This document shows, in pieces, positions 1 through 34,584 of a stretch of DNA of 34,584 nucleotides. The stretch comes from a virus. Taxonomy: Duplodnaviria > Heunggongvirae > Uroviricota > Caudoviricetes. Location of the stretch: the IMG/VR virus record IMGVR_UViG_2734482772_000010. One strand, written 5' to 3'. Position 1 is the stretch's first letter. Every line of letters begins with the position of its first letter. The notes beneath the pieces are model-generated. The model made no database searches, was not told the DNA's origin, and worked only from the letters and a program-made list of their open reading frames with translations. The position numbers and the translations under genes were made by a program.

Positions 1-504
1 GCCTGCTCCCAAACCAAGGTTTTTGACAAAGAGCGCCGGGTCAGGAATATCTGCGCCGTGCTGGTCTTTGGCCAGCTTTTCCGCCAGCTTGTTCAACACC
101 GTGGTCGCAAAATTCGGATCGTTGCCGAGGGCATCAGCCAGCTCTTTGAGCGTATCCAGCGTCTCAGGAGCGCTGCCAGCAAGCGCCGCAAGTGCTTTGG
201 CCACAAACTCTGTCGTCGCCAGCTTCTTGCTGTTATCACTATTTGCAGGCGTAGGCGCTGTTGGCGTGCCGGTGAATGTCGGGCTGGCTTTCGGTGCGTA
301 CTGGGTATGCGGGTCTGCTGCCGCGATGTGTTTCGCAAGTTCAGAACCGCCTTTTTCAACCTGTTGCTTCAGGTACAGCGTGCGGCTGGCCAGTTGTTTA
401 CCCTGACGGTTAGAGATTCCGTCAGGCCCACCCAGAACGGGGTCAGAGACCTCAATCTGGTAGATGCCTTCTTCCCACTGCGGGGTTTCAGGTAGGTTTG
501 CCAT
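1..504 (-). CDS. phage tail fibre protein, N-terminal part (gene continues past left edge of window)
   Basis: Minus-strand frame open from ATG at 504 to position 1 (168 codons, no stop), so absent from ORF track; ATG lies 2 nt after the stop of the upstream gene; translation begins MANLPETPQWEEGIYQIEVSDPVLGGPDGI and contains SPTFTGTPTAPTPANSDNSKKLATTEFVAKAL, a collar-type motif typical of phage tail fibres. Confidence 0.7.
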   Translation of the reverse strand, partial: MANLPETPQWEEGIYQIEVSDPVLGGPDGISNRQGKQLASRTLYLKQQVEKGGSELAKHIAAADPHTQYAPKASPTFTGTPTAPTPANSDNSKKLATTEFVAKALAALAGSAPETLDTLKELADALGNDPNFATTVLNKLAEKLAKDQHGADIPDPALFVKNLGLGAG

Positions 505-506
505 AA

Positions 507-1085
507 TTAACTGCTCCCGTGGTTATAGCTGCCGTCATAGTTGACGGTGTTGTTGTAGCGAATGGCGACAGACTGATACTCCAGGCTTGCCAGATGGCAG
601 CGGGCCGGAGCAAAAGCAGCGAGCGTCTGGCGTAACAGCGCCGCCTGATCGTTAGTGATGGGCTGTTGAAGGATGACGCGATATACCGCCCAGGCTTCCG
701 CATCGCCATGAACGAAAAGCCCGTTGTAAGTGTGTTTGCCGTCGTAGCCAATCTGGCCAGTGCCTTCAATCAGATCCACTTCGCCGAAGCCGAAACGGCG
801 GATAATTTCCCGGATGGACCACGGCGTCCCTTTGTAGCGGTGCAGCTCGATAGCGGATTTGATAAGCATGCGGCGTACATCGTCCGATTCCGCCAGTTCC
901 CAGCCATCGCCGAACAGCGAGAACTGCTCGCCAAGCCATGGCAGCGCGGAACTGTCGACAATATCGACGAGATAGACCATCAGTACGCTCAGGTCGATGT
1001 TATCCAGCCGCCCGGCCAGTTTTCCCAGCGTTCTGAGGCTGATATCACCCTCAAGCGGCGGCGGGAGTTGTAGCGGCTCAGCCAT
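507..1085 (-). CDS. tail/baseplate protein (P2 gpI / Mu gp48-like)
   Basis: 192-aa ORF; LPPPLE and RYKGTPWS motifs resemble the P2 gpI tail protein family; overlaps the upstream baseplate gene by 8 nt. Confidence 0.6.
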   Translation of the reverse strand: MAEPLQLPPPLEGDISLRTLGKLAGRLDNIDLSVLMVYLVDIVDSSALPWLGEQFSLFGDGWELAESDDVRRMLIKSAIELHRYKGTPWSIREIIRRFGFGEVDLIEGTGQIGYDGKHTYNGLFVHGDAEAWAVYRVILQQPITNDQAALLRQTLAAFAPARCHLASLEYQSVAIRYNNTVNYDGSYNHGSS

Positions 1086-2181
1086 CGGACACCCCGGTCA
1101 TGTTAAGAGTGATCGCCGTGCAGTTTGCCCATTCGTTTTCTGCCACCACCCGCAGTGGCGGTGTCACCAGTTCAACCTGGTACACCCCGGAGACGGACAA
1201 CACACTGATAATCTGGCTGGGAACAATATCGCGCCCCAGCGTGGCGGTACGTGATGCCACCCAGTTCTGTATGGCGCTGTTGGCGTTGTCCTTTACCGAG
1301 TTGGCATCCTGGTCGCGGTAGATCGTGATATTGGCTTCAATGGTGTAATCCACCTGAACAGGTGTTTTAGCCCGCACGGTATCAGTGAGTGGTCTGACTT
1401 TTTCGTCAGAACAGAAACTCTCTACCAGAGTGAGGATACTGCTGTCCGGCAGACCAGTGCTGAGCAGCGGATACAGCTCGACAGTGCCGGGAACGGGAGA
1501 AAGAACAGCAACGTCGACAATGCCGGGATGCGCCCCCATAGCATGAAAACGGTATGCACCACGGCTTCCGGCATTGGTGAATGACTCCGGGGCCAGCCTG
1601 ATACGCTCCCGGAGCCGGTGATCGTCTTCCTGCTCTGAACCGCCAGAGCTGGCCGTCAGATTGGTCACCAGCAGGTCAATGTTATCAATCTCATCGAGTA
1701 ACTGACTGACCTGCGCCGGTTGCCAGCCGTTGCCAGCGGTACCCGGCTCGGTACAGGTGGCCGTGACATTGACCAGCAGCAATCCGGCCTTCAGCACCAC
1801 GTCTGTATCGGTGGCAAAAATAATACTGTCGGAAGCGCTGACGCGGGTGCCTGCCGGGATCAGCACATCAATGGCCAGTGCCTCATCCACAGAGAACTGA
1901 AGTGTGGTGGTGGCAGGCTGCGCGGCAAGGCGGTATACACCGACCAGTTCACCGAGGTAATCAATCATCGGCTCACGGGAAAAAGCGACCAGATTCTGCT
2001 TCGCCGCCTCCTGTACTGCCACCCTGACCAGCATTTCGCGATAGGCCCACAGGTCAATCAGCAGACGTTCAGCCTGTGCCGGGTACAGCGTTTTTCCGGT
2101 ATCCGCTTCATACTTCGCAATCATTTCTGCCGTGATTTTATCGGCATCGCGTTCAATAAAATCGGGTTCTGTCAGCGCCAT
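1078..2181 (-). CDS. baseplate J-like protein (P2 gpJ / Mu gp47-like)
   Basis: 367-aa ORF immediately downstream of the gpW-like gene with overlapping stop/start; size and position typical of baseplate wedge J proteins. Confidence 0.7.
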   Translation of the reverse strand: MALTEPDFIERDADKITAEMIAKYEADTGKTLYPAQAERLLIDLWAYREMLVRVAVQEAAKQNLVAFSREPMIDYLGELVGVYRLAAQPATTTLQFSVDEALAIDVLIPAGTRVSASDSIIFATDTDVVLKAGLLLVNVTATCTEPGTAGNGWQPAQVSQLLDEIDNIDLLVTNLTASSGGSEQEDDHRLRERIRLAPESFTNAGSRGAYRFHAMGAHPGIVDVAVLSPVPGTVELYPLLSTGLPDSSILTLVESFCSDEKVRPLTDTVRAKTPVQVDYTIEANITIYRDQDANSVKDNANSAIQNWVASRTATLGRDIVPSQIISVLSVSGVYQVELVTPPLRVVAENEWANCTAITLNMTGVSDG

Positions 2182-2519
2182 AGCAACTCCTGAGTACGGG
2201 GTTGTCCGTCTGAGCCTTTCCAGCTCACCCGGAGCGTAAGATGTTCGCCGTCGACGGCGGGTTTAACCGACATAAGCTGGCAGCGGGGTTCCCAGCGCCT
2301 GATGGCATCGACGGATTCGCGAACCACATGCGGAATGGCCCGGTCGACAGGCCAGTCGATATAAAGGTGCAGATTGCTGCCGAACTCCGGGCGATGCGGG
2401 TCGCTGCCGCGGGGAGTCCGCAGGATGATCTGGATGGACTGCCGGATATCATCCAGCCCCCGGACGATTTCGCCGGGAGCCTGCAGAGCTGGTTGCCAGA
2501 ATACTGAGGTCGTTTTCAT
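2172..2519 (-). CDS. baseplate wedge protein (GPW/gp25-like)
   Basis: 115-aa ORF; sequence DDIRQSIQIILRTPRGSDPHRPEFGSNL and IRRWEPR matches the conserved GPW/gp25 pattern. Confidence 0.7.
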   Translation of the reverse strand: MKTTSVFWQPALQAPGEIVRGLDDIRQSIQIILRTPRGSDPHRPEFGSNLHLYIDWPVDRAIPHVVRESVDAIRRWEPRCQLMSVKPAVDGEHLTLRVSWKGSDGQPRTQELLWR

Positions 2520-2551
2520 GGAGGCAGTATTGCCCCCGGGAAGTAAGCGCC

Positions 2552-2574
2552 GATATTAAAGGCGTTTAAGAAGG
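2552..2574 (-). promoter_or_regulatory. conserved late-promoter-like motif, copy upstream of baseplate W/J/I and tail-fibre genes
   Basis: Plus-strand GATATTAAAGGCGTTTAAGAAGG, abutting the gpV-like stop and 33-55 nt upstream of the gpW-like start. Confidence 0.45.
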
Positions 2575-2575
2575 T

Positions 2576-3103
2576 TCAATGGGAATGGTGATTAGAGTTC
2601 TGACCATCAGCAAATATGTTACCCGTTGCATGGGCGCTTCCGTTGATTTCCAGATCACCATTGAGTGTCGCGGGGCCGTTGATCGTGGTAACTCCCGTGA
2701 GGTCGAGGTTTTTCCCTTTGAGAGAGATATCAGCGGCAACCTCCACCACGATACGCTCAATACCTCCTCTGACCGTCAGCGTATGGGTCGCGCGGTTATA
2801 ACTGAACTCCGCGCCATCAGCGTATTTCGTACCCCGGACGTTTTTATCACTGAACGGCGGTTTATCGACGTCTGAGTACACCGCGCCCAGAATAACACCA
2901 TCCTCGCCGTTGGCATCGAGCAGCACCTCAACCTGCTCCCCCACGTCAGGGAGCCAGTAATCCTTGTTATCCTGGGTATTGCGCTGTAGCACGTTAAGCC
3001 AGTTTGTGCGCAGATTATCGCATTCAGGCAGACGAACGCGGGCCTGAACCCTGTCGGCATCAACGGCACTGACCGTACCGATCTGACGGGTGACACCAGT
3101 CAT
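2576..3103 (-). CDS. baseplate spike/assembly protein V-like
   Basis: 175-aa ORF between gpD-like and gpW-like genes; OB-fold-like N-terminus; His-rich C-terminus (NSNHHSH). Confidence 0.65.
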   Translation of the reverse strand: MTGVTRQIGTVSAVDADRVQARVRLPECDNLRTNWLNVLQRNTQDNKDYWLPDVGEQVEVLLDANGEDGVILGAVYSDVDKPPFSDKNVRGTKYADGAEFSYNRATHTLTVRGGIERIVVEVAADISLKGKNLDLTGVTTINGPATLNGDLEINGSAHATGNIFADGQNSNHHSH

Positions 3104-4254
3104 TTTTTCTTCTCCTTAATCACCGTCGATGTACTGCCATCCGGGTGATAAACCGTGAGTTTCTGAGTTTTTTGTTTTTTCCCTCTTGTGACTGGCCCCC
3201 GTGCCACTTCCAGCTCTGTGGTGTAGCCGCTGTTACGCTCAAACGCATGGCGGGCAGTGATTATCAGCCATGGACCGGATAACTGTCCAAAGCCCACCAG
3301 TTCAATTTTGTTGCCTGCTGTCAGTTGAGGCATTCCCGTCAGCGTCAGGGAGCCGTTCTGCTGGTATTCGTTATGTCTGGCCAGTGCTGAATCCGCTTTA
3401 ATCCGGGCACTGTCCGGGTCGCTGACGCGGCTGTTAACTTTAAGTGAGTCAGCGCTGGTAACCTTACCGCCTTTGAGCTTTTTGTCGCTTTCACGGGTAC
3501 CACCATCAGCTTCGTAGACGATCAGTTTTTTACTGCTGCTTTTCTGGTGTTTTACCTTTGCAGATTTATAGACCCGGTTGATGGTGTCACGCAGGGAAAA
3601 GCAGGCCACATCCTGCGGTTTTAACTGCCTGACCGGCTCCTGACTGCGCAGTGTGGCCAGATGAGAAAAAATCAACTGGTCACTGACCACTTTCACTGCA
3701 TAACCATACTCGCTGGCCAGCCGGCGCAGAAAACCCACGTCGGTTTCAGCATACTGGGTCACCCGGTCGATTCTGATGGACTCAATGCTGCCCACCAGTT
3801 TCAGCCGGTGCTTTCTGGCAATCCGCCCCGCAACAGCTGCCAGCGTGGTGTTCTCAAAACCACGGCTGGATTTAGTCCGCAGAGCACTGTTAACCGAGGT
3901 GGCCACCCCACGGATAGCGACAACGGACGCGGGCGAACTCACTTCGATCTCGTCTATTGAGAATGTACCGCAGGACAGCAGTTTCTCGCCCTGATAACCC
4001 ATTTTCAGCGTCAGCGTGTCACCCTTGCCCGGATACCACTTATCCAGCCAGCGGCCATCGGTGTCGTCCAGCTCCACCTCAATGGTATCGGACTCATTTT
4101 TGATGTTATCGCTCCAGACCACACGGGTGACATAAGGCGCGATATCAGAGGTGATGTTTTTCTGCAGATACCACAGAGTGAATACCGGCGTCAGCACATC
4201 GCTGACGCCGGTTAACGCTGATGTGGCTTGCGCAGTACTGTTTATCTCAGCCAT
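3100..4254 (-). CDS. tail protein, P2 gpD-like (late control D / Mu P-like baseplate hub)
   Basis: 384-aa ORF following gpX-like and gpU-like genes, the conserved X-D-V order of P2/Mu-type tails. Confidence 0.65.
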   Translation of the reverse strand: MAEINSTAQATSALTGVSDVLTPVFTLWYLQKNITSDIAPYVTRVVWSDNIKNESDTIEVELDDTDGRWLDKWYPGKGDTLTLKMGYQGEKLLSCGTFSIDEIEVSSPASVVAIRGVATSVNSALRTKSSRGFENTTLAAVAGRIARKHRLKLVGSIESIRIDRVTQYAETDVGFLRRLASEYGYAVKVVSDQLIFSHLATLRSQEPVRQLKPQDVACFSLRDTINRVYKSAKVKHQKSSSKKLIVYEADGGTRESDKKLKGGKVTSADSLKVNSRVSDPDSARIKADSALARHNEYQQNGSLTLTGMPQLTAGNKIELVGFGQLSGPWLIITARHAFERNSGYTTELEVARGPVTRGKKQKTQKLTVYHPDGSTSTVIKEKKK

Positions 4255-4457
4255 GGGGCAATATCCTCTTCTGTACGGGCATCTTCAGCCTCAATAACCG
4301 GGATCAGTAACAACAACCCGGAGGGCAGCACCGGCGTAATGGCCACGTGCGGATTGGCTGCAATAATCCGGGGATAGCCCAGCGGGTCACCGTAGTACTG
4401 CCATGCCAGCGAATCCCAGCGCTCTCCGTCACGGGTAATATGTTCAAGAAACATCAC
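4242..4457 (-). CDS. phage tail protein X-like
   Basis: 71-aa ORF; W..YYGDP......IIAANP pattern resembles P2 gpX; overlaps both neighbours. Confidence 0.6.
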   Translation of the reverse strand: MMFLEHITRDGERWDSLAWQYYGDPLGYPRIIAANPHVAITPVLPSGLLLLIPVIEAEDARTEEDIAPWLR

Positions 4458-5338
4458 ACACTCCTCGTCAGTATTCTGGCGGCCATTGCACTTAATCCCG
4501 GAGACATGCGGTTGAATGCTGTGCCGGCGGCGTTAAGCTGCCCGGAAACGGTATCCAGAGCACCTGCAATATTTCTTTTGTCCACACCACTCAGCGCCGA
4601 CTGCGCCTGCTGTACATACGTGGCTGCCTCACTGGCTGTTCTGGCCAGACTGATGGCATCGGGCATGGATTCAGAGAGTGCATTAAACGCCGGAACACTT
4701 TTCCCCAGAGCTCCGGATATATTACCCAGTCCGCTCATCAGTCCCGGCACACGGGTCAGCGCGACAACGGGGTTACCCTTCATTTTCTGCGCCACCCGAA
4801 CGGCACTGATAGTGGTCTGGAGTACAGACTGCGCCTGTTTCGCATAGTTGACGCCGTTACGGACGAACTGCGCCACCCCGGAAGGCGATGGAACAGCACC
4901 AGATACGGCCCCGGCACCGGGAACCTGCCTGCGTATTGCCGGCGGTTGCAGAGGATTTTTCGGGTCACCGGTGTATTCCCGGAGAGACACGGTGGCACTG
5001 ACAGCCAGCACGTTACCGGTGCTGTCTGTCTGCTCGCTGGTTGCGGTCACATCGGTAATCACGAACCAGCCGCGATAGTCACCGTTGCCGAAGACCAGCG
5101 CCAGTGCCTGATGGGCCTTCATGGCTGTTCGCACTCTCGCCAGCTCCACGTCGGGCACACAATAATGCTGATGGAAGACCAGGCTTATCTGGATTTCGTC
5201 CAGCCTGTCGCCGACGAACTGCAGGCCGGGTTTACCCTCGATGCGGGCATGCTCCGCATAATCGACGCCGGACGTGGCCTCGAAGCCGTCCCAGTAGGTA
5301 ATCAGTTCAAACTCAATATCACCCAGTACGGCAAACAT
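4454..5338 (-). CDS. tail protein with P2 gpU-like N-terminal domain (Mu N / DNA circularisation protein-like)
   Basis: 294-aa ORF; N-terminal ~130 aa (MFAVLGDIEFELITYWDGFE...) resembles gpU-family tail proteins; Ala/Ser/Gly-rich C-terminal extension; directly downstream of tape measure gene. Confidence 0.55.
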   Translation of the reverse strand: MFAVLGDIEFELITYWDGFEATSGVDYAEHARIEGKPGLQFVGDRLDEIQISLVFHQHYCVPDVELARVRTAMKAHQALALVFGNGDYRGWFVITDVTATSEQTDSTGNVLAVSATVSLREYTGDPKNPLQPPAIRRQVPGAGAVSGAVPSPSGVAQFVRNGVNYAKQAQSVLQTTISAVRVAQKMKGNPVVALTRVPGLMSGLGNISGALGKSVPAFNALSESMPDAISLARTASEAATYVQQAQSALSGVDKRNIAGALDTVSGQLNAAGTAFNRMSPGLSAMAARILTRSV

Positions 5339-7803
5339 CAGCTGTACTCCTTACGTTGTTTCTGAGCCAGCAGACGCTCCAGCATTTTTTCCAGCTCATG
5401 CAGGCTCATATTCAGGGCACCAGTCAGCCCGGCAGGCGCTGCGGTTTCCTTACCATTGAGAAAAAACTGAGGATTAAAGCTGACCTGGATACCGCCAGAC
5501 GCTCCACCGCCGGTTGCAGTTGCGCCACGGCCTGAATATCCGGCAGCCATGATTTCCGGCGACGGGATACGGGGAACATCCGGTGTCATTTCAGCGGCCA
5601 GGCGCTGCCCGGCCAGTGCAGCAAGCGGAGTGGTCCGTTGCAGGCCAATGGCGGCACCCTGCGCGATATTGTCACCAAAGCCCATAAACACGCGACTCGG
5701 TGAATGGATGCCCAGCTTTTCGCTGAACCAGTCACTGATGCTGTCACCCATTCCGGTTACGCTGGTTTTGAGTGACTCCCATTTGTTTCTGATGCCATTT
5801 ATCAGCCCGTCAATAAGATGTCCACCGAAGTCGGTGAATTTCGCCGGCAGATCAACGCCGAGATATTTCAGCGCAGCCGCAAAGGCTTTATAAAGCAGAC
5901 CAGCCGGAGACCAGTTAACCAGCAGTTTACCAATTCCCGCGATGCCGCCGTTAAAGGCTTCCTGAATGTCAGCCCAGCGCTGTTTAAACCAGCTACTGAC
6001 AGCGCCCCAGTTGCGGTAGATAAGGTAAGCTGCTGCCGCGACGGCGGTGATAACGAGACCGACGGGATTCATCAGCAGCGCCCGGCCAATCCAGAGAACG
6101 GCACGCCCGGCGCTCATAATTCCGCGAACCAGCCCCCCTGAGAGCACACCCCCCAGTGTTCTGGCTCCTCTGGCGACGGCACCAAAGCCTGTCACCAGCC
6201 AGCGGAGTTTACCGCCTTCCCCCAGTGCGAGCATCAGACGAAGCCAGTTGGCCCGAAGTAAAACAGCATTTTTCCAGACGCTTACAAAGGGGGAAATAAG
6301 GAGATTCAGCCCAAGCTTGAGACCGATAGTGGCCATCCTGAAAGCGAGTAATGCGCCCACAACCTTTATGGTGCTGCTGACGAGCTGCGGATTTGCCGCT
6401 ATCCATTTGCCGACGCTGTCCATTAAAGGAATAAATGTTTCACCCAACTGGAGCAAAGCCGGACGCAAGGATTGCCCGATGCTGATAGCAGAATCATTAA
6501 AGCCGATCTGCATTCTGCGCCAGCGACCTTCAAGCGTATCATTCTGCTTTGCAGCATCCTTATCCAGGGTAGACATTGCAGCCGGAGCATTCATTTCCTG
6601 CTTACTGGAAAGGTATTTATCCCAGCCCTGTCGCATTGACAGTAAATGGTTGACAGTCTGAATATCGGTAAAGACCTCAGCCAGACCAAATGACTCCATG
6701 AGTTTCTGCTGACCTTCCTGATCGCCTCTTGCTCCTGCAGCTTTCCATTGCTGCAAAAACGCTTTGCCTTTACTGTCGATAAAACGGTTGGCAATCATCA
6801 GTGAAGCTTCGTACTGCGAAAAACCCTGAGCGACGTAATTCTGCATTGACCCCTGGTAATCCACCCCGGCTTTAGCATATTTCTGGATGGTATCTCCGCG
6901 GCCCATTGCTGCCAGCCAGTTGGACATATTGGTGACCGCTTCCTCTGCAGAGCCACTACCTTTACCGACCTCCAGACTGGCAACAATCTGGGTAATCGCA
7001 TCTTTTCCATAAATACCACGAGCAGCGAAGGCTTTAGCCATACCGGGTAATGCTTTTGCCATATCCTTCAGCTCAAATGACCCAAGTTTGGCTCCTGTTG
7101 CCGCAATACCAAATGCCTGTTCAAGTTCTTTCGCATCAGTGATTCTGAGTGCATCGCTGAAGGCATAAGTCATTTTGGCAAGGTCGGTCATATCGGCTTT
7201 GGTTGCTGTAGCGGTCTTTCCAAGCATCTCTGCAAACGTTGCTGCCCGTTCGGGGGCCATACCATCAGCAACTAATTGTCCGACTCCCCCTAACAGAGAC
7301 TCCTGCAGTTGGTTAACCTTCAGCGAGGCCTGTCTGATAGCCAGGCCAATTGCACGTTCCTGTTTTGCATCCAGGTCTCCTGTGACACTGATATCCCGTA
7401 ACTGTGATTCAAACGAGGCATATTGTTTAACCGAGGCCATGACCGGTGCGCCCAGCGTTCTGCCAATAGCATAGGTTTCTGCACCCTGACCATAGAGCGC
7501 CAGGCGGTTAGCCTTCAACGCATCACCGGTGGCTGATACTGCTGACAGACGGCGCTGCTGACGTTCAATTTGCTCCATGGTGCGGCTTACCCGCAGCAAC
7601 TCGCTGTTGAGATGCTGCATCCGGGAAGAACCCAGTTGACCATAACGTTCTGTTGCCCGGGTTAAGGCATTCTGGCGTTCCTGCAGACGGCGGGAGGTAT
7701 CACCAAGGGAATCAAGGGCGCGTCGGGTGCCACTGACGGCTGAGCGGAAGCTGCTCCCGACAATGCCGCCAATAATGACGCCGACTGAAAATTCACTGGC
7801 CAC
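5338..7803 (-). CDS. tail tape measure protein
   Basis: 821-aa ORF, largest tail gene, between chaperone pair and gpU-like gene; Ala/Gly-rich with internal hydrophobic segments. Confidence 0.8.
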   Translation of the reverse strand: MASEFSVGVIIGGIVGSSFRSAVSGTRRALDSLGDTSRRLQERQNALTRATERYGQLGSSRMQHLNSELLRVSRTMEQIERQQRRLSAVSATGDALKANRLALYGQGAETYAIGRTLGAPVMASVKQYASFESQLRDISVTGDLDAKQERAIGLAIRQASLKVNQLQESLLGGVGQLVADGMAPERAATFAEMLGKTATATKADMTDLAKMTYAFSDALRITDAKELEQAFGIAATGAKLGSFELKDMAKALPGMAKAFAARGIYGKDAITQIVASLEVGKGSGSAEEAVTNMSNWLAAMGRGDTIQKYAKAGVDYQGSMQNYVAQGFSQYEASLMIANRFIDSKGKAFLQQWKAAGARGDQEGQQKLMESFGLAEVFTDIQTVNHLLSMRQGWDKYLSSKQEMNAPAAMSTLDKDAAKQNDTLEGRWRRMQIGFNDSAISIGQSLRPALLQLGETFIPLMDSVGKWIAANPQLVSSTIKVVGALLAFRMATIGLKLGLNLLISPFVSVWKNAVLLRANWLRLMLALGEGGKLRWLVTGFGAVARGARTLGGVLSGGLVRGIMSAGRAVLWIGRALLMNPVGLVITAVAAAAYLIYRNWGAVSSWFKQRWADIQEAFNGGIAGIGKLLVNWSPAGLLYKAFAAALKYLGVDLPAKFTDFGGHLIDGLINGIRNKWESLKTSVTGMGDSISDWFSEKLGIHSPSRVFMGFGDNIAQGAAIGLQRTTPLAALAGQRLAAEMTPDVPRIPSPEIMAAGYSGRGATATGGGASGGIQVSFNPQFFLNGKETAAPAGLTGALNMSLHELEKMLERLLAQKQRKEYS

Positions 7804-7895
7804 GGTGGCTATCCTCTGAAAGCAAAAAAACGGAAGGGAAGTGTCTGAACCCCATGCAGAACAGCCGCGACTGGCGGCTGTTAAGTGATACGTTG

Positions 7896-8153
7896 TTACT
7901 GATTGTCGCCGAACTCGCTTTTGATTTGCTCTTCAGCCTGCTCCAGCCACATCTCCAGATCGTCAGTATCGAGGGCATCAATCTCCCCCGGCTGAAACCT
8001 GAACCATCTCGCCAGCAGGCCCTGCGCCTGCATCAGTGTTTTTGTCGCTCTTGCCCAGCCCAGTGATTTTCTGAAATCGTTTCTGCAGCTCCATATAGTC
8101 GGCAAGATCCATGTTATCGAGGTCTTCCGGGAGGATACCGGTGCTACGGGCAA
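7896..8153 (-). CDS. frameshift-extended C-terminal part of tail assembly chaperone (candidate +1/-2 fusion)
   Basis: Second ORF overlaps the 3' 176 nt of the chaperone ORF in the +1 frame and ends 90 nt before the tape measure start; A5 tract GACAAAAACAC in the overlap. Confidence 0.4.
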   Translation of the reverse strand: MPVAPVSSRKTSITWILPTIWSCRNDFRKSLGWARATKTLMQAQGLLARWFRFQPGEIDALDTDDLEMWLEQAEEQIKSEFGDNQ

Positions 8154-8313
8154 TCAGTGGTTCGTCCCAGTCTGCCGGGTCTTTGTTGATTTTGCGCACC
8201 TGCTTCAGGTCTTTTACTGTCAGGCGTTTCAGTTCAATCTGTTCAATTCTGGTACCTGCAGCAGTGGTGAAAGGATAAGACAGCGTAAAAGTATCGGACT
8301 GGGTCTGTGACAT
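7978..8313 (-). CDS. tail assembly chaperone (short form)
   Basis: ORF-track ORF 7978..8319; second ATG at 8313 (MSQTQ...) sits ~7 nt downstream of an AAGGAG Shine-Dalgarno; immediately upstream of tape measure gene. Confidence 0.6.
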   Translation of the reverse strand: MSQTQSDTFTLSYPFTTAAGTRIEQIELKRLTVKDLKQVRKINKDPADWDEPLIARSTGILPEDLDNMDLADYMELQKRFQKITGLGKSDKNTDAGAGPAGEMVQVSAGGD

Positions 8314-8365
8314 GATCATACTCCTTTGTAAATTCAGAGCAGTATGTCTGGCGGTGGACGTGACG

Positions 8366-8388
8366 GATATTAAAGGGGATTAAGAAGA
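8366..8388 (-). promoter_or_regulatory. conserved late-promoter-like motif, copy upstream of tail chaperone/tape measure genes
   Basis: Plus-strand GATATTAAAGGGGATTAAGAAGA, 53-75 nt upstream of chaperone start. Confidence 0.45.
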
Positions 8389-8404
8389 AGGGGCCGGAGC
8401 CCCT
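8381..8404 (-). terminator. candidate intrinsic terminator after the 93-aa ORF
   Basis: Minus-strand hairpin AGGGGC-UCCG-GCCCCU followed by U-rich UCUUCUU. Confidence 0.4.
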
Positions 8405-8410
8405 GTGATG

Positions 8411-8692
8411 TCAGCAAGTGCGAAAACCCTTGCAGTTACGCAGGAAAGCGATGAGAAGCGCCTTTCCCTCAGATTTGCCGATGCCGGAGAACCAGTGGTC
8501 GGGCGGCTCCCATGCTTCAATCAAATCGGCCAGTTTGCGGGCCTTTGAACGTGTGCAGTCAATCGGGTCATTGGTTTTACGGGTATTAAAAAGGGTTTCC
8601 ACCCCCGGAATATCAAGGAGGGTAAACCACGTACCATTTGACATGCCCAGTGACGCACATCGCCCTCCTTTGTCAGTCAGTTCAACACTCAC
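8411..8692 (-). CDS. hypothetical protein (93 aa) between tail tube and chaperone genes
   Basis: ORF-track ORF; tightly packed after tube gene; followed by its own hairpin; no family recognised. Confidence 0.4.
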   Translation of the reverse strand: MSVELTDKGGRCASLGMSNGTWFTLLDIPGVETLFNTRKTNDPIDCTRSKARKLADLIEAWEPPDHWFSGIGKSEGKALLIAFLRNCKGFRTC

Positions 8693-8694
8693 CG

Positions 8695-9216
8695 TCAGCC
8701 CCCGATATTGATCCGATAGTCAGTCAGTTGATCAACGCCACCGACGCGGAAGATGTTGGCCAGATAGTCCAGTTGCAGCAACTCTTCACCATCCAGTACC
8801 TGTCTGATATACGTGCAGGTGAAGCTACTGGAGAACTCGGCGTTCTCGTGCTGTTTAAACGTCCCCAGCGGATTCTTCTTGAACATAATTGTCAGGAAGG
8901 TGACCAGCGGGATTTCGTCGATCAGCCCCTGCGAGCTGTAGCGCTGGACGCTGGAGCGACACTGCAGCGCCAGCGACTTGTACGGGTTCGCGGCAGACAG
9001 CATCGCATCGCGGTAAAAGCTGTTCCATTTGATTTCGCCTTCCAGTTTGTCAAAACCAGCCGGGAGTTCCACCTTACCCACCATCCCCAGGGCCTTGTGT
9101 TCCTGCATAATCATGGAGACATCGGGGAGTTTAACCTCCTCAGCCCGTCCCAGCAGGTTAGTGCCATCCAGATAGATGTTGGCATTCGTGATTCGGTTTA
9201 TCTCAATCTTTGACAT
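8695..9216 (-). CDS. tail tube protein
   Basis: 173-aa ORF directly downstream of the sheath gene (stop/start overlap). Confidence 0.7.
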   Translation of the reverse strand: MSKIEINRITNANIYLDGTNLLGRAEEVKLPDVSMIMQEHKALGMVGKVELPAGFDKLEGEIKWNSFYRDAMLSAANPYKSLALQCRSSVQRYSSQGLIDEIPLVTFLTIMFKKNPLGTFKQHENAEFSSSFTCTYIRQVLDGEELLQLDYLANIFRVGGVDQLTDYRINIGG

Positions 9217-10643
9217 CAGTTGCCCCCTTTCAGGGTTAACAGGTATTCCGAGGTGATCTCAGTCTCAAACGTCAGTCGCTCCAGCGGCGGTGGTGGCGTA
9301 TATTTGTAGCTCAGCAACAGGTGCCCGGCGGCCAGCTCCGTTTCCGGATTGCGGGCCGGATCAAACCAGCAACGGAAGCCCAGTACCGCGCCATCACCAG
9401 TCATTTTGCGACCGTAGGCGTTGACCGACTCCGTCAGTGCATCAATCAGCGCCTGAGTAATCGGCATGTCGATGTACTGCTGGCTGAAGTAACGAATGGA
9501 CTCATTGATCACATCACCGGTGCGGCGAACGTTCTCAAAGTTACGCATATGGGTGACCGTTGGCCATGCTGCCGTCCGGTTACCCCACAGACGAAGGCCG
9601 CTGCCGTAACTGCTGAATACCGTGGTGATCCCCTGTTCGTTAAGCAGGTTCACCTCGCTCTGCGGATCGTCAATCATTGCCGACAGCTGGCGCTCCACGC
9701 CGGAGATCCCCAGAATTTCCTGATTGGAGGATGACCACCAGTACCCTTTGTCCAGGTCGACTCTGGCACGCAGGCCCGCCGCACGCTGGCTCAGTGGCTC
9801 CAGACGCTCCGTGTTCGTCACCGGGTCATATACCTTCACATGCGGGTAGCACAGGCGGACACGGTCAGAGCTGGTATTAAAGTTAATGGTGCCTTCCGGG
9901 CCACGTCCCGCCAGAGCCTGCGCAAAAGTGGTACCAACCGGCGCATCAATATAGGTTACTGCTCCCAGTTTCTCAGCCATGGCGATAAGCTCAACCGAGA
10001 CGCTGTTCTGGGTGCAGAATACCGGAGCAATCAGGATTTTGGCGAAGTAGCCAAACAGGTTAAAACTGTCGTTAAGTAGCTTCATGCCGGTACGGTTGCC
10101 TGCAGCGTTAACGGTACCGATGATATCAGCCGGGGTGACTTTGGTCGGATCAGCATAGTTATAGCTGGCCTTCACCGTTGCATCTGCAGCAATGCTTTTA
10201 CCCAGGTTAGTAATCACCCCGGTCTGTGCATCAAGCGAGTAGTCCTGACCTTCAACATAAGGCTGACCGTCGCTGTCCGGTTTCAGTACCAGCTGCGCGA
10301 CCACCGGATTAGCCAGCCGGGCTCTGCCTGTCGCCTTGTCGAACGACACATTCTCACTGACCACAGCGGTTTTATGCACAGACGGATCGAGTACGTTAAT
10401 GACCAGAACGGTGCCTGCACCATGGTCATAAATCGCATCCAGCGCCTGCGGAATGGTAAAGCCGGTGAACTGGCTGCCAAATGCCGCAGCGTCTTTCGCA
10501 GACAGGCACTGTACCAGCGTATTGACATCCCCCATCGGGGCGGTACCAATCAGGCCAATAACGGCAGATTTCACCGTTTTAACCGGGCGGGCTCCGTTTT
10601 CCACCTCAATGGTTTCGACGCCATGCAGATAGTTAGCTGCCAT
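9216..10643 (-). CDS. contractile tail sheath protein
   Basis: 475-aa ORF; size, position before tube gene and sequence character typical of Mu L / P2 FI sheath proteins. Confidence 0.85.
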   Translation of the reverse strand: MAANYLHGVETIEVENGARPVKTVKSAVIGLIGTAPMGDVNTLVQCLSAKDAAAFGSQFTGFTIPQALDAIYDHGAGTVLVINVLDPSVHKTAVVSENVSFDKATGRARLANPVVAQLVLKPDSDGQPYVEGQDYSLDAQTGVITNLGKSIAADATVKASYNYADPTKVTPADIIGTVNAAGNRTGMKLLNDSFNLFGYFAKILIAPVFCTQNSVSVELIAMAEKLGAVTYIDAPVGTTFAQALAGRGPEGTINFNTSSDRVRLCYPHVKVYDPVTNTERLEPLSQRAAGLRARVDLDKGYWWSSSNQEILGISGVERQLSAMIDDPQSEVNLLNEQGITTVFSSYGSGLRLWGNRTAAWPTVTHMRNFENVRRTGDVINESIRYFSQQYIDMPITQALIDALTESVNAYGRKMTGDGAVLGFRCWFDPARNPETELAAGHLLLSYKYTPPPPLERLTFETEITSEYLLTLKGGN

Positions 10644-10887
10644 GGGAGTCCTCCGTTTTCACTTCGCTGTCACTGCTGCTTCTGCGCTTTGGTGACTGCA
10701 CAGCCGGTGTGACGGCGGGTTTAGTATCTTCTGGTACCGGCGTCAGATGCTTCAGCGCCACCAGTACCTTCACGTAGTCATGCTCCTCCGGCAGGGAAAC
10801 TGTCTTCCCCGGCCAGAGCAGGATTTCGGTTCCGTCCGACAGCGTGACGCCGCTGGCCGGGCCGGAATAGCGGTATGCTTTCATCAC
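10633..10887 (-). CDS. hypothetical head-tail joining region protein (Mu gp38 position)
   Basis: 84-aa ORF, overlaps sheath gene start by 11 nt. Confidence 0.45.
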   Translation of the reverse strand: MMKAYRYSGPASGVTLSDGTEILLWPGKTVSLPEEHDYVKVLVALKHLTPVPEDTKPAVTPAVQSPKRRSSSDSEVKTEDSHGS

Positions 10888-11348
10888 TCGCTTTCCTCAT
10901 AGTTCACTTCGGTTAACAGCGGGCCGGACGGTAAATCGCTGTCTTCGATAAAGACGCTTTCAGTCGCGAAGTCGAGGGCGTACTGCCACAGCCCCCTGAC
11001 TTCACCGATAAACACCTCGCGGGTCAGCCAGATACGGCGGCGGCACCCGGGCGGGGTGTAGCCACCAAGAATGCGCCGGACAGCATCCAGGACATTAATC
11101 GCCCCTTTTTTACCGTTGAGCTGGCGGAAGACCACCGTGACGCAGAGCTGGATAGTCTGAGGCTGGAGCACCGCACCGGTATCGTCCGGCCTGTCAAAGC
11201 GCGAACCGGCATAGCTCAGCAGCAACGCGCCGACAGAATGATTGAGGCGATATTCGGACGGCTTTTCCGGGAAGTACTCAACCTGCAGCAGAGGCAGCTT
11301 CTCGCGCAACCGGGCCAGCACCGCATCAAGGACGGGCAGAACGTTCAT
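10884..11348 (-). CDS. head-tail joining protein (Mu gp37 position)
   Basis: 154-aa ORF, ATGA-type overlap with neighbours. Confidence 0.5.
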   Translation of the reverse strand: MNVLPVLDAVLARLREKLPLLQVEYFPEKPSEYRLNHSVGALLLSYAGSRFDRPDDTGAVLQPQTIQLCVTVVFRQLNGKKGAINVLDAVRRILGGYTPPGCRRRIWLTREVFIGEVRGLWQYALDFATESVFIEDSDLPSGPLLTEVNYEESE

Positions 11349-11794
11349 CAGTATTTCTCCAGTAAGCCGTCACGACCGCCGAAAGTGGCCGGGCGGCTGC
11401 GTACACGAAACTCGCCAGGCTCAGGCACATCTTTCTGAGTGGACGGCAGCCCCAGCGTGAGCCTGTTATCACGTAACTCCTTCAGTTGCCGCAGCGCTTC
11501 TTTGTGGTCATCCTTCACTGTATCCGGGAGGTCACCTTCCGGGCGGCGGGCGTAGAGCCGGTAACGGACCAGCGTGATGGCAATGTCCCGCAGAACGGTC
11601 GGTATCTCCGCCAGCGGCAGGATATAGCGTCCGCGCAGATGGGCATCAATCAGCTCGTCGGCATAGCGGATACAGCTCTCCACCACTCTGGTATTCACTG
11701 CCGCAGGCGAGTCGAAGTCGATCTCTTCACTGGTGAGCTCGATCAGCGTTCGTTCCGGCACCTGCTCAAGCAAATCCTCCAGGGTGCAGTACAT
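11348..11794 (-). CDS. head completion/adaptor protein (Mu gp36 position)
   Basis: ORF-track ORF 11348..11956 trimmed to internal ATG (MYCTLEDLLEQ...) that follows the stop of the upstream gene. Confidence 0.5.
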   Translation of the reverse strand: MYCTLEDLLEQVPERTLIELTSEEIDFDSPAAVNTRVVESCIRYADELIDAHLRGRYILPLAEIPTVLRDIAITLVRYRLYARRPEGDLPDTVKDDHKEALRQLKELRDNRLTLGLPSTQKDVPEPGEFRVRSRPATFGGRDGLLEKY

Positions 11795-11795
11795 G

Positions 11796-12134
11796 TCACA
11801 CCCCGCGCAGGATACGAATGACGTCGCCTTCACCCCCGGCTTCATCAAGTGCAATACCACAGGATTTACCGTCGCCGGACTGCGGCACGGCTCTGGCCTG
11901 AGCATCTGACTGAACAGCCGCACCACGGCTGACCGCAGCACCAGCCTCAACAGCAATAATGCCCAGAACGCTCACCGGCGTGCTGTCGCCGGTAACAGCA
12001 TCCACTTCGGCAACCCCGAGCGCTGCGGCACCGGCCTGACAGGGGGTATTATCAGCCCCGACAAAACGCTGCTGTGTCAGTGCGGCGCCTGCCGTTATGG
12101 TCGTGGTCAGAATGACCTGCTGAGTGGTTCCCAT
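11796..12134 (-). CDS. small Ala/Gly-rich head protein, hypothetical
   Basis: ORF-track ORF 11796..12185 trimmed to ATG just downstream of the capsid gene stop; Ala/Val/Gly-rich. Confidence 0.45.
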   Translation of the reverse strand: MGTTQQVILTTTITAGAALTQQRFVGADNTPCQAGAAALGVAEVDAVTGDSTPVSVLGIIAVEAGAAVSRGAAVQSDAQARAVPQSGDGKSCGIALDEAGGEGDVIRILRGV

Positions 12135-12144
12135 AACGTCCTCC

Positions 12145-13098
12145 TTATTTACTGATACCGGTGATGAGATACCCTGCATCGCCACCCACCACGGCGACTT
12201 TGTAGATATCGGTATAACGGCAGTACTTCACCTTGCCGCCGGCTCCGTCGTATTTGTCTGCCACAGGCATCCCCTTACGACGCAGGGTGTAGCCGAAGGA
12301 CGGCTCGTTCTCGTCCGCGCTGTCCGCCCCCGGCTGCGGCTTGCCGACGTAGTGCAGCATCAGGTTGTCTCCCCAGATATCCGCCGGCACGCTGTCCTTA
12401 TCCATTGCCGCTTTCATGGATGGCAGGGAGACAGGGGCACCGATGACGATCTCTTCGATCTGAAAGAGGTCCTGCAGGATCTCCGTGGTGATGCGCTTGC
12501 GTTCGTTGGCTCCGATGGCAGCCTGAATCGCCGGGTGGAACTTCAGCAGCGCCATCACGCTGGCACCCATGGTCATCAGGTTAGGACGCAGCCCCGTGGC
12601 CGTACGGACCGCTTCCATACCGGCTTCAATCACCCTGATGGGGTCCCCCTTACCACCGGCCCAGCGATCACTGGCTGTCAGTTTTTTAACGTGCCCGGTA
12701 CGGTAGACCTTTTCATCCTGAGCCAGACGGGCGGCGATAAGTTCACGGCGCAGATTCACGCCATTCGTGGCGCGACGGATGGCCTTGCTCTCCTCGTTAA
12801 ACATGGACTCCGCCTGCTCGCGATAGTCCACCGGCGCAGCCAGATCGTGCTCACCCAGCACCAGATCAAGCGTGCCGGTTTTCTCACGGACCAGAACATT
12901 GCTGTCCGCCCCGACGGCACGCTCAGTGTCATATTCCACAAAGGCGGTTTTCCCGAAGGTCGGCACACGCACGCCTTCCTTGTCCGTCAGCACGACGGGG
13001 AAAATACGTTCGCCAATGAATGCGGCATTTTTATAGCCTCGGGCGATACTGGTCAGTACCGGATCAACGACACGTTTACCTTTTAAGTAATCAGACAT
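12145..13098 (-). CDS. major capsid protein (Mu T-like)
   Basis: 317-aa ORF downstream of protease/scaffold gene; N-terminus MSDYLKGKRVVDPVLTSIARGYKN... resembles Mu-type major head subunits. Confidence 0.8.
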   Translation of the reverse strand: MSDYLKGKRVVDPVLTSIARGYKNAAFIGERIFPVVLTDKEGVRVPTFGKTAFVEYDTERAVGADSNVLVREKTGTLDLVLGEHDLAAPVDYREQAESMFNEESKAIRRATNGVNLRRELIAARLAQDEKVYRTGHVKKLTASDRWAGGKGDPIRVIEAGMEAVRTATGLRPNLMTMGASVMALLKFHPAIQAAIGANERKRITTEILQDLFQIEEIVIGAPVSLPSMKAAMDKDSVPADIWGDNLMLHYVGKPQPGADSADENEPSFGYTLRRKGMPVADKYDGAGGKVKYCRYTDIYKVAVVGGDAGYLITGISK

Positions 13099-13112
13099 GA
13101 TTTCTCCTTAAA

Positions 13113-14228
13113 TTACAGGCAGCGTGCGACAGCAGCCTCATAGCTGATGTCTTCTTTTTTGGACAGGGCCACTGCTTTCTGATGCAGGGCCAGACGCTCA
13201 GGATCGGCTTCCGCAAACTCCGCCACATCCACCTTCACCGTGTCGCCGACACGCTCCTTTGTGGCCTGTTCGGCGAAATTCATCACCGGCTCCCCGTCGG
13301 AGAGCAATGAACGGAAGGCGGTGGCCAGCGGCGTGCTGCTTTCCCCCTCAGCAAACTCCACCGGCTTGTCGCCACCGGCGACGGCATCCAGCAGGGCAAC
13401 CACCACGGAGGAGGCGCGGGGAGCCAGACGCCCCTCTGCGACCAGTTTTTCTGCAAAGGCCACATTGTCCTTATGCAGTTGCTCCTGTCTGACCTGTGCA
13501 TCACGCGCATCGCGATCAGCAGCCTGCTGCTTCAGGCGGCGGTTCTCCTCCTGAAGGGCTTCAATCTCTTCTTTTGTCATCGATGATTCCTCGTTACTTG
13601 CGGAAGACGGCCCCGGGCCTGTCTCACTGAATTGTGCACCTGCTGCATCCTGCGACAGTGTGTCGCGGTACGCCTCTTCGCGCAGACTGTTGAGCTGCCA
13701 TTCCGGCAGGACTTTTTCTGCCTCGTCCAGACTGAAGCGGGCGATCAGAAAATCGCGCAACTTTCCCCACAGGGAGGCATTCGTGATGGCCTGCCAGTCG
13801 GCGAACTCCACCACACCTTCTTCCTGCTCACTGAAGGACACCTGTTTCAGCCCCTTGACTGAAGGTGGCTGTGCCCCGAGAAAGCCCACATGGCGAAGGT
13901 AGAGCACGCCGGGCTTCGGATTGGACGGTGAATCCGGGAGGTAGAAAGAGGCGGACACTTTTTTGAATCGTCCGTCGGTGACCATCTCAGCAAACTGCGG
14001 GTCCAGCTGGGCAGGCTCTGCCATCAGATCGACACCGCTGAGCGACAGGGTTTTCACCCAGCCCCACGCCGGGTCTTCCGTTCTGGGATGACCAATCACG
14101 AGTGGTGCTTCATGGACGGACGGGTCATAGGCTTTCACGCAGGCGGCAAGATCGTCTGGCGTGAACGGCAGTTTTTTGCCGTGCATATCGGTATGGATAC
14201 CGGCTTTAAAAATGTGAATGGCTGACAT
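13113..14228 (-). CDS. head maturation protease / scaffold (Mu I-like)
   Basis: 371-aa ORF; N-terminal domain MSAIHIFKAGIHTDMHGKKLPFTPDDL... resembles Mu I protease family, C-terminal charged coiled-coil scaffold-like region; preceded by 214-nt intergenic gap. Confidence 0.75.
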   Translation of the reverse strand: MSAIHIFKAGIHTDMHGKKLPFTPDDLAACVKAYDPSVHEAPLVIGHPRTEDPAWGWVKTLSLSGVDLMAEPAQLDPQFAEMVTDGRFKKVSASFYLPDSPSNPKPGVLYLRHVGFLGAQPPSVKGLKQVSFSEQEEGVVEFADWQAITNASLWGKLRDFLIARFSLDEAEKVLPEWQLNSLREEAYRDTLSQDAAGAQFSETGPGPSSASNEESSMTKEEIEALQEENRRLKQQAADRDARDAQVRQEQLHKDNVAFAEKLVAEGRLAPRASSVVVALLDAVAGGDKPVEFAEGESSTPLATAFRSLLSDGEPVMNFAEQATKERVGDTVKVDVAEFAEADPERLALHQKAVALSKKEDISYEAAVARCL

Positions 14229-14283
14229 TTTGCTGTCCCGCGTTATGTTGTCGGAGACAGTTTGTGAGAAATGCAGGCCCGGC

Positions 14284-14306
14284 GATTTTAATCTGCTTTA
14301 GAAAAC
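14284..14306 (-). promoter_or_regulatory. conserved late-promoter-like motif, copy upstream of protease/scaffold gene
   Basis: Plus-strand GATTTTAATCTGCTTTAGAAAAC, one of four matching copies in the late-arm intergenic gaps; 56-78 nt upstream of the start codon. Confidence 0.45.
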
Positions 14307-14442
14307 ATCAGGGGAGAAGGACAGGGAAAGCAATGTGGTGAACCGGGGGCGGTTATAAAACAGAGGCTGTAAAGCCTTTATAAAGGTAATACAGCCCCTC
14401 ATTCGCTGGCAATGATAAATCACCCGCCTGAAGAGAGAAAAC

Positions 14443-15006
14443 TCAGCGACGGGCCGCTGATTCAAGATGGCGGACAATCGTGTCCAGTACGGCACGCTCA
14501 GCCTCTGGCTGCAAACCCCCATCGCTTTTCAGTGGCAGGAAAGGACGGGCGGGCATTTCTGATGTGTACGCGTCCACATGATACGACTGCGAGATATGTG
14601 CCCGGCTTCGTTCAGACATACGCAGGTTTCCCTCTTTGTCCTGACGCCAGTGGATACTCTGCTGTCGCTCTTTATGTTTAATCTCCCCTCCGAACTGATG
14701 GATGGCCGCATAGATCACATTAGTCCCGATGACAGCCTGATGGTGGTCATAATGTGTGGTGACAGAGCTCATCAGACGTCCTGTATCCTGCAGTGTCTGG
14801 CCATCACGTTCTTCTGCTGCCAGCGAAGGGAGCCAGGAGGGACGCCCTTCATCCATAAAATTTATCTGGGTTTCTGTTAACAATGCACCGGCAATTTTGC
14901 GCATCGCGGGTTCCAGATCTGTGGCAGAGAGCTCCAGTGCGCGGAGACTCCGGCGCAGGGATTTATCGTTAATGGTGATATCGACCAGTTTATCGGAAGC
15001 CATCAT
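14443..15006 (-). CDS. virion morphogenesis protein (Mu G-like)
   Basis: 187-aa ORF between F-like gene and protease gene. Confidence 0.6.
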   Translation of the reverse strand: MMASDKLVDITINDKSLRRSLRALELSATDLEPAMRKIAGALLTETQINFMDEGRPSWLPSLAAEERDGQTLQDTGRLMSSVTTHYDHHQAVIGTNVIYAAIHQFGGEIKHKERQQSIHWRQDKEGNLRMSERSRAHISQSYHVDAYTSEMPARPFLPLKSDGGLQPEAERAVLDTIVRHLESAARR

Positions 15007-15827
15007 TATCCTCTCAGTTCCTGCTGTGCCAGTGGCTGAAGCGTACCCTGATAGCGGGCAAGGTCGGGACGGTATGCTGCCCCCGGTGCATAAGACCAGC
15101 CGACGTCGGTGGTCACCTTCGTGGTACCGGTATTAAAGGTGGCCACGTTCCGCATTTCGCCGGTTTTCTCTGAGACCAGTTTCAGTTCCTGGCCCATGGC
15201 AGAGCCGGAGCTGATAACCTTCAGGCCACGGGCACGTACATCCGCCGCACTCAGGGCAATCACACTACAGCGGCAGCGCCAGCCGTTCGGCGGGTAAAAT
15301 GCCTGCCAGAACGGGTCATCCCAGCGCAGCACCAGACCATGCAGCGCCAGATGGCTCCTGCGGGTATGGCTGTCGTTGATGCCGGTATACATCCAGTACG
15401 GCCTGTCATCGACGTTTTCCATCTGTTCCGCCCACCGTCCGGCGCTGTAGAGTACGGACATATTGGTGCGAAAGATGGTATCGAGCCGCCACGGACTGCC
15501 CTGCTGAATGGTGACCGGCTCACCCGTTACCGGGTCAGTCGTGTCACGCGGTCCCCACCATCCCCTGCGCTTCAGCGCCGGCTCCAGCTCCTGCCGGAAC
15601 CAGCGATCGGTTTTTCCTTCATCGACAGCCTGCTGCAGTGCCCCGCGAATATCTTCCAGGATATCCAGGCGGGTCACTTTAGCGACGGTAAAGGCGCGGG
15701 CATGGGCTTCCTGCCACATTTCTTCCCAGTCCCAGGTAATCTGATACCCTTTGGACTTCAGGTAGCTGATTGCCCGCTTCGGGGGAAGCGTCATGCAGTA
15801 CGCCAGTTCAGCCGTTGTCACGCTCAT
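15006..15827 (-). CDS. head morphogenesis protein (Mu F-like)
   Basis: ORF-track ORF 15006..15854; internal ATG at 15827 or 15794 is the likely start; follows portal gene. Confidence 0.65.
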   Translation of the reverse strand: MSVTTAELAYCMTLPPKRAISYLKSKGYQITWDWEEMWQEAHARAFTVAKVTRLDILEDIRGALQQAVDEGKTDRWFRQELEPALKRRGWWGPRDTTDPVTGEPVTIQQGSPWRLDTIFRTNMSVLYSAGRWAEQMENVDDRPYWMYTGINDSHTRRSHLALHGLVLRWDDPFWQAFYPPNGWRCRCSVIALSAADVRARGLKVISSGSAMGQELKLVSEKTGEMRNVATFNTGTTKVTTDVGWSYAPGAAYRPDLARYQGTLQPLAQQELRG

Positions 15828-17301
15828 GCAGACGCCCCCAGATATTTGCCACAAAGAGAATGCGGGCCAGCCGTTCCTGCAGATCGTCCGTGTTCATCTG
15901 AGGGTAGAGCTCCGCCAGTTCGCCCAGCAGCTCAGACGGGTTAACCCCATTTTCGACCCGCCTGAACAGAGGTGCCAGGACGGGTTCCAGCGTGCCATTT
16001 AACACACCTCCGTTCATCAGAATGTCCAGCGCGTCGTCAAGCTGCTGTTGTGCATCATGATCGGCGCTTATCGCCTCGGCAAATTCTGCAGGCACTGCCC
16101 CGTCCGCAACCGGTGCATCAGAGAGGTCAATATCCCCTTCCTGCAACTGGTACTCCCGCATGAAGTACTGCGGGGTCAGGCGCAGCCCCGCCCGGGTGAG
16201 TTTTTCGTCGCGGGTGGCACGGGTGTCATCAATGGCCTCCTGTTCCCACATGGCCCAGACCGGACACGGCACATCGCCAAAGTTCAGGGTGACCACCGTT
16301 CTGATGACCTGATTCACTGCCGCCTGAATGATGTCCGCATCCGCATCGCGGATATCATCCGTCACCTCCAGCCCGGCCTGCGCGGAGGCCCGGTTACTGT
16401 TCGCTTCGGTAGTCTGGTTCTGACCGAGTAATGCAATGGAGATCTCACTGCGTGACAGTGTGATCAGCTCGCGGAACACCTCACTGCTGGCAGCCTTGCC
16501 GCCTGCCTCCTTAAGCTCAATGCTGCTGTCATCGGGGATGGCGGCCACCGCGTCCTCCACCATCTGCTCCATGGAGTCCAGCAGTTCTTCAATCTCTGCA
16601 TCATTTGCGCCCCTCGGGTGCTTACCGACTACCCACGGGGAGCCAAACTTTTCGGCAAAGCGGAGCCAGAATTTCATCCCGCCTTTCTTGAAGGTGACAG
16701 GCCAGAAGCACATGGACAGGTCCGGGAAACCGTAGGGATTGTCATACGAGGCATCCTGCGCGGGCACCACGAATTTTGACGGTGACAGCAGTTCCCCCTC
16801 CACACCCGCATCACGCGCCCGGAAGCGCAGGCAGTTGTCCGTATCAAACTGAAACCACTCAGGTGGTTTGCCGACAATATCCGTCACCGCCCACGCCCTG
16901 ACCGAACGGCCCCACATGATTTCACAGGGCTGATACCCGTAGAGCACGGCATCGCTCATCTCACCGATGATACGGGACAGATCCAGATCGTCGAGCATGT
17001 CGCGGATGAAACGGAAGACCCGGGCAGAAGCGTGACCGCGCTCCAGTCCACGCTCCAGCGATTTGAGCGCTGCTTTACGTCTGCGGATACAGCCCCCGAC
17101 CAGCGGGTCGGTGCGCAGTTCGCGGTAGATACGGATATCCCGTCCCTGAGCCTTGAGAATGGGATCAGGATTGGGCAGGTACATTCCCAGAGCGTAAAAA
17201 TCGATGGCGCGACTGCGGGAGGCAATCTGCGCGGTCAGTGATTTTTTAGGTTCGGCGAACGCCACGAACTCATCGGGTGAAACCCAGATACCCCTCGCCA
17301 T
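15808..17301 (-). CDS. portal protein (Mu gp29-like)
   Basis: 497-aa ORF directly downstream of the large terminase gene (shared stop/start nucleotide). Confidence 0.8.
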   Translation of the reverse strand: MARGIWVSPDEFVAFAEPKKSLTAQIASRSRAIDFYALGMYLPNPDPILKAQGRDIRIYRELRTDPLVGGCIRRRKAALKSLERGLERGHASARVFRFIRDMLDDLDLSRIIGEMSDAVLYGYQPCEIMWGRSVRAWAVTDIVGKPPEWFQFDTDNCLRFRARDAGVEGELLSPSKFVVPAQDASYDNPYGFPDLSMCFWPVTFKKGGMKFWLRFAEKFGSPWVVGKHPRGANDAEIEELLDSMEQMVEDAVAAIPDDSSIELKEAGGKAASSEVFRELITLSRSEISIALLGQNQTTEANSNRASAQAGLEVTDDIRDADADIIQAAVNQVIRTVVTLNFGDVPCPVWAMWEQEAIDDTRATRDEKLTRAGLRLTPQYFMREYQLQEGDIDLSDAPVADGAVPAEFAEAISADHDAQQQLDDALDILMNGGVLNGTLEPVLAPLFRRVENGVNPSELLGELAELYPQMNTDDLQERLARILFVANIWGRLHERDNG

Positions 17302-18824
17302 CAGAATCCCTCCAGCATACGGGCCGCCTGACGACGACGGCGTGAGCTTGCCTTCACCGGCCCTTTGTTAATTTCACGGCTGGCGAAATACGCCAGCGCC
17401 AGTGCGATGGCTGAATCCCCGTGGCGTTTACCACCATCAGCCTTTGCTTTTGAGCGTTGCTCCGGCACGCGGGGGACACCGTTCACCACCTGAACGGCCC
17501 GCAGGTCATCCAGTGTGTCTTCATCCTTTGGTAAGTCCACCAGGTTACCGTCTTCCAGTGCAGCTTTGACCGGAGGCATATGCTCCCGGTACCAGCCTTC
17601 GGTTGGCATCACCTGCTGAACCCGGCTGGAACCGTAGCGCTGCATGGCGTATTCAGCCAGATAGGCACCATTACCACGGGCATCAAACGCTGCACCCAGC
17701 AGACCGGGCAGACCATCCATCAGATACCAGGTGATTTGCTCCTGCTGTCTGAACGGCACGTTACGCAGCTCCAGTACGAATGGCACGCGTCGTATCAGGT
17801 TCTTCTCCTGCAACAACGGGTAGTCCACCGACAAATCACCGCTGCGGCCAAAGTCGCGCCCCAGGAAAGAGCGGGCATCAGTGGGGAGTGCCTCCAGTAA
17901 TGGTTTCAGATGCTCATCAAGCCAGTCCTGCGTCTCGCGGAAGCGAACCTCATCAGACAGCAGTTCATAACCTTCCTTGCAGGTCAGACGCAATACCGGC
18001 GTATCAGCGGACATGCGGGACTCTATCAGGGCACGGGACAGCCAGGCACCGCCACCGTTGGCCGGAATACAGTCAAGCTCTTCGGATGCGCCGGCACCGT
18101 AGAATTTGTACACCGACGCCATCCAGGCCTGTTCGGATGCCTCCGACCATTCCTTCCCGGTGCGCAGACAGACGCGCCGGAACAGCCCCTCAGATACGGC
18201 TTCCCGGAAAGTGATGCGATGTATGCTGCCTCCCTGGCGTCCGGCACGGATATCCCCGATAAGCGTATTGAACGGATTGTCGTCACCGTCATGGGTGGAG
18301 ATAACGCGTACCTTTCCCCCCCAGATAAGCATCGCCAGCGCCGCTTTCAGCAGTTCGTCCAGTTGCTCATGGAACGCCGCTTCGTCGATAACAATAATCC
18401 CCTGACGGCCACGCAGGTTAGACGGGCGGCTGGAGAGCGCAACAATACGAAAGCCGGAGTCAGGAAATTTGATGGTGTAAGTCCTGATGTGTTTGTCGTC
18501 GTCGTCCTCTTCCCAGAATCCTTCTTCAATTTCACTGGCCGCATAGTTGAATGCCCGTGCCCACATCGCACACGCCTGAATGTATTCGACGGTCATGTCC
18601 TGGTTATAGGCGATGTAATATACATTCATCCCGCCTGCAGGCGCAGAAGAGGCGGCGGTCAGTACGTTATCGGATGCCTCAGCCCATGTAATACCGGTAC
18701 GACGGCTCTTTTCCATCACCTTAAGCGGAGAGGTATCTGCCACCCAGCGCTGCTGGTAAGGCAACAGAACGGGCGGTGCCTTATAACTCGCGGTGTCAGG
18801 AATGTGCGGCGGCAGCTCCGTCAT
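17301..18824 (-). CDS. terminase large subunit (Mu gp28-like)
   Basis: 507-aa ORF between small-terminase-like and portal genes. Confidence 0.8.
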   Translation of the reverse strand: MTELPPHIPDTASYKAPPVLLPYQQRWVADTSPLKVMEKSRRTGITWAEASDNVLTAASSAPAGGMNVYYIAYNQDMTVEYIQACAMWARAFNYAASEIEEGFWEEDDDDKHIRTYTIKFPDSGFRIVALSSRPSNLRGRQGIIVIDEAAFHEQLDELLKAALAMLIWGGKVRVISTHDGDDNPFNTLIGDIRAGRQGGSIHRITFREAVSEGLFRRVCLRTGKEWSEASEQAWMASVYKFYGAGASEELDCIPANGGGAWLSRALIESRMSADTPVLRLTCKEGYELLSDEVRFRETQDWLDEHLKPLLEALPTDARSFLGRDFGRSGDLSVDYPLLQEKNLIRRVPFVLELRNVPFRQQEQITWYLMDGLPGLLGAAFDARGNGAYLAEYAMQRYGSSRVQQVMPTEGWYREHMPPVKAALEDGNLVDLPKDEDTLDDLRAVQVVNGVPRVPEQRSKAKADGGKRHGDSAIALALAYFASREINKGPVKASSRRRRQAARMLEGF

Positions 18825-19363
18825 GATGCCACCCCCAGAATTTCCCGGCGCAGTGCCTGTACGGCTTCCGCAGAGAGCCCGCCCTTACGGGCAATTTTCT
18901 CGGCGGCAGCGGCAGCACGTTCAACCCTCTCTCTGACTTCTGCCTGATAGCGCTTGAGGTTGACCGAGGCGCGGGTCAGTGTGGCGATATTTTTTGAAGC
19001 CGTTGCCAGCAGTTTTGCCCGGGCGAAGGGATCGTCGTTTTCCCGCGACTCCTGCAGGCGCATCAGGATATCCGTCATTTCGGTCTGGACGAGGGTTATC
19101 AGCCCGGCTGAACGGTCATCAGGATCGTCCCCGGCCTCCCGGGCCAGCAGACGCGCTGCCTCGGTTGCTGCCCGCACACGGGCCAGTTGCTGCTCCATTT
19201 TGTAGCCGAACCGCTGCAGGGAAGAGCGGGTGATGCTGTACCCCCTTTCCTTCAGCAGGCTTTCAAGCTCTGCATAGCCGGTGAAATTATTCTCCGTCAG
19301 TGCCCGCTCAAGCCAGCGGCGCACCTCTGTCGGGAGGGTATCAATACTGCTGCGACGTCCCAT
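18821..19363 (-). CDS. terminase small subunit-like protein (Mu gp27 position)
   Basis: ORF-track ORF 18821..19369 (GTG) with ATG at 19363; helix-rich basic protein upstream of large terminase. Confidence 0.5.
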   Translation of the reverse strand: MGRRSSIDTLPTEVRRWLERALTENNFTGYAELESLLKERGYSITRSSLQRFGYKMEQQLARVRAATEAARLLAREAGDDPDDRSAGLITLVQTEMTDILMRLQESRENDDPFARAKLLATASKNIATLTRASVNLKRYQAEVRERVERAAAAAEKIARKGGLSAEAVQALRREILGVAS

Positions 19364-19365
19364 AA

Positions 19366-26317: not shown

Positions 26318-26634
26318 TGAACACGAATAACACACAAAATATCCTGATGGACAGCCCGGAAGCACTGGGGCACGCACTGTGTAATCTGGTACCGGAAATG
26401 GTGCAGGGTTTCCGCGTGGTGACTCCTTCCGGTGAAATCTGCGTACCCGCACAGGAGGCGCACCCGTTTGTACTGACGATGGAGGTGATGCTGATGCAGC
26501 AGATAAGACGTCTGCAGAATCAGTCAGCGTTGCGCCCGGTAGTTGCACCGCAACCGGTAAATACCGTGGTGAAAAACTGCGATGGCGAAACACTGTGCGA
26601 CTTCGCCAGAAAAATTGCCGCCAGAATCGGATAA
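26317..26634 (+). CDS. hypothetical early protein, 105 aa
   Basis: TAATG stop/start overlap with upstream gene; no family recognised. Confidence 0.45.
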   Translation: MNTNNTQNILMDSPEALGHALCNLVPEMVQGFRVVTPSGEICVPAQEAHPFVLTMEVMLMQQIRRLQNQSALRPVVAPQPVNTVVKNCDGETLCDFARKIAARIG

Positions 26635-26649
26635 CAGGGAAGACGAACT

Positions 26650-28419
26650 ATGACCCCGGCACTGACTGAAAAACTGGTTGAAACAGCCCGCGCGGCACGT
26701 AATGCGGGGCATGGTAAACGCGGCGCAGTATACGACGCTGCCTGTGCTGAACTTGGCATGTCCCGCGCCACTCTGCTGCGCAGGCTGAAGGAGGTCTCTG
26801 TGACTGATAAACGCAAAAAACGCGCCGATGCCGGGCGCAGCGCCCTGACCCGCGACGAAGCCGCGCTGATATCTGCCACACTGCGTGAGGCCACCCGCAA
26901 GAACGGTAAGCGTCTCTATTCCATCGCGGATGCAGTGGAAACCCTGCGGGCTAACGGCTTTATCACCGCAGGCAGAACAGATGAAACCACCGGTGAGTTT
27001 TTCCCGTTGTCTGAAGATGCCATCAGCCGTGCTCTGCGTAACTATGGCCTGCACCCGGAACAACTGGATGCCCCTGCACCACATACCGAAGTGGCCAGTC
27101 TGCATCCCAATCATGTCTGGCAGATTGACGCCTCACTCTGCACGCTTTACTACCTGAGCAATGGACATAAAGGGCTGCAGGTGATGGACAGCGCGAAGTT
27201 CTACAAGAACAAGCCCGCTAACCTTGCCCGTATCGCCAGTGACCGCGTGTGGAGTTACGAGATTACCGACCATGCCAGCGGCTGGATTTACGTTGAGTAT
27301 GTGACGGGCGCGGAATCAGGTGAGAACCTGTGTTCTGTGCTTATCAACGCCATGCAGGAGCGTGGCGGCGCAGACGTGCTACACGGCGTGCCGAAAATAC
27401 TCTATCTCGACCCCGGCTCGGCAAACACCGCGGGTATGACGAAAAACATGTGCCGCTCACTGGGCATCGACCTGATAGCGCACAAGCCGCATAACGCCCG
27501 CGCCACCGGACAGGTGGAAAAGGCGCGTGACATTATCGAACGCAAGCTGGAGCCGGGTCTGAAGTTCCGGCCGGTTCACAGCCTGGAAGAACTCAACGCG
27601 CTGGCCGCGAAATGGCGCAGCCACTTTAACGCCACGGCTGTTCACAGCCGCCACGGTAAAACCCGCACGGATATCTGGCTGAAGATTACTGCTGAGCAGC
27701 TGAAAAAAGCGCCTTCCGTTGAGGTATGTCGTGAACTGGCTGTGGCGGCACCAGAACTCCGCAAAGTCACGCCAAAACTTCGTGTCTCGTTCCGGGGCAC
27801 TGAATTTGACGTATCAACGGTACCGGGCGTACTGGTTGGTGAAAAACTGATGATTACCCGTAACCCATGGCGCAGCGATGTGGCACAGGTGGTTCTGACC
27901 GGTGAGGACGGCCACGAGACGTTCTTCCTGGTCGAAGAGGTCAGAAAGAACGAGTTTGGCTTTGCTGAAGGCGCGGCGGTATTTGGCGAAAGTTACAAAG
28001 CCCTGCCGGAAACCCCGGCACAGATGGCGGCAAAAGAAACTGAAGCGCTGGTTACCGGTACAGACAACGCCGCAGATGCAGCCGCCGCACGCAAGGCGAA
28101 GGCGCTGCCGTTCGGCGGGCGGCTTGACCCGTATAAACATATCGACGACACCACACTTCCGGCCTATATGCCGAAGCGTGGTCAGGCCTCTGACGTACGC
28201 GGGCCGCGCACTGAACAACGTCCCATGACTCATGTGGAGGCCGCGAAAGCCCTGCGCGATAAGTTCAGCGCCGACGGCCTTACCTGGACGCCGGAACATT
28301 ACCGCCAGTTAACGGCACAGTACCCGGACGGCGTACCGGAAGCCGCACTGGATGAAGTCATGGCCACGCTGACCACGCCGGCCCGCAGCAGCGTTATCAG
28401 CATTGTTAACGGCAACTAA
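26650..28419 (+). CDS. DDE transposase (Mu A-like)
   Basis: 589-aa ORF; candidate DDE triad in HVWQIDAS, ILYLDPGSANT and ATGQVEKA with retroviral-integrase-like spacing; followed by AAA+ ATPase gene as in Mu A-B. Confidence 0.8.
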   Translation: MTPALTEKLVETARAARNAGHGKRGAVYDAACAELGMSRATLLRRLKEVSVTDKRKKRADAGRSALTRDEAALISATLREATRKNGKRLYSIADAVETLRANGFITAGRTDETTGEFFPLSEDAISRALRNYGLHPEQLDAPAPHTEVASLHPNHVWQIDASLCTLYYLSNGHKGLQVMDSAKFYKNKPANLARIASDRVWSYEITDHASGWIYVEYVTGAESGENLCSVLINAMQERGGADVLHGVPKILYLDPGSANTAGMTKNMCRSLGIDLIAHKPHNARATGQVEKARDIIERKLEPGLKFRPVHSLEELNALAAKWRSHFNATAVHSRHGKTRTDIWLKITAEQLKKAPSVEVCRELAVAAPELRKVTPKLRVSFRGTEFDVSTVPGVLVGEKLMITRNPWRSDVAQVVLTGEDGHETFFLVEEVRKNEFGFAEGAAVFGESYKALPETPAQMAAKETEALVTGTDNAADAAAARKAKALPFGGRLDPYKHIDDTTLPAYMPKRGQASDVRGPRTEQRPMTHVEAAKALRDKFSADGLTWTPEHYRQLTAQYPDGVPEAALDEVMATLTTPARSSVISIVNGN

Positions 28420-28429
28420 GGAGGGAAAC

Positions 28430-29596
28430 ATGCTGGTACTGAAGCAGCAACTGAAAGAGGCCCGTATTCCACAGGCGGTGGTGGCGAGAGCTGTCGATGT
28501 TTCTGAGGCCACGCTGGCCCAGATTGTGAATCATAACGCGTGGCCCCGCACCCGCCCCGGAGAAGTGCGCCGGCGTCTTGCGTCCTGGCTGGAAAGTCAG
28601 GGGATTGATACAACGAAGAGTTTTGATGCTGTACAGGGCGCGGCCACGCCCCGTACAGCGGGTACCACAGATAAAACGAGCCTCAGTGAGGAAGAGAATA
28701 TGTTACTCAAAAAACAGGTGTTATTTCCAGCAACCAAAAAAGCGTTTGGTCTTTTCCGTGACCCGTTCGCCGACGAAGCCATGCAGGGTTCTGATGATGT
28801 GTTCACCACCCCGGACATTCGCTACGTGCGTGAGGCGCTGTACCAGACAGCCCGTCATGGCGGGTTTATGGCCGTCATCGGTGAGTCCGGTGCGGGTAAA
28901 TCCACGCTGCGCCGCGACCTGACTGAACGTATCAACCGCGAGAATGCGCCGGTGATTGTTATCGAGCCATACGTCATCGCCATGGAAGACAACGATGTGA
29001 AAGGGAAAACCCTGAAGGCAGCAGCGATTGCCGAAGCCATTATCAGTACCATCGCACCACTGGAAAGCATCAGACGCAGTCAGGACGCCCGCTTTCGCCA
29101 GTTGCATCGCGTCCTGAAAGACAGCAGCCAGGCGGGGTTCAGCCACGTTCTGGTGATTGAGGAGGCCCACAGTCTGCCTATTCCGACACTGAAACACCTC
29201 AAACGCTTTTTTGAGCTGGAGTCCGGTTTCAAAAAACTGCTGTCCATCGTGCTGATTGGCCAGCCGGAACTGGCGACAAAACTGTCTGAACGCAATATGG
29301 AAGTCCGTGAAGTCGTTCAGCGCTGTGAGGTGGTCGAACTTCTGCCTCTGGACAATAACCTTGAAGAGTTTCTGACGTTCAAACTGCAACGGGCCGGTAA
29401 ACAACTGACGGACATTATGGACGCCGGCGCAGTGGATGCCATACGTGCCCGCCTGAGCAATCCGGGAAGTCACCGTAAAAACAGGGTCAGCCTGCTGTAT
29501 CCGCTGGCCGTCAGTAACCTGGTGATAGCCGCCATGAATCTGGCTGCTGAAATCGGTGTTCCACAGGTCAACGCTGACGTTGTCAAAGGGGTTTAA
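28430..29596 (+). CDS. transposition ATPase (Mu B / TniB-like AAA+)
   Basis: ORF-track ORF 28403..29596 (TTG) with ATG at 28430 after GGAGGG; Walker A GESGAGKST and Walker B-like HVLVIEEAH. Confidence 0.8.
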   Translation: MLVLKQQLKEARIPQAVVARAVDVSEATLAQIVNHNAWPRTRPGEVRRRLASWLESQGIDTTKSFDAVQGAATPRTAGTTDKTSLSEEENMLLKKQVLFPATKKAFGLFRDPFADEAMQGSDDVFTTPDIRYVREALYQTARHGGFMAVIGESGAGKSTLRRDLTERINRENAPVIVIEPYVIAMEDNDVKGKTLKAAAIAEAIISTIAPLESIRRSQDARFRQLHRVLKDSSQAGFSHVLVIEEAHSLPIPTLKHLKRFFELESGFKKLLSIVLIGQPELATKLSERNMEVREVVQRCEVVELLPLDNNLEEFLTFKLQRAGKQLTDIMDAGAVDAIRARLSNPGSHRKNRVSLLYPLAVSNLVIAAMNLAAEIGVPQVNADVVKGV

Positions 29597-29598
29597 GA

Positions 29599-29868
29599 AT
29601 GAAATCCATCACAGGTATCAACCAGCAAATCAGCAAAGTGCAGTCAGCCATTATGGCGCTTATGGCGACGAACACGGATGTACAAAGCATCACCATCAGG
29701 GGCAATAAACCTGTCATCCGCGTTTCCCGGAGTGCGCATTGCATGCGCATGCTTGAACAGGGGAAAGCCAGTTATCTGTATACCGGTCATGACCACAGGG
29801 GACATTTCCGTCAGGGCGTTTTCGAACTGCACGGCTGTCGCGTCGTGTGGCCGGAATCTTTGTGGTAA
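29599..29868 (+). CDS. hypothetical early protein, 89 aa
   Basis: Starts 3 nt after B stop; no family recognised. Confidence 0.4.
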   Translation: MKSITGINQQISKVQSAIMALMATNTDVQSITIRGNKPVIRVSRSAHCMRMLEQGKASYLYTGHDHRGHFRQGVFELHGCRVVWPESLW

Positions 29869-29893
29869 TCAGCACAACCGGAGAAATCATAAT

Positions 29894-30424
29894 ATGGCAA
29901 AAAGTACAAAAGGGGCAAAACGTATCAAGTCCGCAGCGGCACTCTGGGTACCAGGAACACGCGAAGAGGTCATTGAGGGAATCAGACTGCTCGGTGACGC
30001 ACAACGTGAACTGGTCAGGGCTGAAACAGAAATGAATGACGCCATTGGCGATATCACCGCACGTTATGCCCCGCTCACCGAGAGCCTGAAAAAACGCATG
30101 TCAGAACTGCAGTCCGGTATCCAGACATGGTGTGAGGCACACCGTGATGAACTGACCGGCAACGGGAAGGTGAAGTTCGCTAACCTCACCACCGGCGAGG
30201 TACAGTGGAGAAACCGTCCACCGTCAGTCAGCATTCGCGGGGCGGATAATGTTATTGAGCTACTGAGACGTCTGGGGCTTGAGCGATTTATTCGTGTAAA
30301 AGAGGAAATAAATAAAGACGCCATCCTGAATGAAAAAGACGCCGTGAAAAATATTCCCGGTATTACCATAAAAAGTGATATTGAGGATTTTTCAATAATT
30401 CCTTTTGAGCAGGATGTGCAGTAA
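29894..30424 (+). CDS. gam: host-nuclease inhibitor protein Gam (Mu Gam / Ku-like)
   Basis: ORF-track ORF 29678..30424 trimmed to ATG at 29894 after GGAGAAA; KRIKSAAALWVP..ETEMNDAI..WCEAHRDELTGNGKVKFANLTTGEVQWRNRPPSVSIRG..GITIKSDIEDFSIIPFEQ closely parallels Mu Gam as recalled. Confidence 0.85.
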   Translation: MAKSTKGAKRIKSAAALWVPGTREEVIEGIRLLGDAQRELVRAETEMNDAIGDITARYAPLTESLKKRMSELQSGIQTWCEAHRDELTGNGKVKFANLTTGEVQWRNRPPSVSIRGADNVIELLRRLGLERFIRVKEEINKDAILNEKDAVKNIPGITIKSDIEDFSIIPFEQDVQ

Positions 30425-30521
30425 ACACACCACGTTAATTATTTAATAAAAACATTTTCTTTTTTATTCCGGCGTCAGCGCCGTGGGCTTCTGCACGCCG
30501 GAAACAGAGGAGAATTAAATC

Positions 30522-30716
30522 ATGATATTTAAATGTATTCAGTGCGAGAGGGATATAACAGCCCTGCGTTTTCACAGCGCCATCGCCGTGATGTCCGGTA
30601 AGTACCACATACCTGCGGTACGCGTCACCCTGATCTGCCCGTACTGCAGCCAGCATTTTTCGGCAGACGTGCCCGTCATGGAATTCTCCCGCCCTGACAG
30701 GGAGGACGCGCAATGA
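30522..30716 (+). CDS. small zinc-ribbon protein, hypothetical
   Basis: 64-aa ORF with two CxxC pairs (CIQC ... CPYC), GAGGAG RBS. Confidence 0.45.
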   Translation: MIFKCIQCERDITALRFHSAIAVMSGKYHIPAVRVTLICPYCSQHFSADVPVMEFSRPDREDAQ

Positions 30717-30985
30717 TTACCCCACAGGAAGCACGACAGCGCACCCGAACCCTTGTTGAACACTATGTCAACGAGTGTGAATGCCGCGACCTCACCGATG
30801 TGAAGCACGTCCTGACAGCGCTAATCAGCATGGCCGCTCAGGCCATTGTGGCGACCAACGGAAAGGAGGCTGCCCTGCAGGTACTGGTGAACACACTCAC
30901 CCACACGGCAAAGCATGAGGTGCCGTACCGGATGGAAACCACTGCAGAAGGCAACCTGAACATCACCGTCGACCGGAAGCACTGA
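30713..30985 (+). CDS. hypothetical early protein, 90 aa
   Basis: ATGA overlap with upstream ORF; no family recognised. Confidence 0.4.
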   Translation: MITPQEARQRTRTLVEHYVNECECRDLTDVKHVLTALISMAAQAIVATNGKEAALQVLVNTLTHTAKHEVPYRMETTAEGNLNITVDRKH

Positions 30986-30994
30986 GGGCGCGGC

Positions 30995-31291
30995 ATGACA
31001 CGGAACACCATACTCACCCGCACCGACCTCTATCGTCTGGCCCTGCAGCGTTTCGGGCCGGATGCACAGGCCCTGAAACTGACAGAAGAGGCCGCTGAAC
31101 TGGCGGCCAGTGCCGCCCGCAACCTGAACGGACAGGGCAGCGAAAGTGACCTCGCGGCAGAGCTGGCAGATGTGGAAATCATGACAGAGCAGTTGCGCCT
31201 TCAGGGGATGGACCGGCTGATTGACTTCCACAAACAGAAAAAACTGGAACGTCTGGCTGCACGACTGGGCGTGATTTACACGAACGAGTAA
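30995..31291 (+). CDS. MazG-like nucleotide pyrophosphohydrolase (small all-alpha type)
   Basis: 98-aa ORF; EEAAE ... ELADV matches the EExxE-N-ExxD metal-binding motif of MazG/HisE-type NTP pyrophosphatases. Confidence 0.55.
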   Translation: MTRNTILTRTDLYRLALQRFGPDAQALKLTEEAAELAASAARNLNGQGSESDLAAELADVEIMTEQLRLQGMDRLIDFHKQKKLERLAARLGVIYTNE

Positions 31292-31305
31292 CCGGGAGGC
31301 ATTCA

Positions 31306-31521
31306 GTGGCTGACATACTCAGGGAAATCACCGCATGGACACTGATTCTTACTGGCCTGGCGACATGCCTCAGTGCGGGGGCAGCCCTGGCTGCCCTGCT
31401 GATACACATAACAACACAGTGGCTATGGGAAAAGCTTAAAGCAGCATACAGCCTGAAAGAACTGTCCGACGCTGTTCGGGCATGGGAACAGCAAAAAAAT
31501 ACCGGAGATACTGAACAATGA
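31306..31521 (+). CDS. small membrane protein, hypothetical
   Basis: 71-aa ORF from GTG preceded by GGGAGG; one hydrophobic segment. Confidence 0.4.
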   Translation: MADILREITAWTLILTGLATCLSAGAALAALLIHITTQWLWEKLKAAYSLKELSDAVRAWEQQKNTGDTEQ

Positions 31522-32036
31522 CAGACCAGAATAAACACATTGAGAAACTGAAAAAGTTGCTGGCGCTGGCCGCATCCGGCAACCCGCACGAGGCCGCTCT
31601 GGCACTGCGCCGTGCCCGTAAACTGATGGATGTTCACGGCATTACACATTCCGACATAGCCATGAGTGATATTGATGAAACCATCAGCCACTACTGGCCG
31701 ACAGGCAGCCTCCGTCCGCCGCGCTACATGCTGGGCCTGATGAACATCATCCGTGAGGCATTTGGTGTTAACTCCATCATTCACCCCGGCACGCATCCGG
31801 GTGTGGGGTTCTACGGCAACCGGGAACGTGCGGCACTGGCTGCATATACCTGGGAAGTGCTGGCCCGCCAGCTGAAAAAGGCGCGTCAGCAGTATGTCAG
31901 TGCACAGAACAAAAGAATAAAAACCGCCACCCGCACCAGCCGTGGCGACCAGTTTGCCGAAGGCTGGGTGCTGGCCGTTATCAGTGAAATACAGACTTTT
32001 GCCCTGACCGATGACGAGCGTGAACTGATGCAGTAG
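31518..32036 (+). CDS. hypothetical early protein, 172 aa (DUF2786-like N-terminus)
   Basis: N-terminal IEKLKKLLALAASGNPHEAALALRRARKLMDVHGI resembles DUF2786 helical domain; ATGA overlap with upstream gene. Confidence 0.5.
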   Translation: MTDQNKHIEKLKKLLALAASGNPHEAALALRRARKLMDVHGITHSDIAMSDIDETISHYWPTGSLRPPRYMLGLMNIIREAFGVNSIIHPGTHPGVGFYGNRERAALAAYTWEVLARQLKKARQQYVSAQNKRIKTATRTSRGDQFAEGWVLAVISEIQTFALTDDERELMQ

Positions 32037-32199
32037 TGGCTGGAACATAAATACCCGCAGACGCAAACCACCAGGGCGCGTAAACCGGGAAGAAGTCGCA
32101 ATGGCGACGCCTCGCGCTATGCGGGGTTTCGAGAAGGGCAGAACGTCAGACTGCACCGCCCGGTCAGTGGGCAGGAACAACAGAAACTGGAGGCGGATA

Positions 32200-32607
32200 A
32201 TGGATAACGACAGCGATAACATTATTCATCTGCTTCAGCCAGATCCTGATGCAGAAGCCCAAAAACTGCTGAATGTGGTTATTTCTGAACGGAAGAATAA
32301 CGAACAAAACCAGTGCCGGCATACCCGGACAACAGTCTCTGAAATCAACCGGACGCTGACCTGTTCACTGTGCGGGTCTGTACTGGATCCATTTGAATTT
32401 ATCCTTGAGCGTGCCCGTAATGCTGAAAATATCGTACATGAAATTAAACGTCTTCATAAAAAGCTGGAAGCACTTCGTGAATCTGTCGCAGTCCTTGAAC
32501 GTGAAGAGAAAAATGCAAAAGCACGATTGCGGAGTGCCAGAACAGCAATCCTCTTTGCGGAAAATGACCTGAAAAATATTGAACTGGAGAAAAAATATAA
32601 TGGCTGA
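32200..32607 (+). CDS. hypothetical protein, 135 aa, Cys-containing with C-terminal coiled coil (AT-rich)
   Basis: ORF-track ORF 32101..32607 trimmed to ATG at 32200 after GGAGGCGG; LTCSLCGS motif; AT-rich codon usage. Confidence 0.45.
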   Translation: MDNDSDNIIHLLQPDPDAEAQKLLNVVISERKNNEQNQCRHTRTTVSEINRTLTCSLCGSVLDPFEFILERARNAENIVHEIKRLHKKLEALRESVAVLEREEKNAKARLRSARTAILFAENDLKNIELEKKYNG

Positions 32608-32803
32608 AACTATTGCCTGTTTTCTTTTCTGGTACACATATGCAGGATTATGCAGTGCCCGGCTTCATTATGCACTGGGCTTCGGTAACCATTATGACAC
32701 CGCGAATTACATCCTGTATATGACAGCTGTCATGCTGTTCTGGCCTGTCACCCTGCCAGCTGCAACTGACATTGCTGCCGGCAGACTGAAAAAGCGGGGT
32801 TGA
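32600..32803 (+). CDS. small membrane protein, hypothetical (AT-rich)
   Basis: ORF-track ORF 32579..32803 trimmed to ATG overlapping upstream stop; two hydrophobic segments. Confidence 0.4.
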   Translation: MAETIACFLFWYTYAGLCSARLHYALGFGNHYDTANYILYMTAVMLFWPVTLPAATDIAAGRLKKRG

Positions 32804-32804
32804 T

Positions 32805-33254
32805 ATGCAGAAAAAACGACTGATTCAGCTTATCCATATTGCCCGTAATGAACTGGGTCTGGATGAAGACACCTACCGCCAGATGTTACAGGGGCTGACC
32901 GGTAAAGCCTCAACCAAAGGAATGGATACCACACAACTAAACTGCGTGCTGGAATCCATGAAAAAGAAAGGCTTTCGGGTTAAACCTGCCAGAAAAGCCA
33001 GCTCCGGTTTACCGCTGGATGACCATCCGCAGTCCAGGAAAATTCGTGCGCTATGGCTTGAAATGGCTGCTGCCGGCATTGTTCGTGACCGTTCAGAAAA
33101 TGCATTAGCGCGGTGGATCAAGCGGGAAACGGGCATCAGCGCCCTGCACTGGCTCAGTACTGAACAGGCAAGCAGTGTTATTGAGAAACTGAAGAAGTGG
33201 CAGCACAGAGCTGCGGGAGTCAAACATGAGCGACCTGAATCAGTTTCGAAGTAA
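32805..33254 (+). CDS. gemA: GemA-like regulatory protein (Mu gp16 family)
   Basis: 149-aa ORF; N-terminus MQKKRLIQLIHIARNELGLDEDTYRQML resembles GemA family; immediately upstream of and overlapping the Mor-like gene, as in Mu. Confidence 0.6.
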   Translation: MQKKRLIQLIHIARNELGLDEDTYRQMLQGLTGKASTKGMDTTQLNCVLESMKKKGFRVKPARKASSGLPLDDHPQSRKIRALWLEMAAAGIVRDRSENALARWIKRETGISALHWLSTEQASSVIEKLKKWQHRAAGVKHERPESVSK

Positions 33255-33612
33255 GGGGCCGGAACTCCTGGTGGAACTGGCACAGCATACCTCTGAGACC
33301 GTTCGCGAGATTATTGATATTGAGCCCGAAGTTGCCGACCAGATTGGTCAGGCCGTCGCGAACCGCATGATGCAGGTCTGGGGCGGGCAAAACGTTTATT
33401 TTCCTATGGGGATGAGATGGAAGATAAGCCAGCGTGACCGTGAAATCTATGAGGCGTTTAACGGACGTAACCACCACGAACTGTCCCGCAGATTCAGGGT
33501 TTCAGTTCCCTGGATTTACAACCTGGTAAAGCGCGTAAGAAAGGAAGAAATCAGCCGGTTGCAGGGGCAGTTATTCGAAGACGATGATGAACCGAATGAC
33601 AGCCGGGATTAA
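33226..33612 (+). CDS. mor: Mor-like transcriptional activator (Mor/C family)
   Basis: 128-aa ORF; GGQNVYFPMG...RDREIYEAFNGRNHHELSRRFRVSVPWIYNLVKRVR parallels the Mu Mor C-terminal DNA-binding region as recalled. Confidence 0.7.
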   Translation: MSDLNQFRSKGPELLVELAQHTSETVREIIDIEPEVADQIGQAVANRMMQVWGGQNVYFPMGMRWKISQRDREIYEAFNGRNHHELSRRFRVSVPWIYNLVKRVRKEEISRLQGQLFEDDDEPNDSRD

Positions 33613-33629
33613 TCAAAAGCGAGGTGATA

Positions 33630-33866
33630 ATGCGCTATAAAACCCCCAACAGCGCCTCCCTGAAGAAGGCAGACCATGCAGATATGGCGATGGAAATTAT
33701 CCGGCATTTTTTTGACGGTCTGACTTCAACTGAGGCGAGATATGTTCTCCGGGAGTGCGACCGACTGATTGACAACTCACGTCTGCATATCGGGCCTGAT
33801 GAAAAGTGTGTTTTGTATTACGGGAAAGTTTTACGTAACCCACCACCACCGCCACGAAAGTGTTAA
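33630..33866 (+). CDS. hypothetical protein, 78 aa, last gene of early operon
   Basis: ORF-track ORF 33624..33866 (GTG) with ATG at 33630; Pro-rich C-terminus PPPPPRKC. Confidence 0.4.
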   Translation: MRYKTPNSASLKKADHADMAMEIIRHFFDGLTSTEARYVLRECDRLIDNSRLHIGPDEKCVLYYGKVLRNPPPPPRKC

Positions 33867-33893
33867 CGAGCGTCAATAAATTCCCGGTTTATG

Positions 33894-33930
33894 AAAAGCG
33901 CAATGGATAACCTGTTGCGCTTTTTTTATT
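33894..33930 (+). terminator. intrinsic terminator at end of early operon
   Basis: Hairpin AAAAGCGCAA-(11-nt loop)-TTGCGCTTTT followed by a T7 tract, ~30 nt after the stop of the last early gene. Confidence 0.6.
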
Positions 33931-33960
33931 CTGGCAGAAAAACATATCACCGGAGGAAAT

Positions 33961-34584
33961 ATGTTTGATGCATCCCTGCTGAATCTGCCGTGGGCAACAC
34001 TGGTGACACTGACCAGTGGATACATCGGCTATTTTATTGCGAACGTGGGCCTGAAAGACCATCACAAGCCCATCGAGGTGACATTTACGACGCTGATTTT
34101 TGGCCTGCTGTCAATGATGGTTTACCAGGCTGTTATGTGGGCAGGTCTGAATTCGTGGCTTGCAACGCCACCAGCGCTTCTTTGCGCTTTTATTTACGGT
34201 GCGTTGTGGCGCAGATACGGTCGCAAATGGATGTATGAATTTCTGCATAAGCAAAACATCTCATGGTCTGATGATACTCATTCAGCGTGGCAGTCATTGT
34301 TCAATCAGATGGATTTCACTTTTTCTGAAATCTATGTATATCTTAAGGATGGCTCTGTTTTACTTTCACGAGCCCCCGGGCGATTTGCAGGACGGCCTAA
34401 CGGTCCTGTCACGTTAGGTAATAAGGGAGATATAATCTTATACGTCACGCACCGGACTACAGTCGGGAGCAATATCTGGACAGAATGCGATAGTGGTGTG
34501 GCAGATGACGGATGGGGAACTCTGGCAACCTATATACCTGCAGAACAGATTGCCAGAGTTGATCTACGACGAGTTTGTCGGTAA
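33961..34584 (+). CDS. membrane protein, hypothetical, 207 aa (AT-rich; phage-end moron or flanking gene)
   Basis: GGAGGA RBS; N-terminal half has three to four hydrophobic segments, C-terminal half soluble; stop codon is the last 3 nt of the window; AT-rich relative to early operon. Confidence 0.5.
   Translation: MFDASLLNLPWATLVTLTSGYIGYFIANVGLKDHHKPIEVTFTTLIFGLLSMMVYQAVMWAGLNSWLATPPALLCAFIYGALWRRYGRKWMYEFLHKQNISWSDDTHSAWQSLFNQMDFTFSEIYVYLKDGSVLLSRAPGRFAGRPNGPVTLGNKGDIILYVTHRTTVGSNIWTECDSGVADDGWGTLATYIPAEQIARVDLRRVCR

Follow-up and report, generated by a model that had tools for sequence, protein, structure and literature searches.

The closest described system to the DNA analysed here is Burkholderia phage BcepMu (AY539836 / NC_005882), together with phiE255; the 'BcepMu-like viruses' reportedly go back to Summer et al. 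2004 and Lavigne et al. 2009. In BcepMu, two gene clusters lie on opposite strands with lysogeny control at their interface, and a transposase of the Tn552/IS1604 type is combined with a P2-like tail and roughly nine Mu homologues (PMC2771037); the two-cluster criterion that we use for the BcepMu-like group was defined from this account. Relatives of BcepMu have TG…CA termini (PMC2628397).

Divergent layout and relationship to BcepMu

The window, by which we mean the whole stretch of 34,584 nucleotides that was analysed, consists of a leftward late arm and a rightward early arm placed back to back, with a 3-kb centre between them (open reading frame (ORF) list, Pfam scans). Gene content, orientation and orthology are direct observations. 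The late arm is an uninterrupted run of 28 minus-strand genes for lysis, head and P2-like tail, from the holin to a tail-fibre gene that the window edge at position 1 interrupts, and the early arm, ending at 34584, an uninterrupted run of 19 plus-strand genes that opens with a Ner-like gene (24854/24860). Cumulative GC skew goes down over 1-21 kb and up past 25 kb. ORF list, Pfam and skew bear out the divergent two-arm architecture described in a first-pass annotation, with early genes from ~24.8 kb and late genes from ~21.7 kb. Its central region of repressor and accessory genes is likewise found (Pfam; 21.8-24.8 kb), and the Mu annotation agrees with its statement that early and late genes are collinear in Mu.

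BcepMu matches 33 of the 52 window proteins in a fully collinear mirror image with the same strand split, while B3 matches 21 and Mu 8. The BcepMu-type layout that the first-pass annotation had suggested is thus supported by 33 collinear proteins, a 68% identical transposase and the published layout, and the protein searches it had proposed, of transposase and head genes against Mu, BcepMu and B3, place BcepMu nearest. Shared with the BcepMu-like group are an orthologous transposase, opposite-strand clusters, a lysis-first late arm and a Mu-type head with a P2-type tail. The ICTV genus line lies at about 70% nucleotide identity over the genome. Blastn to BcepMu, the type species of Bcepmuvirus, covers 30% of the window (~20% identity-equivalent), and because ~20% stands against ~70%, strict membership of that genus fails; the element is BcepMu-like at the family level rather than a strict Bcepmuvirus. 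The closest phage record, PhiKM (transposase 99.5% identical), is filed as Bcepmuvirus, a label that is the record's own. The layout is a published hallmark of the BcepMu family and common in E. coli, so that the observation is correct and already known: related DNA occurs in ~640 of 5,426 complete E. coli genomes, and 64 of the 68 informative loci that come from other species have the divergent layout.

The centre (21.8-24.8 kb) has a lower G+C content (0.42-0.50) and holds the CI-type repressor beside a variable accessory segment (21811..24337; Pfam and PADLOC). The latter comprises a 113-aa ORF (plus strand), a DUF2441 protein (22173-22754, minus strand), a Dam methylase (22983-23747, plus strand) and a lipoprotein-like ORF (23792-24337, minus strand). 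This content is common to the window, Klebsiella phage KP12 and Pseudocitrobacter locus L023. Dam is 98.4% identical in both PhiKM and the prophage of E. coli CFS3292, where the remaining accessory genes are swapped for others.

Late genes and their putative promoters

The whole late arm is encoded on the minus strand. Two small conserved genes and a lysis cassette (Rz-like/Rz1, SLT endolysin and holin; Pfam SLT, Holin_2-3) occupy 19366..21718 in the gene order of BcepMu gp21-gp26. The holin starts at ATG 21718, its longest ORF extending to 21751, and a proline-rich Rz1 lipoprotein (20038-20304, lipobox LAVSC) is embedded in the Rz-like gene. Mu-type head morphogenesis and packaging genes follow at 14443..19369, namely G, F, portal (gp29), TerL (gp28) and TerS (gp27), with Pfam matches to Phage_tail_S, Phage_Mu_F, Portal_Mu (1e-91) and Phage_Mu_Gp27; their identity is 52-62% with BcepMu and 26-49% with Mu. 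The segment 10633..14228 encodes head-tail connectors (Gp37, Gp36), a cement protein, the major capsid protein and a protease/scaffold, the equivalent of Mu I/Z (Pfam Gp37, Phage_Mu_Gp36, Phage_cement_2, Phage_cap_E), at 45-54% identity to BcepMu gp32-gp37. Tape measure, tail chaperone, a 93-aa ORF, tail tube and tail sheath lie at 5338..10643 (PhageMin_Tail, Phage_tube, Phage_sheath_1), the sheath being 77% and the tube 68% identical to BcepMu. The P2-like baseplate and tail genes I, J, W, V, D, X and U (507..5338; Tail_P2_I, Baseplate_J, Phage_GPD) are collinear with BcepMu gp45-gp51 at 40-64% identity, and across all head and contractile-tail genes identity to BcepMu gp27-gp51 is 40-77%. 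At 1..504 the constant N-terminal part of a tail-fibre gene is cut by the window edge; it adjoins tail protein I, likewise in KP12, CFS3292 and the L097-L102 loci.

A conserved motif, TAAMGCNNWTTAAAA, lies upstream of the holin and protease/scaffold genes, ~55 nt before the start codons, and looks like a Mor-dependent late-promoter element. The putative P_lys-like copy (TAACGCTGTTTAAAA; 21771..21785, minus strand), 52 nt upstream of the holin ATG, is conserved in heteroimmune relatives and BcepMu, and the motif is found 33-65 nt upstream of the holin in ~30 species. The putative P_I-like copy (TAAAGCAGATTAAAA; 14286..14300, minus strand) is situated in the 214-bp gap between G and the protease gene, 57 nt upstream of the protease/scaffold ATG, and has an orthologous site in BcepMu and six E. 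coli/Klebsiella relatives. This conservation is directly observed; the whole window contains two matches only (chance 0.06, for a motif derived from the same sites it describes).

The divergent layout is also that of B3, which has a homologous transposase (56.5%), ATPase (55%), DUF3102 protein, wHTH regulator, lysis genes and Dam, and the window might be read as a B3-type (Beetrevirus-like) transposable phage instead of a BcepMu-type one. We consider this very unlikely. B3 has a siphovirus tail, whereas sheath and tube are present here and B3 tail homologues are not: none of the 16 sheath-to-fibre proteins matches B3 and 15 match BcepMu. The total of 21 proteins shared with B3 against 33 with BcepMu points the same way, as does the late motif, which was not found in B3.

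Early arm: regulators and transposition genes

The CI-type HTH repressor (24361-24771, minus strand; Pfam HTH_3 6e-12, Phage_CI_repr; PHROG transcriptional repressor) probably starts at ATG 24771. It shares 39% identity over 49 aa with BcepMu gp17, and the immunity genes of the window have no orthology to BcepMu gp16 and a weak relation to gp17. A candidate early promoter, Pe (TTGACA-16-TACAAT; 24788..24815, plus strand), lies in the 82 bp that separate the repressor from the Ner-like gene; it agrees with the consensus at 11/12 positions and carries an ACACAC/GTGTGT dyad in its spacer. The early operon opens, on the plus strand (24860..26634), with the Ner-like HTH protein, an IclR-type wHTH regulator, a DUF3102 protein and a 105-aa ORF; for the IclR-HTH and DUF3102 proteins, the homologues are gp12 and gp10 in BcepMu and ORF14 and ORF13 in B3.

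The first-pass annotation had described a 589-aa transposase with a typical DDE core. The protein (26650..28419, plus strand), of the Tn552/IS1604-BcepMu type, indeed has rve as its sole Pfam domain, and alignment to retroviral integrases gives the catalytic residues D160, D254 and E290 with DD(35)E spacing. It is 67.8% identical to BcepMu gp09 over 98% of its length and 56.5% identical to B3; similarity to MuA was not detectable (BLASTP E 0.46), and Mu is not among its 69 phage matches. The adjacent AAA+ (ExeA/AAA_22) transposition ATPase (28430..29596, plus strand; Pfam AAA_22 3e-20; PHROG 'DNA transposition protein') is 59% identical to BcepMu gp08. No similarity to MuB was found, and we take the ATPase as the functional counterpart of MuB.

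Homologues of Mu-type Ner, Gam, GemA and Mor had also been proposed, and for the last three the proposal holds: Gam (29891..30424; Pfam Phage_Mu_Gam 4e-41; 62.7% identical to Mu Gam), GemA (32805-33254; Pfam GemA 3e-40) and a Mor/C-family activator (33226-33612; Pfam Mor 5e-41), all on the plus strand. The Ner homologue is weakly supported (HTH_35 E 0.0039, under the Pfam cut-off; 33% identity to Mu Ner over 42 aa). Queries with Mu Mor and Mu C both match solely 33226-33612, giving one Mor/C-family gene. Gam is missing from BcepMu, B3 and KP12. Counting against the BcepMu assignment, Gam and the Gin-type inversion module of the relatives are Mu-like and not in BcepMu; the low nucleotide similarity and the divergent immunity genes count against it as well.

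Between Gam and GemA lies a truncated DUF2786/DUF7168 gene (31518..32036, plus strand), in which a C-to-T change creates a TAA nonsense codon at 32034; the product has 172 aa in the window versus 229 aa in a 99.9%-identical copy. Optional end cargo (33624..34584, plus strand) comprises an 80-aa ORF, a terminator-like hairpin (33893-33925) and a 207-aa ORF, for which no Pfam or PADLOC match was found. CFS3292 and NRZ14408 carry this cargo, and it is missing in strain 97.3, where the terminus lies ~160 bp beyond Mor.

A true Mu-type (Muvirus) prophage with its early region inverted relative to Mu would account for a Gam 63% identical to that of Mu, for the Mu homologues of GemA, Mor/C, F, G, portal and TerL, and for the relatives' Gin-like invertase (72% identical to Mu Gin). 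We regard this as extremely unlikely, and the lack of MuA/MuB similarity in transposase and ATPase already refutes it. Mu matches 8 of the 52 proteins, with nucleotide similarity of 1-2%; repressor, lysis, capsid and tail genes are unrelated to their Mu counterparts; there is one Mor/C gene, not two; and neither the one-strand collinear order of Muvirus nor, at the relatives' ends, its 5-bp target duplication is found, the duplications there being 6 bp.

Prophage ends

The window contains neither prophage end, nor was the relatives' subterminal repeat motif found in it. The ends had been expected to be absent or at the extreme edges; they are absent, and they lie outside rather than at the edges. 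From a 99.9%-identical copy (last 4.6 kb compared), the Mor-side terminus is 366 bp past position 34584. Beyond position 1, ~2.6 kb is missing, estimated from the CFS3292 copy and not from the element's own DNA, and would comprise an invertible fibre segment, the invertase and the terminus. The left edge of the window coincides exactly with a gix-like crossover site (GCCTGCTCCCAAACCAAGGTTTTTGAC; 1..26), the border of an invertible tail-fibre segment. The site matches the 21-nt inverted repeat on either side of the fibre segment that is inverted in CFS3292, and that segment adjoins a recombinase 72% identical to Mu Gin.

Because neither terminus is inside the window, termini and target duplications were observed in relatives only, the closest of which shares 99.9% identity with the window across the final 4.6 kb. 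In complete copies (37.3-38.2 kb) on closed E. coli chromosomes, TG…CA termini enclose both arms. The first-pass annotation had expected a 5-bp target duplication; instead, four relatives have 6-bp duplications (ATGCAT, TCTTCA, GTTTGC, GCTGAA) at four different sites. The arm junction is present in four closed E. coli chromosomes, three of which have one TG…CA pair and a 6-bp duplication; in strain 97.3 the termini are the same, the flanks are rearranged and a duplication is absent. The fourth duplication comes from a fifth genome, CP057953.1. Each of 12 termini in relatives has a different host flank, and identical terminal proteins adjoin many different host genes.

These copies bear on whether the arms belong to two adjacent elements, a P2-like late region beside a Mu-like early one, or were brought together by an assembly inversion at 21.7-24.8 kb. 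The contrast between a P2-like tail and Mu-like early genes, and the lower G+C content and variable genes of the centre, would suit such an origin. Yet the same junction occurs in virion-derived BcepMu, in the four closed chromosomes and, among 68 loci from other species, in 64; both arms lie inside one TG…CA pair with a 6-bp duplication in relatives, and no tRNA, integrase or second transposase was found between the arms. Both possibilities, which the first-pass annotation had itself raised, were checked and excluded; the probability that we leave to them is close to nil.

Proposed mechanism

We are highly confident that the window represents ~93% of one BcepMu-like transposable myovirus prophage working as follows; what we infer is the function of the promoters and operators, the cascade of activation and the replicative mode of transposition. 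The Tn552/IS1604-type transposase and AAA+ ATPase would integrate the DNA by DDE transposition at essentially random chromosomal sites. Each end would then carry two G(T/C)G(A/C)GATAAAT-type repeats, the termini would read TG…CA, and 6 bp of target sequence would be duplicated. The CI-type repressor, transcribed leftward at the arm interface, would silence the near-consensus rightward Pe. Derepression would then allow rightward early transcription to the genome end, through genes for the Ner-like protein, wHTH regulator, DUF3102 protein, transposase, ATPase, Gam, small proteins, GemA and Mor. From the far end Mor, the sole Mor/C-family activator, would act in trans on at least two opposite-strand late promoters, and these TAAMGCNNWTTAAAA-bearing promoters would switch on the genes for lysis, for headful packaging and head of the Mu type, and for the P2-type contractile tail. 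With late expression relying on an activator that can diffuse, the two arms would not have to be collinear, which would explain how the divergent layout works.

A broader reading, which we hold tentatively and think somewhat improbable, is that strand layout can be permuted freely in transposable phages, because every late module would have its own Mor-dependent promoter, and that the enterobacterial lineage is an unnamed genus. The two modules would be lysis-terminase-portal-F and protease/scaffold-capsid-tail, bounded by the motif-bearing gaps upstream of the holin and between G and the protease gene. All four module/strand combinations seem to exist. Both modules follow Mor in Mu and lie on the opposite arm in BcepMu, B3 and the window; KS10 has protease-to-tail after Mor and lysis-to-F opposite; and loci L039, L041, L045 and L072 have lysis-to-portal/F after Mor, with scaffold-to-sheath genes of L039 on the opposite arm behind the late motif. 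If true, Gam and Gin modules of the Mu type would have been added to a BcepMu chassis in the enterobacterial lineage.

Comparison with known systems

Mu resembles our preferred BcepMu-like element as a transposable phage with headful packaging (a life style inferred for the window), in its homologues of Gam, GemA, Mor/C, TerL, portal, F and G, and in having late promoters before the lysis genes and before gene I. Unlike the window, Mu has a collinear early-middle-late order, the unrelated MuA/MuB, a 5-bp duplication, a two-step cascade of Mor then C, Com/Mom, and a different repressor, endolysin, capsid and tail. B3 (Pseudomonas phage, Beetrevirus) resembles the window in its divergent layout, Mu-type head genes and lysis genes, and in a transposition module and early regulators that are homologous, but has a siphovirus tail, no late motif, Dam inside the tail region and 21 of 52 proteins in common.

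BcepMu and the window have in common two gene clusters that diverge from a lysogeny-control interface, the Tn552/IS1604-type rve transposase (68%) and ExeA-like ATPase (59%), a genome end with GemA and one Mor gene, a late arm headed by holin-SLT-Rz/Rz1, Mu-type TerS, TerL, portal, F and G, and a P2-type tail (sheath 77%). Both late-promoter motifs are also common to the two, as are, for the window's relatives, TG…CA termini with GAGATA(A/T)(A/T)T repeats. In contrast, there is no orthology between their immunity genes or between their Ner-like genes, the window differs in its accessory genes and in having a Mu-type Gam and a Dam methylase, and the E. coli relatives have added a Gin-type invertible fibre segment that BcepMu lacks. 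The SSB, HU and acyltransferase genes of BcepMu had no match in a one-way search from window to BcepMu.

Escherichia phage PhiKM (PQ738613) belongs to the same enterobacterial lineage as the window, as do Klebsiella 'phage KP12 clone KP12_2' (OM835952) and the prophages in E. coli strains CFS3292, 97.3, NRZ14408 and SCU-105. KP12 has the window's immunity and accessory centre, without Gam and several small early genes; PhiKM and CFS3292 have a different immunity region. The relatives also differ in G and TerS alleles, and the 80-aa/207-aa end cargo is optional. They nevertheless match 73-89% of the window (identity-equivalent), with most proteins 90-100% identical and the same layout.

Gene layout of the window

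The divergent layout described in the first-pass annotation was borne out by a six-frame ORF list combined with Pfam scans. Twenty-eight consecutive minus-strand genes run from 21718 to position 1 and form the late arm, 19 consecutive plus-strand genes run from 24860 to 34584 and form the early arm, and the two arms are mirrored in the cumulative GC skew of the window. The gene order of Mu is collinear in the Mu record, as had been stated. The late arm opens with lysis genes: a holin (Holin_2-3, 1e-40), an SLT endolysin and an Rz-like gene in which a proline-rich lipoprotein, Rz1 (20038-20304), is embedded. Two small conserved genes follow, and then genes assigned by Pfam to packaging (Mu gp27-type TerS, 3e-51; TerL; Mu portal, 1e-91), the head genes (Mu F, G, protease/scaffold, capsid, cement, Gp36 and Gp37) and the tail genes (sheath, tube, chaperone, tape measure and P2-type U, X, D, V, W, J and I). 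The tail-fibre gene at the end of this arm is truncated at the window edge. Between the arms (21811-24771) lie a CI-type repressor, a lipoprotein-like ORF, Dam, a DUF2441 protein and a 113-aa ORF.

The early arm begins with a Ner-like HTH protein, an IclR-type wHTH protein and a DUF3102 protein, after which comes a 105-aa ORF. The transposition genes encode an AAA_22/ExeA ATPase and a 589-aa rve transposase, whose DD35E triad (D160/D254/E290) agrees with the typical DDE core proposed earlier. The remainder comprises Gam (4e-41), small ORFs, a DUF2786 protein, GemA (3e-40), Mor (5e-41) and ORFs of 80 and 207 aa. The Pfam matches thus uphold Gam, GemA and Mor as Mu-type homologues; the assignment of Ner is softer, with HTH_35 below threshold and a 42-aa stretch that is 33% identical to Mu Ner. 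A C-to-T change that creates a stop codon (32034-32036) cuts the DUF2786/DUF7168 gene (31518-32036) short at 172 aa, and the copy in the near-identical contig L095 codes for 229 aa. Window and L095 differ at three positions over 4.6 kb (99.94% identity), all of them transitions.

The window is a BcepMu-type prophage

The suggested BcepMu-type layout proved correct: when all 52 window proteins were run by tblastn genome by genome against BcepMu, B3 and Mu, 33 of the 52 matched BcepMu, all of them collinear in mirror image, with late genes on the BcepMu plus strand and early genes on the minus strand. B3 matched 21 of 52 (early, lysis and head genes, none from the tail), and Mu eight of 52 (part of J, G, F, portal, TerL, Gam, GemA and Mor/C). 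In the BcepMu record itself, Mor and GemA stand at the left end, gp09 is the transposase, gp17 at the interface is the repressor, and the genes from holin to tail fibre come after it. Genes 1-13 of BcepMu occupy the bottom strand and those numbered 17-52 the top one, with the control of lysogeny placed at their interface, followed by a lysis cassette and a P2-like tail; only nine Mu homologues are reported, and the transposase is placed in the Tn552-IS1604 family, with no relation to MuA (Lavigne et al. 2009, PMC2771037).

A tblastn search with the window's transposase matched 69 phage records, with identities of 99.5% to PhiKM, 68.7% to phiE255, 67.8% to BcepMu and 56.5% to B3; Mu was missing from these records. 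Direct BLASTP was negative for the transposase against MuA (E 0.46) and for the ATPase against MuB (E 2.5), and a sequence search of solved structures with the transposase gave only marginal matches to the retroviral-integrase core. Its orthology to BcepMu gp09 is decisive. Megablast against phages returned three related records, KP12 clone KP12_2, PhiKM and Phi06_2974 B, and the PhiKM record is classified under Bcepmuvirus. Although GenBank places OM835952.1 ('Klebsiella phage KP12 clone KP12_2') in Vequintavirinae, the record holds a BcepMu-like transposable element, probably a contig of a host prophage that was sequenced along with the phage.

Apart from termini and virion ends, every family-level BcepMu feature was found in the window. 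The window lies outside the strict genus Bcepmuvirus: blastn covers 30% of it, about 20% identity-equivalent to BcepMu. The immunity genes of the two are non-orthologous, BcepMu is without the Dam methylase that the window has, and it lacks the Gin-type inversion module present in the window's relatives. The Mu-type Gam (29891-30424) shares 62.7% identity with the Gam of Mu, but BcepMu, B3 and KP12 have nothing that corresponds to it, and only 7 of the 80 loci compared across species carry it; here a Mu-type accessory module sits on a BcepMu chassis.

Termini and target duplications

DNA related to the Mor end of the window was found in 640 of 5,426 complete E. coli genomes, and DNA related to its centre in 636, so that related prophage DNA is present in about 12% of them. 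None of these genomes matched at 99% or above, and an exact 33-mer taken from the final bases of the window had no match among species-representative genomes. Two earlier doubts, that the arms might belong to two adjacent elements or meet at an assembly artefact, did not hold when checked. In complete copies both arms lie within one pair of termini, each end carries two G(T/C)G(A/C)GATAAAT-type repeats, and every copy starts TGAT… or TGAA…, compared with TGAAG… at the BcepMu terminus. No tRNA, integrase or second transposase was found between the arms. The window is a BcepMu-type transposable prophage, neither a Mu variant nor two elements.

The 5-bp target duplication expected at first gave way to one of 6 bp in four relatives, at a different site each: ATGCAT in CFS3292 (37,287 bp, at the malZ start), TCTTCA in NRZ14408 (37,649 bp), GTTTGC in SCU-105 (38,208 bp) and GCTGAA in CP057953.1. 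The duplication test failed for strain 97.3, whose two flanks, an IS4321 fragment and nhoA, derive from separate loci. Exact-sequence look-ups with two terminal proteins found host neighbours that differ from contig to contig. BcepMu-like elements insert into genes, as at the malZ start in CFS3292, gloA in L095 and nhoA in strain 97.3, and recognising them therefore matters for reading gene disruptions. Two BcepMu-like prophages that differ in their immunity regions are present in E. coli CFS3292 (NZ_CP026935.2), at ~2.58-2.62 Mb and 3.758-3.796 Mb; one is at malZ and the other beside an amino-acid permease and a pyridoxal-dependent decarboxylase gene, which are gadB/gadC-like as judged from Pfam domains only.

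Of the suggestion that the prophage ends are absent or at the extreme edges of the window, only the absence stands. The subterminal repeat of the relatives is not in the window, and in six contigs with an identical 207-aa protein the Mor-side terminus lies exactly 366 bp past the stop codon of that gene; one of these, a Logan assembly, is 99.94% identical to the last 4.6 kb of the window. A strong terminator-like hairpin (33893-33925) is flanked by the 80-aa and 207-aa ORFs between Mor and the terminus (33624-34584). This segment is identical in many other assemblies and missing in strain 97.3, where the terminus lies ~160 bp past Mor; the two genes are therefore optional cargo. The 207-aa ORF gave no Pfam or PADLOC match and looks moron-like.

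At the other edge, positions 1-26 form a gix-like crossover site (CTCCCAAACCAAGGTTTT) matching the 21-nt inverted repeat at both ends of an inverted segment of CFS3292; in locus L007 the corresponding coordinates are 37266-37286 and 39133-39153. Complete E. coli relatives have an inverted tail-fibre/assembly segment at this place, adjoined by a recombinase 72% identical to Mu Gin, and a fibre-inversion system is reported lacking in BcepMu itself (PMC2771037). Given the match at 1-26, the left edge is the boundary of an invertible segment, likely an assembly break; assemblies tend to break at the invertible fibre segment.

A swappable immunity centre and mosaic joints

The 82-bp gap between the repressor ATG (24771) and the Ner-like gene contains TTGACA-16-TACAAT, an 11/12 match, with an ACACAC/GTGTGT dyad in the spacer; by its sequence it is likely an early promoter/operator. 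KP12 and a Pseudocitrobacter locus also have the 113-aa, DUF2441 and lipoprotein-like ORFs (21811-24337) and the repressor/Ner-like pair, and PhiKM and CFS3292 have different genes in their place: accessory centre and pair are a swappable immunity/cargo module. Ten proteins were put through PADLOC: Dam, the conserved early proteins DUF3102 and DUF2786, and seven ORFs that are accessory/cargo or unassigned. It gave only the Dam methyltransferase and a marginal coiled-coil match, and none of the accessory-centre genes resembled known defence systems. G (14443-14901) and TerS (18821-19363) are 54-60% identical to those of KP12 and PhiKM, with neighbours above 90%, and the G allele is equally divergent from CFS3292. 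Both are mosaic joints, one beside a gap that bears a putative promoter.

A conserved late motif

That 214-bp gap, between G and the protease/scaffold gene, carries the same motif as the region upstream of the holin gene, where it is kept among heteroimmune relatives and in BcepMu. On the late strand, TAAMGCNNWTTAAAA occurs at 21771-21785, 52 nt upstream of the holin start codon, and at 14286-14300, 57 nt upstream of the protease/scaffold start codon. These are its only two exact matches in the window, with 0.06 expected by chance; BcepMu has exactly two, at orthologous sites, six further relatives have two each, and Mu and B3 have none. About 30 other species also have the motif upstream of the holin, at a distance of 33-65 nt. 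We considered the G/protease gap as a Mu-like central strong gyrase site, but it has no similarity to the Mu gap; because its conserved element matches the holin-upstream motif instead, we read it as a putative promoter; the gap may nonetheless hold a gyrase site. A third, weaker copy of the motif (TAAAGGCGTTTAAGA) lies in the V/W gap at 2557-2571 (+), inverted relative to the late genes, and is kept in PhiKM, NRZ14408, SCU-105 and BcepMu (30772-30786, -).

Mu has the C-dependent promoters P_lys and P_I. The window has only one Mor/C-family gene, at the far end of the early operon, and by analogy we read the two motif sites as putative Mor-dependent late promoters. With Mor acting in trans, the relative orientation of early and late arms would be irrelevant. 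The motif offers a cheap, testable handle on how one Mor-type activator might serve a late arm not collinear with the early genes.

Layout across species and comparison with known phages

For annotation, the element's identity is settled as a BcepMu-type transposable prophage, and the ends of such prophages should be looked for as TG…CA bordered by a duplication of 6 bp. The divergent architecture is a hallmark, documented in the literature, of a prophage family that is common. PHASTER-style reports routinely list 'BcepMu' prophages for E. coli and Salmonella, and a 2012 review proposed that BcepMu-like phages evolved largely in Enterobacteriaceae. What is added here is modest: a duplication of 6 bp, an edge that falls at a gix site, the late-promoter motif, and another variant of the layout in four loci.

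Transposase relatives were found in 204 representative genomes. At 68 loci two or more late markers lay within 10 kb, and 64 of these have the divergent layout. In four loci (L039, L041, L045 and L072) with the same transposase family, holin-lysis-TerS-TerL-portal(-F) directly follow Mor on the same strand. L039 has scaffold-to-sheath genes upstream on the opposite strand with the late motif at their head; on that strand L041 and L045 show G/Gp36 or G/MCP matches only, and L072 none. Together with Mu, BcepMu/B3 and KS10, these loci would represent all four placements of the two late modules.

What the first reader, a model, noticed from the sequence alone, without database searches (positions are those of the whole stretch)
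7896..8319. Tail assembly chaperone pair with a +1-frame (not -1) overlap
The extension ORF overlaps the 3' end of the chaperone ORF in the +1 frame; the -1 frame is closed by a stop. An A5 tract (GACAAAAACAC, about 8036-8046 on the plus strand) in the overlap would let tRNA-Lys re-pair one nucleotide forward (AAA to AAA). Most tail chaperone frameshifts are -1, so a +1/-2 event here would be less common.
Basis: seen in the sequence. Interest (0 to 1): 0.4.

Follow-up and report, generated by a model that had tools for sequence, protein, structure and literature searches.

The report
Conserved +1 frameshift site in tail chaperone

Summary
The ORF geometry is real. A Phage_TAC_7 chaperone gene (7978-8319, minus strand) lies between the tail tube and tape-measure genes. 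It is overlapped in the +1 frame by an ORF open from 8153 to 7896, whose C-terminus resembles P2 E' (GpE).

The proposed A5 slip site (8046-8036) is not supported. It occurs in only 8 of 61 distinct close relatives. In some relatives it lies at or beyond the frame-0 stop. Wobble-position variation has already moved to the +1 frame upstream of it.

In 181 distinct homologues with +1 geometry (Entero-, Burkholderia-, Pseudomonas- and Ralstonia-type hosts), the possible shift window narrows to -8 to +21 nt around one Phe codon. That codon is TTT in 181/181 and is followed by C in 180 (T in one). The preceding codon is the rare CGA in 132/181; most of the rest, including BcepMu and phiE255, have NCC or GTG followed by TTT_CGN.

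The best reading is a programmed +1 slip of tRNA-Phe from UUU to UUC at 8076-8073, giving a 140-aa fusion protein.

Alternative-frame tail-chaperone frameshifts are already known (Mu -2; a likely +1 in an archaeal virus). I found no description of this site in a phage. No experiment supports it yet.

The parts
7978..8319 (-). Tail assembly chaperone ORF (113 aa), the equivalent of lambda G, P2 E and Mu gp41. Only residues 1-82 appear to be under frame-0 selection.
   Evidence: ORF listing. Pfam PF10109 Phage_TAC_7, E = 1.5e-22, residues 10-84. phrog_166 tail protein, E = 1.7e-32. Wobble entropy peaks at frame-0 position 3 only upstream of 8080.
8073..8079 (-). Proposed +1 frameshift site CGA_UUU_C (Arg81, Phe82, then C). 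tRNA-Phe re-pairs from UUU (8076-8074) to UUC (8075-8073).
   Evidence: TTT in 181/181 and the next base C in 180/181 distinct +1-geometry loci; CGA precedes it in 132/181. In the first 80 loci R81 is CGA in 76/77 and F82 is TTT in 80/80, while other conserved Arg and Phe codons vary synonymously. CGATTTC is identical in all 61 distinct close relatives. TTTC is the main invariant block in the 14-sequence alignment of distant members.
7896..8072 (-). The +1-frame segment translated after the shift: 58 codons (RKSLGWARATKTLMQAQGLLARWFRFQPGEIDALDTDDLEMWLEQAEEQIKSEFGDNQ) plus the TAA stop. The predicted fusion is complement(join(8074..8319, 7896..8072)), 140 aa.
   Evidence: Frame translation. Wobble entropy peaks at frame-0 position 1, which is +1-frame position 3, from 8070 to 7899. 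The fusion products of distant homologues are conserved from the first codons after the site.
7917..8015 (-). GpE / P2 E'-like domain of the extension (fusion residues 102-134).
   Evidence: Pfam PF06528 Phage_P2_GpE, E = 0.0032, 17.4 bits, below the gathering cut-off of 23. hhalign of the extension profile against P2 E': E = 7.6e-6, probability 84%. phrog_8286, E = 1e-31. RefSeq names the 45-aa ORF 'GpE family phage tail protein'.
8055..8057 (-). Invariant +1-frame Trp codon, 6th codon after the shift. It lies upstream of any conserved start codon.
   Evidence: W6 is invariant in the alignment of extensions from 10 divergent loci. In 31 loci only 3 +1-frame codons, none a start codon, lie between the upstream +1-frame stop and TTT_C.
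8036..8046 (-). It is not the conserved shift site.
   Evidence: Present in 8 of 61 distinct relatives; replaced by a stop codon in L048/L049. It lies downstream of the frame switch.
7984..7991 (-). CC_GGG_GGA G-run, which resembles the Mu -2 site CGG_GGG_CGA. It lies inside the E' domain (codons QPGE) and is not the shift site.
   Evidence: Many relatives have the frame-0 stop upstream of it (GTT TAG at the position of 8001-7999). The Mu sequence is shown.
8031..8033 (-). The ATG that RefSeq uses to start a free-standing 45-aa 'GpE family' ORF. It is not conserved.
   Evidence: ATG in 35 of 61 distinct relatives; otherwise ACG 18, ACA 4, ATT 3, AAA 1. Annotation.
5338..7803 (-). Tape measure protein gene (context, immediately downstream).
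   Evidence: Pfam PF10145 and phrog_28.
8695..9216 (-). Tail tube gene (context, upstream). The sheath gene is at 9216-10643.
   Evidence: Pfam PF04985, E = 2.1e-53; PF04984 and PF17482 for the sheath.

Best explanation
The window is a BcepMu-like (Mu-like, contractile-tail) E. coli prophage. Between the tail tube and tape-measure genes it encodes a tail assembly chaperone of the P2 E / Mu gp41 family.

Most ribosomes translate the 113-aa frame-0 protein. A minority shift +1 at CGA_UUU_C (8079-8073, minus strand). With tRNA-Phe (anticodon GAA) in the P site on UUU, the tRNA re-pairs one base forward on UUC, where G34 pairs with C instead of wobbling with U. Translation then continues in the +1 frame from AGA (8072-8070) to TAA (7898-7896). 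The product is a 140-aa fusion: chaperone residues 1-82, a short linker with an invariant Trp, and a P2 E'-like C-terminal domain.

By analogy with lambda gpG/gpGT and P2 E/E+E', the two proteins share the part that binds the tape measure. The rarer fusion adds the part that recruits the tube protein, and the shift efficiency sets their ratio.

The rare CGA codon before UUU is probably a stimulator, acting from the E site or, while still in the P site, through its weak I:A wobble pair.

Shown here: the geometry, the homology of both parts, the position of the frame switch, and nucleotide-level conservation of the site.

Inferred: that the event is ribosomal, that its direction is +1 rather than -2, its efficiency, and its role in tail assembly.
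For: 1. Synteny and homology. The order is tube, chaperone, TMP. PF10109 E = 1.5e-22. The extension matches phrog_8286 and P2 E'.

2. Geometry is conserved. The E' domain is in the +1 frame in 114 of 121 loci in the first set and 116 of 118 in the second, including BcepMu, phiE255, Ralstonia, Pseudomonas and Salmonella phages or prophages.

3. The shift window is narrow. The +1 frame opens as late as -8 nt, and frame 0 stops as early as +21 nt, relative to the TTT codon. Some loci have only a 29-nt overlap.

4. The site is conserved at the nucleotide level. TTT_C occurs in 180/181 and TTT_T in 1/181. The following frame-0 codon varies in meaning (Gln, Leu, Arg, His), yet its first base is C in 180 of 181.

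5. Synonymous-codon contrast. F17 is TTC 56 / TTT 18 and R32 is CGC 59 / CGT 15 / CGG 3 / CGA 3, but F82 is TTT 80/80 and R81 is CGA 76/77. TTT is kept even in loci where TTC dominates locally, with a TTT fraction of 0.06-0.25.

6. Frame switch. Mean entropy at frame-0 codon positions 1/2/3 is 0.25/0.07/0.79 for 8153-8080 and 0.57/0.16/0.23 for 8070-7981. The sliding-window maximum changes position between 8080 and 8068.

7. No independent start. ATG 8033 is not conserved. In 31 loci no start codon lies between the upstream +1-frame stop and the site, yet a conserved Trp follows it.

8. Precedent. UUU_C P-site +1 slippage with a conserved E-site codon is demonstrated for influenza PA-X (UCC_UUU_CGU), and that paper predicted a wider class of such sites (PMC3498833). 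BcepMu itself has TCC_TTT_CGC. CGA can substitute for GCG as the P-site codon of the yeast Ty3 +1 site (PMC5009743). Phage tail chaperones are known to use -1, -2 or +1 (PMC5009743).
Against: - There is no experimental evidence: no junction peptide and no reporter assay.
- The frame-0 A-site codon in this window (CAG) is a common E. coli codon. The slow A-site decoding that helps most +1 sites is therefore not evident.
- No conserved upstream Shine-Dalgarno-like element or downstream RNA structure was found, so the efficiency may be low and the stimulators are unclear.
- The 181 loci are phylogenetically related, so the counts overstate independent support.
- The preceding codon differs between subgroups (CGA versus NCC or GTG), so its role is uncertain.
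- Xu et al. 2004 and Summer et al. 2004 could not be read, so prior description of this site cannot be excluded.
Confidence: 0.8

Rival explanations
1. The same site and the same product, but by a Ty3-like mechanism. While tRNA-Arg(ICG) sits on CGA in the P site with a weak I:A wobble pair, the incoming Phe-tRNA binds the +1-frame UUC directly instead of UUU. No P-site tRNA slips.
For: CGA is kept against synonymous drift: 76/77 and 132/181. CGA is among the few codons that can replace GCG at the yeast Ty3 +1 site, and I:A apposition is linked to frameshifting at IS1222; B. subtilis cdd shifts -1 at CGA_AAG (PMC5009743). The A-site codon after UUU is not rare, which weakens the classical 'pause then slip' picture.
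Against: About a quarter of the loci (BcepMu, phiE255 and Pseudomonas types) have TCC, GCC, ACC or GTG instead of CGA but keep TTT_C. CGA therefore cannot be the essential element for the family as a whole. The PA-X precedent for UCC_UUU_CGU is P-site slippage.
Confidence: 0.15
2. One reading: tRNA-Lys slips +1 on the A5 tract (GAC_AAA_AAC, 8046-8038), giving ...GLGKSDK-TLMQAQ...
For: The tract exists, and AAA to AAA re-pairing is possible. It lies inside this phage's own overlap. One database protein (P0001) has exactly this junction, most likely from a 1-nt deletion in the A run.
Against: The tract is present in only 8 of 61 distinct close relatives and is replaced by a stop codon in L048/L049. 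+1-frame selection and an invariant Trp begin upstream of it. Distant homologues lack it altogether. P0001-type fusions occur at different homopolymer runs (A5, GGG, G5) in different records, mostly from read-archive assemblies. That pattern points to indels or sequencing errors, not a recoding site.
Confidence: 0.04
3. There is no recoding. The E'-like peptide is translated independently from ATG 8033 as a 45-aa protein, as RefSeq annotates it.
For: An ATG is present in this window, and PGAP calls a 45-aa 'GpE family phage tail protein' here.
Against: The ATG is replaced by ACG, ACA, ATT or AAA in 26 of 61 distinct relatives. No Shine-Dalgarno motif precedes it (the sequence is GACAAAAACACTGATG). 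+1-frame conservation extends 13 codons upstream of it. In 31 loci there is no start codon upstream of the conserved Trp. In P2 the homologous E' is made only as a frameshift fusion (record annotation).
Confidence: 0.04
4. A Mu-like -2 shift on a G-run (CC_GGG_GGA, 7991-7984), or another -2 event.
For: Mu gp41 has the same +1/-2 geometry with CGG_GGG_CGA. Mu is reported to use -2 (PMC5009743; PMC2628397). This window contains a G5 run.
Against: The G5 run encodes the conserved QPGE of the E' domain and lies downstream of the frame-0 stop in most relatives. At CGA_UUU_C a -2 move would place tRNA-Phe on GAU, which it cannot pair with (read directly from the sequence).
Confidence: 0.02

Closest known systems
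P2 gpE / gpE+E' (and lambda gpG/gpGT) tail assembly chaperone frameshift
   Same: It holds the same genomic slot between the tube and tape-measure genes and belongs to the same protein family (Phage_TAC_7 plus a GpE-like extension). The logic is the same: a short product and a longer fusion share an N-terminus. The shift site falls within about 3 codons of the P2 site in the protein alignment.
   Different: P2 and lambda shift -1 on X_XXY_YYZ heptamers (T_TTT_TTG and G_GGA_AAG). Relatives with -1 geometry in this family use G_GGT_TTT or G_GGA_AAG. Here the extension is in the +1 frame and the conserved signal is a tetranucleotide, UUU_C, with no heptamer.
Phage Mu gp41 -2 frameshift
   Same: The extension lies in the +1/-2 frame of a chaperone in the same tail-gene slot of a transposable myophage. 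It is the recognised exception to the -1 rule.
   Different: The Mu site is a G-run (CGG_GGG_CGA) about 7 codons before the stop and is reported as -2. Here the G-run look-alike is not the site. The conserved site is UUU_C, about 32 codons before this phage's frame-0 stop, and -2 re-pairing is impossible there. Similarity between the Mu extension and this family is weak (hhalign E = 0.024).
Influenza A PA-X +1 frameshift (UCC_UUU_CGU); the related sites proposed for amalgaviruses, chronic bee paralysis virus and Lake Sinai viruses
   Same: It is an internal +1 site with a UUU_C P-site tetranucleotide, a conserved preceding (E-site) codon and no stop codon. No conserved RNA structure was found here either. 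The BcepMu subgroup has TCC/GCC/ACC_TTT_CGC, nearly the influenza sequence.
   Different: Those are eukaryotic RNA viruses translated on 80S ribosomes, whereas this is a bacterial system. In this window the flanking codons are CGA and CAG rather than UCC and the rare CGU. The function here is tail assembly stoichiometry.
E. coli prfB (RF2) +1 frameshift, CUU_UGA_C
   Same: A bacterial +1 P-site slip onto a codon read by the same tRNA, with reported E-site codon effects.
   Different: [quoted passage not shown] Neither is present or conserved here.

Membership tests
Tail assembly chaperone with programmed frameshift (lambda G/GT, P2 E/E+E', Mu gp41 class) | Located between the major tail (tube) gene and the tape-measure gene | tested here: met
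   Tube 8695-9216, chaperone 7978-8319, TMP 5338-7803, all on the minus strand. One extra small ORF (8411-8692) intervenes.
Tail assembly chaperone with programmed frameshift (lambda G/GT, P2 E/E+E', Mu gp41 class) | The upstream ORF belongs to a tail assembly chaperone family | tested here: met
   PF10109 Phage_TAC_7, E = 1.5e-22, 79.8 bits against a cut-off of 25.
Tail assembly chaperone with programmed frameshift (lambda G/GT, P2 E/E+E', Mu gp41 class) | An overlapping alternative-frame ORF encodes a conserved extension and has no conserved start of its own | tested here: met
   The +1 ORF matches phrog_8286 and P2 E'. ATG 8033 is not conserved. No start codon is possible in 31 loci.
Tail assembly chaperone with programmed frameshift (lambda G/GT, P2 E/E+E', Mu gp41 class) | A slip-prone sequence is conserved inside the overlap | tested here: met
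   TTT_C in 180/181 and TTT_T in 1/181, within a shift window of -8 to +21 nt.
Tail assembly chaperone with programmed frameshift (lambda G/GT, P2 E/E+E', Mu gp41 class) | The fusion protein is actually produced at a set ratio and is required for tail assembly | not testable with these tools
   Needs MS, reporter assays and phage genetics.
Canonical -1 PRF (X_XXY_YYZ heptamer) | The extension is in the -1 frame, with a heptamer in the overlap | tested here: not met
   The E' domain is in the +1 frame. There is no heptamer in 8084-8052. The -1 frame shows no coding signal.
Mu-type -2 frameshift on a G-run | A G-run within the shift window that allows -2 re-pairing | tested here: not met
   The G5 run at 7991-7984 is downstream of the frame switch and of the frame-0 stops in relatives.
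UUU_C +1 P-site slippage class (influenza PA-X type) | An in-frame UUU followed by C, conserved at the 5' end of the +1-frame coding region | tested here: met
   The frame switch maps to it.
UUU_C +1 P-site slippage class (influenza PA-X type) | The preceding (E-site) codon is conserved beyond the needs of the amino acid | tested here: met
   CGA in 76/77 Arg at this column, against CGC/CGT elsewhere. The other subgroup uses TCC, GCC, ACC or GTG.
UUU_C +1 P-site slippage class (influenza PA-X type) | A slowly decoded or rare frame-0 A-site codon (CGU in PA-X) | tested here: not met
   The window has CAG. The family has CAG, CTG, CAA, or CGC/CGG in the BcepMu subgroup. That CAG and CUG are common E. 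coli codons is established knowledge.
UUU_C +1 P-site slippage class (influenza PA-X type) | The junction peptide shows Phe followed by +1-frame residues | not testable with these tools
   Requires mass spectrometry.
prfB-type +1 frameshift | [quoted passage not shown] | tested here: not met
   The A-site codon is a sense codon. The upstream 21 nt vary among relatives and contain no conserved SD.
Transcriptional slippage | A long homopolymer run (about 7 or more A or T) in the overlap | tested here: not met
   The longest runs in the overlap are 5 nt (the A5 tract at 8044-8040 and the G5 run at 7989-7985); A5 is not conserved and G5 lies beyond the frame-0 stop of many relatives, and the conserved T-run is only 3 nt.

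The most novel reading that the evidence does not exclude
CGA_UUU_C, together with its sister form NCC_UUU_CGN, would be a previously unrecognised class of internal +1 frameshift signal in bacteria. It has no stop codon, and no Shine-Dalgarno element or RNA structure was found. It is conserved across a large clade of Mu-like (Bcepmuvirus-type) phages of Beta- and Gammaproteobacteria, and is mechanistically equivalent to the influenza PA-X and amalgavirus signal. The I:A-wobble codon CGA would act as a tunable stimulator. One protein family would then have evolved -1, -2 and +1 solutions at nearly the same position.
Probability: 0.45. Interest if true: 0.65.

Novelty: new variant of a known kind. 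Interest (0 to 1): 0.5.

Why it matters
**Recoding biology.** Internal +1 frameshift sites are described as notoriously hard to spot (PMC5009743). The well-understood bacterial example I know of (prfB; from memory) depends on a stop codon. A UUU_C site conserved in 181 distinct phage loci would extend the influenza PA-X type of signal to bacterial ribosomes. E. coli would offer an easy genetic system to test how the codons flanking UUU, especially the I:A-decoded CGA, tune +1 slippage.

**Annotation.** Current records handle this gene pair in three ways:
- RefSeq either omits the extension or calls it a free 45-aa protein.
- The BcepMu record assigns the slippage to a different ORF pair.
- PRFect-type predictors correctly predicted none of the 481 forward (+1) frameshifts in the RECODE test set (PMC10274946).

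A site rule for this family would allow the fusion CDS to be annotated in hundreds of prophages. About 12% of complete E. coli genomes carry this region (637 of 5426).

**Evolution.** The Phage_TAC_7/GpE family would show -1, -2 and +1 recoding all serving the same assembly function.

Tried and rejected
- **A5 tract as the site.** Rejected: it is not conserved, it lies downstream of the frame switch, and a frame-0 stop replaces it in L048/L049.
- **A4 run at 8070-8067 (CAG_AAA_ATC).** It is present in only 11 of 61 distinct relatives.
- **G5 run as a Mu-like -2 site.** Rejected.
- **-1 extension (open from 8032 to 7793).** No conservation or periodicity.
- **Independent initiation at ATG 8033.** Rejected.
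- **Stimulatory RNA structure downstream.** The single-sequence fold has z = -1.55, and RNAalifold on 14 divergent sequences gave 0 pairs.
- **Upstream Shine-Dalgarno-like stimulator.** The upstream 21 nt are variable.
- **Natural in-frame fusions as support.** A search of the protein database with the predicted fusion found 138-aa 'fusions', but their junctions sit at different homopolymer runs (A5, GGG, G5). This pattern fits indels or sequencing errors, so I did not use them as evidence. The same applies to L077 and L105.
- **NCBIfam.** No hits for any of the three small proteins.
- **First genome contigs attempt.** It failed because the alignment was too divergent. It was repeated with a closer set.
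- **Literature.** Searches for CGA_UUU_C or UUU_C in phage tail genes, and for BcepMu or phiE255 frameshifts, found no description of this site. Xu et al. 2004 is not held in the library, and Summer et al. 2004 was not retrieved.
Full report
**What is in the window.** Coordinates 7896-8319 lie in a tail-gene block on the minus strand. The block holds:
- the sheath gene (9216-10643; PF04984 and PF17482);
- the tube gene (8695-9216; PF04985, E = 2.1e-53);
- a small DUF7739-like ORF (8411-8692);
- a 113-aa ORF (7978-8319) matching Pfam Phage_TAC_7, 'tail assembly chaperone proteins E, or 41 or 14' (E = 1.5e-22);
- the tape-measure gene (5338-7803).

The closest phage records are Klebsiella phage KP12 and Escherichia phages PhiKM and Phi06_2974 B, at 87-90% identity. 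PhiKM is classified in Bcepmuvirus. More distant matches are to BcepMu and phiE255. The region occurs in 637 of 5426 complete E. coli genomes. The window is therefore a BcepMu-like, Mu-type prophage.

**Checking the observation.**
- The +1 frame relative to the chaperone ORF is open from 8153 to a TAA at 7898-7896 and overlaps the chaperone by 176 nt.
- GACAAAAACAC is at 8046-8036, on the coding (minus) strand.
- The -1 frame has three stops in the overlap. It is then open from 8032 for 80 codons to 7793, so 'closed' is only partly right.
- The -1 frame runs through the intergenic region into the tape-measure gene start. Its length is erratic in relatives, and it shows no codon periodicity.

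**The +1 ORF is real coding sequence.**
- Its last roughly 50 residues match phrog_8286 (E = 1e-31).
- RefSeq names a 45-aa version of it 'GpE family phage tail protein'.
- Pfam Phage_P2_GpE hits it below threshold (E = 0.0032).
- A profile of ten divergent extensions aligns to P2 E' (hhalign E = 7.6e-6, probability 84%).

In P2, E' exists only as the -1 frameshift fusion E+E' (record annotation).

**The geometry is a family trait.** I collected homologous loci from IMG/VR, GTDB genomes and GenBank phages. In each I located the chaperone domain and the E' domain with HMMs.
- E' is in the +1 frame in 114 of 121 loci in the first set and 116 of 118 in the second.
- These include BcepMu, phiE255, a Ralstonia phage, a Pseudomonas phage and a Salmonella prophage.
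- P2, a Vibrio phage, a Pasteurella phage and a Volucribacter prophage have E' in the -1 frame. Their overlaps contain classical heptamers: T_TTT_TTG, G_GGT_TTT and G_GGA_AAG.
- Mu has the +1/-2 geometry with CGG_GGG_CGA. The literature reports a -2 shift there (PMC2628397; PMC5009743).
- The same review states that tailed phages use -1, -2 or +1 for this gene pair, and that a haloarchaeal myovirus very likely uses +1.

**Where the shift happens.** Four lines of evidence agree.

1. *Movable stops.* In many close relatives frame 0 ends 21 nt earlier than here (GTT TAG, where the window has GTT CAG). In L048/L049 it ends at the position of the window's AAA codon, inside the A5 tract. In distant relatives the +1 frame opens only 8 nt before one particular Phe codon, and frame 0 can stop 21 nt after it. 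Several loci have a 29-nt overlap in total.

2. *Codon periodicity.* Among 59 distinct close relatives, positional entropy peaks at frame-0 position 3 from 8319 down to 8080. In the part of the overlap upstream of 8080 the values are 0.25/0.07/0.79. From 8070 onward it peaks at frame-0 position 1, which is the +1-frame wobble position (0.57/0.16/0.23). The switch falls between 8080 and 8068.

3. *Nucleotide-level conservation.*
   - The Phe codon aligned to F82 (8076-8074) is TTT in 181 of 181 distinct +1-geometry loci.
   - The next base is C in 180 and T in one, although the codon it starts encodes Gln, Leu, Arg or His.
   - Elsewhere in the same alignment, conserved residues drift synonymously. 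F17 is TTC 56 / TTT 18, and R32 is CGC 59 / CGT 15 / CGG 3 / CGA 3.
   - By contrast, R81 is CGA in 76 of 77 and F82 is TTT in 80 of 80.
   - TTT is retained even in GC-rich loci where TTC makes up 75-94% of local Phe codons.

4. *Protein conservation in the +1 frame starts immediately after the site.* A Trp 1 to 6 codons downstream (8057-8055 in the window) is invariant across clades that share about 30-58% identity in the extension.

**The A5 tract fails each of these tests.**
- It occurs in 8 of 61 distinct close relatives.
- It lies 30 nt downstream of the frame switch.
- Substitutions within it are silent in the +1 frame and non-silent in frame 0.

The G5 run at 7991-7984 looks like the Mu site. 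However, it encodes the conserved QPGE of the E' domain and lies beyond the frame-0 stop of many relatives.

**Independent translation of E' is unlikely.**
- ATG 8033 is replaced in 26 of 61 distinct relatives.
- It has no Shine-Dalgarno motif.
- In 31 loci there is no start codon between the upstream +1-frame stop and the conserved Trp.

**Mechanism.** The only conserved element in the permitted window is (CGA_)UUU_C.
- tRNA-Phe (anticodon GAA) reads both UUU and UUC and pairs better with UUC. A P-site +1 slip from UUU to UUC is the simplest reading.
- A -2 move from this codon would land on GAU, which tRNA-Phe cannot pair with.
- This is the mechanism established for influenza PA-X (UCC_UUU_CGU). 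There the preceding codon is also conserved beyond coding need, and mutating it lowers shifting by 40-70%. The authors predicted a broader class of UUU_C sites with restricted flanking codons (PMC3498833).
- The BcepMu subgroup carries TCC/GCC/ACC_TTT_CGC or GTG_TTT_CGG, almost the influenza motif. The enterobacterial and most betaproteobacterial loci carry CGA_TTT_CAG or CGA_TTT_CTG.
- CGA is a rare E. coli codon, at 3.8 per thousand (Table 1 of PMC3498833). It is read through an I:A wobble pair.
- The recoding review notes that CGA is one of the few codons able to replace GCG in the P site of the Ty3 +1 site, and that I:A apposition is associated with other frameshifts (PMC5009743).
- A Ty3-like variant is therefore a live sub-hypothesis for the CGA subgroup: out-of-frame binding of Phe-tRNA while CGA is in the P site. 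It yields the same protein.
- I found no conserved downstream structure and no conserved upstream Shine-Dalgarno-like element. The frame-0 A-site codon is common. The shift is therefore probably inefficient, which fits the need for a minor fusion product; lambda's ratio is about 30:1 (PMC5009743).

**Predicted product.** The CDS is complement(join(8074..8319, 7896..8072)), giving 140 aa...DLADYMELQKRF|RKSLGWARATKTLMQAQGLLARWFRFQPGEIDALDTDDLEMWLEQAEEQIKSEFGDNQ. It scores slightly better against Phage_TAC_7 than the frame-0 protein does (85 versus 79.8 bits). The frame-0 tail after residue 82 (QKITGLGKSDKNTDAGAGPAGEMVQVSAGGD) varies in length (91-113 aa) and shows little frame-0 constraint.

**What I could not establish.**
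- Nothing here shows that the fusion is made.
- A protein-database search with the predicted fusion found 138-aa 'fusions'. Their junctions sit at different homopolymer runs (A5, GGG, G5), which points to indels or read errors, so they are not evidence. L077 and L105 are similar cases.
- The loci are phylogenetically related, so the counts are not independent observations. The internal contrast with other synonymous sites is the fairer measure.
- I could not read Xu et al. 2004 or Summer et al. 2004. The held literature contains no description of a UUU_C site in a phage tail gene, but absence from this library is not proof of novelty.

**Verdict.**
- The feature is a member of the known tail-chaperone frameshift system and is homologous to P2 E/E+E'. 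It uses a +1 UUU_C signal that appears not to have been described for phages and that mirrors the influenza PA-X signal.
- I rate it a new variant of a known kind, of moderate interest.

Noticed in passing
window 8411-8692 (-) and 8389-8404 (-): A 93-aa ORF (sub-threshold DUF7739 match, 25.7 bits against a cut-off of 27; phrog_1239, function unknown) sits between the tube and chaperone genes. It is followed by a GC-rich terminator-like hairpin (AGGGGCTCCGGCCCCT plus a T-rich tail). BcepMu, phiE255 and the Salmonella prophage L085 have no gene in this slot. It looks like a moron-type insertion inside the tail operon.
   Followed up: no
window 7860-7882 (-): A perfect 9-bp hairpin (AACAGCCGC-CAGTC-GCGGCTGTT) lies in the 92-nt gap between the extension's stop (7896) and the tape-measure start (GTG 7803). 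It is not directly followed by a T-run; a T7 run comes about 30 nt later. Function unknown (read).
   Followed up: no
L003 (BcepMu NC_005882) 2119-2880: The BcepMu GenBank record labels gp42 as the lambda-G analogue and gp43 as its slippage product. By homology, gp41 is the chaperone (Phage_TAC_7-like) and gp42 is the +1-frame E'-like extension, joined at TCC_TTT_CGC. gp43 is probably not part of the pair.
   Followed up: partly
L105 (Apirhabdus apintestini CP138906.1) and L077 (IMG/VR 2734481909_000003): Two loci have the chaperone and E' in one frame. L105 has a 1-nt deletion 12 nt upstream of CGA_TTT_C (CTGGAGCTG becomes CTGG-GCTG), which fuses the frames almost at the natural shift site. 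L077 has a deletion next to the G5 run. These are either real fusion-only or defective prophages, or assembly errors.
   Followed up: partly
L082 (E. coli NZ_CP155528.1) and other RefSeq E. coli genomes: PGAP annotation of identical DNA is inconsistent. Some genomes list a separate 45-aa 'GpE family phage tail protein', and most list only 'phage tail assembly protein'. None annotates a frameshift fusion.
   Followed up: no
L083 (phage Mu NC_000929) 3392-3397: In Mu gp41 a Phe-Gln pair (DDFQRL) resembling the KRFQ motif uses TTC_CAG, not TTT_C. This fits Mu having moved its shift site to the downstream G-run. The alignment of Mu to this family is too weak to be sure the residues are homologous.
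   Followed up: no

Follow-up and report, generated by a model that had tools for sequence, protein, structure and literature searches.

A DUF7739-family gene as probable cargo at the tail tube/chaperone junction of a BcepMu-like prophage

The morons of temperate phages were first described for HK97 and HK022, and P2-like phages and their satellites carry cargo and defence genes in hotspots at fixed positions. In phage Mu, late promoters are activated by proteins of the Mor/C family. Morons have been reviewed under the title 'The moron comes of age' (PMC3594210). Here we analyse a 93-aa open reading frame (ORF) in the viral sequence IMGVR_UViG_2734482772_000010, the whole 34,584-nt stretch of which is referred to as the window. 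The window is ~94% identical to Escherichia phage PhiKM (Bcepmuvirus by classification) and ~90% identical to Klebsiella phage KP12, and its gene products include a DDE transposase (rve), a MuB-like AAA ATPase, GemA and a Mor-family activator; the window therefore represents a BcepMu-like, Mu-type transposable prophage. The explanation that accounts best for the ORF, and that we consider very probable, is a cargo (moron-like) gene of the DUF7739 family inserted at the 3' end of the sheath-tube late unit, before a pre-existing hairpin and promoter.

Every gene of the locus lies on the minus strand, in the order tail sheath (9216-10643; Pfam Phage_sheath_1), tail tube of the P2 FII type (8695-9216; Phage_tube, PF04985, E=2e-53), 93-aa ORF (8411-8692), a 91-nt spacer, tail assembly chaperone of the gpE type (7978-8319; Phage_TAC_7, PF10109, E=1.5e-22), tape measure (5338-7803) and gpU (4454-5338). 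The tube gene is the last core gene of the sheath-tube unit. The ORF, which we assign below to a divergent branch of DUF7739/phrog_1239, is wedged between tube and chaperone just as a preliminary description of this DNA had it: its GTG start codon (8692-8690) follows the tube TGA (8697-8695) after 2 nt, and beyond its own TGA stop codon come a hairpin (8389-8404) and then the chaperone gene. A GGGGG run resembling a Shine-Dalgarno sequence (8699-8703, minus strand) lies within the last codons of the tube gene and precedes the GTG by 6 nt; it suggests that translation of the ORF may be coupled to that of the tube gene. The encoded product has 10.3 kDa, is soluble and is slightly basic (pI 8.4). 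The base composition of the ORF is not distinct, with a GC content of 52.5% compared to 53.1% for the tube gene, 51.2% for the chaperone gene and 54.7% for the window. Taken as a whole, the arrangement is ordinary for a temperate phage.

Some further features of the window were recorded alongside. The true start of the chaperone gene is probably the ATG at 8313 and not 8319, judging from an AAGGAG 7 nt before it (site 8311-8326, minus strand); the PhiKM annotation uses the shorter chaperone form. The second chaperone frame (7896-8153, minus strand; ending ...GLLARWFRFQPGEIDALD...) is shifted by +1 (equivalently -2), not by -1, relative to the gpE-like ORF at 7978-8319, and the overlap of the two frames contains GACAAAAACAC (about 8046-8036). 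An additional hairpin, CAGCCGCCAGTCGCGGCTG (about 7888-7870), followed by a T7 run, lies ahead of the tape-measure start. Between the lysis cassette and the repressor region, a DUF2441 ORF (22173-22754, minus strand) and a Dam-like D12 methyltransferase gene (22983-23747, plus strand) probably mark 22173-23747 as another accessory region of the prophage.

The tube/chaperone junction was compared across loci gathered via the tube protein, 80 from IMG/VR (tube at least 91% identical) and 75 from GTDB species-representative genomes. In both sets a junction was called empty if less than 200 nt separated tube and chaperone; the empty IMG/VR junctions measure ~90-130 nt. A DUF7739 gene lies directly behind the tube gene in 57/80 IMG/VR loci and 11/75 species loci, and a partial copy was found in 4/80 and 2/75. 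A gene of the N4-gp49/Sf6-gp66 family (PF13876) is placed between tube and DUF7739 in 10/80 and 5/75 loci, one of the latter with a partial DUF7739, while a different 66-aa gene (phrog_9518) fills the junction in 2/80 and 4/75. Seven of the 80 IMG/VR junctions and 32 of the 75 species junctions are empty. Other content (15/75) and loci that were truncated or in which the chaperone was not found (6/75) occurred in the species set, with no such case among the 80 IMG/VR loci. Essentially all distant relatives in the species set have an empty junction, and in the founding phages of the genus, BcepMu and phiE255, the tube gene is followed by 121 nt and the chaperone gene, with no gene between them. 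Where DUF7739 is present it can be decaying: one copy contains an in-frame TGA (L065), another has a 42-aa internal in-frame deletion (L072), and several Photorhabdus genomes retain 56-aa C-terminal remnants. The preliminary description had favoured a small inserted gene over a core tail component, an opinion to be given up if the protein were a stoichiometric virion component conserved in all relatives. Presence and absence across these loci bear it out, as the ORF is not universal: it is missing from BcepMu, phiE255, 32/75 species loci and 7/80 IMG/VR loci, and elsewhere it is replaced or accompanied by other cargo, or decayed. These observations argue that the ORF is a dispensable, non-core accessory gene and not a part of the tail. 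The variety of what the junction holds (DUF7739, gp49_66, phrog_9518, a Fer2-like ORF, CdiA-CT/CdiI, PAAR or an insertion sequence, IS) points to a cargo slot.

Several of these junctions deserve description in their own right. Two distant BcepMu-like prophages carry interbacterial-competition genes within the tail operon: the junction in Neisseriaceae bacterium TC5R-5 (L147:3077-4324) holds a CdiA-CT RNase toxin gene (PF18431, E=1e-31) together with a CdiI immunity gene (PF18593), and that in Chromobacterium sphagni (L145:773-3150) holds a reverse-strand gene for a PAAR-domain protein and three further ORFs. Screening of the junction cargo with PADLOC defence models gave no match. The N4 gp49/Sf6 gene 66 family gene encodes 97 aa (PF13876, E=4.6e-12; phrog_322) and is found at L038:4024-4310 and in 14 more loci (e.g. 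L091, L092, L094, L098); where it precedes DUF7739, two Sf6-type accessory genes are stacked in one slot. Six Pectobacterium loci (L126, L127, L128, L131, L133, L137) carry in the slot, ~24-356 nt past the tube end, an ORF of ~109 aa with a weak Fer2-like match (PF00111, 22.1 bits), whose cluster-binding cysteines are apparently lost as judged by eye (SSRAGADPSSAARLISG at the expected Cys-rich loop). In Pantoea stewartii (L098:4132-5091), an IS with a DDE_Tnp_1 transposase sits between the DUF7739 gene and the chaperone gene and cuts the chaperone operon off from the hairpin/promoter region of the junction. Finally, two Arthrobacter records (sp. GMC3 and Y81; L090 and L164) are short contigs with tube proteins 99-100% identical to that of this enterobacterial prophage, L090 also containing the ORF (96%), and these copies are probably assembly contamination.

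The GC hairpin behind the ORF, AGGGGCTCCGGCCCCT (8389-8404, minus strand), was recognized by scanning and by comparison with relatives as an element that may serve the sheath-tube(-cargo) transcript as an intrinsic terminator or may stabilise its 3' end. It begins 6 nt past the ORF stop, comprises 6 pairs of which 5 are G-C (about -12.8 kcal/mol), and is directly followed by TCTTCTTAAT. Among the terminator-like sites of a 10-kb scan it ranked first (8404-8389). The consensus terminator scan overall was not above chance (13 sites found vs 8.7 +/- 2.6 expected), the folding energy of the 101-nt region was unremarkable (z = -0.27), and an Rfam search over 7900-9300 found nothing. On the window sequence alone, the hairpin is not significant. 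It becomes convincing, as a predicted element, through comparison with relatives: a hairpin of -9 to -24 kcal/mol occupies the same position, just before the promoter motif described below, in 32 of 33 distinct junction sequences. At least five unrelated stems are represented, e.g. GGGGCTYCGGCCCC, GGGGGCCGCAAGGCTCCC, GAGGGGCCTGGTGGCCCCT, AAGGAGGG...CCCTCCTT and GGGGGCG...CGTCCC, and the stem sequence tracks the phage lineage and not the cargo. The occurrence of independent stems at one position argues for a function as terminator, attenuator or 3'-end stabiliser behind the genes of the two most abundant tail proteins. The T tract of the hairpin is interrupted (TTCTTCTT), and termination may be partial or absent.

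At empty junctions the tube stop is followed by a short spacer, the GC hairpin, a T-rich tail, TTAA-N6-TTAA, CATACTGC and the chaperone gene. The presence of hairpin and motif at junctions that hold no gene suggests that cargo enters between the tube stop and a hairpin that is already there. Hairpin and promoter would thus belong to the junction, not to the ORF, and would pre-date the insertion. The ORF had earlier been credited with its own terminator-like hairpin; the hairpin itself stands, supported by nearly all junction sequences of the relatives, and the ownership is not supported, given that empty junctions have one too.

Past the hairpin, a T-rich tail leads into a putative activator-type late promoter (8339-8388, minus strand), identified as a member of a repeat family and by pattern searches with 0.00-0.29 matches expected. 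Its parts are TCTTCTTAATCCCCTTTAATATC, which contains the TTAA-N6-TTAA dyad, then 19 nt, then CATACTGC with a -10-like CATACT (8346-8341), after which comes the ribosome-binding site of the chaperone gene. The pattern TTTAAnATC-N17-22-[AC]ATACTGC occurs exactly twice in the window (0.00 expected), at 8339-8374 upstream of the chaperone gene and at 2524-2560 upstream of the gp25/W baseplate gene (2172-2519, minus strand), where the second motif copy extends over 2524-2573 (minus strand). A looser pattern revealed a weaker, intergenic third copy (21769-21786, minus strand) upstream of the holin gene (21368-21751, minus strand). A fourth, degenerate copy (29579-29600) is located where the MuB-like gene ends and is oriented in a way that matches no operon start. 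Relatives conserve the motif whatever cargo their junction holds. The late-promoter-like motif reported after the hairpin is real, both exact copies lying upstream of late genes, and the operon boundary proposed on the same occasion is upheld: the hairpin is followed by an activator-type motif that recurs at late-operon starts, and the phage encodes a Mor-family transcription activator (33226-33612, plus strand; Pfam Mor, PF08765, E=5e-41). By analogy, motif and Mor gene fit the activator-dependent late promoters of the Mu type, which makes the Mor-family protein a candidate factor acting at the motif.

What we propose for expression and function is drawn from the architecture and evolution of the locus, which were observed directly. 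A consensus scan of the minus strand between 8692 and 9947, which weak or unusual promoters could escape, found no sigma-70-like promoter. Most likely, the ORF would have no promoter of its own, and its product would be made late in the lytic cycle only, through coupled translation of the abundant sheath-tube mRNA. The hairpin would end or attenuate the sheath-tube(-cargo) transcript, and a promoter dependent on a Mor/C-type activator would restart transcription for the chaperone, tape-measure and gpU/X/D genes. Alternatively, the gene could serve lysogenic conversion: a promoter concealed within the 3' portion of the tube gene would drive its transcription in the lysogen as far as the hairpin, and the gene would confer superinfection exclusion or a fitness benefit. 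Placement between two conserved late genes with a hairpin behind is indeed how morons are found; relatives carry competition cargo in the same slot (CdiA-CT/CdiI in L147, PAAR in L145), and 642 of the 5426 complete E. coli genomes (~12%) contain the locus, ST131 strains among them. However, the promoter scan was negative over the region where such a promoter would be hidden, the start codon follows the tube stop after 2 nt, cargo-free junctions have the hairpin as well, and the GC content does not set the ORF apart from the window. We therefore regard a role in lysogenic conversion as unlikely and retain late expression of inserted cargo as our working model.

Homologues of the ORF outside the BcepMu-like group share 40-54% identity with it and lie in early-left accessory regions of P22-like/lambdoid phages and prophages. 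Gene 22 of Sf6 is flanked on one side by a DUF2737 gene, two genes upstream of which lies abc2, and on the other by an Ea22-like gene, behind which comes a Lar-like gene. Early-left homologues are also present in phiv205-1, CUS-3 (hkaH locus) and HK75; the homologue of vB_Ecl_MII_001 adjoins EaA, and those of Edwardsiella EPP-1 and of Plesiomonas prophages adjoin RdgC, RecT and xis-int. One homologue was found on an unclassified contig with an integrase gene on one side and a small terminase gene on the other, and others reside in phage-plasmid-like genomes of ~92-95 kb. The family's neighbours in other temperate phages thus include Abc2, Erf/RecT, RdgC, Ea22 and Lar-like genes. This distribution suggests that the DUF7739 gene is mobile and horizontally shared among unrelated temperate phages. 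Podoviruses such as Sf6 and CUS-3 and siphoviruses such as HK75 are among the carriers; these phages have neither a sheath nor a P2-type tube, and a tail-specific role for the family is therefore excluded.

Because the family sits elsewhere among early-left accessory genes (Abc2, Erf/RecT, RdgC, Ea22, Lar-like), the ORF protein might have its target in the host, with a part in counter-defence or host takeover, and not in the virion; we put this forward as a tentative possibility based on analogy. Expression would be late in this phage versus early in lambdoid phages, and the role may differ between the two contexts. One way to reconcile the timing would be a protein that is made late, packaged and ejected with the DNA, so that it acts at the start of the next infection, with the same timing as the early-left lambdoid copies. 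Consistent with such delivery, the homologue in Yersinia phage fHe-Yen8-01 (39% identical) carries the deposited annotation 'particle associated protein' and lies amid other genes of that name, and in the present phage the ORF would be co-expressed with the most abundant tail proteins. We found no publication behind the fHe-Yen8-01 annotation, however, and abundant soluble proteins often contaminate virion preparations. Moreover, a Pfam scan of the neighbours of the phage-plasmid homologues, where a Dar-like block of packaged proteins was looked for, detected no domains of that or any other kind, the sequence has no packaging signal or structural-protein-like feature, and most homologues are early genes of phages without such delivery. 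We consider delivery with the virion improbable.

The last functional alternative is a core or auxiliary tail protein of the enterobacterial branch, such as a factor for tube or sheath assembly. Its position between tube and chaperone would suit such a factor, as would purifying selection (see below) and near-fixation in E. coli prophages: among the 642 E. coli genomes with a hit, 636 match no less than 80% of an ORF-centred query, which means that the gene is nearly fixed in E. coli prophages of this type and is not freely lost there. Against this stand six loci (L061, L074, L076, L077, L081, L087) that have no ORF despite tube proteins of 91-97% identity, as well as its absence from BcepMu and phiE255, the nonsense and deletion alleles mentioned above, and the homologues in early operons of podoviruses and a siphovirus with neither sheath nor P2-type tube. 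The tail-component reading is already largely refuted and retains a very low probability.

The preliminary description had seen no recognisable family in the ORF product. Profile searches correct this: residues 1-93 match positions 1-96 of the 96 positions of phrog_1239 (E=5e-48), the Pfam family DUF7739 (PF24881) is hit with 25.7 bits, under its cut-off of 27, and homologues include Sf6 gene 22 and the proteins of CUS-3, HK75 and phage-plasmid-like genomes. A family profile that includes the window protein retrieves 165 proteins, mostly pre-annotated as PF24881 (E~1e-41), and PF24881 is matched by 97 of 101 aligned relatives. We accordingly place the window protein, on sequence similarity, as a member of DUF7739/phrog_1239 in a divergent sub-branch. 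Residues W22, F83, C87 and G89 are identical in all 101 sequences, and another 15 positions reach a conservation of 90% or more; the near-invariant residues of the family are N19, T21, D42, W61, P63, P64 and W67. An exhaustive profile search of 1.84 billion representatives yielded at least 86 clusters, nearly all of them stand-alone proteins of 90-100 aa, and tblastn against phage genomes gave 21 records with a homologue of the ORF. Members of 92-102 aa, alignable end to end and encoded by stand-alone small phage or prophage genes, make up a small and narrow family. Searches of the literature on DUF7739, phrog_1239, fHe-Yen8-01, hkaH and PhiKM/Bcepmuvirus found nothing relevant.

AlphaFold2, run on an alignment of the 101 sequences, predicts a compact alpha/beta fold (pLDDT 94.3, pTM 0.86). 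A profile search of the family against PDB sequences gave no match, and a PDB fold search gave nothing significant, the best hit being the N-terminal domain of DapD (E=0.08), with further sub-threshold resemblances to YfbM and to the DNA mimic DMP12 (E above 3). The idea of a DNA mimic raised by DMP12 was rejected in view of the slightly basic character of the protein. A fold search of BFVD returned unnamed viral proteins only (best E=5e-4). The predicted fold would thus be unlike any solved structure. The protein matched no PADLOC defence model and no NCBIfam profile, and a search for a secondary Pfam signal shared across the 101 members gave noise only (e.g. Stealth_CR1 in 11, E 0.0085 or weaker).

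Twelve diverse homologues align collinearly from residue 1, with 13 invariant positions and a conserved N-terminus MTVELxDK, which validates the GTG start at 8692. An alternative start after the strong AAAGGAGGG run within the ORF (8671-8663) was considered and rejected, because MTVELxDK is conserved from the first GTG/ATG; the next GTG is out of frame and opens a 45-aa ORF. Across 43 alleles from BcepMu-like loci, dN/dS is 0.098 for the ORF, compared to 0.019 for the tube gene and 0.11 for the chaperone gene. The full-length phrog_1239 match, the conserved N-terminus, this dN/dS ratio and the pLDDT of the model together argue that the ORF is a real gene. That it is a chance ORF in a long intergenic spacer, as its shortness, its GTG start and a 97-aa antisense ORF overlapping it might suggest, is already refuted by conservation (family size, dN/dS, predicted structure) and has a negligible probability.

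On its own, the ORF is a routine annotation point, one more accessory prophage gene. Its practical value lies in its presence in about one in eight complete E. coli genomes, ST131 included, and in its mobility among unrelated temperate phages; as a small family, confidently folded in the model and unlike solved structures, it is a reasonable candidate for functional screening. The junction may be seen as a natural 'landing pad', the contents of which (DUF7739, gp49_66, CdiA-CT/CdiI, PAAR) could be a source of genes involved in phage-host conflict, and as a clean example of a promoterless passenger gene set between a strongly expressed gene for a structural protein and the terminator of that gene. 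A more far-reaching proposal would make DUF7739 a new counter-defence or host-takeover protein with a novel fold, expressed early from PL in lambdoid phages and together with tail proteins in BcepMu-like phages, where it would counter late-acting abortive-infection sensors that respond to structural proteins or would travel in the virion, and would make the junction a previously undescribed cargo hotspot with toxin-immunity and PAAR cassettes. As a whole, this proposal is speculative and rather doubtful.

How, then, does the locus compare with the systems described? The window protein resembles the product of Sf6 gene 22 and its homologue at the CUS-3 hkaH locus in length (92-102 aa), in end-to-end alignment, in the invariant residues and in being encoded by a stand-alone gene; unlike these, it is encoded in the late tail operon of a Mu-type myovirus, whereas the Sf6/CUS-3 type belongs to the early-left region. 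As in Mu, a dyad-like element (here TTAA-N6-TTAA) takes the place of a -35 at late-operon starts, a weak -10 follows ~19 nt downstream, and a Mor-family gene is present; the sequence of the motif differs from the Mu C/Mor sites, and binding and activation here are putative. Similar to the hotspots of P2-like phages and their satellites, a single fixed junction between conserved genes holds unrelated cargo that differs among relatives, the difference being that the phages are BcepMu-like and that the junction is the one between tube and chaperone. Finally, the ORF is like the morons in being an extra gene between conserved late genes, absent from collinear relatives, common to unrelated phages and followed by a terminator-like hairpin. 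It differs from them in that a consensus scan detected no promoter for it, that its composition offers no contrast and that the hairpin appears older than the insertion. As regards the terminator that marks a moron, a hairpin with a T-rich tail does follow the ORF, and the same type of hairpin is found at empty junctions; it is apparently shared with, or inherited from, the tube operon. Compared with a typical moron, the ORF resembles a passenger that rides on the sheath-tube transcript with no promoter of its own.

Follow-up and report, generated by a model that had tools for sequence, protein, structure and literature searches.

Small zinc-binding early proteins without an assigned function are typical of Mu-type phages. 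Com of phage Mu is a 62-aa Cys4 zinc-finger protein that acts as a translational activator of mom, and its gene overlaps the start of the next gene (PMC6483171). The Mu proteins gp6 (E5) and gp13 (E14) are small and CxxC-rich and are encoded by semi-essential accessory early genes around gam. A zinc ribbon with two knuckles and three strands is found at the N-terminus of NrdR, which also has an ATP-cone, and in stand-alone phage relatives of this domain. The regions directly after gam in Mu (gam-gp11) and SfMu (gam-DUF5420) contain a U-rich 5' flank, a GC-rich hairpin, an AAACAG-type 3' flank, and a GAGGA Shine-Dalgarno sequence.

The window analyzed here (the whole 34,584-nt stretch of the virus record IMGVR_UViG_2734482772_000010) belongs to a BcepMu/Mu-like transposable prophage that about 12% of complete E. 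coli genomes carry, those of ST131 strains among them. Behind its gam gene lie a gap with the layout seen in Mu and SfMu and two small genes, here called ORF1 and ORF2. ORF1 resembles Com in its size, its four cysteines in two knuckles, its Mu-type context, and its overlap with the next gene. It differs in that com-mom is a late operon whereas ORF1 belongs to the early operon, in that ORF2 or a MazG-like gene instead of mom stands downstream, and in that no conserved translation-inhibition hairpin is found. Like gp6 and gp13, ORF1 is a small CxxC-rich protein of the early region around gam, and CPHC/CPWC-type second knuckles are common to all three. The similarity to gp6 is marginal (hhalign 47–52%, with both knuckles aligned), the operon positions of gp6 and gp13 differ from that of ORF1, and the comparison adds no mechanism. 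The predicted fold of ORF1 is of the general class of the NrdR N-terminal ribbon, but the 64-aa protein has no second domain, and NrdR chains are matched at Foldseek E-values of 0.12–1.5. The Mu and SfMu hairpins differ from that of the window in their stem and loop sequences, and the gene downstream of them is unrelated to ORF1.

ORF1 and ORF2 have families of their own, phrog_3401 and phrog_3691, neither of which has a Pfam model or a solved structure, and the literature on DUF3164, BcepMu, Mu early-operon elements, and the RefSeq accessions yielded nothing about either gene. The two genes are ordinary in kind and do not overturn current understanding. About one complete E. coli genome in eight carries the prophage, which places them among the frequent unknowns of clinical E. 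coli.

Genes downstream of gam

The genes of the region are as follows.

29894..30424, plus strand: gam, true start and end, Mu Gam-like DNA-end protection (Pfam Phage_Mu_Gam 3.9e-41, phrog_491 1.8e-73)
30425..30521, plus strand: 97-nt gap between the end of gam and the start of ORF1
30522..30716, plus strand: ORF1, 64-aa Cys4 zinc-ribbon protein (predicted fold; phrog_3401; RefSeq WP_001295928-type)
30700..30716, plus strand: ORF1/ORF2 junction, with a GGGAGGA Shine-Dalgarno sequence at 30700–30706 and an ATGA stop/start overlap at 30713–30716
30713..30985, plus strand: ORF2, 90-aa facultative partner (phrog_3691; RefSeq WP_112036189)
30995..31291, plus strand: MazG-like all-alpha NTP pyrophosphohydrolase (phrog_2245, 4.4e-34)
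30435..30713, minus strand: antisense 92-aa ORF, a non-gene (dN/dS 1.06–1.45; no PHROG or Pfam match)

ORF1 and ORF2 are real, translationally coupled genes in the early (transposase) operon of the prophage. The first-pass annotation had described a 64-aa frame with two CxxC pairs and an overlapping 90-aa frame behind a 97-nt gap after gam, and these coordinates and features are confirmed. Conservation as coding sequence, which it had proposed as a check, was found for both genes. ORF1 is intact in 94 related loci, one of them with a read-through into the MazG-like gene (L062) and one with a C42R change (L004), and its sense-frame dN/dS of 0.065 and 0.11 inside two clades and 0.15 between them points to strong purifying selection. 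For ORF2, which is intact in 50 loci, dN/dS is lower in the sense frame than in any of the other five. Both genes are called on the plus strand in RefSeq (PGAP), and E. coli prophages carry them so annotated. That no family had been recognized holds for Pfam and NCBIfam, but both proteins match PHROG families over their full length (ORF1 to phrog_3401 at 3e-40, residues 1–64 of 64; ORF2 to phrog_3691 at 1.4e-54, residues 1–90 of 90).

ORF1 is a near-core early gene and not variable cargo, because its place after gam or DUF3164 is kept in nearly all loci selected through it. It directly follows one of these two genes in all but a few of about 125 such loci, and the order holds for 93 close loci and the majority of the 34 distant ones. 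The DUF3164 gene replaces gam at the same operon place in one related clade; a strict co-variation of ORF1 alleles with gam or DUF3164 was rejected, with three loci (L151, L152, and L155) carrying gam together with a clade-B-type ORF1. The start of ORF1 abuts or overlaps the gam stop in seven distant loci (L100, L103–L105, L107, L109, and L160). When relatives were picked through the MazG-like gene instead, ORF1 was found in 70 of 79. Some relatives have the MazG-like gene directly after gam or DUF3164 and no ORF1 (L239, L244, L246, and L247); ORF1 is therefore not essential.

The slot that extends from ORF1 to DUF2786 or GemA differs in gene content between phages. ORF2, the MazG-like gene, a 51-aa ORF, a 55-aa membrane ORF, and a 59-aa ORF come and go, as does an extra ORF upstream of ORF1, and in SfMu a DUF5420 gene occupies the equivalent Mu slot. 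The comparison among related prophages thus bears out the gene turnover downstream of gam that had been expected, including that of ORF2, but not for ORF1, which stays in place. In close as well as distant relatives, what usually follows ORF1, directly or behind ORF2, is the MazG-like gene. Its product conserves EEAAEL ... ADVEI motifs of the metal-binding EExxE ... ExxD type, matches Pfam PRA-PH only at E = 0.05, and is named "nucleoside triphosphate pyrophosphohydrolase family protein" in some PGAP records.

ORF2 is an optional, faster-evolving, and recombining add-on that is inserted directly behind ORF1. Its dN/dS is 0.49 within clade A, where alleles are mosaic, 0.085 within clade B, and 0.37 between the clades. 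The ATGA overlap with ORF1 is present in all 52 viral contigs that bear ORF2, and ORF1 lies upstream in 51 of the 52 ORF2 loci, the sole exception being a locus with a truncated ORF1. ORF1 without ORF2 is common among related loci. The two genes had been presented as a pair; an obligate pair they are not, since ORF1 often stands alone and ORF2 effectively never occurs without it. Telling the conserved core (ORF1) from the optional cargo (ORF2), together with the dependence of the latter on the former, narrows the experiments that are worthwhile.

Predicted structures and relationships of the two proteins

ORF1 belongs to a small family of proteins of about 62–64 aa, and its two CxxC pairs are C5xxC8 and C39xxC42. 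All four cysteines are invariant in a wide family alignment (30–42% identity to its first sequence), and the complete, unfragmented copies listed depart from this in C42R (L004) and C39R (P0061). Across homologs that are 30–50% identical, C5, C8, and the segment C39-P-[H/Y]-C42-x-Q44 are invariant. The AlphaFold2 model (pLDDT 87.3) has a three-stranded beta sheet (residues 16–25, 30–38, and 45–51), and ORF1 is confidently predicted to fold as a zinc ribbon. The best Foldseek neighbors of the model are NrdR-type zinc ribbons at a TM of about 0.5, with all structural matches being non-significant (E > 0.02). A rubredoxin identity (CxxCG ... CPxCG) was rejected, as there was no Pfam match and hhalign gave 5.6% to a rubredoxin sequence with only the CPxC knuckle aligned.

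The net charge of ORF1 varies over the family. It is 0 in the window, +1 to +3 in clade B, and −5 to −10 (pI about 4.1–4.5) in most of the distant members, compared with +6 in Mu Com. With the window ORF1 neutral and clade B slightly basic, any argument from acidity therefore rests on the wider family.

ORF2 has two conserved motifs, E-C-x-C and (Q/H)A(I/V)VATNG. Its AlphaFold2 model, with three helices and a beta hairpin, is of low confidence (pLDDT only 64), and a fold search with this model returned nothing above a TM of 0.38 and no resemblance to a known toxin fold.

The profile and structure searches suggested by the first-pass annotation thus provided PHROG families and a zinc-ribbon model but no functional assignment. 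For both proteins, none was obtained from Pfam, NCBIfam, PADLOC, PDB, or Foldseek, and the sequence searches of the first four gave sub-threshold zinc-knuckle noise only. An exhaustive HMMER search with the ORF1 profile against 1.84 billion representatives returned 19 matches, which comprise small homologs or fragments and a few giant repeat proteins regarded as spurious. No ORF1 homolog was found among the early proteins of phage Mu beyond knuckle-level similarity.

A conserved hairpin in the post-gam gap

The gap between gam and ORF1 is more than a spacer, and its elements are as follows.

30425..30466, plus strand: AT-rich, U-rich 5' part of the gap (first 43 nt 19% GC), with a conserved TTTTCTTTTTTATT run
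30467..30503, plus strand: conserved GC-rich imperfect hairpin (70% GC), TTCCGGCGT ... ACGCCGGAA, with an inner CAG/CUG and GCC/GGC stem
30507..30512, plus strand: ORF1 Shine-Dalgarno sequence GAGGAG, predicted to pair with the upstream U-run (outer helix of the minimum free energy fold)

The description of the gap as AT-rich therefore applies to its first 43 nt but not to the 37-nt hairpin behind them. The RNA hairpin has a minimum free energy of −29.5 kcal/mol (z = −4.4). Across 37 distinct sequences, 98.7% of cells are paired, against 32–53% with slid partners, and the clades differ by one compensatory pair, C-G to U-A. The element is about 96% identical between the clades, and the flanking genes have a dS of 1.5–3, at which synonymous sites are saturated. 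The outer helix over the ORF1 Shine-Dalgarno sequence is less consistent, with a pairing of only 67% over the relatives.

A covariance model built from this lineage found a single match in the window (30452–30527, 94 bits) and also matched the post-gam gaps of Mu (34 bits) and SfMu (24 bits). The T-run and the TTAATTCA-type flank of the gap are common to the gam-gp11 gap of Mu, and the differing stem and loop sequences of the Mu and SfMu hairpins are consistent with a structure that may be conserved as such. The Mu record carries no annotation of the element. A search of the gap against Rfam matched no family (best 15–22 bits against gathering scores of 42–50).

The hairpin was also considered as a signal of transcription. 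An intrinsic terminator was rejected, as nothing terminator-like was predicted within the gap, the T-run precedes the stem, and AAACAG flanks it on the 3' side; a promoter was not supported either. Since Mu and SfMu have the hairpin with no ORF1 homolog downstream, the hairpin needs no ORF1. Autoregulation of ORF1 through this leader was rejected as a requirement, both on these grounds and because in distant phages ORF1 stands at the gam stop with no hairpin. A structured element at the junction downstream of gam, conserved from this lineage to Mu, offers a testable handle on how the expression of the "semi-essential early" genes of Mu is set, and this by-product of the analysis may be more useful than ORF1 and ORF2 themselves.

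Possible roles of ORF1, ORF2, and the hairpin

The host-takeover role proposed by the first-pass annotation had been put forward by inference alone, and the sequence and fold searches did not add a function to it. The best explanation of the locus as a whole, for which we see about an even chance, combines coupled early genes, a near-core ORF1, an optional ORF2, and a conserved RNA hairpin with the following putative roles. ORF1 may act by protein-protein contact rather than by nucleic-acid binding, because most members of its family are strongly acidic, and the role that we think most likely is to modulate, in early lytic growth, a DNA-metabolism factor of the host or the phage. ORF2 may tune or extend the activity of ORF1, because it depends on ORF1. 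The hairpin could be an mRNA-level control of processing, of stability, or of the start of translation, and it could set the expression of any gene behind gam, independently of ORF1.

A bolder form of this explanation is speculative, and we consider it doubtful. ORF1 would then represent a new class of zinc-ribbon proteins, small and mostly acidic, that cooperate with Gam or DUF3164, for example by neutralizing a host nuclease or a defense sensor of DNA ends, ORF2 would be a fast-diversifying partner for specificity or counter-counter-defense, and the hairpin, in Mu as in this lineage, would serve as a conserved post-transcriptional switch for the accessory early genes.

That ORF1 is instead an RNA-binding zinc finger of the Com type appears unlikely. 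It would then regulate, in the way in which Mu Com regulates mom, the translation of the overlapping next gene (ORF2 or the MazG-like one) or that of the hairpin in its own leader. The likenesses in size, cysteines, phage type, and overlap speak for this reading, as does the hhalign comparison of the ORF1 family, a marginal match and the sole functional lead, which reached 79.8% with the Com-family profile (32 columns, both knuckles aligned) and 62.5% with Mu Com alone, while the controls NrdR, Ogr, and rubredoxin gave 1.1%, 0.7%, and 5.6%, respectively. However, other Cys-rich Mu proteins also score 39–52%, so that the background of this comparison is high, and there is no Pfam match to Com even at E ≤ 1. 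The knuckles are spaced by 30 residues in ORF1 and by 16 in Com, and the family of ORF1 is acidic to neutral; the acidity of most members speaks against RNA binding in the manner of Com. A UUCUCCC/GGGAGGA hairpin over the Shine-Dalgarno sequence of ORF2 in clade A would suit a Com-style inhibition of translation, but it is no more stable than shuffled sequences (z = +0.4) and is absent from clade B, and a Com-style hairpin at this junction was rejected. The leader hairpin, as the other conceivable target, exists in Mu and SfMu with no ORF1 homolog behind it.

It is rather improbable that ORF1 serves the neighboring MazG-like NTP pyrophosphohydrolase as an accessory subunit or regulator, with the two forming one functional module. 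Their usual adjacency and the high recovery of ORF1 in MazG-selected loci would fit such a module, and in clade B the MazG-like gene, where it stands directly behind ORF1, has the same ATGA overlap. Each gene nevertheless occurs without the other, the MazG-like gene in the four loci mentioned above and ORF1 in L009, L012, L070, L104, L109, and L111–L116. A natural read-through fusion of the two (L062) is known from one contig, where a sequencing error may have produced it, and the alignment of a Gordonia phage MazG-like protein with an apparent N-terminal zinc ribbon to the ORF1 model (TM 0.52, rmsd 2.9, E 0.054) is a non-significant Foldseek match.

We regard as distinctly improbable a role of ORF1 as a DNA-binding zinc-ribbon regulator of early-phase promoters in the phage or the host, on the model of the NrdR N-terminal domain. 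The best structural neighbors of the model are indeed NrdR ribbons and phage "NrdR-like N-terminal domain" proteins, with a TM of 0.5–0.53 and a Foldseek probability of 0.97–1.0, but the E-values of 0.03–0.4 are non-significant, the low hhalign score against NrdR does not support a relationship, the ORF1 family is acidic, and ORF1 has no second DNA-binding or effector domain.

Zinc-ribbon antitoxins exist, and two small overlapping genes together with an MqsA-labeled phage protein among the weak fold matches of ORF1 might suggest that the prophage expresses them as a toxin-antitoxin or superinfection-exclusion module to the benefit of the lysogen. This is highly improbable: both genes are part of the lytic early operon, in which they follow the transposase and gam, no promoter-like site of their own was seen, PADLOC gave no match, ORF1 is kept in lineages that have no ORF2, and the ORF2 model is unlike known toxin folds.

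The reading of ORF1 and ORF2 as chance open frames, with no gene present or with the true feature on the minus strand, where the PhiKM GenBank record annotates a shorter version of the antisense ORF instead of ORF1, is already refuted by comparative sequence data, namely a dN/dS of 1.1–1.4 for the antisense frame against 0.07–0.15 for the ORF1 sense frame, the retention of ORF1 length and cysteines at 30–50% identity, and the full-length PHROG matches and PGAP calls on the plus strand. The wrong-strand annotation over ORF1 in the deposited PhiKM genome is hereby corrected.

Early operon and the reality of ORF1 and ORF2

The window is an almost complete BcepMu/Mu-like transposable prophage with 97% identity to Escherichia phage PhiKM. 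Its early operon lies on the + strand and is organized as follows:

26650-28419, +, transposase
28403-29596, +, ExeA/MuB-like ATPase
between the ATPase gene and gam, +, HI_1482-family gene (89 aa)
29894-30424, +, gam (Pfam 3.9e-41)
between gam and ORF1, 97-nt gap
30522-30716, +, ORF1, two-CxxC zinc-ribbon gene (64 aa)
30713-30985, +, ORF2 (90 aa)
30995-31291, +, MazG-like gene
after the MazG-like gene, +, membrane ORF (71 aa)
after the membrane ORF, +, DUF2786/DUF7168 gene, with GemA and Mor further downstream

No earlier spacing in the operon is as large as the post-gam gap; the others range from -17 to 25 nt. A 901-bp stretch from the end of gam through the MazG-like gene, with both ORFs in between, is matched in 637 of 5,426 complete E. 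coli genomes.

The first-pass annotation had noticed ORF1 and ORF2 and taken them for plausible accessory host-takeover genes; the observation was confirmed and the interpretation is supported in part. On re-reading of the sequence, the coordinates of both ORFs and the 97-nt length of the gap were correct, as were the CxxC pairs at C5/C8 and C39/C42 and the ORF1/ORF2 overlap (4 nt, ATGA). On the best-supported reading, ORF1 is a small, conserved early protein of the zinc-ribbon type that is expressed together with the end-protection gene, with translational coupling to that gene in distant relatives; ORF2 is an optional, diversifying partner dependent on ORF1; and the leader hairpin is common to this lineage and Mu. 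The finding adds a new, better-defined case to a familiar kind, the small zinc-binding proteins encoded as accessory functions in Mu-type early regions.

ORF1 and ORF2 are genes. About 94 loci with an ORF1 homolog were gathered from GTDB genomes and IMG/VR, in Erwinia, Pantoea, Mixta, Trabulsiella, Buttiauxella, and other genera, to which protein-database matches add Yersinia, Klebsiella, Salmonella, Citrobacter, and Morganella. The ORF1 frame is open in all of these loci and under purifying selection, with a dN/dS (Nei-Gojobori) of 0.065 in the gam-linked clade (clade A, which includes the window), 0.11 in the DUF3164-linked sister clade (clade B), and 0.15 between them. The PhiKM GenBank record (PQ738613) omits ORF1 and annotates an antisense ORF instead (- strand, window 30435-30713; 6036-6257 in the PhiKM locus). 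The antisense frame over ORF1 has a dN/dS of 1.1–1.4, i.e., no coding constraint, and the PhiKM annotation is therefore wrong; PGAP places both genes on the + strand. For ORF2, 50 loci have an intact copy, and its sense frame has the lowest dN/dS among the six frames (0.49 in clade A, 0.085 in clade B, and 0.37 for A vs. B). The high clade A value arises because alleles with exchanged N-terminal halves circulate. Intragenic mosaics were seen in five ORF2 copies (P0032, P0033, P0036–P0038), some of which join a clade B-type N-terminal half to a clade A-type C-terminal half. That no family was recognized for the pair holds for Pfam and NCBIfam, not for PHROG, where ORF1 matches phrog_3401 (3e-40) and ORF2 matches phrog_3691 (1.4e-54), both end to end and both families of unknown function.

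Gene order and turnover among relatives

The close relatives fall into clades A and B. The clade A order is gam, the 64-aa ORF1, ORF2 (in every case), and the MazG-like gene. In clade B, a DUF3164 gene occupies the exact position of gam and is followed by an ORF1 of 62–70 aa, about 50% identical to that of the window, and then by variable content: either the MazG-like gene comes next, with or without ORF2 before it, or the place is taken by an ORF of 51 aa or a membrane ORF of 55 aa. The DUF3164 gene is unrelated to gam (window 29894-30424; 3374-3985 in L004 and 2881-3492 in L006, two clade B loci), and its product is suggested to be a functional stand-in for Gam. Three loci (L151, L152, and L155) combine gam with the ORF1 type of the sister clade, and two contigs carry an extra ORF between the hairpin and ORF1. 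The dS between clades rises along the operon from about 0.45 in the transposase and ATPase genes to 1.5–3 from the 89-aa gene onward (window 28403-29868 vs. L004 1918-3356), and this sharp jump indicates a recombination boundary near the end of the ATPase gene.

Distant transposable phages carry ORF1 at 24–35% identity and preserve the arrangement: gam or DUF3164 comes first, ORF1 second, and GemA and Mor last, with the MazG-like gene usually, and a DUF2786 gene often, in between. Many of these phages have an ORF1 start that directly adjoins the gam stop codon or overlaps it. In one distant group (L111–L116), ORF1 is intact with GemA directly next, and the 3' end of gam upstream contains stop codons (e.g., L112, around 4890-5003) and appears degraded.

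Loci were also selected independently of ORF1. Among 79 loci selected through the MazG-like gene, an ORF1-family gene lies within 900 nt upstream in 70; in the exceptions, the MazG-like gene is directly behind gam or DUF3164, or a separate 59-aa gene intervenes. These figures bear on one of the two main rival readings, in which ORF1 is a partner of the MazG-like protein. In the 52 contigs selected through ORF2, the ATGA overlap is always present and ORF1 is immediately upstream in 51, the remaining contig having a truncated ORF1. ORF1 is accordingly near-core, and ORF2 is an optional insert, never found alone. The gene turnover that had been expected in this interval thus applies to the slot behind ORF1, not to ORF1 itself. 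In a single contig (L062, 4001-4483), read-through from ORF1 joins it to the MazG-like gene as a fusion of 160 aa.

Protein features and comparison with Com

Across the wide ORF1 alignment, M1, C5, C8, L37, C39, P40, C42, Q44, and one Pro near the C-terminus are invariant. One E. coli strain (L004, 4064-4252) carries C42R, changing the fourth zinc ligand (CPHR for CPHC). HMMER, run exhaustively over 1.84 billion representatives, returned just 19 matches, and the family is therefore small. The AlphaFold2 model (pLDDT 87) has three beta strands, and Foldseek returned generic zinc ribbons only: in the PDB, NrdR N-terminal domains, ZPR1, and an RNA polymerase II complex chain at best (E 0.12–0.4, TM ~0.5), and in BFVD (E 0.03–0.08), stand-alone phage "NrdR-like N-terminal domain" proteins and one Gordonia-phage MazG-like protein, of which the aligned part is apparently an N-terminal zinc ribbon. 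The ORF2 model is of low confidence (pLDDT 64), with three helices and a beta hairpin, and a fold search with it found no structural neighbors; E-C-x-C and (Q/H)A(I/V)VATNG are its conserved motifs. PADLOC and PDB sequence searches with ORF1 and ORF2 gave empty results or noise only.

Most ORF1-family members are strongly acidic (net charge -5 to -10, pI ~4.1–4.5), the window copy being neutral and clade B slightly basic. On charge grounds, action through protein binding rather than nucleic-acid binding is the favored reading, though it ranks as possible, somewhat short of probable. The other main rival is a Com-like RNA role. The 62-aa Cys4 protein Com binds a hairpin adjoining a translation-inhibition structure and turns on mom translation (PMC6483171). 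No clear ORF1 homolog was found among phage Mu early proteins. By hhalign, the ORF1 family scored 62.5% against the single Mu Com sequence and 79.8%, with both knuckles aligned, against a Com-family profile built in this analysis, compared with 47–52% for Mu gp6/E5, 39% over 10 columns for Mu gp13, and 5.6%, 1.1%, and 0.7% for the controls rubredoxin, NrdR, and Ogr. However, ORF1 has no Pfam match to Com, the knuckle spacing differs, and the charge of the family is opposite to that of Com. Moreover, mom lies downstream of com in Mu, whereas no mom gene follows ORF1, and the sole hairpin over a start downstream of ORF1 is clade-specific and statistically unremarkable. The resemblance to Com is a lead and does not amount to membership.

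The hairpin element downstream of gam

The gap had been described as AT-rich, which is true of its first 43 nt (19% GC) and not of 30467-30503, an imperfect hairpin with 70% GC. The gap core (T-run, hairpin, and AAACAG) is ~96% identical between clades A and B, and the genes flanking it show a synonymous divergence of 1.5–3 vs. 0.45 in the transposase and ATPase genes. Stem positions are paired in 98.7% of cases across 37 distinct sequences vs. 32–53% in slid controls, with one compensatory change (C-G to U-A) that distinguishes the clades. The predicted fold of the gap RNA has an energy of -29.5 kcal/mol (z = -4.4); in its predicted outer helix the U-run pairs with the Shine-Dalgarno of ORF1, but among relatives only 67% of that helix is paired. 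Rfam families gave no match to the element, and it resembles neither a terminator nor a promoter, no such site being called in the gap.

In phage Mu, gam is followed by a gap of 98 nt whose flanks are as in the window and whose hairpin has a different sequence; the stem in SfMu differs too. A covariance model built from the window's lineage matched the window once (30452-30527, 94 bits) and also matched Mu (L094, 2350-2430; 34 bits, E ~1e-4), where the element is unannotated in the record, SfMu (L250, 501-580; 24 bits), and a Mu-like phage that lies within an Stx phage (19 bits). Each element matched outside the lineage stands directly after gam and before a differing gene (gp11 in Mu, DUF5420 in SfMu), and the element is therefore part of the gam-downstream junction, not of ORF1. 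We infer that it acts in mRNA processing, stability, or the initiation of translation. The gam-gp11 junction of the Mu family also takes insertions, such as the ~550-bp DUF5420 gene after the hairpin in SfMu (L250, 569-1123) and those in the Yersinia Mu-like phages H53, H56, and H57, and thus acts as a cargo slot in Mu too.

Variation further downstream

The DUF2786/DUF7168 gene (within 31518-32607) encodes 172 aa in the window, whereas most close relatives have 227 aa. Next comes a 168-aa ORF (32101-32607, phrog_1621) with a CxxxxC...CxxC-like motif and, from weak coiled-coil-type Pfam matches, a possible coiled-coil tail. As only a few relatives (L023, L039, and L178) have this ORF in full, it appears to be an alternative cassette. 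A 197-nt non-coding gap (32608-32804) then precedes the GemA-like gene (32805-33254), and at the corresponding position the Mu record annotates a "semi-early promoter."

Follow-up and report, generated by a model that had tools for sequence, protein, structure and literature searches.

What is the small protein that a transposable phage encodes between its Gam and Mor genes, and which function might it serve? Phages often encode small MazG-like enzymes, yet the substrates are known in few cases, among them dGTP/dCTP for the MazG of one cyanophage and (d)GTP for the MazZ of phage S-2L. The question was raised by a viral DNA of 34,584 nucleotides (IMG/VR record IMGVR_UViG_2734482772_000010), the whole of which is called the window below. 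The window represents a BcepMu-like transposable phage whose early region is 95% identical to that of Escherichia phage PhiKM (genus Bcepmuvirus), and the gene in question is annotated as a “hypothetical protein” in the PhiKM record. The first-pass annotation had read its product, a protein of 98 aa, as a MazG-like pyrophosphohydrolase with two acidic motifs, EEAAE and ELADV.

The open reading frame lies at positions 30995–31291 on the + strand, starts with ATG, and encodes the following protein, as read from the window: MTRNTILTRTDLYRLALQRFGPDAQALKLTEEAAELAASAARNLNGQGSESDLAAELADVEIMTEQLRLQGMDRLIDFHKQKKLERLAARLGVIYTNE. It is a real gene with a good Shine-Dalgarno site; a GAGGG sequence (30984–30988, + strand) is located 6 nt 5' of the ATG and overlaps with the stop codon of the preceding gene. 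Two antisense frames, 30821–31231 (−, 136 aa) and 31179–32222 (−, 347 aa), run across the MazG-like gene and the genes next to it. They were set aside as probably non-coding by-products of composition because the + strand genes that they overlap all match PHROG strongly.

The surroundings of the gene are those of a Mu-type early region. The repressor gene (24361–24867, − strand) is divergent, and on the + strand it is followed by a Ner-like regulator (25081–25389, phrog_1368), a Mu-type transposase (transposase A; 26650–28419), and a MuB-like protein (28403–29596). The MazG-like gene had been placed between Gam and Mor, and this arrangement is borne out. Gam (29894–30424; PF07352, E=3.9e-41; phrog_491, E=1.8e-73) stands upstream, GemA (32805–33254; PF06252, E=3.3e-40) and the Mor-family activator of late transcription (33226–33612; PF08765, E=5.2e-41) stand downstream, and all of them are on the same strand. 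Between Gam and the gene there is a zinc-ribbon-like protein of 64 aa with two CxxC pairs (CxxC...CxxC; 30522–30716, + strand; phrog_3401, E=3e-40), a stretch that is annotated on the opposite strand in the PhiKM record. Two places downstream there is a gene with the domains DUF2786 and DUF7168 (31518–32036, + strand; PF10979, E=1.5e-11; PF23771, E=1.6e-23). The gaps that flank the MazG-like frame measure 9 and 14 nt, and the next two genes downstream overlap by 4 nt. A separate observation concerns a DNA methyltransferase gene (22983–23747, + strand; phrog_56, E=1.5e-100), which lies between the late genes and the repressor.

A consensus scan indicated where transcription of this region might begin and end. 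The candidate early promoter TTGACA-16-TACAAT (24788–24815, + strand) is near the sigma-70 consensus, agreeing at 11 of 12 positions, and it lies upstream of the Ner-like gene, overlapping the 5' end of the divergent repressor gene. The terminator-like hairpin (33893–33925, + strand), which has a 14-bp stem and a T-run, is found just past Mor and a small ORF and is the probable end of the operon. Together, the two sites would bracket an early operon of 9 kb. Since they bracket the region and the same scan found no comparable promoter- or terminator-like site on the + strand between them, it is reasonable to infer that the MazG-like gene is co-transcribed with the early operon.

The all-alpha NTP pyrophosphohydrolase superfamily comprises MazG, HisE, and dimeric dUTPase (Moroz et al. 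2005). Membership of the 98-aa protein in this superfamily is well supported, and its sequence suggests that it is best described as an uncurated subfamily that stands outside the curated Pfam MazG and HisE families. A profile search against the MazG and HisE families had been proposed as a check, and its outcome was divided. The curated models rejected the protein: Pfam MazG (PF03819) gave no match even at E≤1, PRA-PH (PF01503) reached 14.5 bits against a cut-off of 21.3, and NCBIfam HisE (TIGR03188) reached 14.3 bits against a cut-off of 42.7. NCBIfam has no model for the family of the protein, for its relatives, or for S-2L MazZ, and none of the 120 listed relatives carries a precomputed Pfam domain. 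The other part of the check favoured the MazG-like reading, which is supported at the level of the superfamily. The protein matched PHROG 2245 along residues 1–97 (E=4.4e-34, 119 bits, profile positions 113–211 of 218), where the name of this group, “nucleoside triphosphate pyrophosphohydrolase”, is an annotation rather than a tested function. Furthermore, 25 of 90 relatives matched Pfam MazG at E≤0.01 (best 2.2e-5), and PRA-PH and MazG-like were matched at the same threshold by 6 and 4 of the 90, respectively.

Alignments with enzymes of known type point the same way. The family profile was aligned by hhalign with the family of the C-terminal domain of E. coli MazG (24 sequences; E=0.016) and with S-2L MazZ (E=0.012), each at a probability of about 3%. 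Both alignments are weak and in register, and they place EExxE and ExxD over the known metal ligands of E. coli MazG and MazZ. The full-length single sequence of E. coli MazG had also been used as a target; it produced a mere 10-column match and was replaced by the C-terminal-domain family. Searches against PDB chains were less informative. The single protein gave chance matches alone in phmmer (IWS1 and EsrB, E≥0.1), a narrow profile of 19 sequences gave no meaningful match, and a deep profile gave marginal matches to Bacillus MazG 5ie9 (E=0.011), iMazG (0.04), YpjD (0.16), and 1vmg (0.39). The top PDB match of the deep profile was 3zta_A (residues 8–76, E=5.8e-4), followed by designed coiled coils. 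The entry 3zta is a Moorella STAS-domain protein, and the matched part is its N-terminal helical domain with an “EIAD” segment. Because this match was absent from the structural searches, it was taken as probable noise rather than remote homology, and together with the designed coiled coils it was treated as a helical or low-complexity effect.

The predicted structure agrees with the all-helical MazG-HisE fold. The AlphaFold model of the monomer, built from the alignment of 90 sequences described below, is confident (pLDDT 94.6, pTM 0.79), and every Foldseek E-value obtained with it was at least 0.17. It replaced a first AF2 model from a narrow alignment, which had a pLDDT of 72 and non-significant Foldseek matches mixed with coiled coils. 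HisE and MazG share one fold (PMC8342488), so a structural match cannot discriminate between them.

The two acidic motifs are present as the first-pass annotation had described them. EEAAE occupies residues 31–35 (nt 31085–31099) and ELADV residues 56–60, with ELAD at 56–59 (nt 31160–31171). The spacing is that of the metal motifs of the superfamily: E-E-x-x-E, 20 residues, and E-x-x-D. Their conservation was followed in an alignment of 90 relatives that are 31–69% identical to the query. E31, D59, and the glutamine Q66 are kept in all 90; E35, E56, R86, G21, and Q25 are each kept in 89; E32 and K83 are kept in 88; and K80 is kept in 72. At position 20, an aromatic residue (W, F, or Y) is found in 89 of the 90 relatives. 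Conservation in 88–90 of 90 relatives, even at identities as low as about 31%, indicates an active-site pattern and not a decayed site, and from these sequences the acidic motif is to be seen as more than a chance feature of an acidic helix. Among the best 150 matches in a library of 1.84 billion proteins, 136 of the 140 new representatives retain EExx[ED]...ExxD. The subfamily has its own signature as well, A-E-E-I-A-D-V-E-I-M-x-E-Q and K-x-x-K-L-x-R-L.

The closest guide to the roles of these residues is S-2L MazZ (PDB 7ody), which is (d)GTP-specific and belongs to the 2-aminoadenine pathway. It is likewise phage-encoded, has about 100 aa, and adopts the MazG-HisE fold. E34, E35, and E38 of MazZ bind Mn2+ ion A, E50 and D53 bind ion B, and E38 and E50 bind ion C; K31 contacts the ligand, and D60 reads the 2-amino group of guanine (PMC8342488). 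MazZ is tetrameric, its pockets are formed at dimer interfaces, and R83 of the partner chain contacts the beta-phosphate (PMC8342488). The hhalign alignment places K28, E31, E32, and E35 of the 98-aa protein at K31, E34, E35, and E38 of MazZ, and E56, D59, and Q66 at E50, D53, and D60. With the conservation, this marks the codons of E31-E32-A-A-E35 (31085–31099, + strand) as the predicted first metal-binding motif, EExxE, and those of E56-L-A-D59 (31160–31171, + strand) as the predicted second, ExxD. The invariant Q66 (codon 31190–31192, + strand) stands 7 residues past D59, just as MazZ D60 stands 7 past D53. By this equivalence, we infer a role for Q66 in the recognition of the base. Base specificity probably differs between the two proteins. 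As an invariant Gln replaces the guanine-specific Asp of MazZ, the sequences argue for one base preference that is common to the whole subfamily and is not that of MazZ. The last helix carries K80, K83, and R86 (codons 31232–31252, + strand), candidate triphosphate-binding basic residues; by analogy to MazZ K76, N80, and R83, they are likely phosphate binders. MazZ differs in having two additional C-terminal beta-strands and in sitting in a purZ/datZ cluster, whereas such a cluster is absent from the window.

Other members of the superfamily are more distant in their architecture. The family profile is in register with the C-terminal catalytic domain of E. coli MazG (EExDE, ExGD, KFER), where K83 and R86 fall on the KFER segment. 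However, E. coli MazG (PF03819) has 263 aa in tandem domains, and the protein of the window is a single domain of 98 aa, so it is not a tandem MazG. Structures of single-domain MazG proteins include SSO3215 of S. solfataricus (1vmg), iMazG of a Vibrio integron (2q5z/2q73), Bacillus MazG (5ie9), and YpjD of B. subtilis (2gta). Identity to these is just 20–26%, and the 98-aa protein is phage-borne, has its own signature, and scores below the Pfam MazG gathering threshold. The MazG of cyanophage S-PM2 type, which is likened here by description, is likewise a pyrophosphohydrolase of MazG type encoded by a phage, and alarmones were at one time suggested as its substrates. It prefers dGTP/dCTP, and it does not bind (p)ppGpp or hydrolyse it (Rihtman et al. 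2019, PMC6850273).

The molecular function of the 98-aa protein is quite probably that of an NTP pyrophosphohydrolase. It would be a single-domain, all-alpha enzyme with the MazG/HisE fold, in which two long kinked helical hairpins from two subunits may form a helical-bundle dimer or a dimer of dimers, as is typical of the fold. Two or three Mg2+/Mn2+ ions would be held at the triphosphate by E31, E32, E35, E56, and D59, and the phosphates would be bound by K80, K83, and R86 of the C-terminal helix. The predicted base pocket is lined by Y13, the aromatic residue at position 20, Q25, and the invariant Q66. The attack of a water molecule would then convert a (d)NTP into a (d)NMP and pyrophosphate. 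Expression from the early operon would make the enzyme present during phage replication by transposition. The likeliest role is probably the trimming or cleaning of the nucleotide pool in phage DNA replication by removing a non-canonical or unwanted (d)NTP. Taken alone, nucleotide-pool sanitation as the biological role is given a little less than an even chance. A clue to the substrate was sought in the domain fusions of longer relatives and in the neighbours, and none was informative.

The relatives show how conserved the neighbourhood is. The close family consists of 46 proteins and is restricted to enterobacterial Mu-like prophages. The profile search of 1.84 billion representatives yielded 10,420 cluster representatives at E≤1e-3, of which 1,922 also passed E≤1e-10; clustered at 50% identity, the wider family exceeds 10,000 clusters, and most members have 85–125 aa. 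The position upstream of GemA/Mor is conserved: 49 of 80 viral loci have a GemA homologue on the downstream side of the MazG-like gene, and MuA/MuB are also present in 27–29 of those 49 contigs. The DUF2786 and DUF7168 homologue is found downstream in 28 of the 80 loci. A second Mu-like prophage, whose MazG-like copy is just 53% identical, has the same gene arrangement. In 30 of the 80 loci, a zinc-ribbon homologue is located 24–581 nt upstream, and its frame always differs from that of the MazG-like gene. Two database proteins that fuse the zinc ribbon to the MazG-like domain (P0026 and P0036) were discounted because the two genes never share a frame in the viral loci; they are probably frameshifts or miscalls, and no Rosetta-stone fusion is left. 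In distant non-Mu contigs, the MazG-like gene occurs within arrays of small early genes. Eleven non-Mu loci (the L058–L088 group, e.g., L085 6289–8784) have an ORF of about 800 aa some 300 nt downstream, which is putatively primase/helicase-like as judged by reading its sequence. This putative association with replication modules favours a role in the nucleotide pool during phage DNA synthesis.

The same chemistry could serve another purpose. The protein might be a counter-defence or host-takeover factor that destroys an alarm or poison nucleotide of the host, such as messengers of the dITP/ITP type or (p)ppGpp-like alarmones. Expression ahead of replication suits the timing of anti-defence, and the gene is located in the “semi-essential”, accessory section of the early operon, the gene content of which differs among relatives. 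Non-canonical NTPs (dITP) serve as immune messengers, and phages attack that pathway (bioRxiv 10.1101/2024.12.20.629578). However, the known phage factor against Kongming is a dNMP monophosphatase and not a MazG-type enzyme (bioRxiv 10.1101/2024.12.20.629578), and the cyanophage MazG that was tested is inactive on (p)ppGpp and prefers dGTP/dCTP (PMC6850273). Literature searches turned up neither a study devoted to a MazG-like gene from a Mu-like phage nor an anti-defence protein of MazG type. The size of the family, together with the putative replication-gene neighbours in non-Mu phages, is better suited by a general role in nucleotide metabolism, and a counter-defence function is regarded as unlikely. 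The bolder version, in which the uncurated subfamily consists of counter-defence enzymes for an immune nucleotide of the dITP/ITP type and Gln66 defines one dedicated substrate across thousands of phages, is held to be improbable. Uracil or unmodified cytosine is kept out of the DNA of other phages by dimeric all-alpha dUTPases and by T4 gp56. A dedicated enzyme resembling a dUTPase or dCTPase with this task could be considered here, as enzymes of that type share the superfamily of the 98-aa protein, many temperate phages carry a dUTPase, and the scanned part of the early region showed no other dUTPase-like gene. Nevertheless, the dimeric dUTPases/dCTPases have a larger “basic module”, at least 150 aa, and dUTPase motifs that the 98-aa protein lacks, and such a dedicated enzyme has only a slim chance of being the correct answer.

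Two further readings concern the enzyme activity itself. The rejection of the protein by the curated MazG and HisE models, its small size, and neighbours that include regulators and proteins of unknown function would be consistent with a catalytically irrelevant helical regulator or binding partner that has retained an ancestral MazG-like shape. The five predicted metal ligands, K83, R86, and Q66 are nevertheless kept in 88–90 of 90 relatives, which makes a non-enzyme very unlikely. A phosphoribosyl-ATP pyrophosphatase of HisE type (PF01503, TIGR03188; structures 1yvw and 6j22) would have the same fold. Both HisE-type models scored below their cut-offs, the 25 relatives that match MazG outnumber the 6 that match PRA-PH, and no histidine-biosynthesis genes lie near the MazG-like gene, so that this identity is hardly credible at all.

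With a pyrophosphohydrolase acting on the nucleotide pool as the preferred reading, the enzyme type is already known and common in phages; what is new is the uncurated subfamily. Although it comprises over 10,000 clusters and its active-site signature is fully conserved, this subfamily is invisible to Pfam and NCBIfam. The gain is an assignment to the superfamily and a predicted map of residues, with E31, E32, E35, E56, and D59 for the metals, K83 and R86 for the phosphates, and Q66 for the base. If the substrate is an immune messenger or a toxic nucleotide, this would be a widespread family of anti-defence enzymes; if the protein is a house-cleaning enzyme, the finding is a routine one.

Some close relatives from other enterobacterial prophages (P0011, P0030, and P0031; 169 aa) are longer at the C-terminus by about 70 aa, …LPRRELLEDWCGAVP…, an extension without counterpart in the window (compare L031 6001–6757). 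Distant relatives are named “NTP pyrophosphatase (non-canonical NTP hydrolase)” or “nucleoside triphosphate pyrophosphohydrolase family protein” in some sources. The gene itself is frequent in E. coli, where it occurs in 621 of 5,426 complete genomes at 90–99% identity; a single genome has as many as 3 copies, and all copies are chromosomal. All eight E. coli records listed, e.g., NC_011750.1 2004317–2004613, bear the RefSeq label “hypothetical protein”.

Follow-up and report, generated by a model that had tools for sequence, protein, structure and literature searches.

A Membrane-Protein Gene at the End of a BcepMu-like Escherichia coli Prophage Forms a Convergent Two-Gene Cassette with a Plausible Anti-Phage Role

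The last gene of the viral DNA analysed here (the window; 34,584 nucleotides, IMG/VR record IMGVR_UViG_2734482772_000010) is one half of a two-gene convergent module. The gene itself, on the plus strand at 33961–34584, starts with ATG and encodes a DUF6338-like inner-membrane protein of 207 aa (PHROG 12870). Its partner is a minus-strand ORF of 35–70 aa with a proline-rich product, which abuts the stop codon of the membrane-protein gene and lies wholly outside the window. The pairing had been overlooked before, and the architecture is undescribed. Our leading, still tentative, reading is that the gene, a moron in this phage, supplies the membrane component of a mobile accessory cassette of two genes, and that this cassette most probably serves against phages, by abortive infection or exclusion.

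The prophage end and optional carriage of the gene

The DNA of the window is that of an E. coli prophage of the BcepMu-like transposable (Mu-like) kind. Its minus strand carries the structural genes up to ~21.7 kb, and the lysis cassette consists of an SLT transglycosylase (20643–21371) and a Holin_2-3 protein (21371–21751; match at 1.3e-40). The central region is low in GC and codes for a DUF2441 protein, a Dam-type methylase and a CI-like repressor. From ~25.1 kb the early operon follows on the plus strand with the DDE transposase, an ExeA-type B protein, Gam, DUF2786, GemA/gp16 (32805–33254) and Mor (33226–33612), as assigned with Pfam and with the PGAP names of near-identical E. coli records.

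Comparison with near-identical E. coli copies located the prophage end. In the copy carried by E. coli CFS3292 (96.8% identical DNA), the gene is followed by ~365 bp and then by malZ. In both CFS3292 and A20, ~340–365 bp of phage DNA 3' of the gene lead to a conserved terminus, ...TCATTTATCTCA.GTCT.ATCA; a ...CA end is what is expected for a Mu-type element. The chromosomal neighbours of the prophage are malZ in CFS3292, dpiA in A20 and an interrupted kefF in MS1737. Because the shared terminal sequence lies beyond the gene at differing chromosomal sites, the gene is inside the prophage. A sequence-only reading of the window had proposed either a moron at the phage end or the first gene outside the prophage; the former agrees with these junctions, and the latter is contradicted by the position of the phage terminus. 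Nor is this a conserved host gene, the case that the earlier reading had named as its refutation. Closely related prophages are without it. The TAA stop ends at 34584 and forms the last three bases of the window, as that reading had it. The window is part of IMG/VR UViG_2778261204_000006, and that contig begins exactly at the stop codon of the gene. The window end is therefore not a biological boundary; a prophage caller trimmed the sequence at a gene boundary. With this trimming, the partner gene and the actual end of the transposon were lost, and the cassette appears in viral databases as a single orphan gene. The earlier reading had missed the cut, along with the partner beyond it and the Sm-like nature of the C-terminal domain.

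Of 5426 complete E. coli genomes, 640 had the gemA-mor region, 132 the N-terminal half of the gene and 122 its C-terminal half. The gene thus recurs in ~2.4% of the complete genomes, and ~80% of those that carry gemA-mor are without it. In two such prophages, FDAARGOS_1265 and 21KM1392, no gene follows mor, and the phage ends ~165 bp after it; they have only the last ~40 bp in common with the cassette-bearing phages.

Morons in the Hendrix/Juhala sense vary among close phages, have their own promoter and terminator, and deviate in base composition (PMC3594210). Presence of the gene is variable by the counts given above (132 versus 640 genomes, and the two prophages that end at mor). Its base composition differs modestly from that of the window (47.6% versus 54.7% GC), which ranks it among the bottom 8% of 624-bp windows, with a value near the mean for E. 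coli. The description of the gene as AT-rich therefore holds relative to the phage but not relative to E. coli. As a transcription unit, it has a terminator upstream, an 8/12 promoter-like element only, and on its 3' side a convergent gene with a 10/12 promoter.

The upstream terminator occupies 33893–33932 on the plus strand, with a 14-bp stem (33893–33925), a 5-nt loop and a T7 tract. Its folding energy is –21.8 kcal/mol (z = –4.47), which none of 200 shuffles equalled, in agreement with the strong terminator reported earlier before the gene. The hairpin insulates the cassette from the early operon and, with an A-run on its 5' side, is possibly bidirectional. Equivalent terminators made from other hairpin sequences stand 5' of the gene in E. 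coli, Citrobacter, Serratia and Salmonella lineages, and none was found there in five other loci. The gene had also been described as independently initiated. This is borne out for translation, by a Shine-Dalgarno sequence GGAGGA at 33952–33957 (plus strand), but not for transcription: a sigma-70 scan upstream of the gene at a threshold of at least 9/12 gave no match. What is there is a weak sigma-70-like element at 33904–33932 on the plus strand (TGGATA at 33904–33909, 17 nt, TATTCT at 33927–33932; 8/12), which overlaps the terminator. The geometry of TGGATA or TAGACC, 17 nt and TATTCT recurs in three hairpin types (the window, L037 and L022/L005), and the element is a candidate low-level promoter of the gene. 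If the gene were expressed by read-through of the early operon only, it would act in the lytic cycle and not in the lysogen.

Between mor and the terminator lies another small ORF on the plus strand (33630–33866; 78 aa from the ATG at 33630, or 80 aa from a GTG at 33624), with the C-terminus ...NPPPPPRKC. PGAP annotates it in CFS3292 and A20, and tblastn detected it in six loci; it accompanies some alleles of the membrane-protein gene only and is absent from L022-type loci, and searches of Pfam, PHROG, PADLOC and NCBIfam found no match to it. This ORF is part of the optional right arm and is not a conserved partner of the membrane-protein gene. ORFs at the same position in other taxa showed no homology among one another. 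A conserved third component upstream of the gene was ruled out on this ground, and the cassette unit is therefore the pair.

Family, fold and topology of the membrane protein

Three observations indicate that the sequence encodes a real gene: low dN/dS in both halves (0.04–0.30 against seven relatives), the existence of full-length relatives, and a match to PHROG 12870 (E = 5.5e-97; residues 1–205 on profile positions 1–204 of 210). A profile search of 1.84 billion representatives yielded 523 relative clusters at 50% identity, and nearly all among the 150 matches listed were full-length (~200–215 aa). Every source record names its family member "hypothetical protein". The protein had no match in Pfam, NCBIfam or PADLOC-DB v2.0.0 (5027 models, E ≤ 1; likewise for the 80-aa ORF upstream), and a PDB sequence search returned no related solved structure. 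In a phage collection, a DNA search gave no match, and a protein search gave Synechococcus phage Ssp-JY41 only (32% identity), in which the gene lies at the genome end. An Rfam scan of the terminator, the gene and the downstream region found nothing credible. Rce1/CPBP protease identity was rejected, as the match (E = 0.11) fails the cutoff.

Apart from PHROG 12870, the one named family with a distant kinship is DUF6338 (PF19865), a set of uncharacterised membrane proteins of ~205 aa with the same length and collinear layout. The window protein itself had no match to this model at E ≤ 1 (gathering score 26.5 bits). Among 26 aligned relatives, 12 touched it with a best E of 1.4e-6, at 25–29.5 bits, only some of them past the gathering score. 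These matches span TM2, TM3, the linker and the first strands (residues ~40–135 on profile positions 53–144 of 205). Since the matches are at the edge of the model and in relatives only, we place the family as a sister group of DUF6338, with kinship at superfamily level. DUF6338 was found named in the literature only in an unrelated paper. Literature searches on these family names and accessions, and on membrane defence proteins with Sm-like domains, found no study of the family.

An AlphaFold2 model built from a 65-sequence alignment (pLDDT 89.7, pTM 0.75) predicts helices at residues 11–28, 37–60 and 65–97, the last of which reaches out of the membrane, in agreement with hydropathy. The membrane domain (33991–34215, plus strand; residues 11–85) thus has three TM helices, as judged by the model, hydropathy, charge bias and conservation. 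A less confident yet conserved linker follows the third helix, and after it come a helix and a small bent beta-barrel (residues 107–205; 34279–34575, plus strand). An N-terminal multi-pass membrane domain followed by a soluble C-terminal domain had been proposed from the sequence, and the model and hydropathy both agree with it. Mean K+R counts over the 65 homologues were 0.5 for the N-terminus, 1.9 for loop 1, 0.1 for loop 2 and 5.0 after TM3. These counts predict an N-out, C-in topology, in which the N-terminus and loop 2 face the periplasm, and loop 1 and the C-terminal domain the cytoplasm; the periplasmic loops are tiny.

Structure searches with the C-terminal domain pointed to an Sm-like fold. 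In the model, the domain has the fold features of the Sm/LSm/Hfq class: an N-terminal helix leads into a five-stranded, strongly bent barrel, which can be superposed on Sm proteins. It differs from Sm/LSm/Hfq proteins in sequence (7–21% identity) and in being fused to a three-TM anchor, and the Sm-family Pfam models did not match it. The WYL sensor domains of defence regulators belong to the same fold class.

Conservation was scored over 254 homologues of 26–96% identity. The most conserved positions are L9-P10 in the periplasmic N-terminus and the TM1 motif G20-Y21-x-x-Y24-x-x-A27-x-x-G30 (LPW...GYxGYxxAxxG). His35 in cytoplasmic loop 1 is near-invariant, and W83-R84 end TM3. In the barrel, the most conserved residues are G131, G153, G156, Y161, T163, G186, P193 and R203. 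A Ser/His/Asp triad (S101, H35, D104) was considered and dropped, with S101 and D104 each below 85% conservation in this set.

The two halves of the protein have different histories. Among carriers, conservation is high in the N-terminal membrane half, and the C-terminal, allele-swapping half falls into old, shuffled allele types. The window and A20 proteins are 93% identical over the N-half and 50% over the C-half, and the corresponding values between Citrobacter and Salmonella are 92% and 56%. Positive selection on the C-terminal domain was ruled out; a dN/dS of 0.1–0.3 together with saturated dS indicates old alleles that were shuffled by recombination.

Two alternative functions were weighed. 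The first is a lytic-cycle accessory made by read-through of the early operon, such as a holin-/antiholin-like protein or a host take-over factor that tunes membrane state or lysis timing. The gene follows that operon directly on the same strand, and no convincing promoter precedes it; in a Foldseek search of BFVD, which returned one full-length uncharacterised phage protein, the TM part weakly matched LydA-type holins (E 0.016–0.5). These matches, none below E = 0.016, were all that spoke for a holin, and the gene is placed outside the lysis cassette. A strong terminator separates it from the operon. The phage also has its own Holin_2-3 and SLT transglycosylase (20643–21751), most sister prophages are without the gene (~80% of the E. 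coli genomes with a gemA-mor region), and homologues occur outside phages as well, all of which make a lytic-cycle role very improbable. The second is a non-defence role in lysogenic conversion or host physiology, either as an ion/solute channel or stress sensor of MscS-like layout, or as an addiction (toxin-antitoxin) module that stabilises the element. The N-out/C-in arrangement of three TM helices with an Sm-like barrel resembles the TM part and beta-domain of MscS. When tested directly, the protein showed neither an MS_channel domain nor a structural match of TM3 plus beta-domain, and its structural matches did not include MscS, PilZ or holins. Overall, we consider a host-physiology role quite unlikely; its addiction form gains from the partner gene described below.

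The convergent proline-rich partner

We examined 43 non-redundant loci from Enterobacterales and Alphaproteobacteria, in which identity to the membrane protein ranged from 29 to 100%. A convergent ORF of at least 30 aa met the stop of the membrane-protein gene in 40 of them, and its product had a Pro-rich C-terminus in 38, compared to 12 of 372 control genes from the same loci (Fisher p ~1e-37). The stop-to-stop offset of the two genes was mostly between –19 and +8 nt, often with overlap.

The partner peptides are hydrophilic, have no TM segment and start with a common M-T-x-K-(N/K) motif. A central motif follows, D(Y/F)SE.PKG in enterobacteria and (K/R)SYTP.T ... GNYTPTT in alphaproteobacteria, and the tails are Pro-rich and basic (PPPPKK, PPPSPKKK, PPAPLGKK, APAPGKK). 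A pN/pS of 0.11–0.71 over 18 pairs indicates purifying selection. Several partner genes were already annotated by PGAP and by metagenome gene callers. The E. coli-type partner had no match in Pfam and matched PHROG 15726 at 9.9e-42. This family and PHROG 12870 are both labelled "unknown function", and the returned descriptions record neither a function nor the pairing.

In eight of ten enterobacterial lineages, a sigma-70-like promoter (TTGAAA-18-TAGAAT) stands 37–43 nt 5' of the conserved ATG of the partner, with an AAGGA Shine-Dalgarno sequence downstream. It scored 10/12 in six lineages and occurred as 9/12 variants in two. The promoter faces inward from the phage end, antisense to the membrane-protein gene, and transcription of the partner necessarily reaches the 3' end of that gene, an arrangement that would resemble a toxin-antitoxin locus.

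Partner similarity tracks that of the C-terminal domain of the membrane protein (partial rho 0.44) and not that of the N-terminal domain (–0.07). This co-inheritance could reflect linkage, co-evolution or both, and simple linkage could be enough to account for it. Of what would be looked for in a toxin-antitoxin pair, adjacency and co-inheritance were seen. For the addiction form of the host-physiology role, the small convergent partner with its strong promoter is toxin-antitoxin-like, and the cassette is found on a wide range of mobile elements. The partner gene is frameshifted in the Rhizobium leguminosarum locus (L070) and absent from L045, so it may not be strictly required.

Genomic contexts and readings of function

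At all Enterobacterales loci the pair lies 3' of gemA-mor at the end of the early arm, down to a transposase identity of 49%. Elsewhere the contexts are diverse, unrelated prophages among them. In another BcepMu-like phage the pair sits between the holin/SLT genes and the repressor. In Pseudochrobactrum it interrupts an HK97-type module, with a gp6-like connector on one side and a head-completion gene on the other, and an Ensifer prophage has it among its tail genes, flanked by a minor-tail and a tail-tip gene. Two other elements carry it 3' of tail genes, adjoining HigB or a repressor/integrase, and in Bradyrhizobium it adjoins a transposase and three tyrosine recombinases. In an ICE with a T4SS (L082) its neighbour is an MTase-Mrr fusion. 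The R. leguminosarum gene (L070) is flanked by ShosA (1.4e-70), ShosT (6.7e-11), an AriA-like ATPase (4.9e-41) and an Avs2/Aga-like STAND protein. On a 304-kb metagenomic contig (L077), the gene lies between a type I R-M system with PrrC (2.3e-144) and a TerY/PP2C/STK_OB triad (1e-130 to 1e-182), with HipAB nearby. Association with defence islands thus amounts to two loci and one ICE among about a dozen distinct contexts. Judged from gene neighbourhoods, this spread is as expected of a mobile defence or accessory cassette and unlike that of a core phage function. The earlier guess of an exclusion or abortive-infection gene gains indirect support from the homologues in defence islands.

No homology was found between the protein and characterised defence, Sie, Abi or TA proteins, including those in PADLOC v2. 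The closest likeness in design is P22 SieA, a small inner-membrane moron protein with three predicted TM helices and a conserved cytoplasmic C-terminal part or motif (PMC10883804). SieA shares the three-TM inner-membrane moron design, but unlike the present protein it has no Sm-like domain, and the annotated P22 record contains no convergent peptide partner. Homology with SieA was tried and rejected (hhalign probability 0.2%, E = 0.29).

The main rival to an anti-phage cassette of the kind favoured here is classical superinfection exclusion, in which the inner-membrane protein of a lysogen blocks phage DNA entry, like P22 SieA, HK97 gp15 or T4 Imm, and the peptide is an accessory factor or regulator. 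The overall design matches that of SieA (PMC10883804), and the cassette takes moron positions in prophages, several of them within tail or head-tail modules, as described for the HK97 gp15 moron. A variable cytoplasmic domain could also track variable injection proteins. On the other hand, the protein has no sequence kinship with SieA, and the cassette occurs also in non-phage defence islands and an ICE, which is unusual for a phage-specific Sie. The variable and presumably specificity-bearing domain is, moreover, cytoplasmic, and the periplasmic loops are tiny. We consider classical superinfection exclusion unlikely on balance.

The pair resembles membrane-effector modules such as lambda RexAB and CptA/CptB, and membrane-localised defences such as SNIPE (PMC13190303), in its two-gene design with a membrane protein and in its carriage on prophages and defence islands. 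The likeness to membrane-effector Abi/TA modules would lie in a small, well-expressed partner set against a poorly expressed membrane protein, as the promoter sequences suggest. The protein is not homologous to those modules: PADLOC gave no match, and Cpta_toxin touched only 2 of 26 family members (E 0.037). A convergent 3'-overlapping layout and a Pro-rich disordered partner are not known from RexAB, CptA/CptB or SNIPE-type systems.

A more specific form of the anti-phage reading, which we advance as a possibility with less assurance than the general one, is that the two genes form an undescribed, widespread anti-phage system of Proteobacteria (~520 clusters; prophages, ICEs and defence islands). 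It would combine an Sm-like membrane effector or sensor with a disordered antitoxin-like peptide, an antisense transcript, or both. In our leading reading as well, the membrane protein would be the effector, oligomerising via its Sm-like domain (compare Sm rings) and the GxxG-type TM1 motif, and it would either disturb the inner membrane or keep DNA from entering. The protein would be made at a low level, behind a terminator and with at best a weak promoter. The well-promoted disordered peptide, the antisense-running transcript, or both would restrain it in the manner of an antitoxin; on phage infection the balance would be lost and the effector activated. The Pro-rich tail of the peptide, which is PxxPxK-like, may dock on the SH3-like barrel. 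Alternatively, the terminal polyproline may make peptide synthesis EF-P-dependent, in which case it could report translation status. The polyproline tail may thus be read by the barrel, or PPP(P)KK may couple the system to EF-P-dependent translation.

A defence role of the cassette is plausible from its sequence and neighbourhood. New immune systems of bacteria come chiefly from prophage morons and defence islands. The cassette, which extends also across Alphaproteobacteria, is absent from the PADLOC v2 models and from the literature reached by full-text searches. Its design is unusual, in that a membrane-tethered Sm-fold domain is combined with a convergent, polyproline-tailed micro-protein. 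If the cassette is a defence system, it would represent a new effector/sensor architecture, compact (~0.9 kb), regulated by a convergent small gene, and easily tested in E. coli.

Convergent partner gene and the prophage end

The stop codon of the membrane-protein gene is abutted by a conserved convergent micro-gene lying just past the 3′ end of the window. It encodes a product of about 46–66 aa with a Pro-rich basic tail, and carries its own TTGAAA-18-TAGAAT promoter. Among the homologous loci, the micro-gene was located, always on the minus strand, at 6401–6580 in the near-identical E. coli CFS3292 copy (L001; conserved start at 6553), 6403–6603 in L002, 5065–5226 in L065 and 8659–8805 in L062. 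Our sequence loses it at the window and UViG boundary. Positions 1 and 34584 (compare locus L021) are both gene-boundary cuts of the IMG/VR prophage call, and the CFS3292 copy places the true transposon end, with terminal repeats, ~365 bp past 34584.

Upstream ORF and terminator

Between mor and the terminator lies an 80-aa ORF (33624–33866, plus strand) whose C-terminus, NPPPPPRKC, combines polyproline with basic residues, much as the partner peptide's tail does. At this position other loci carry unrelated ORFs that also have Pro-rich basic ends (...RPPRPLSKG in L062; ...PPGK in L009 and L071). These upstream ends may be a coincidence or may represent a second ligand of the Sm-like barrel.

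In three different terminator hairpins (window 33904–33932; L037, L022 and L005 upstream of position 8001), TGGATA or TAGACC occurs exactly 17 nt before TATTCT. The first hexamer sits in the hairpin loop or descending stem, and the tail of the T-tract supplies TATTCT. Judged from its sequence, this arrangement could amount to a weak promoter lying within the terminator.

Other locations of the gene

The lysis genes and the repressor flank a central low-GC block (22176–24337, GC down to 39.7%), which is probably a second moron site. Its genes are a 113-aa ORF (21811–22149, plus), a DUF2441 gene (22176–22754, minus), a Dam-type methylase gene (22983–23744, plus) and a 181-aa ORF (23795–24337, minus) that matches nothing in Pfam. 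In L081, another BcepMu-like phage, the position of this block is occupied by the two-gene cassette of membrane protein and partner. The isolated-phage collection contains a single homologue of the membrane protein, in Synechococcus phage Ssp-JY41 (5983–6726; 32% identity); its gene comes last in this 20-kb cyanophage record, which stops there.

Partner peptide variants

In the Rhizobium defence-island copy (L070, 7625–7800, minus), a frameshift splits the partner gene, so that MSEKKVIIP and QPPRQPIGN...PPPPKK lie in different reading frames; pseudogenisation, recoding or an error in the sequencing may account for this. Separately, the partner peptide of L079, encoded on the minus strand downstream of 7612 (MAQGSTPRPVYIPDSVQPKAPPPPPP...), includes RPVYIP. 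This hexapeptide is the core of apidaecin, an insect proline-rich antimicrobial peptide that targets the ribosome. Its occurrence here is probably due to chance; if it is not, the apidaecin-like motif would suit a translation-linked role for the partner peptides.
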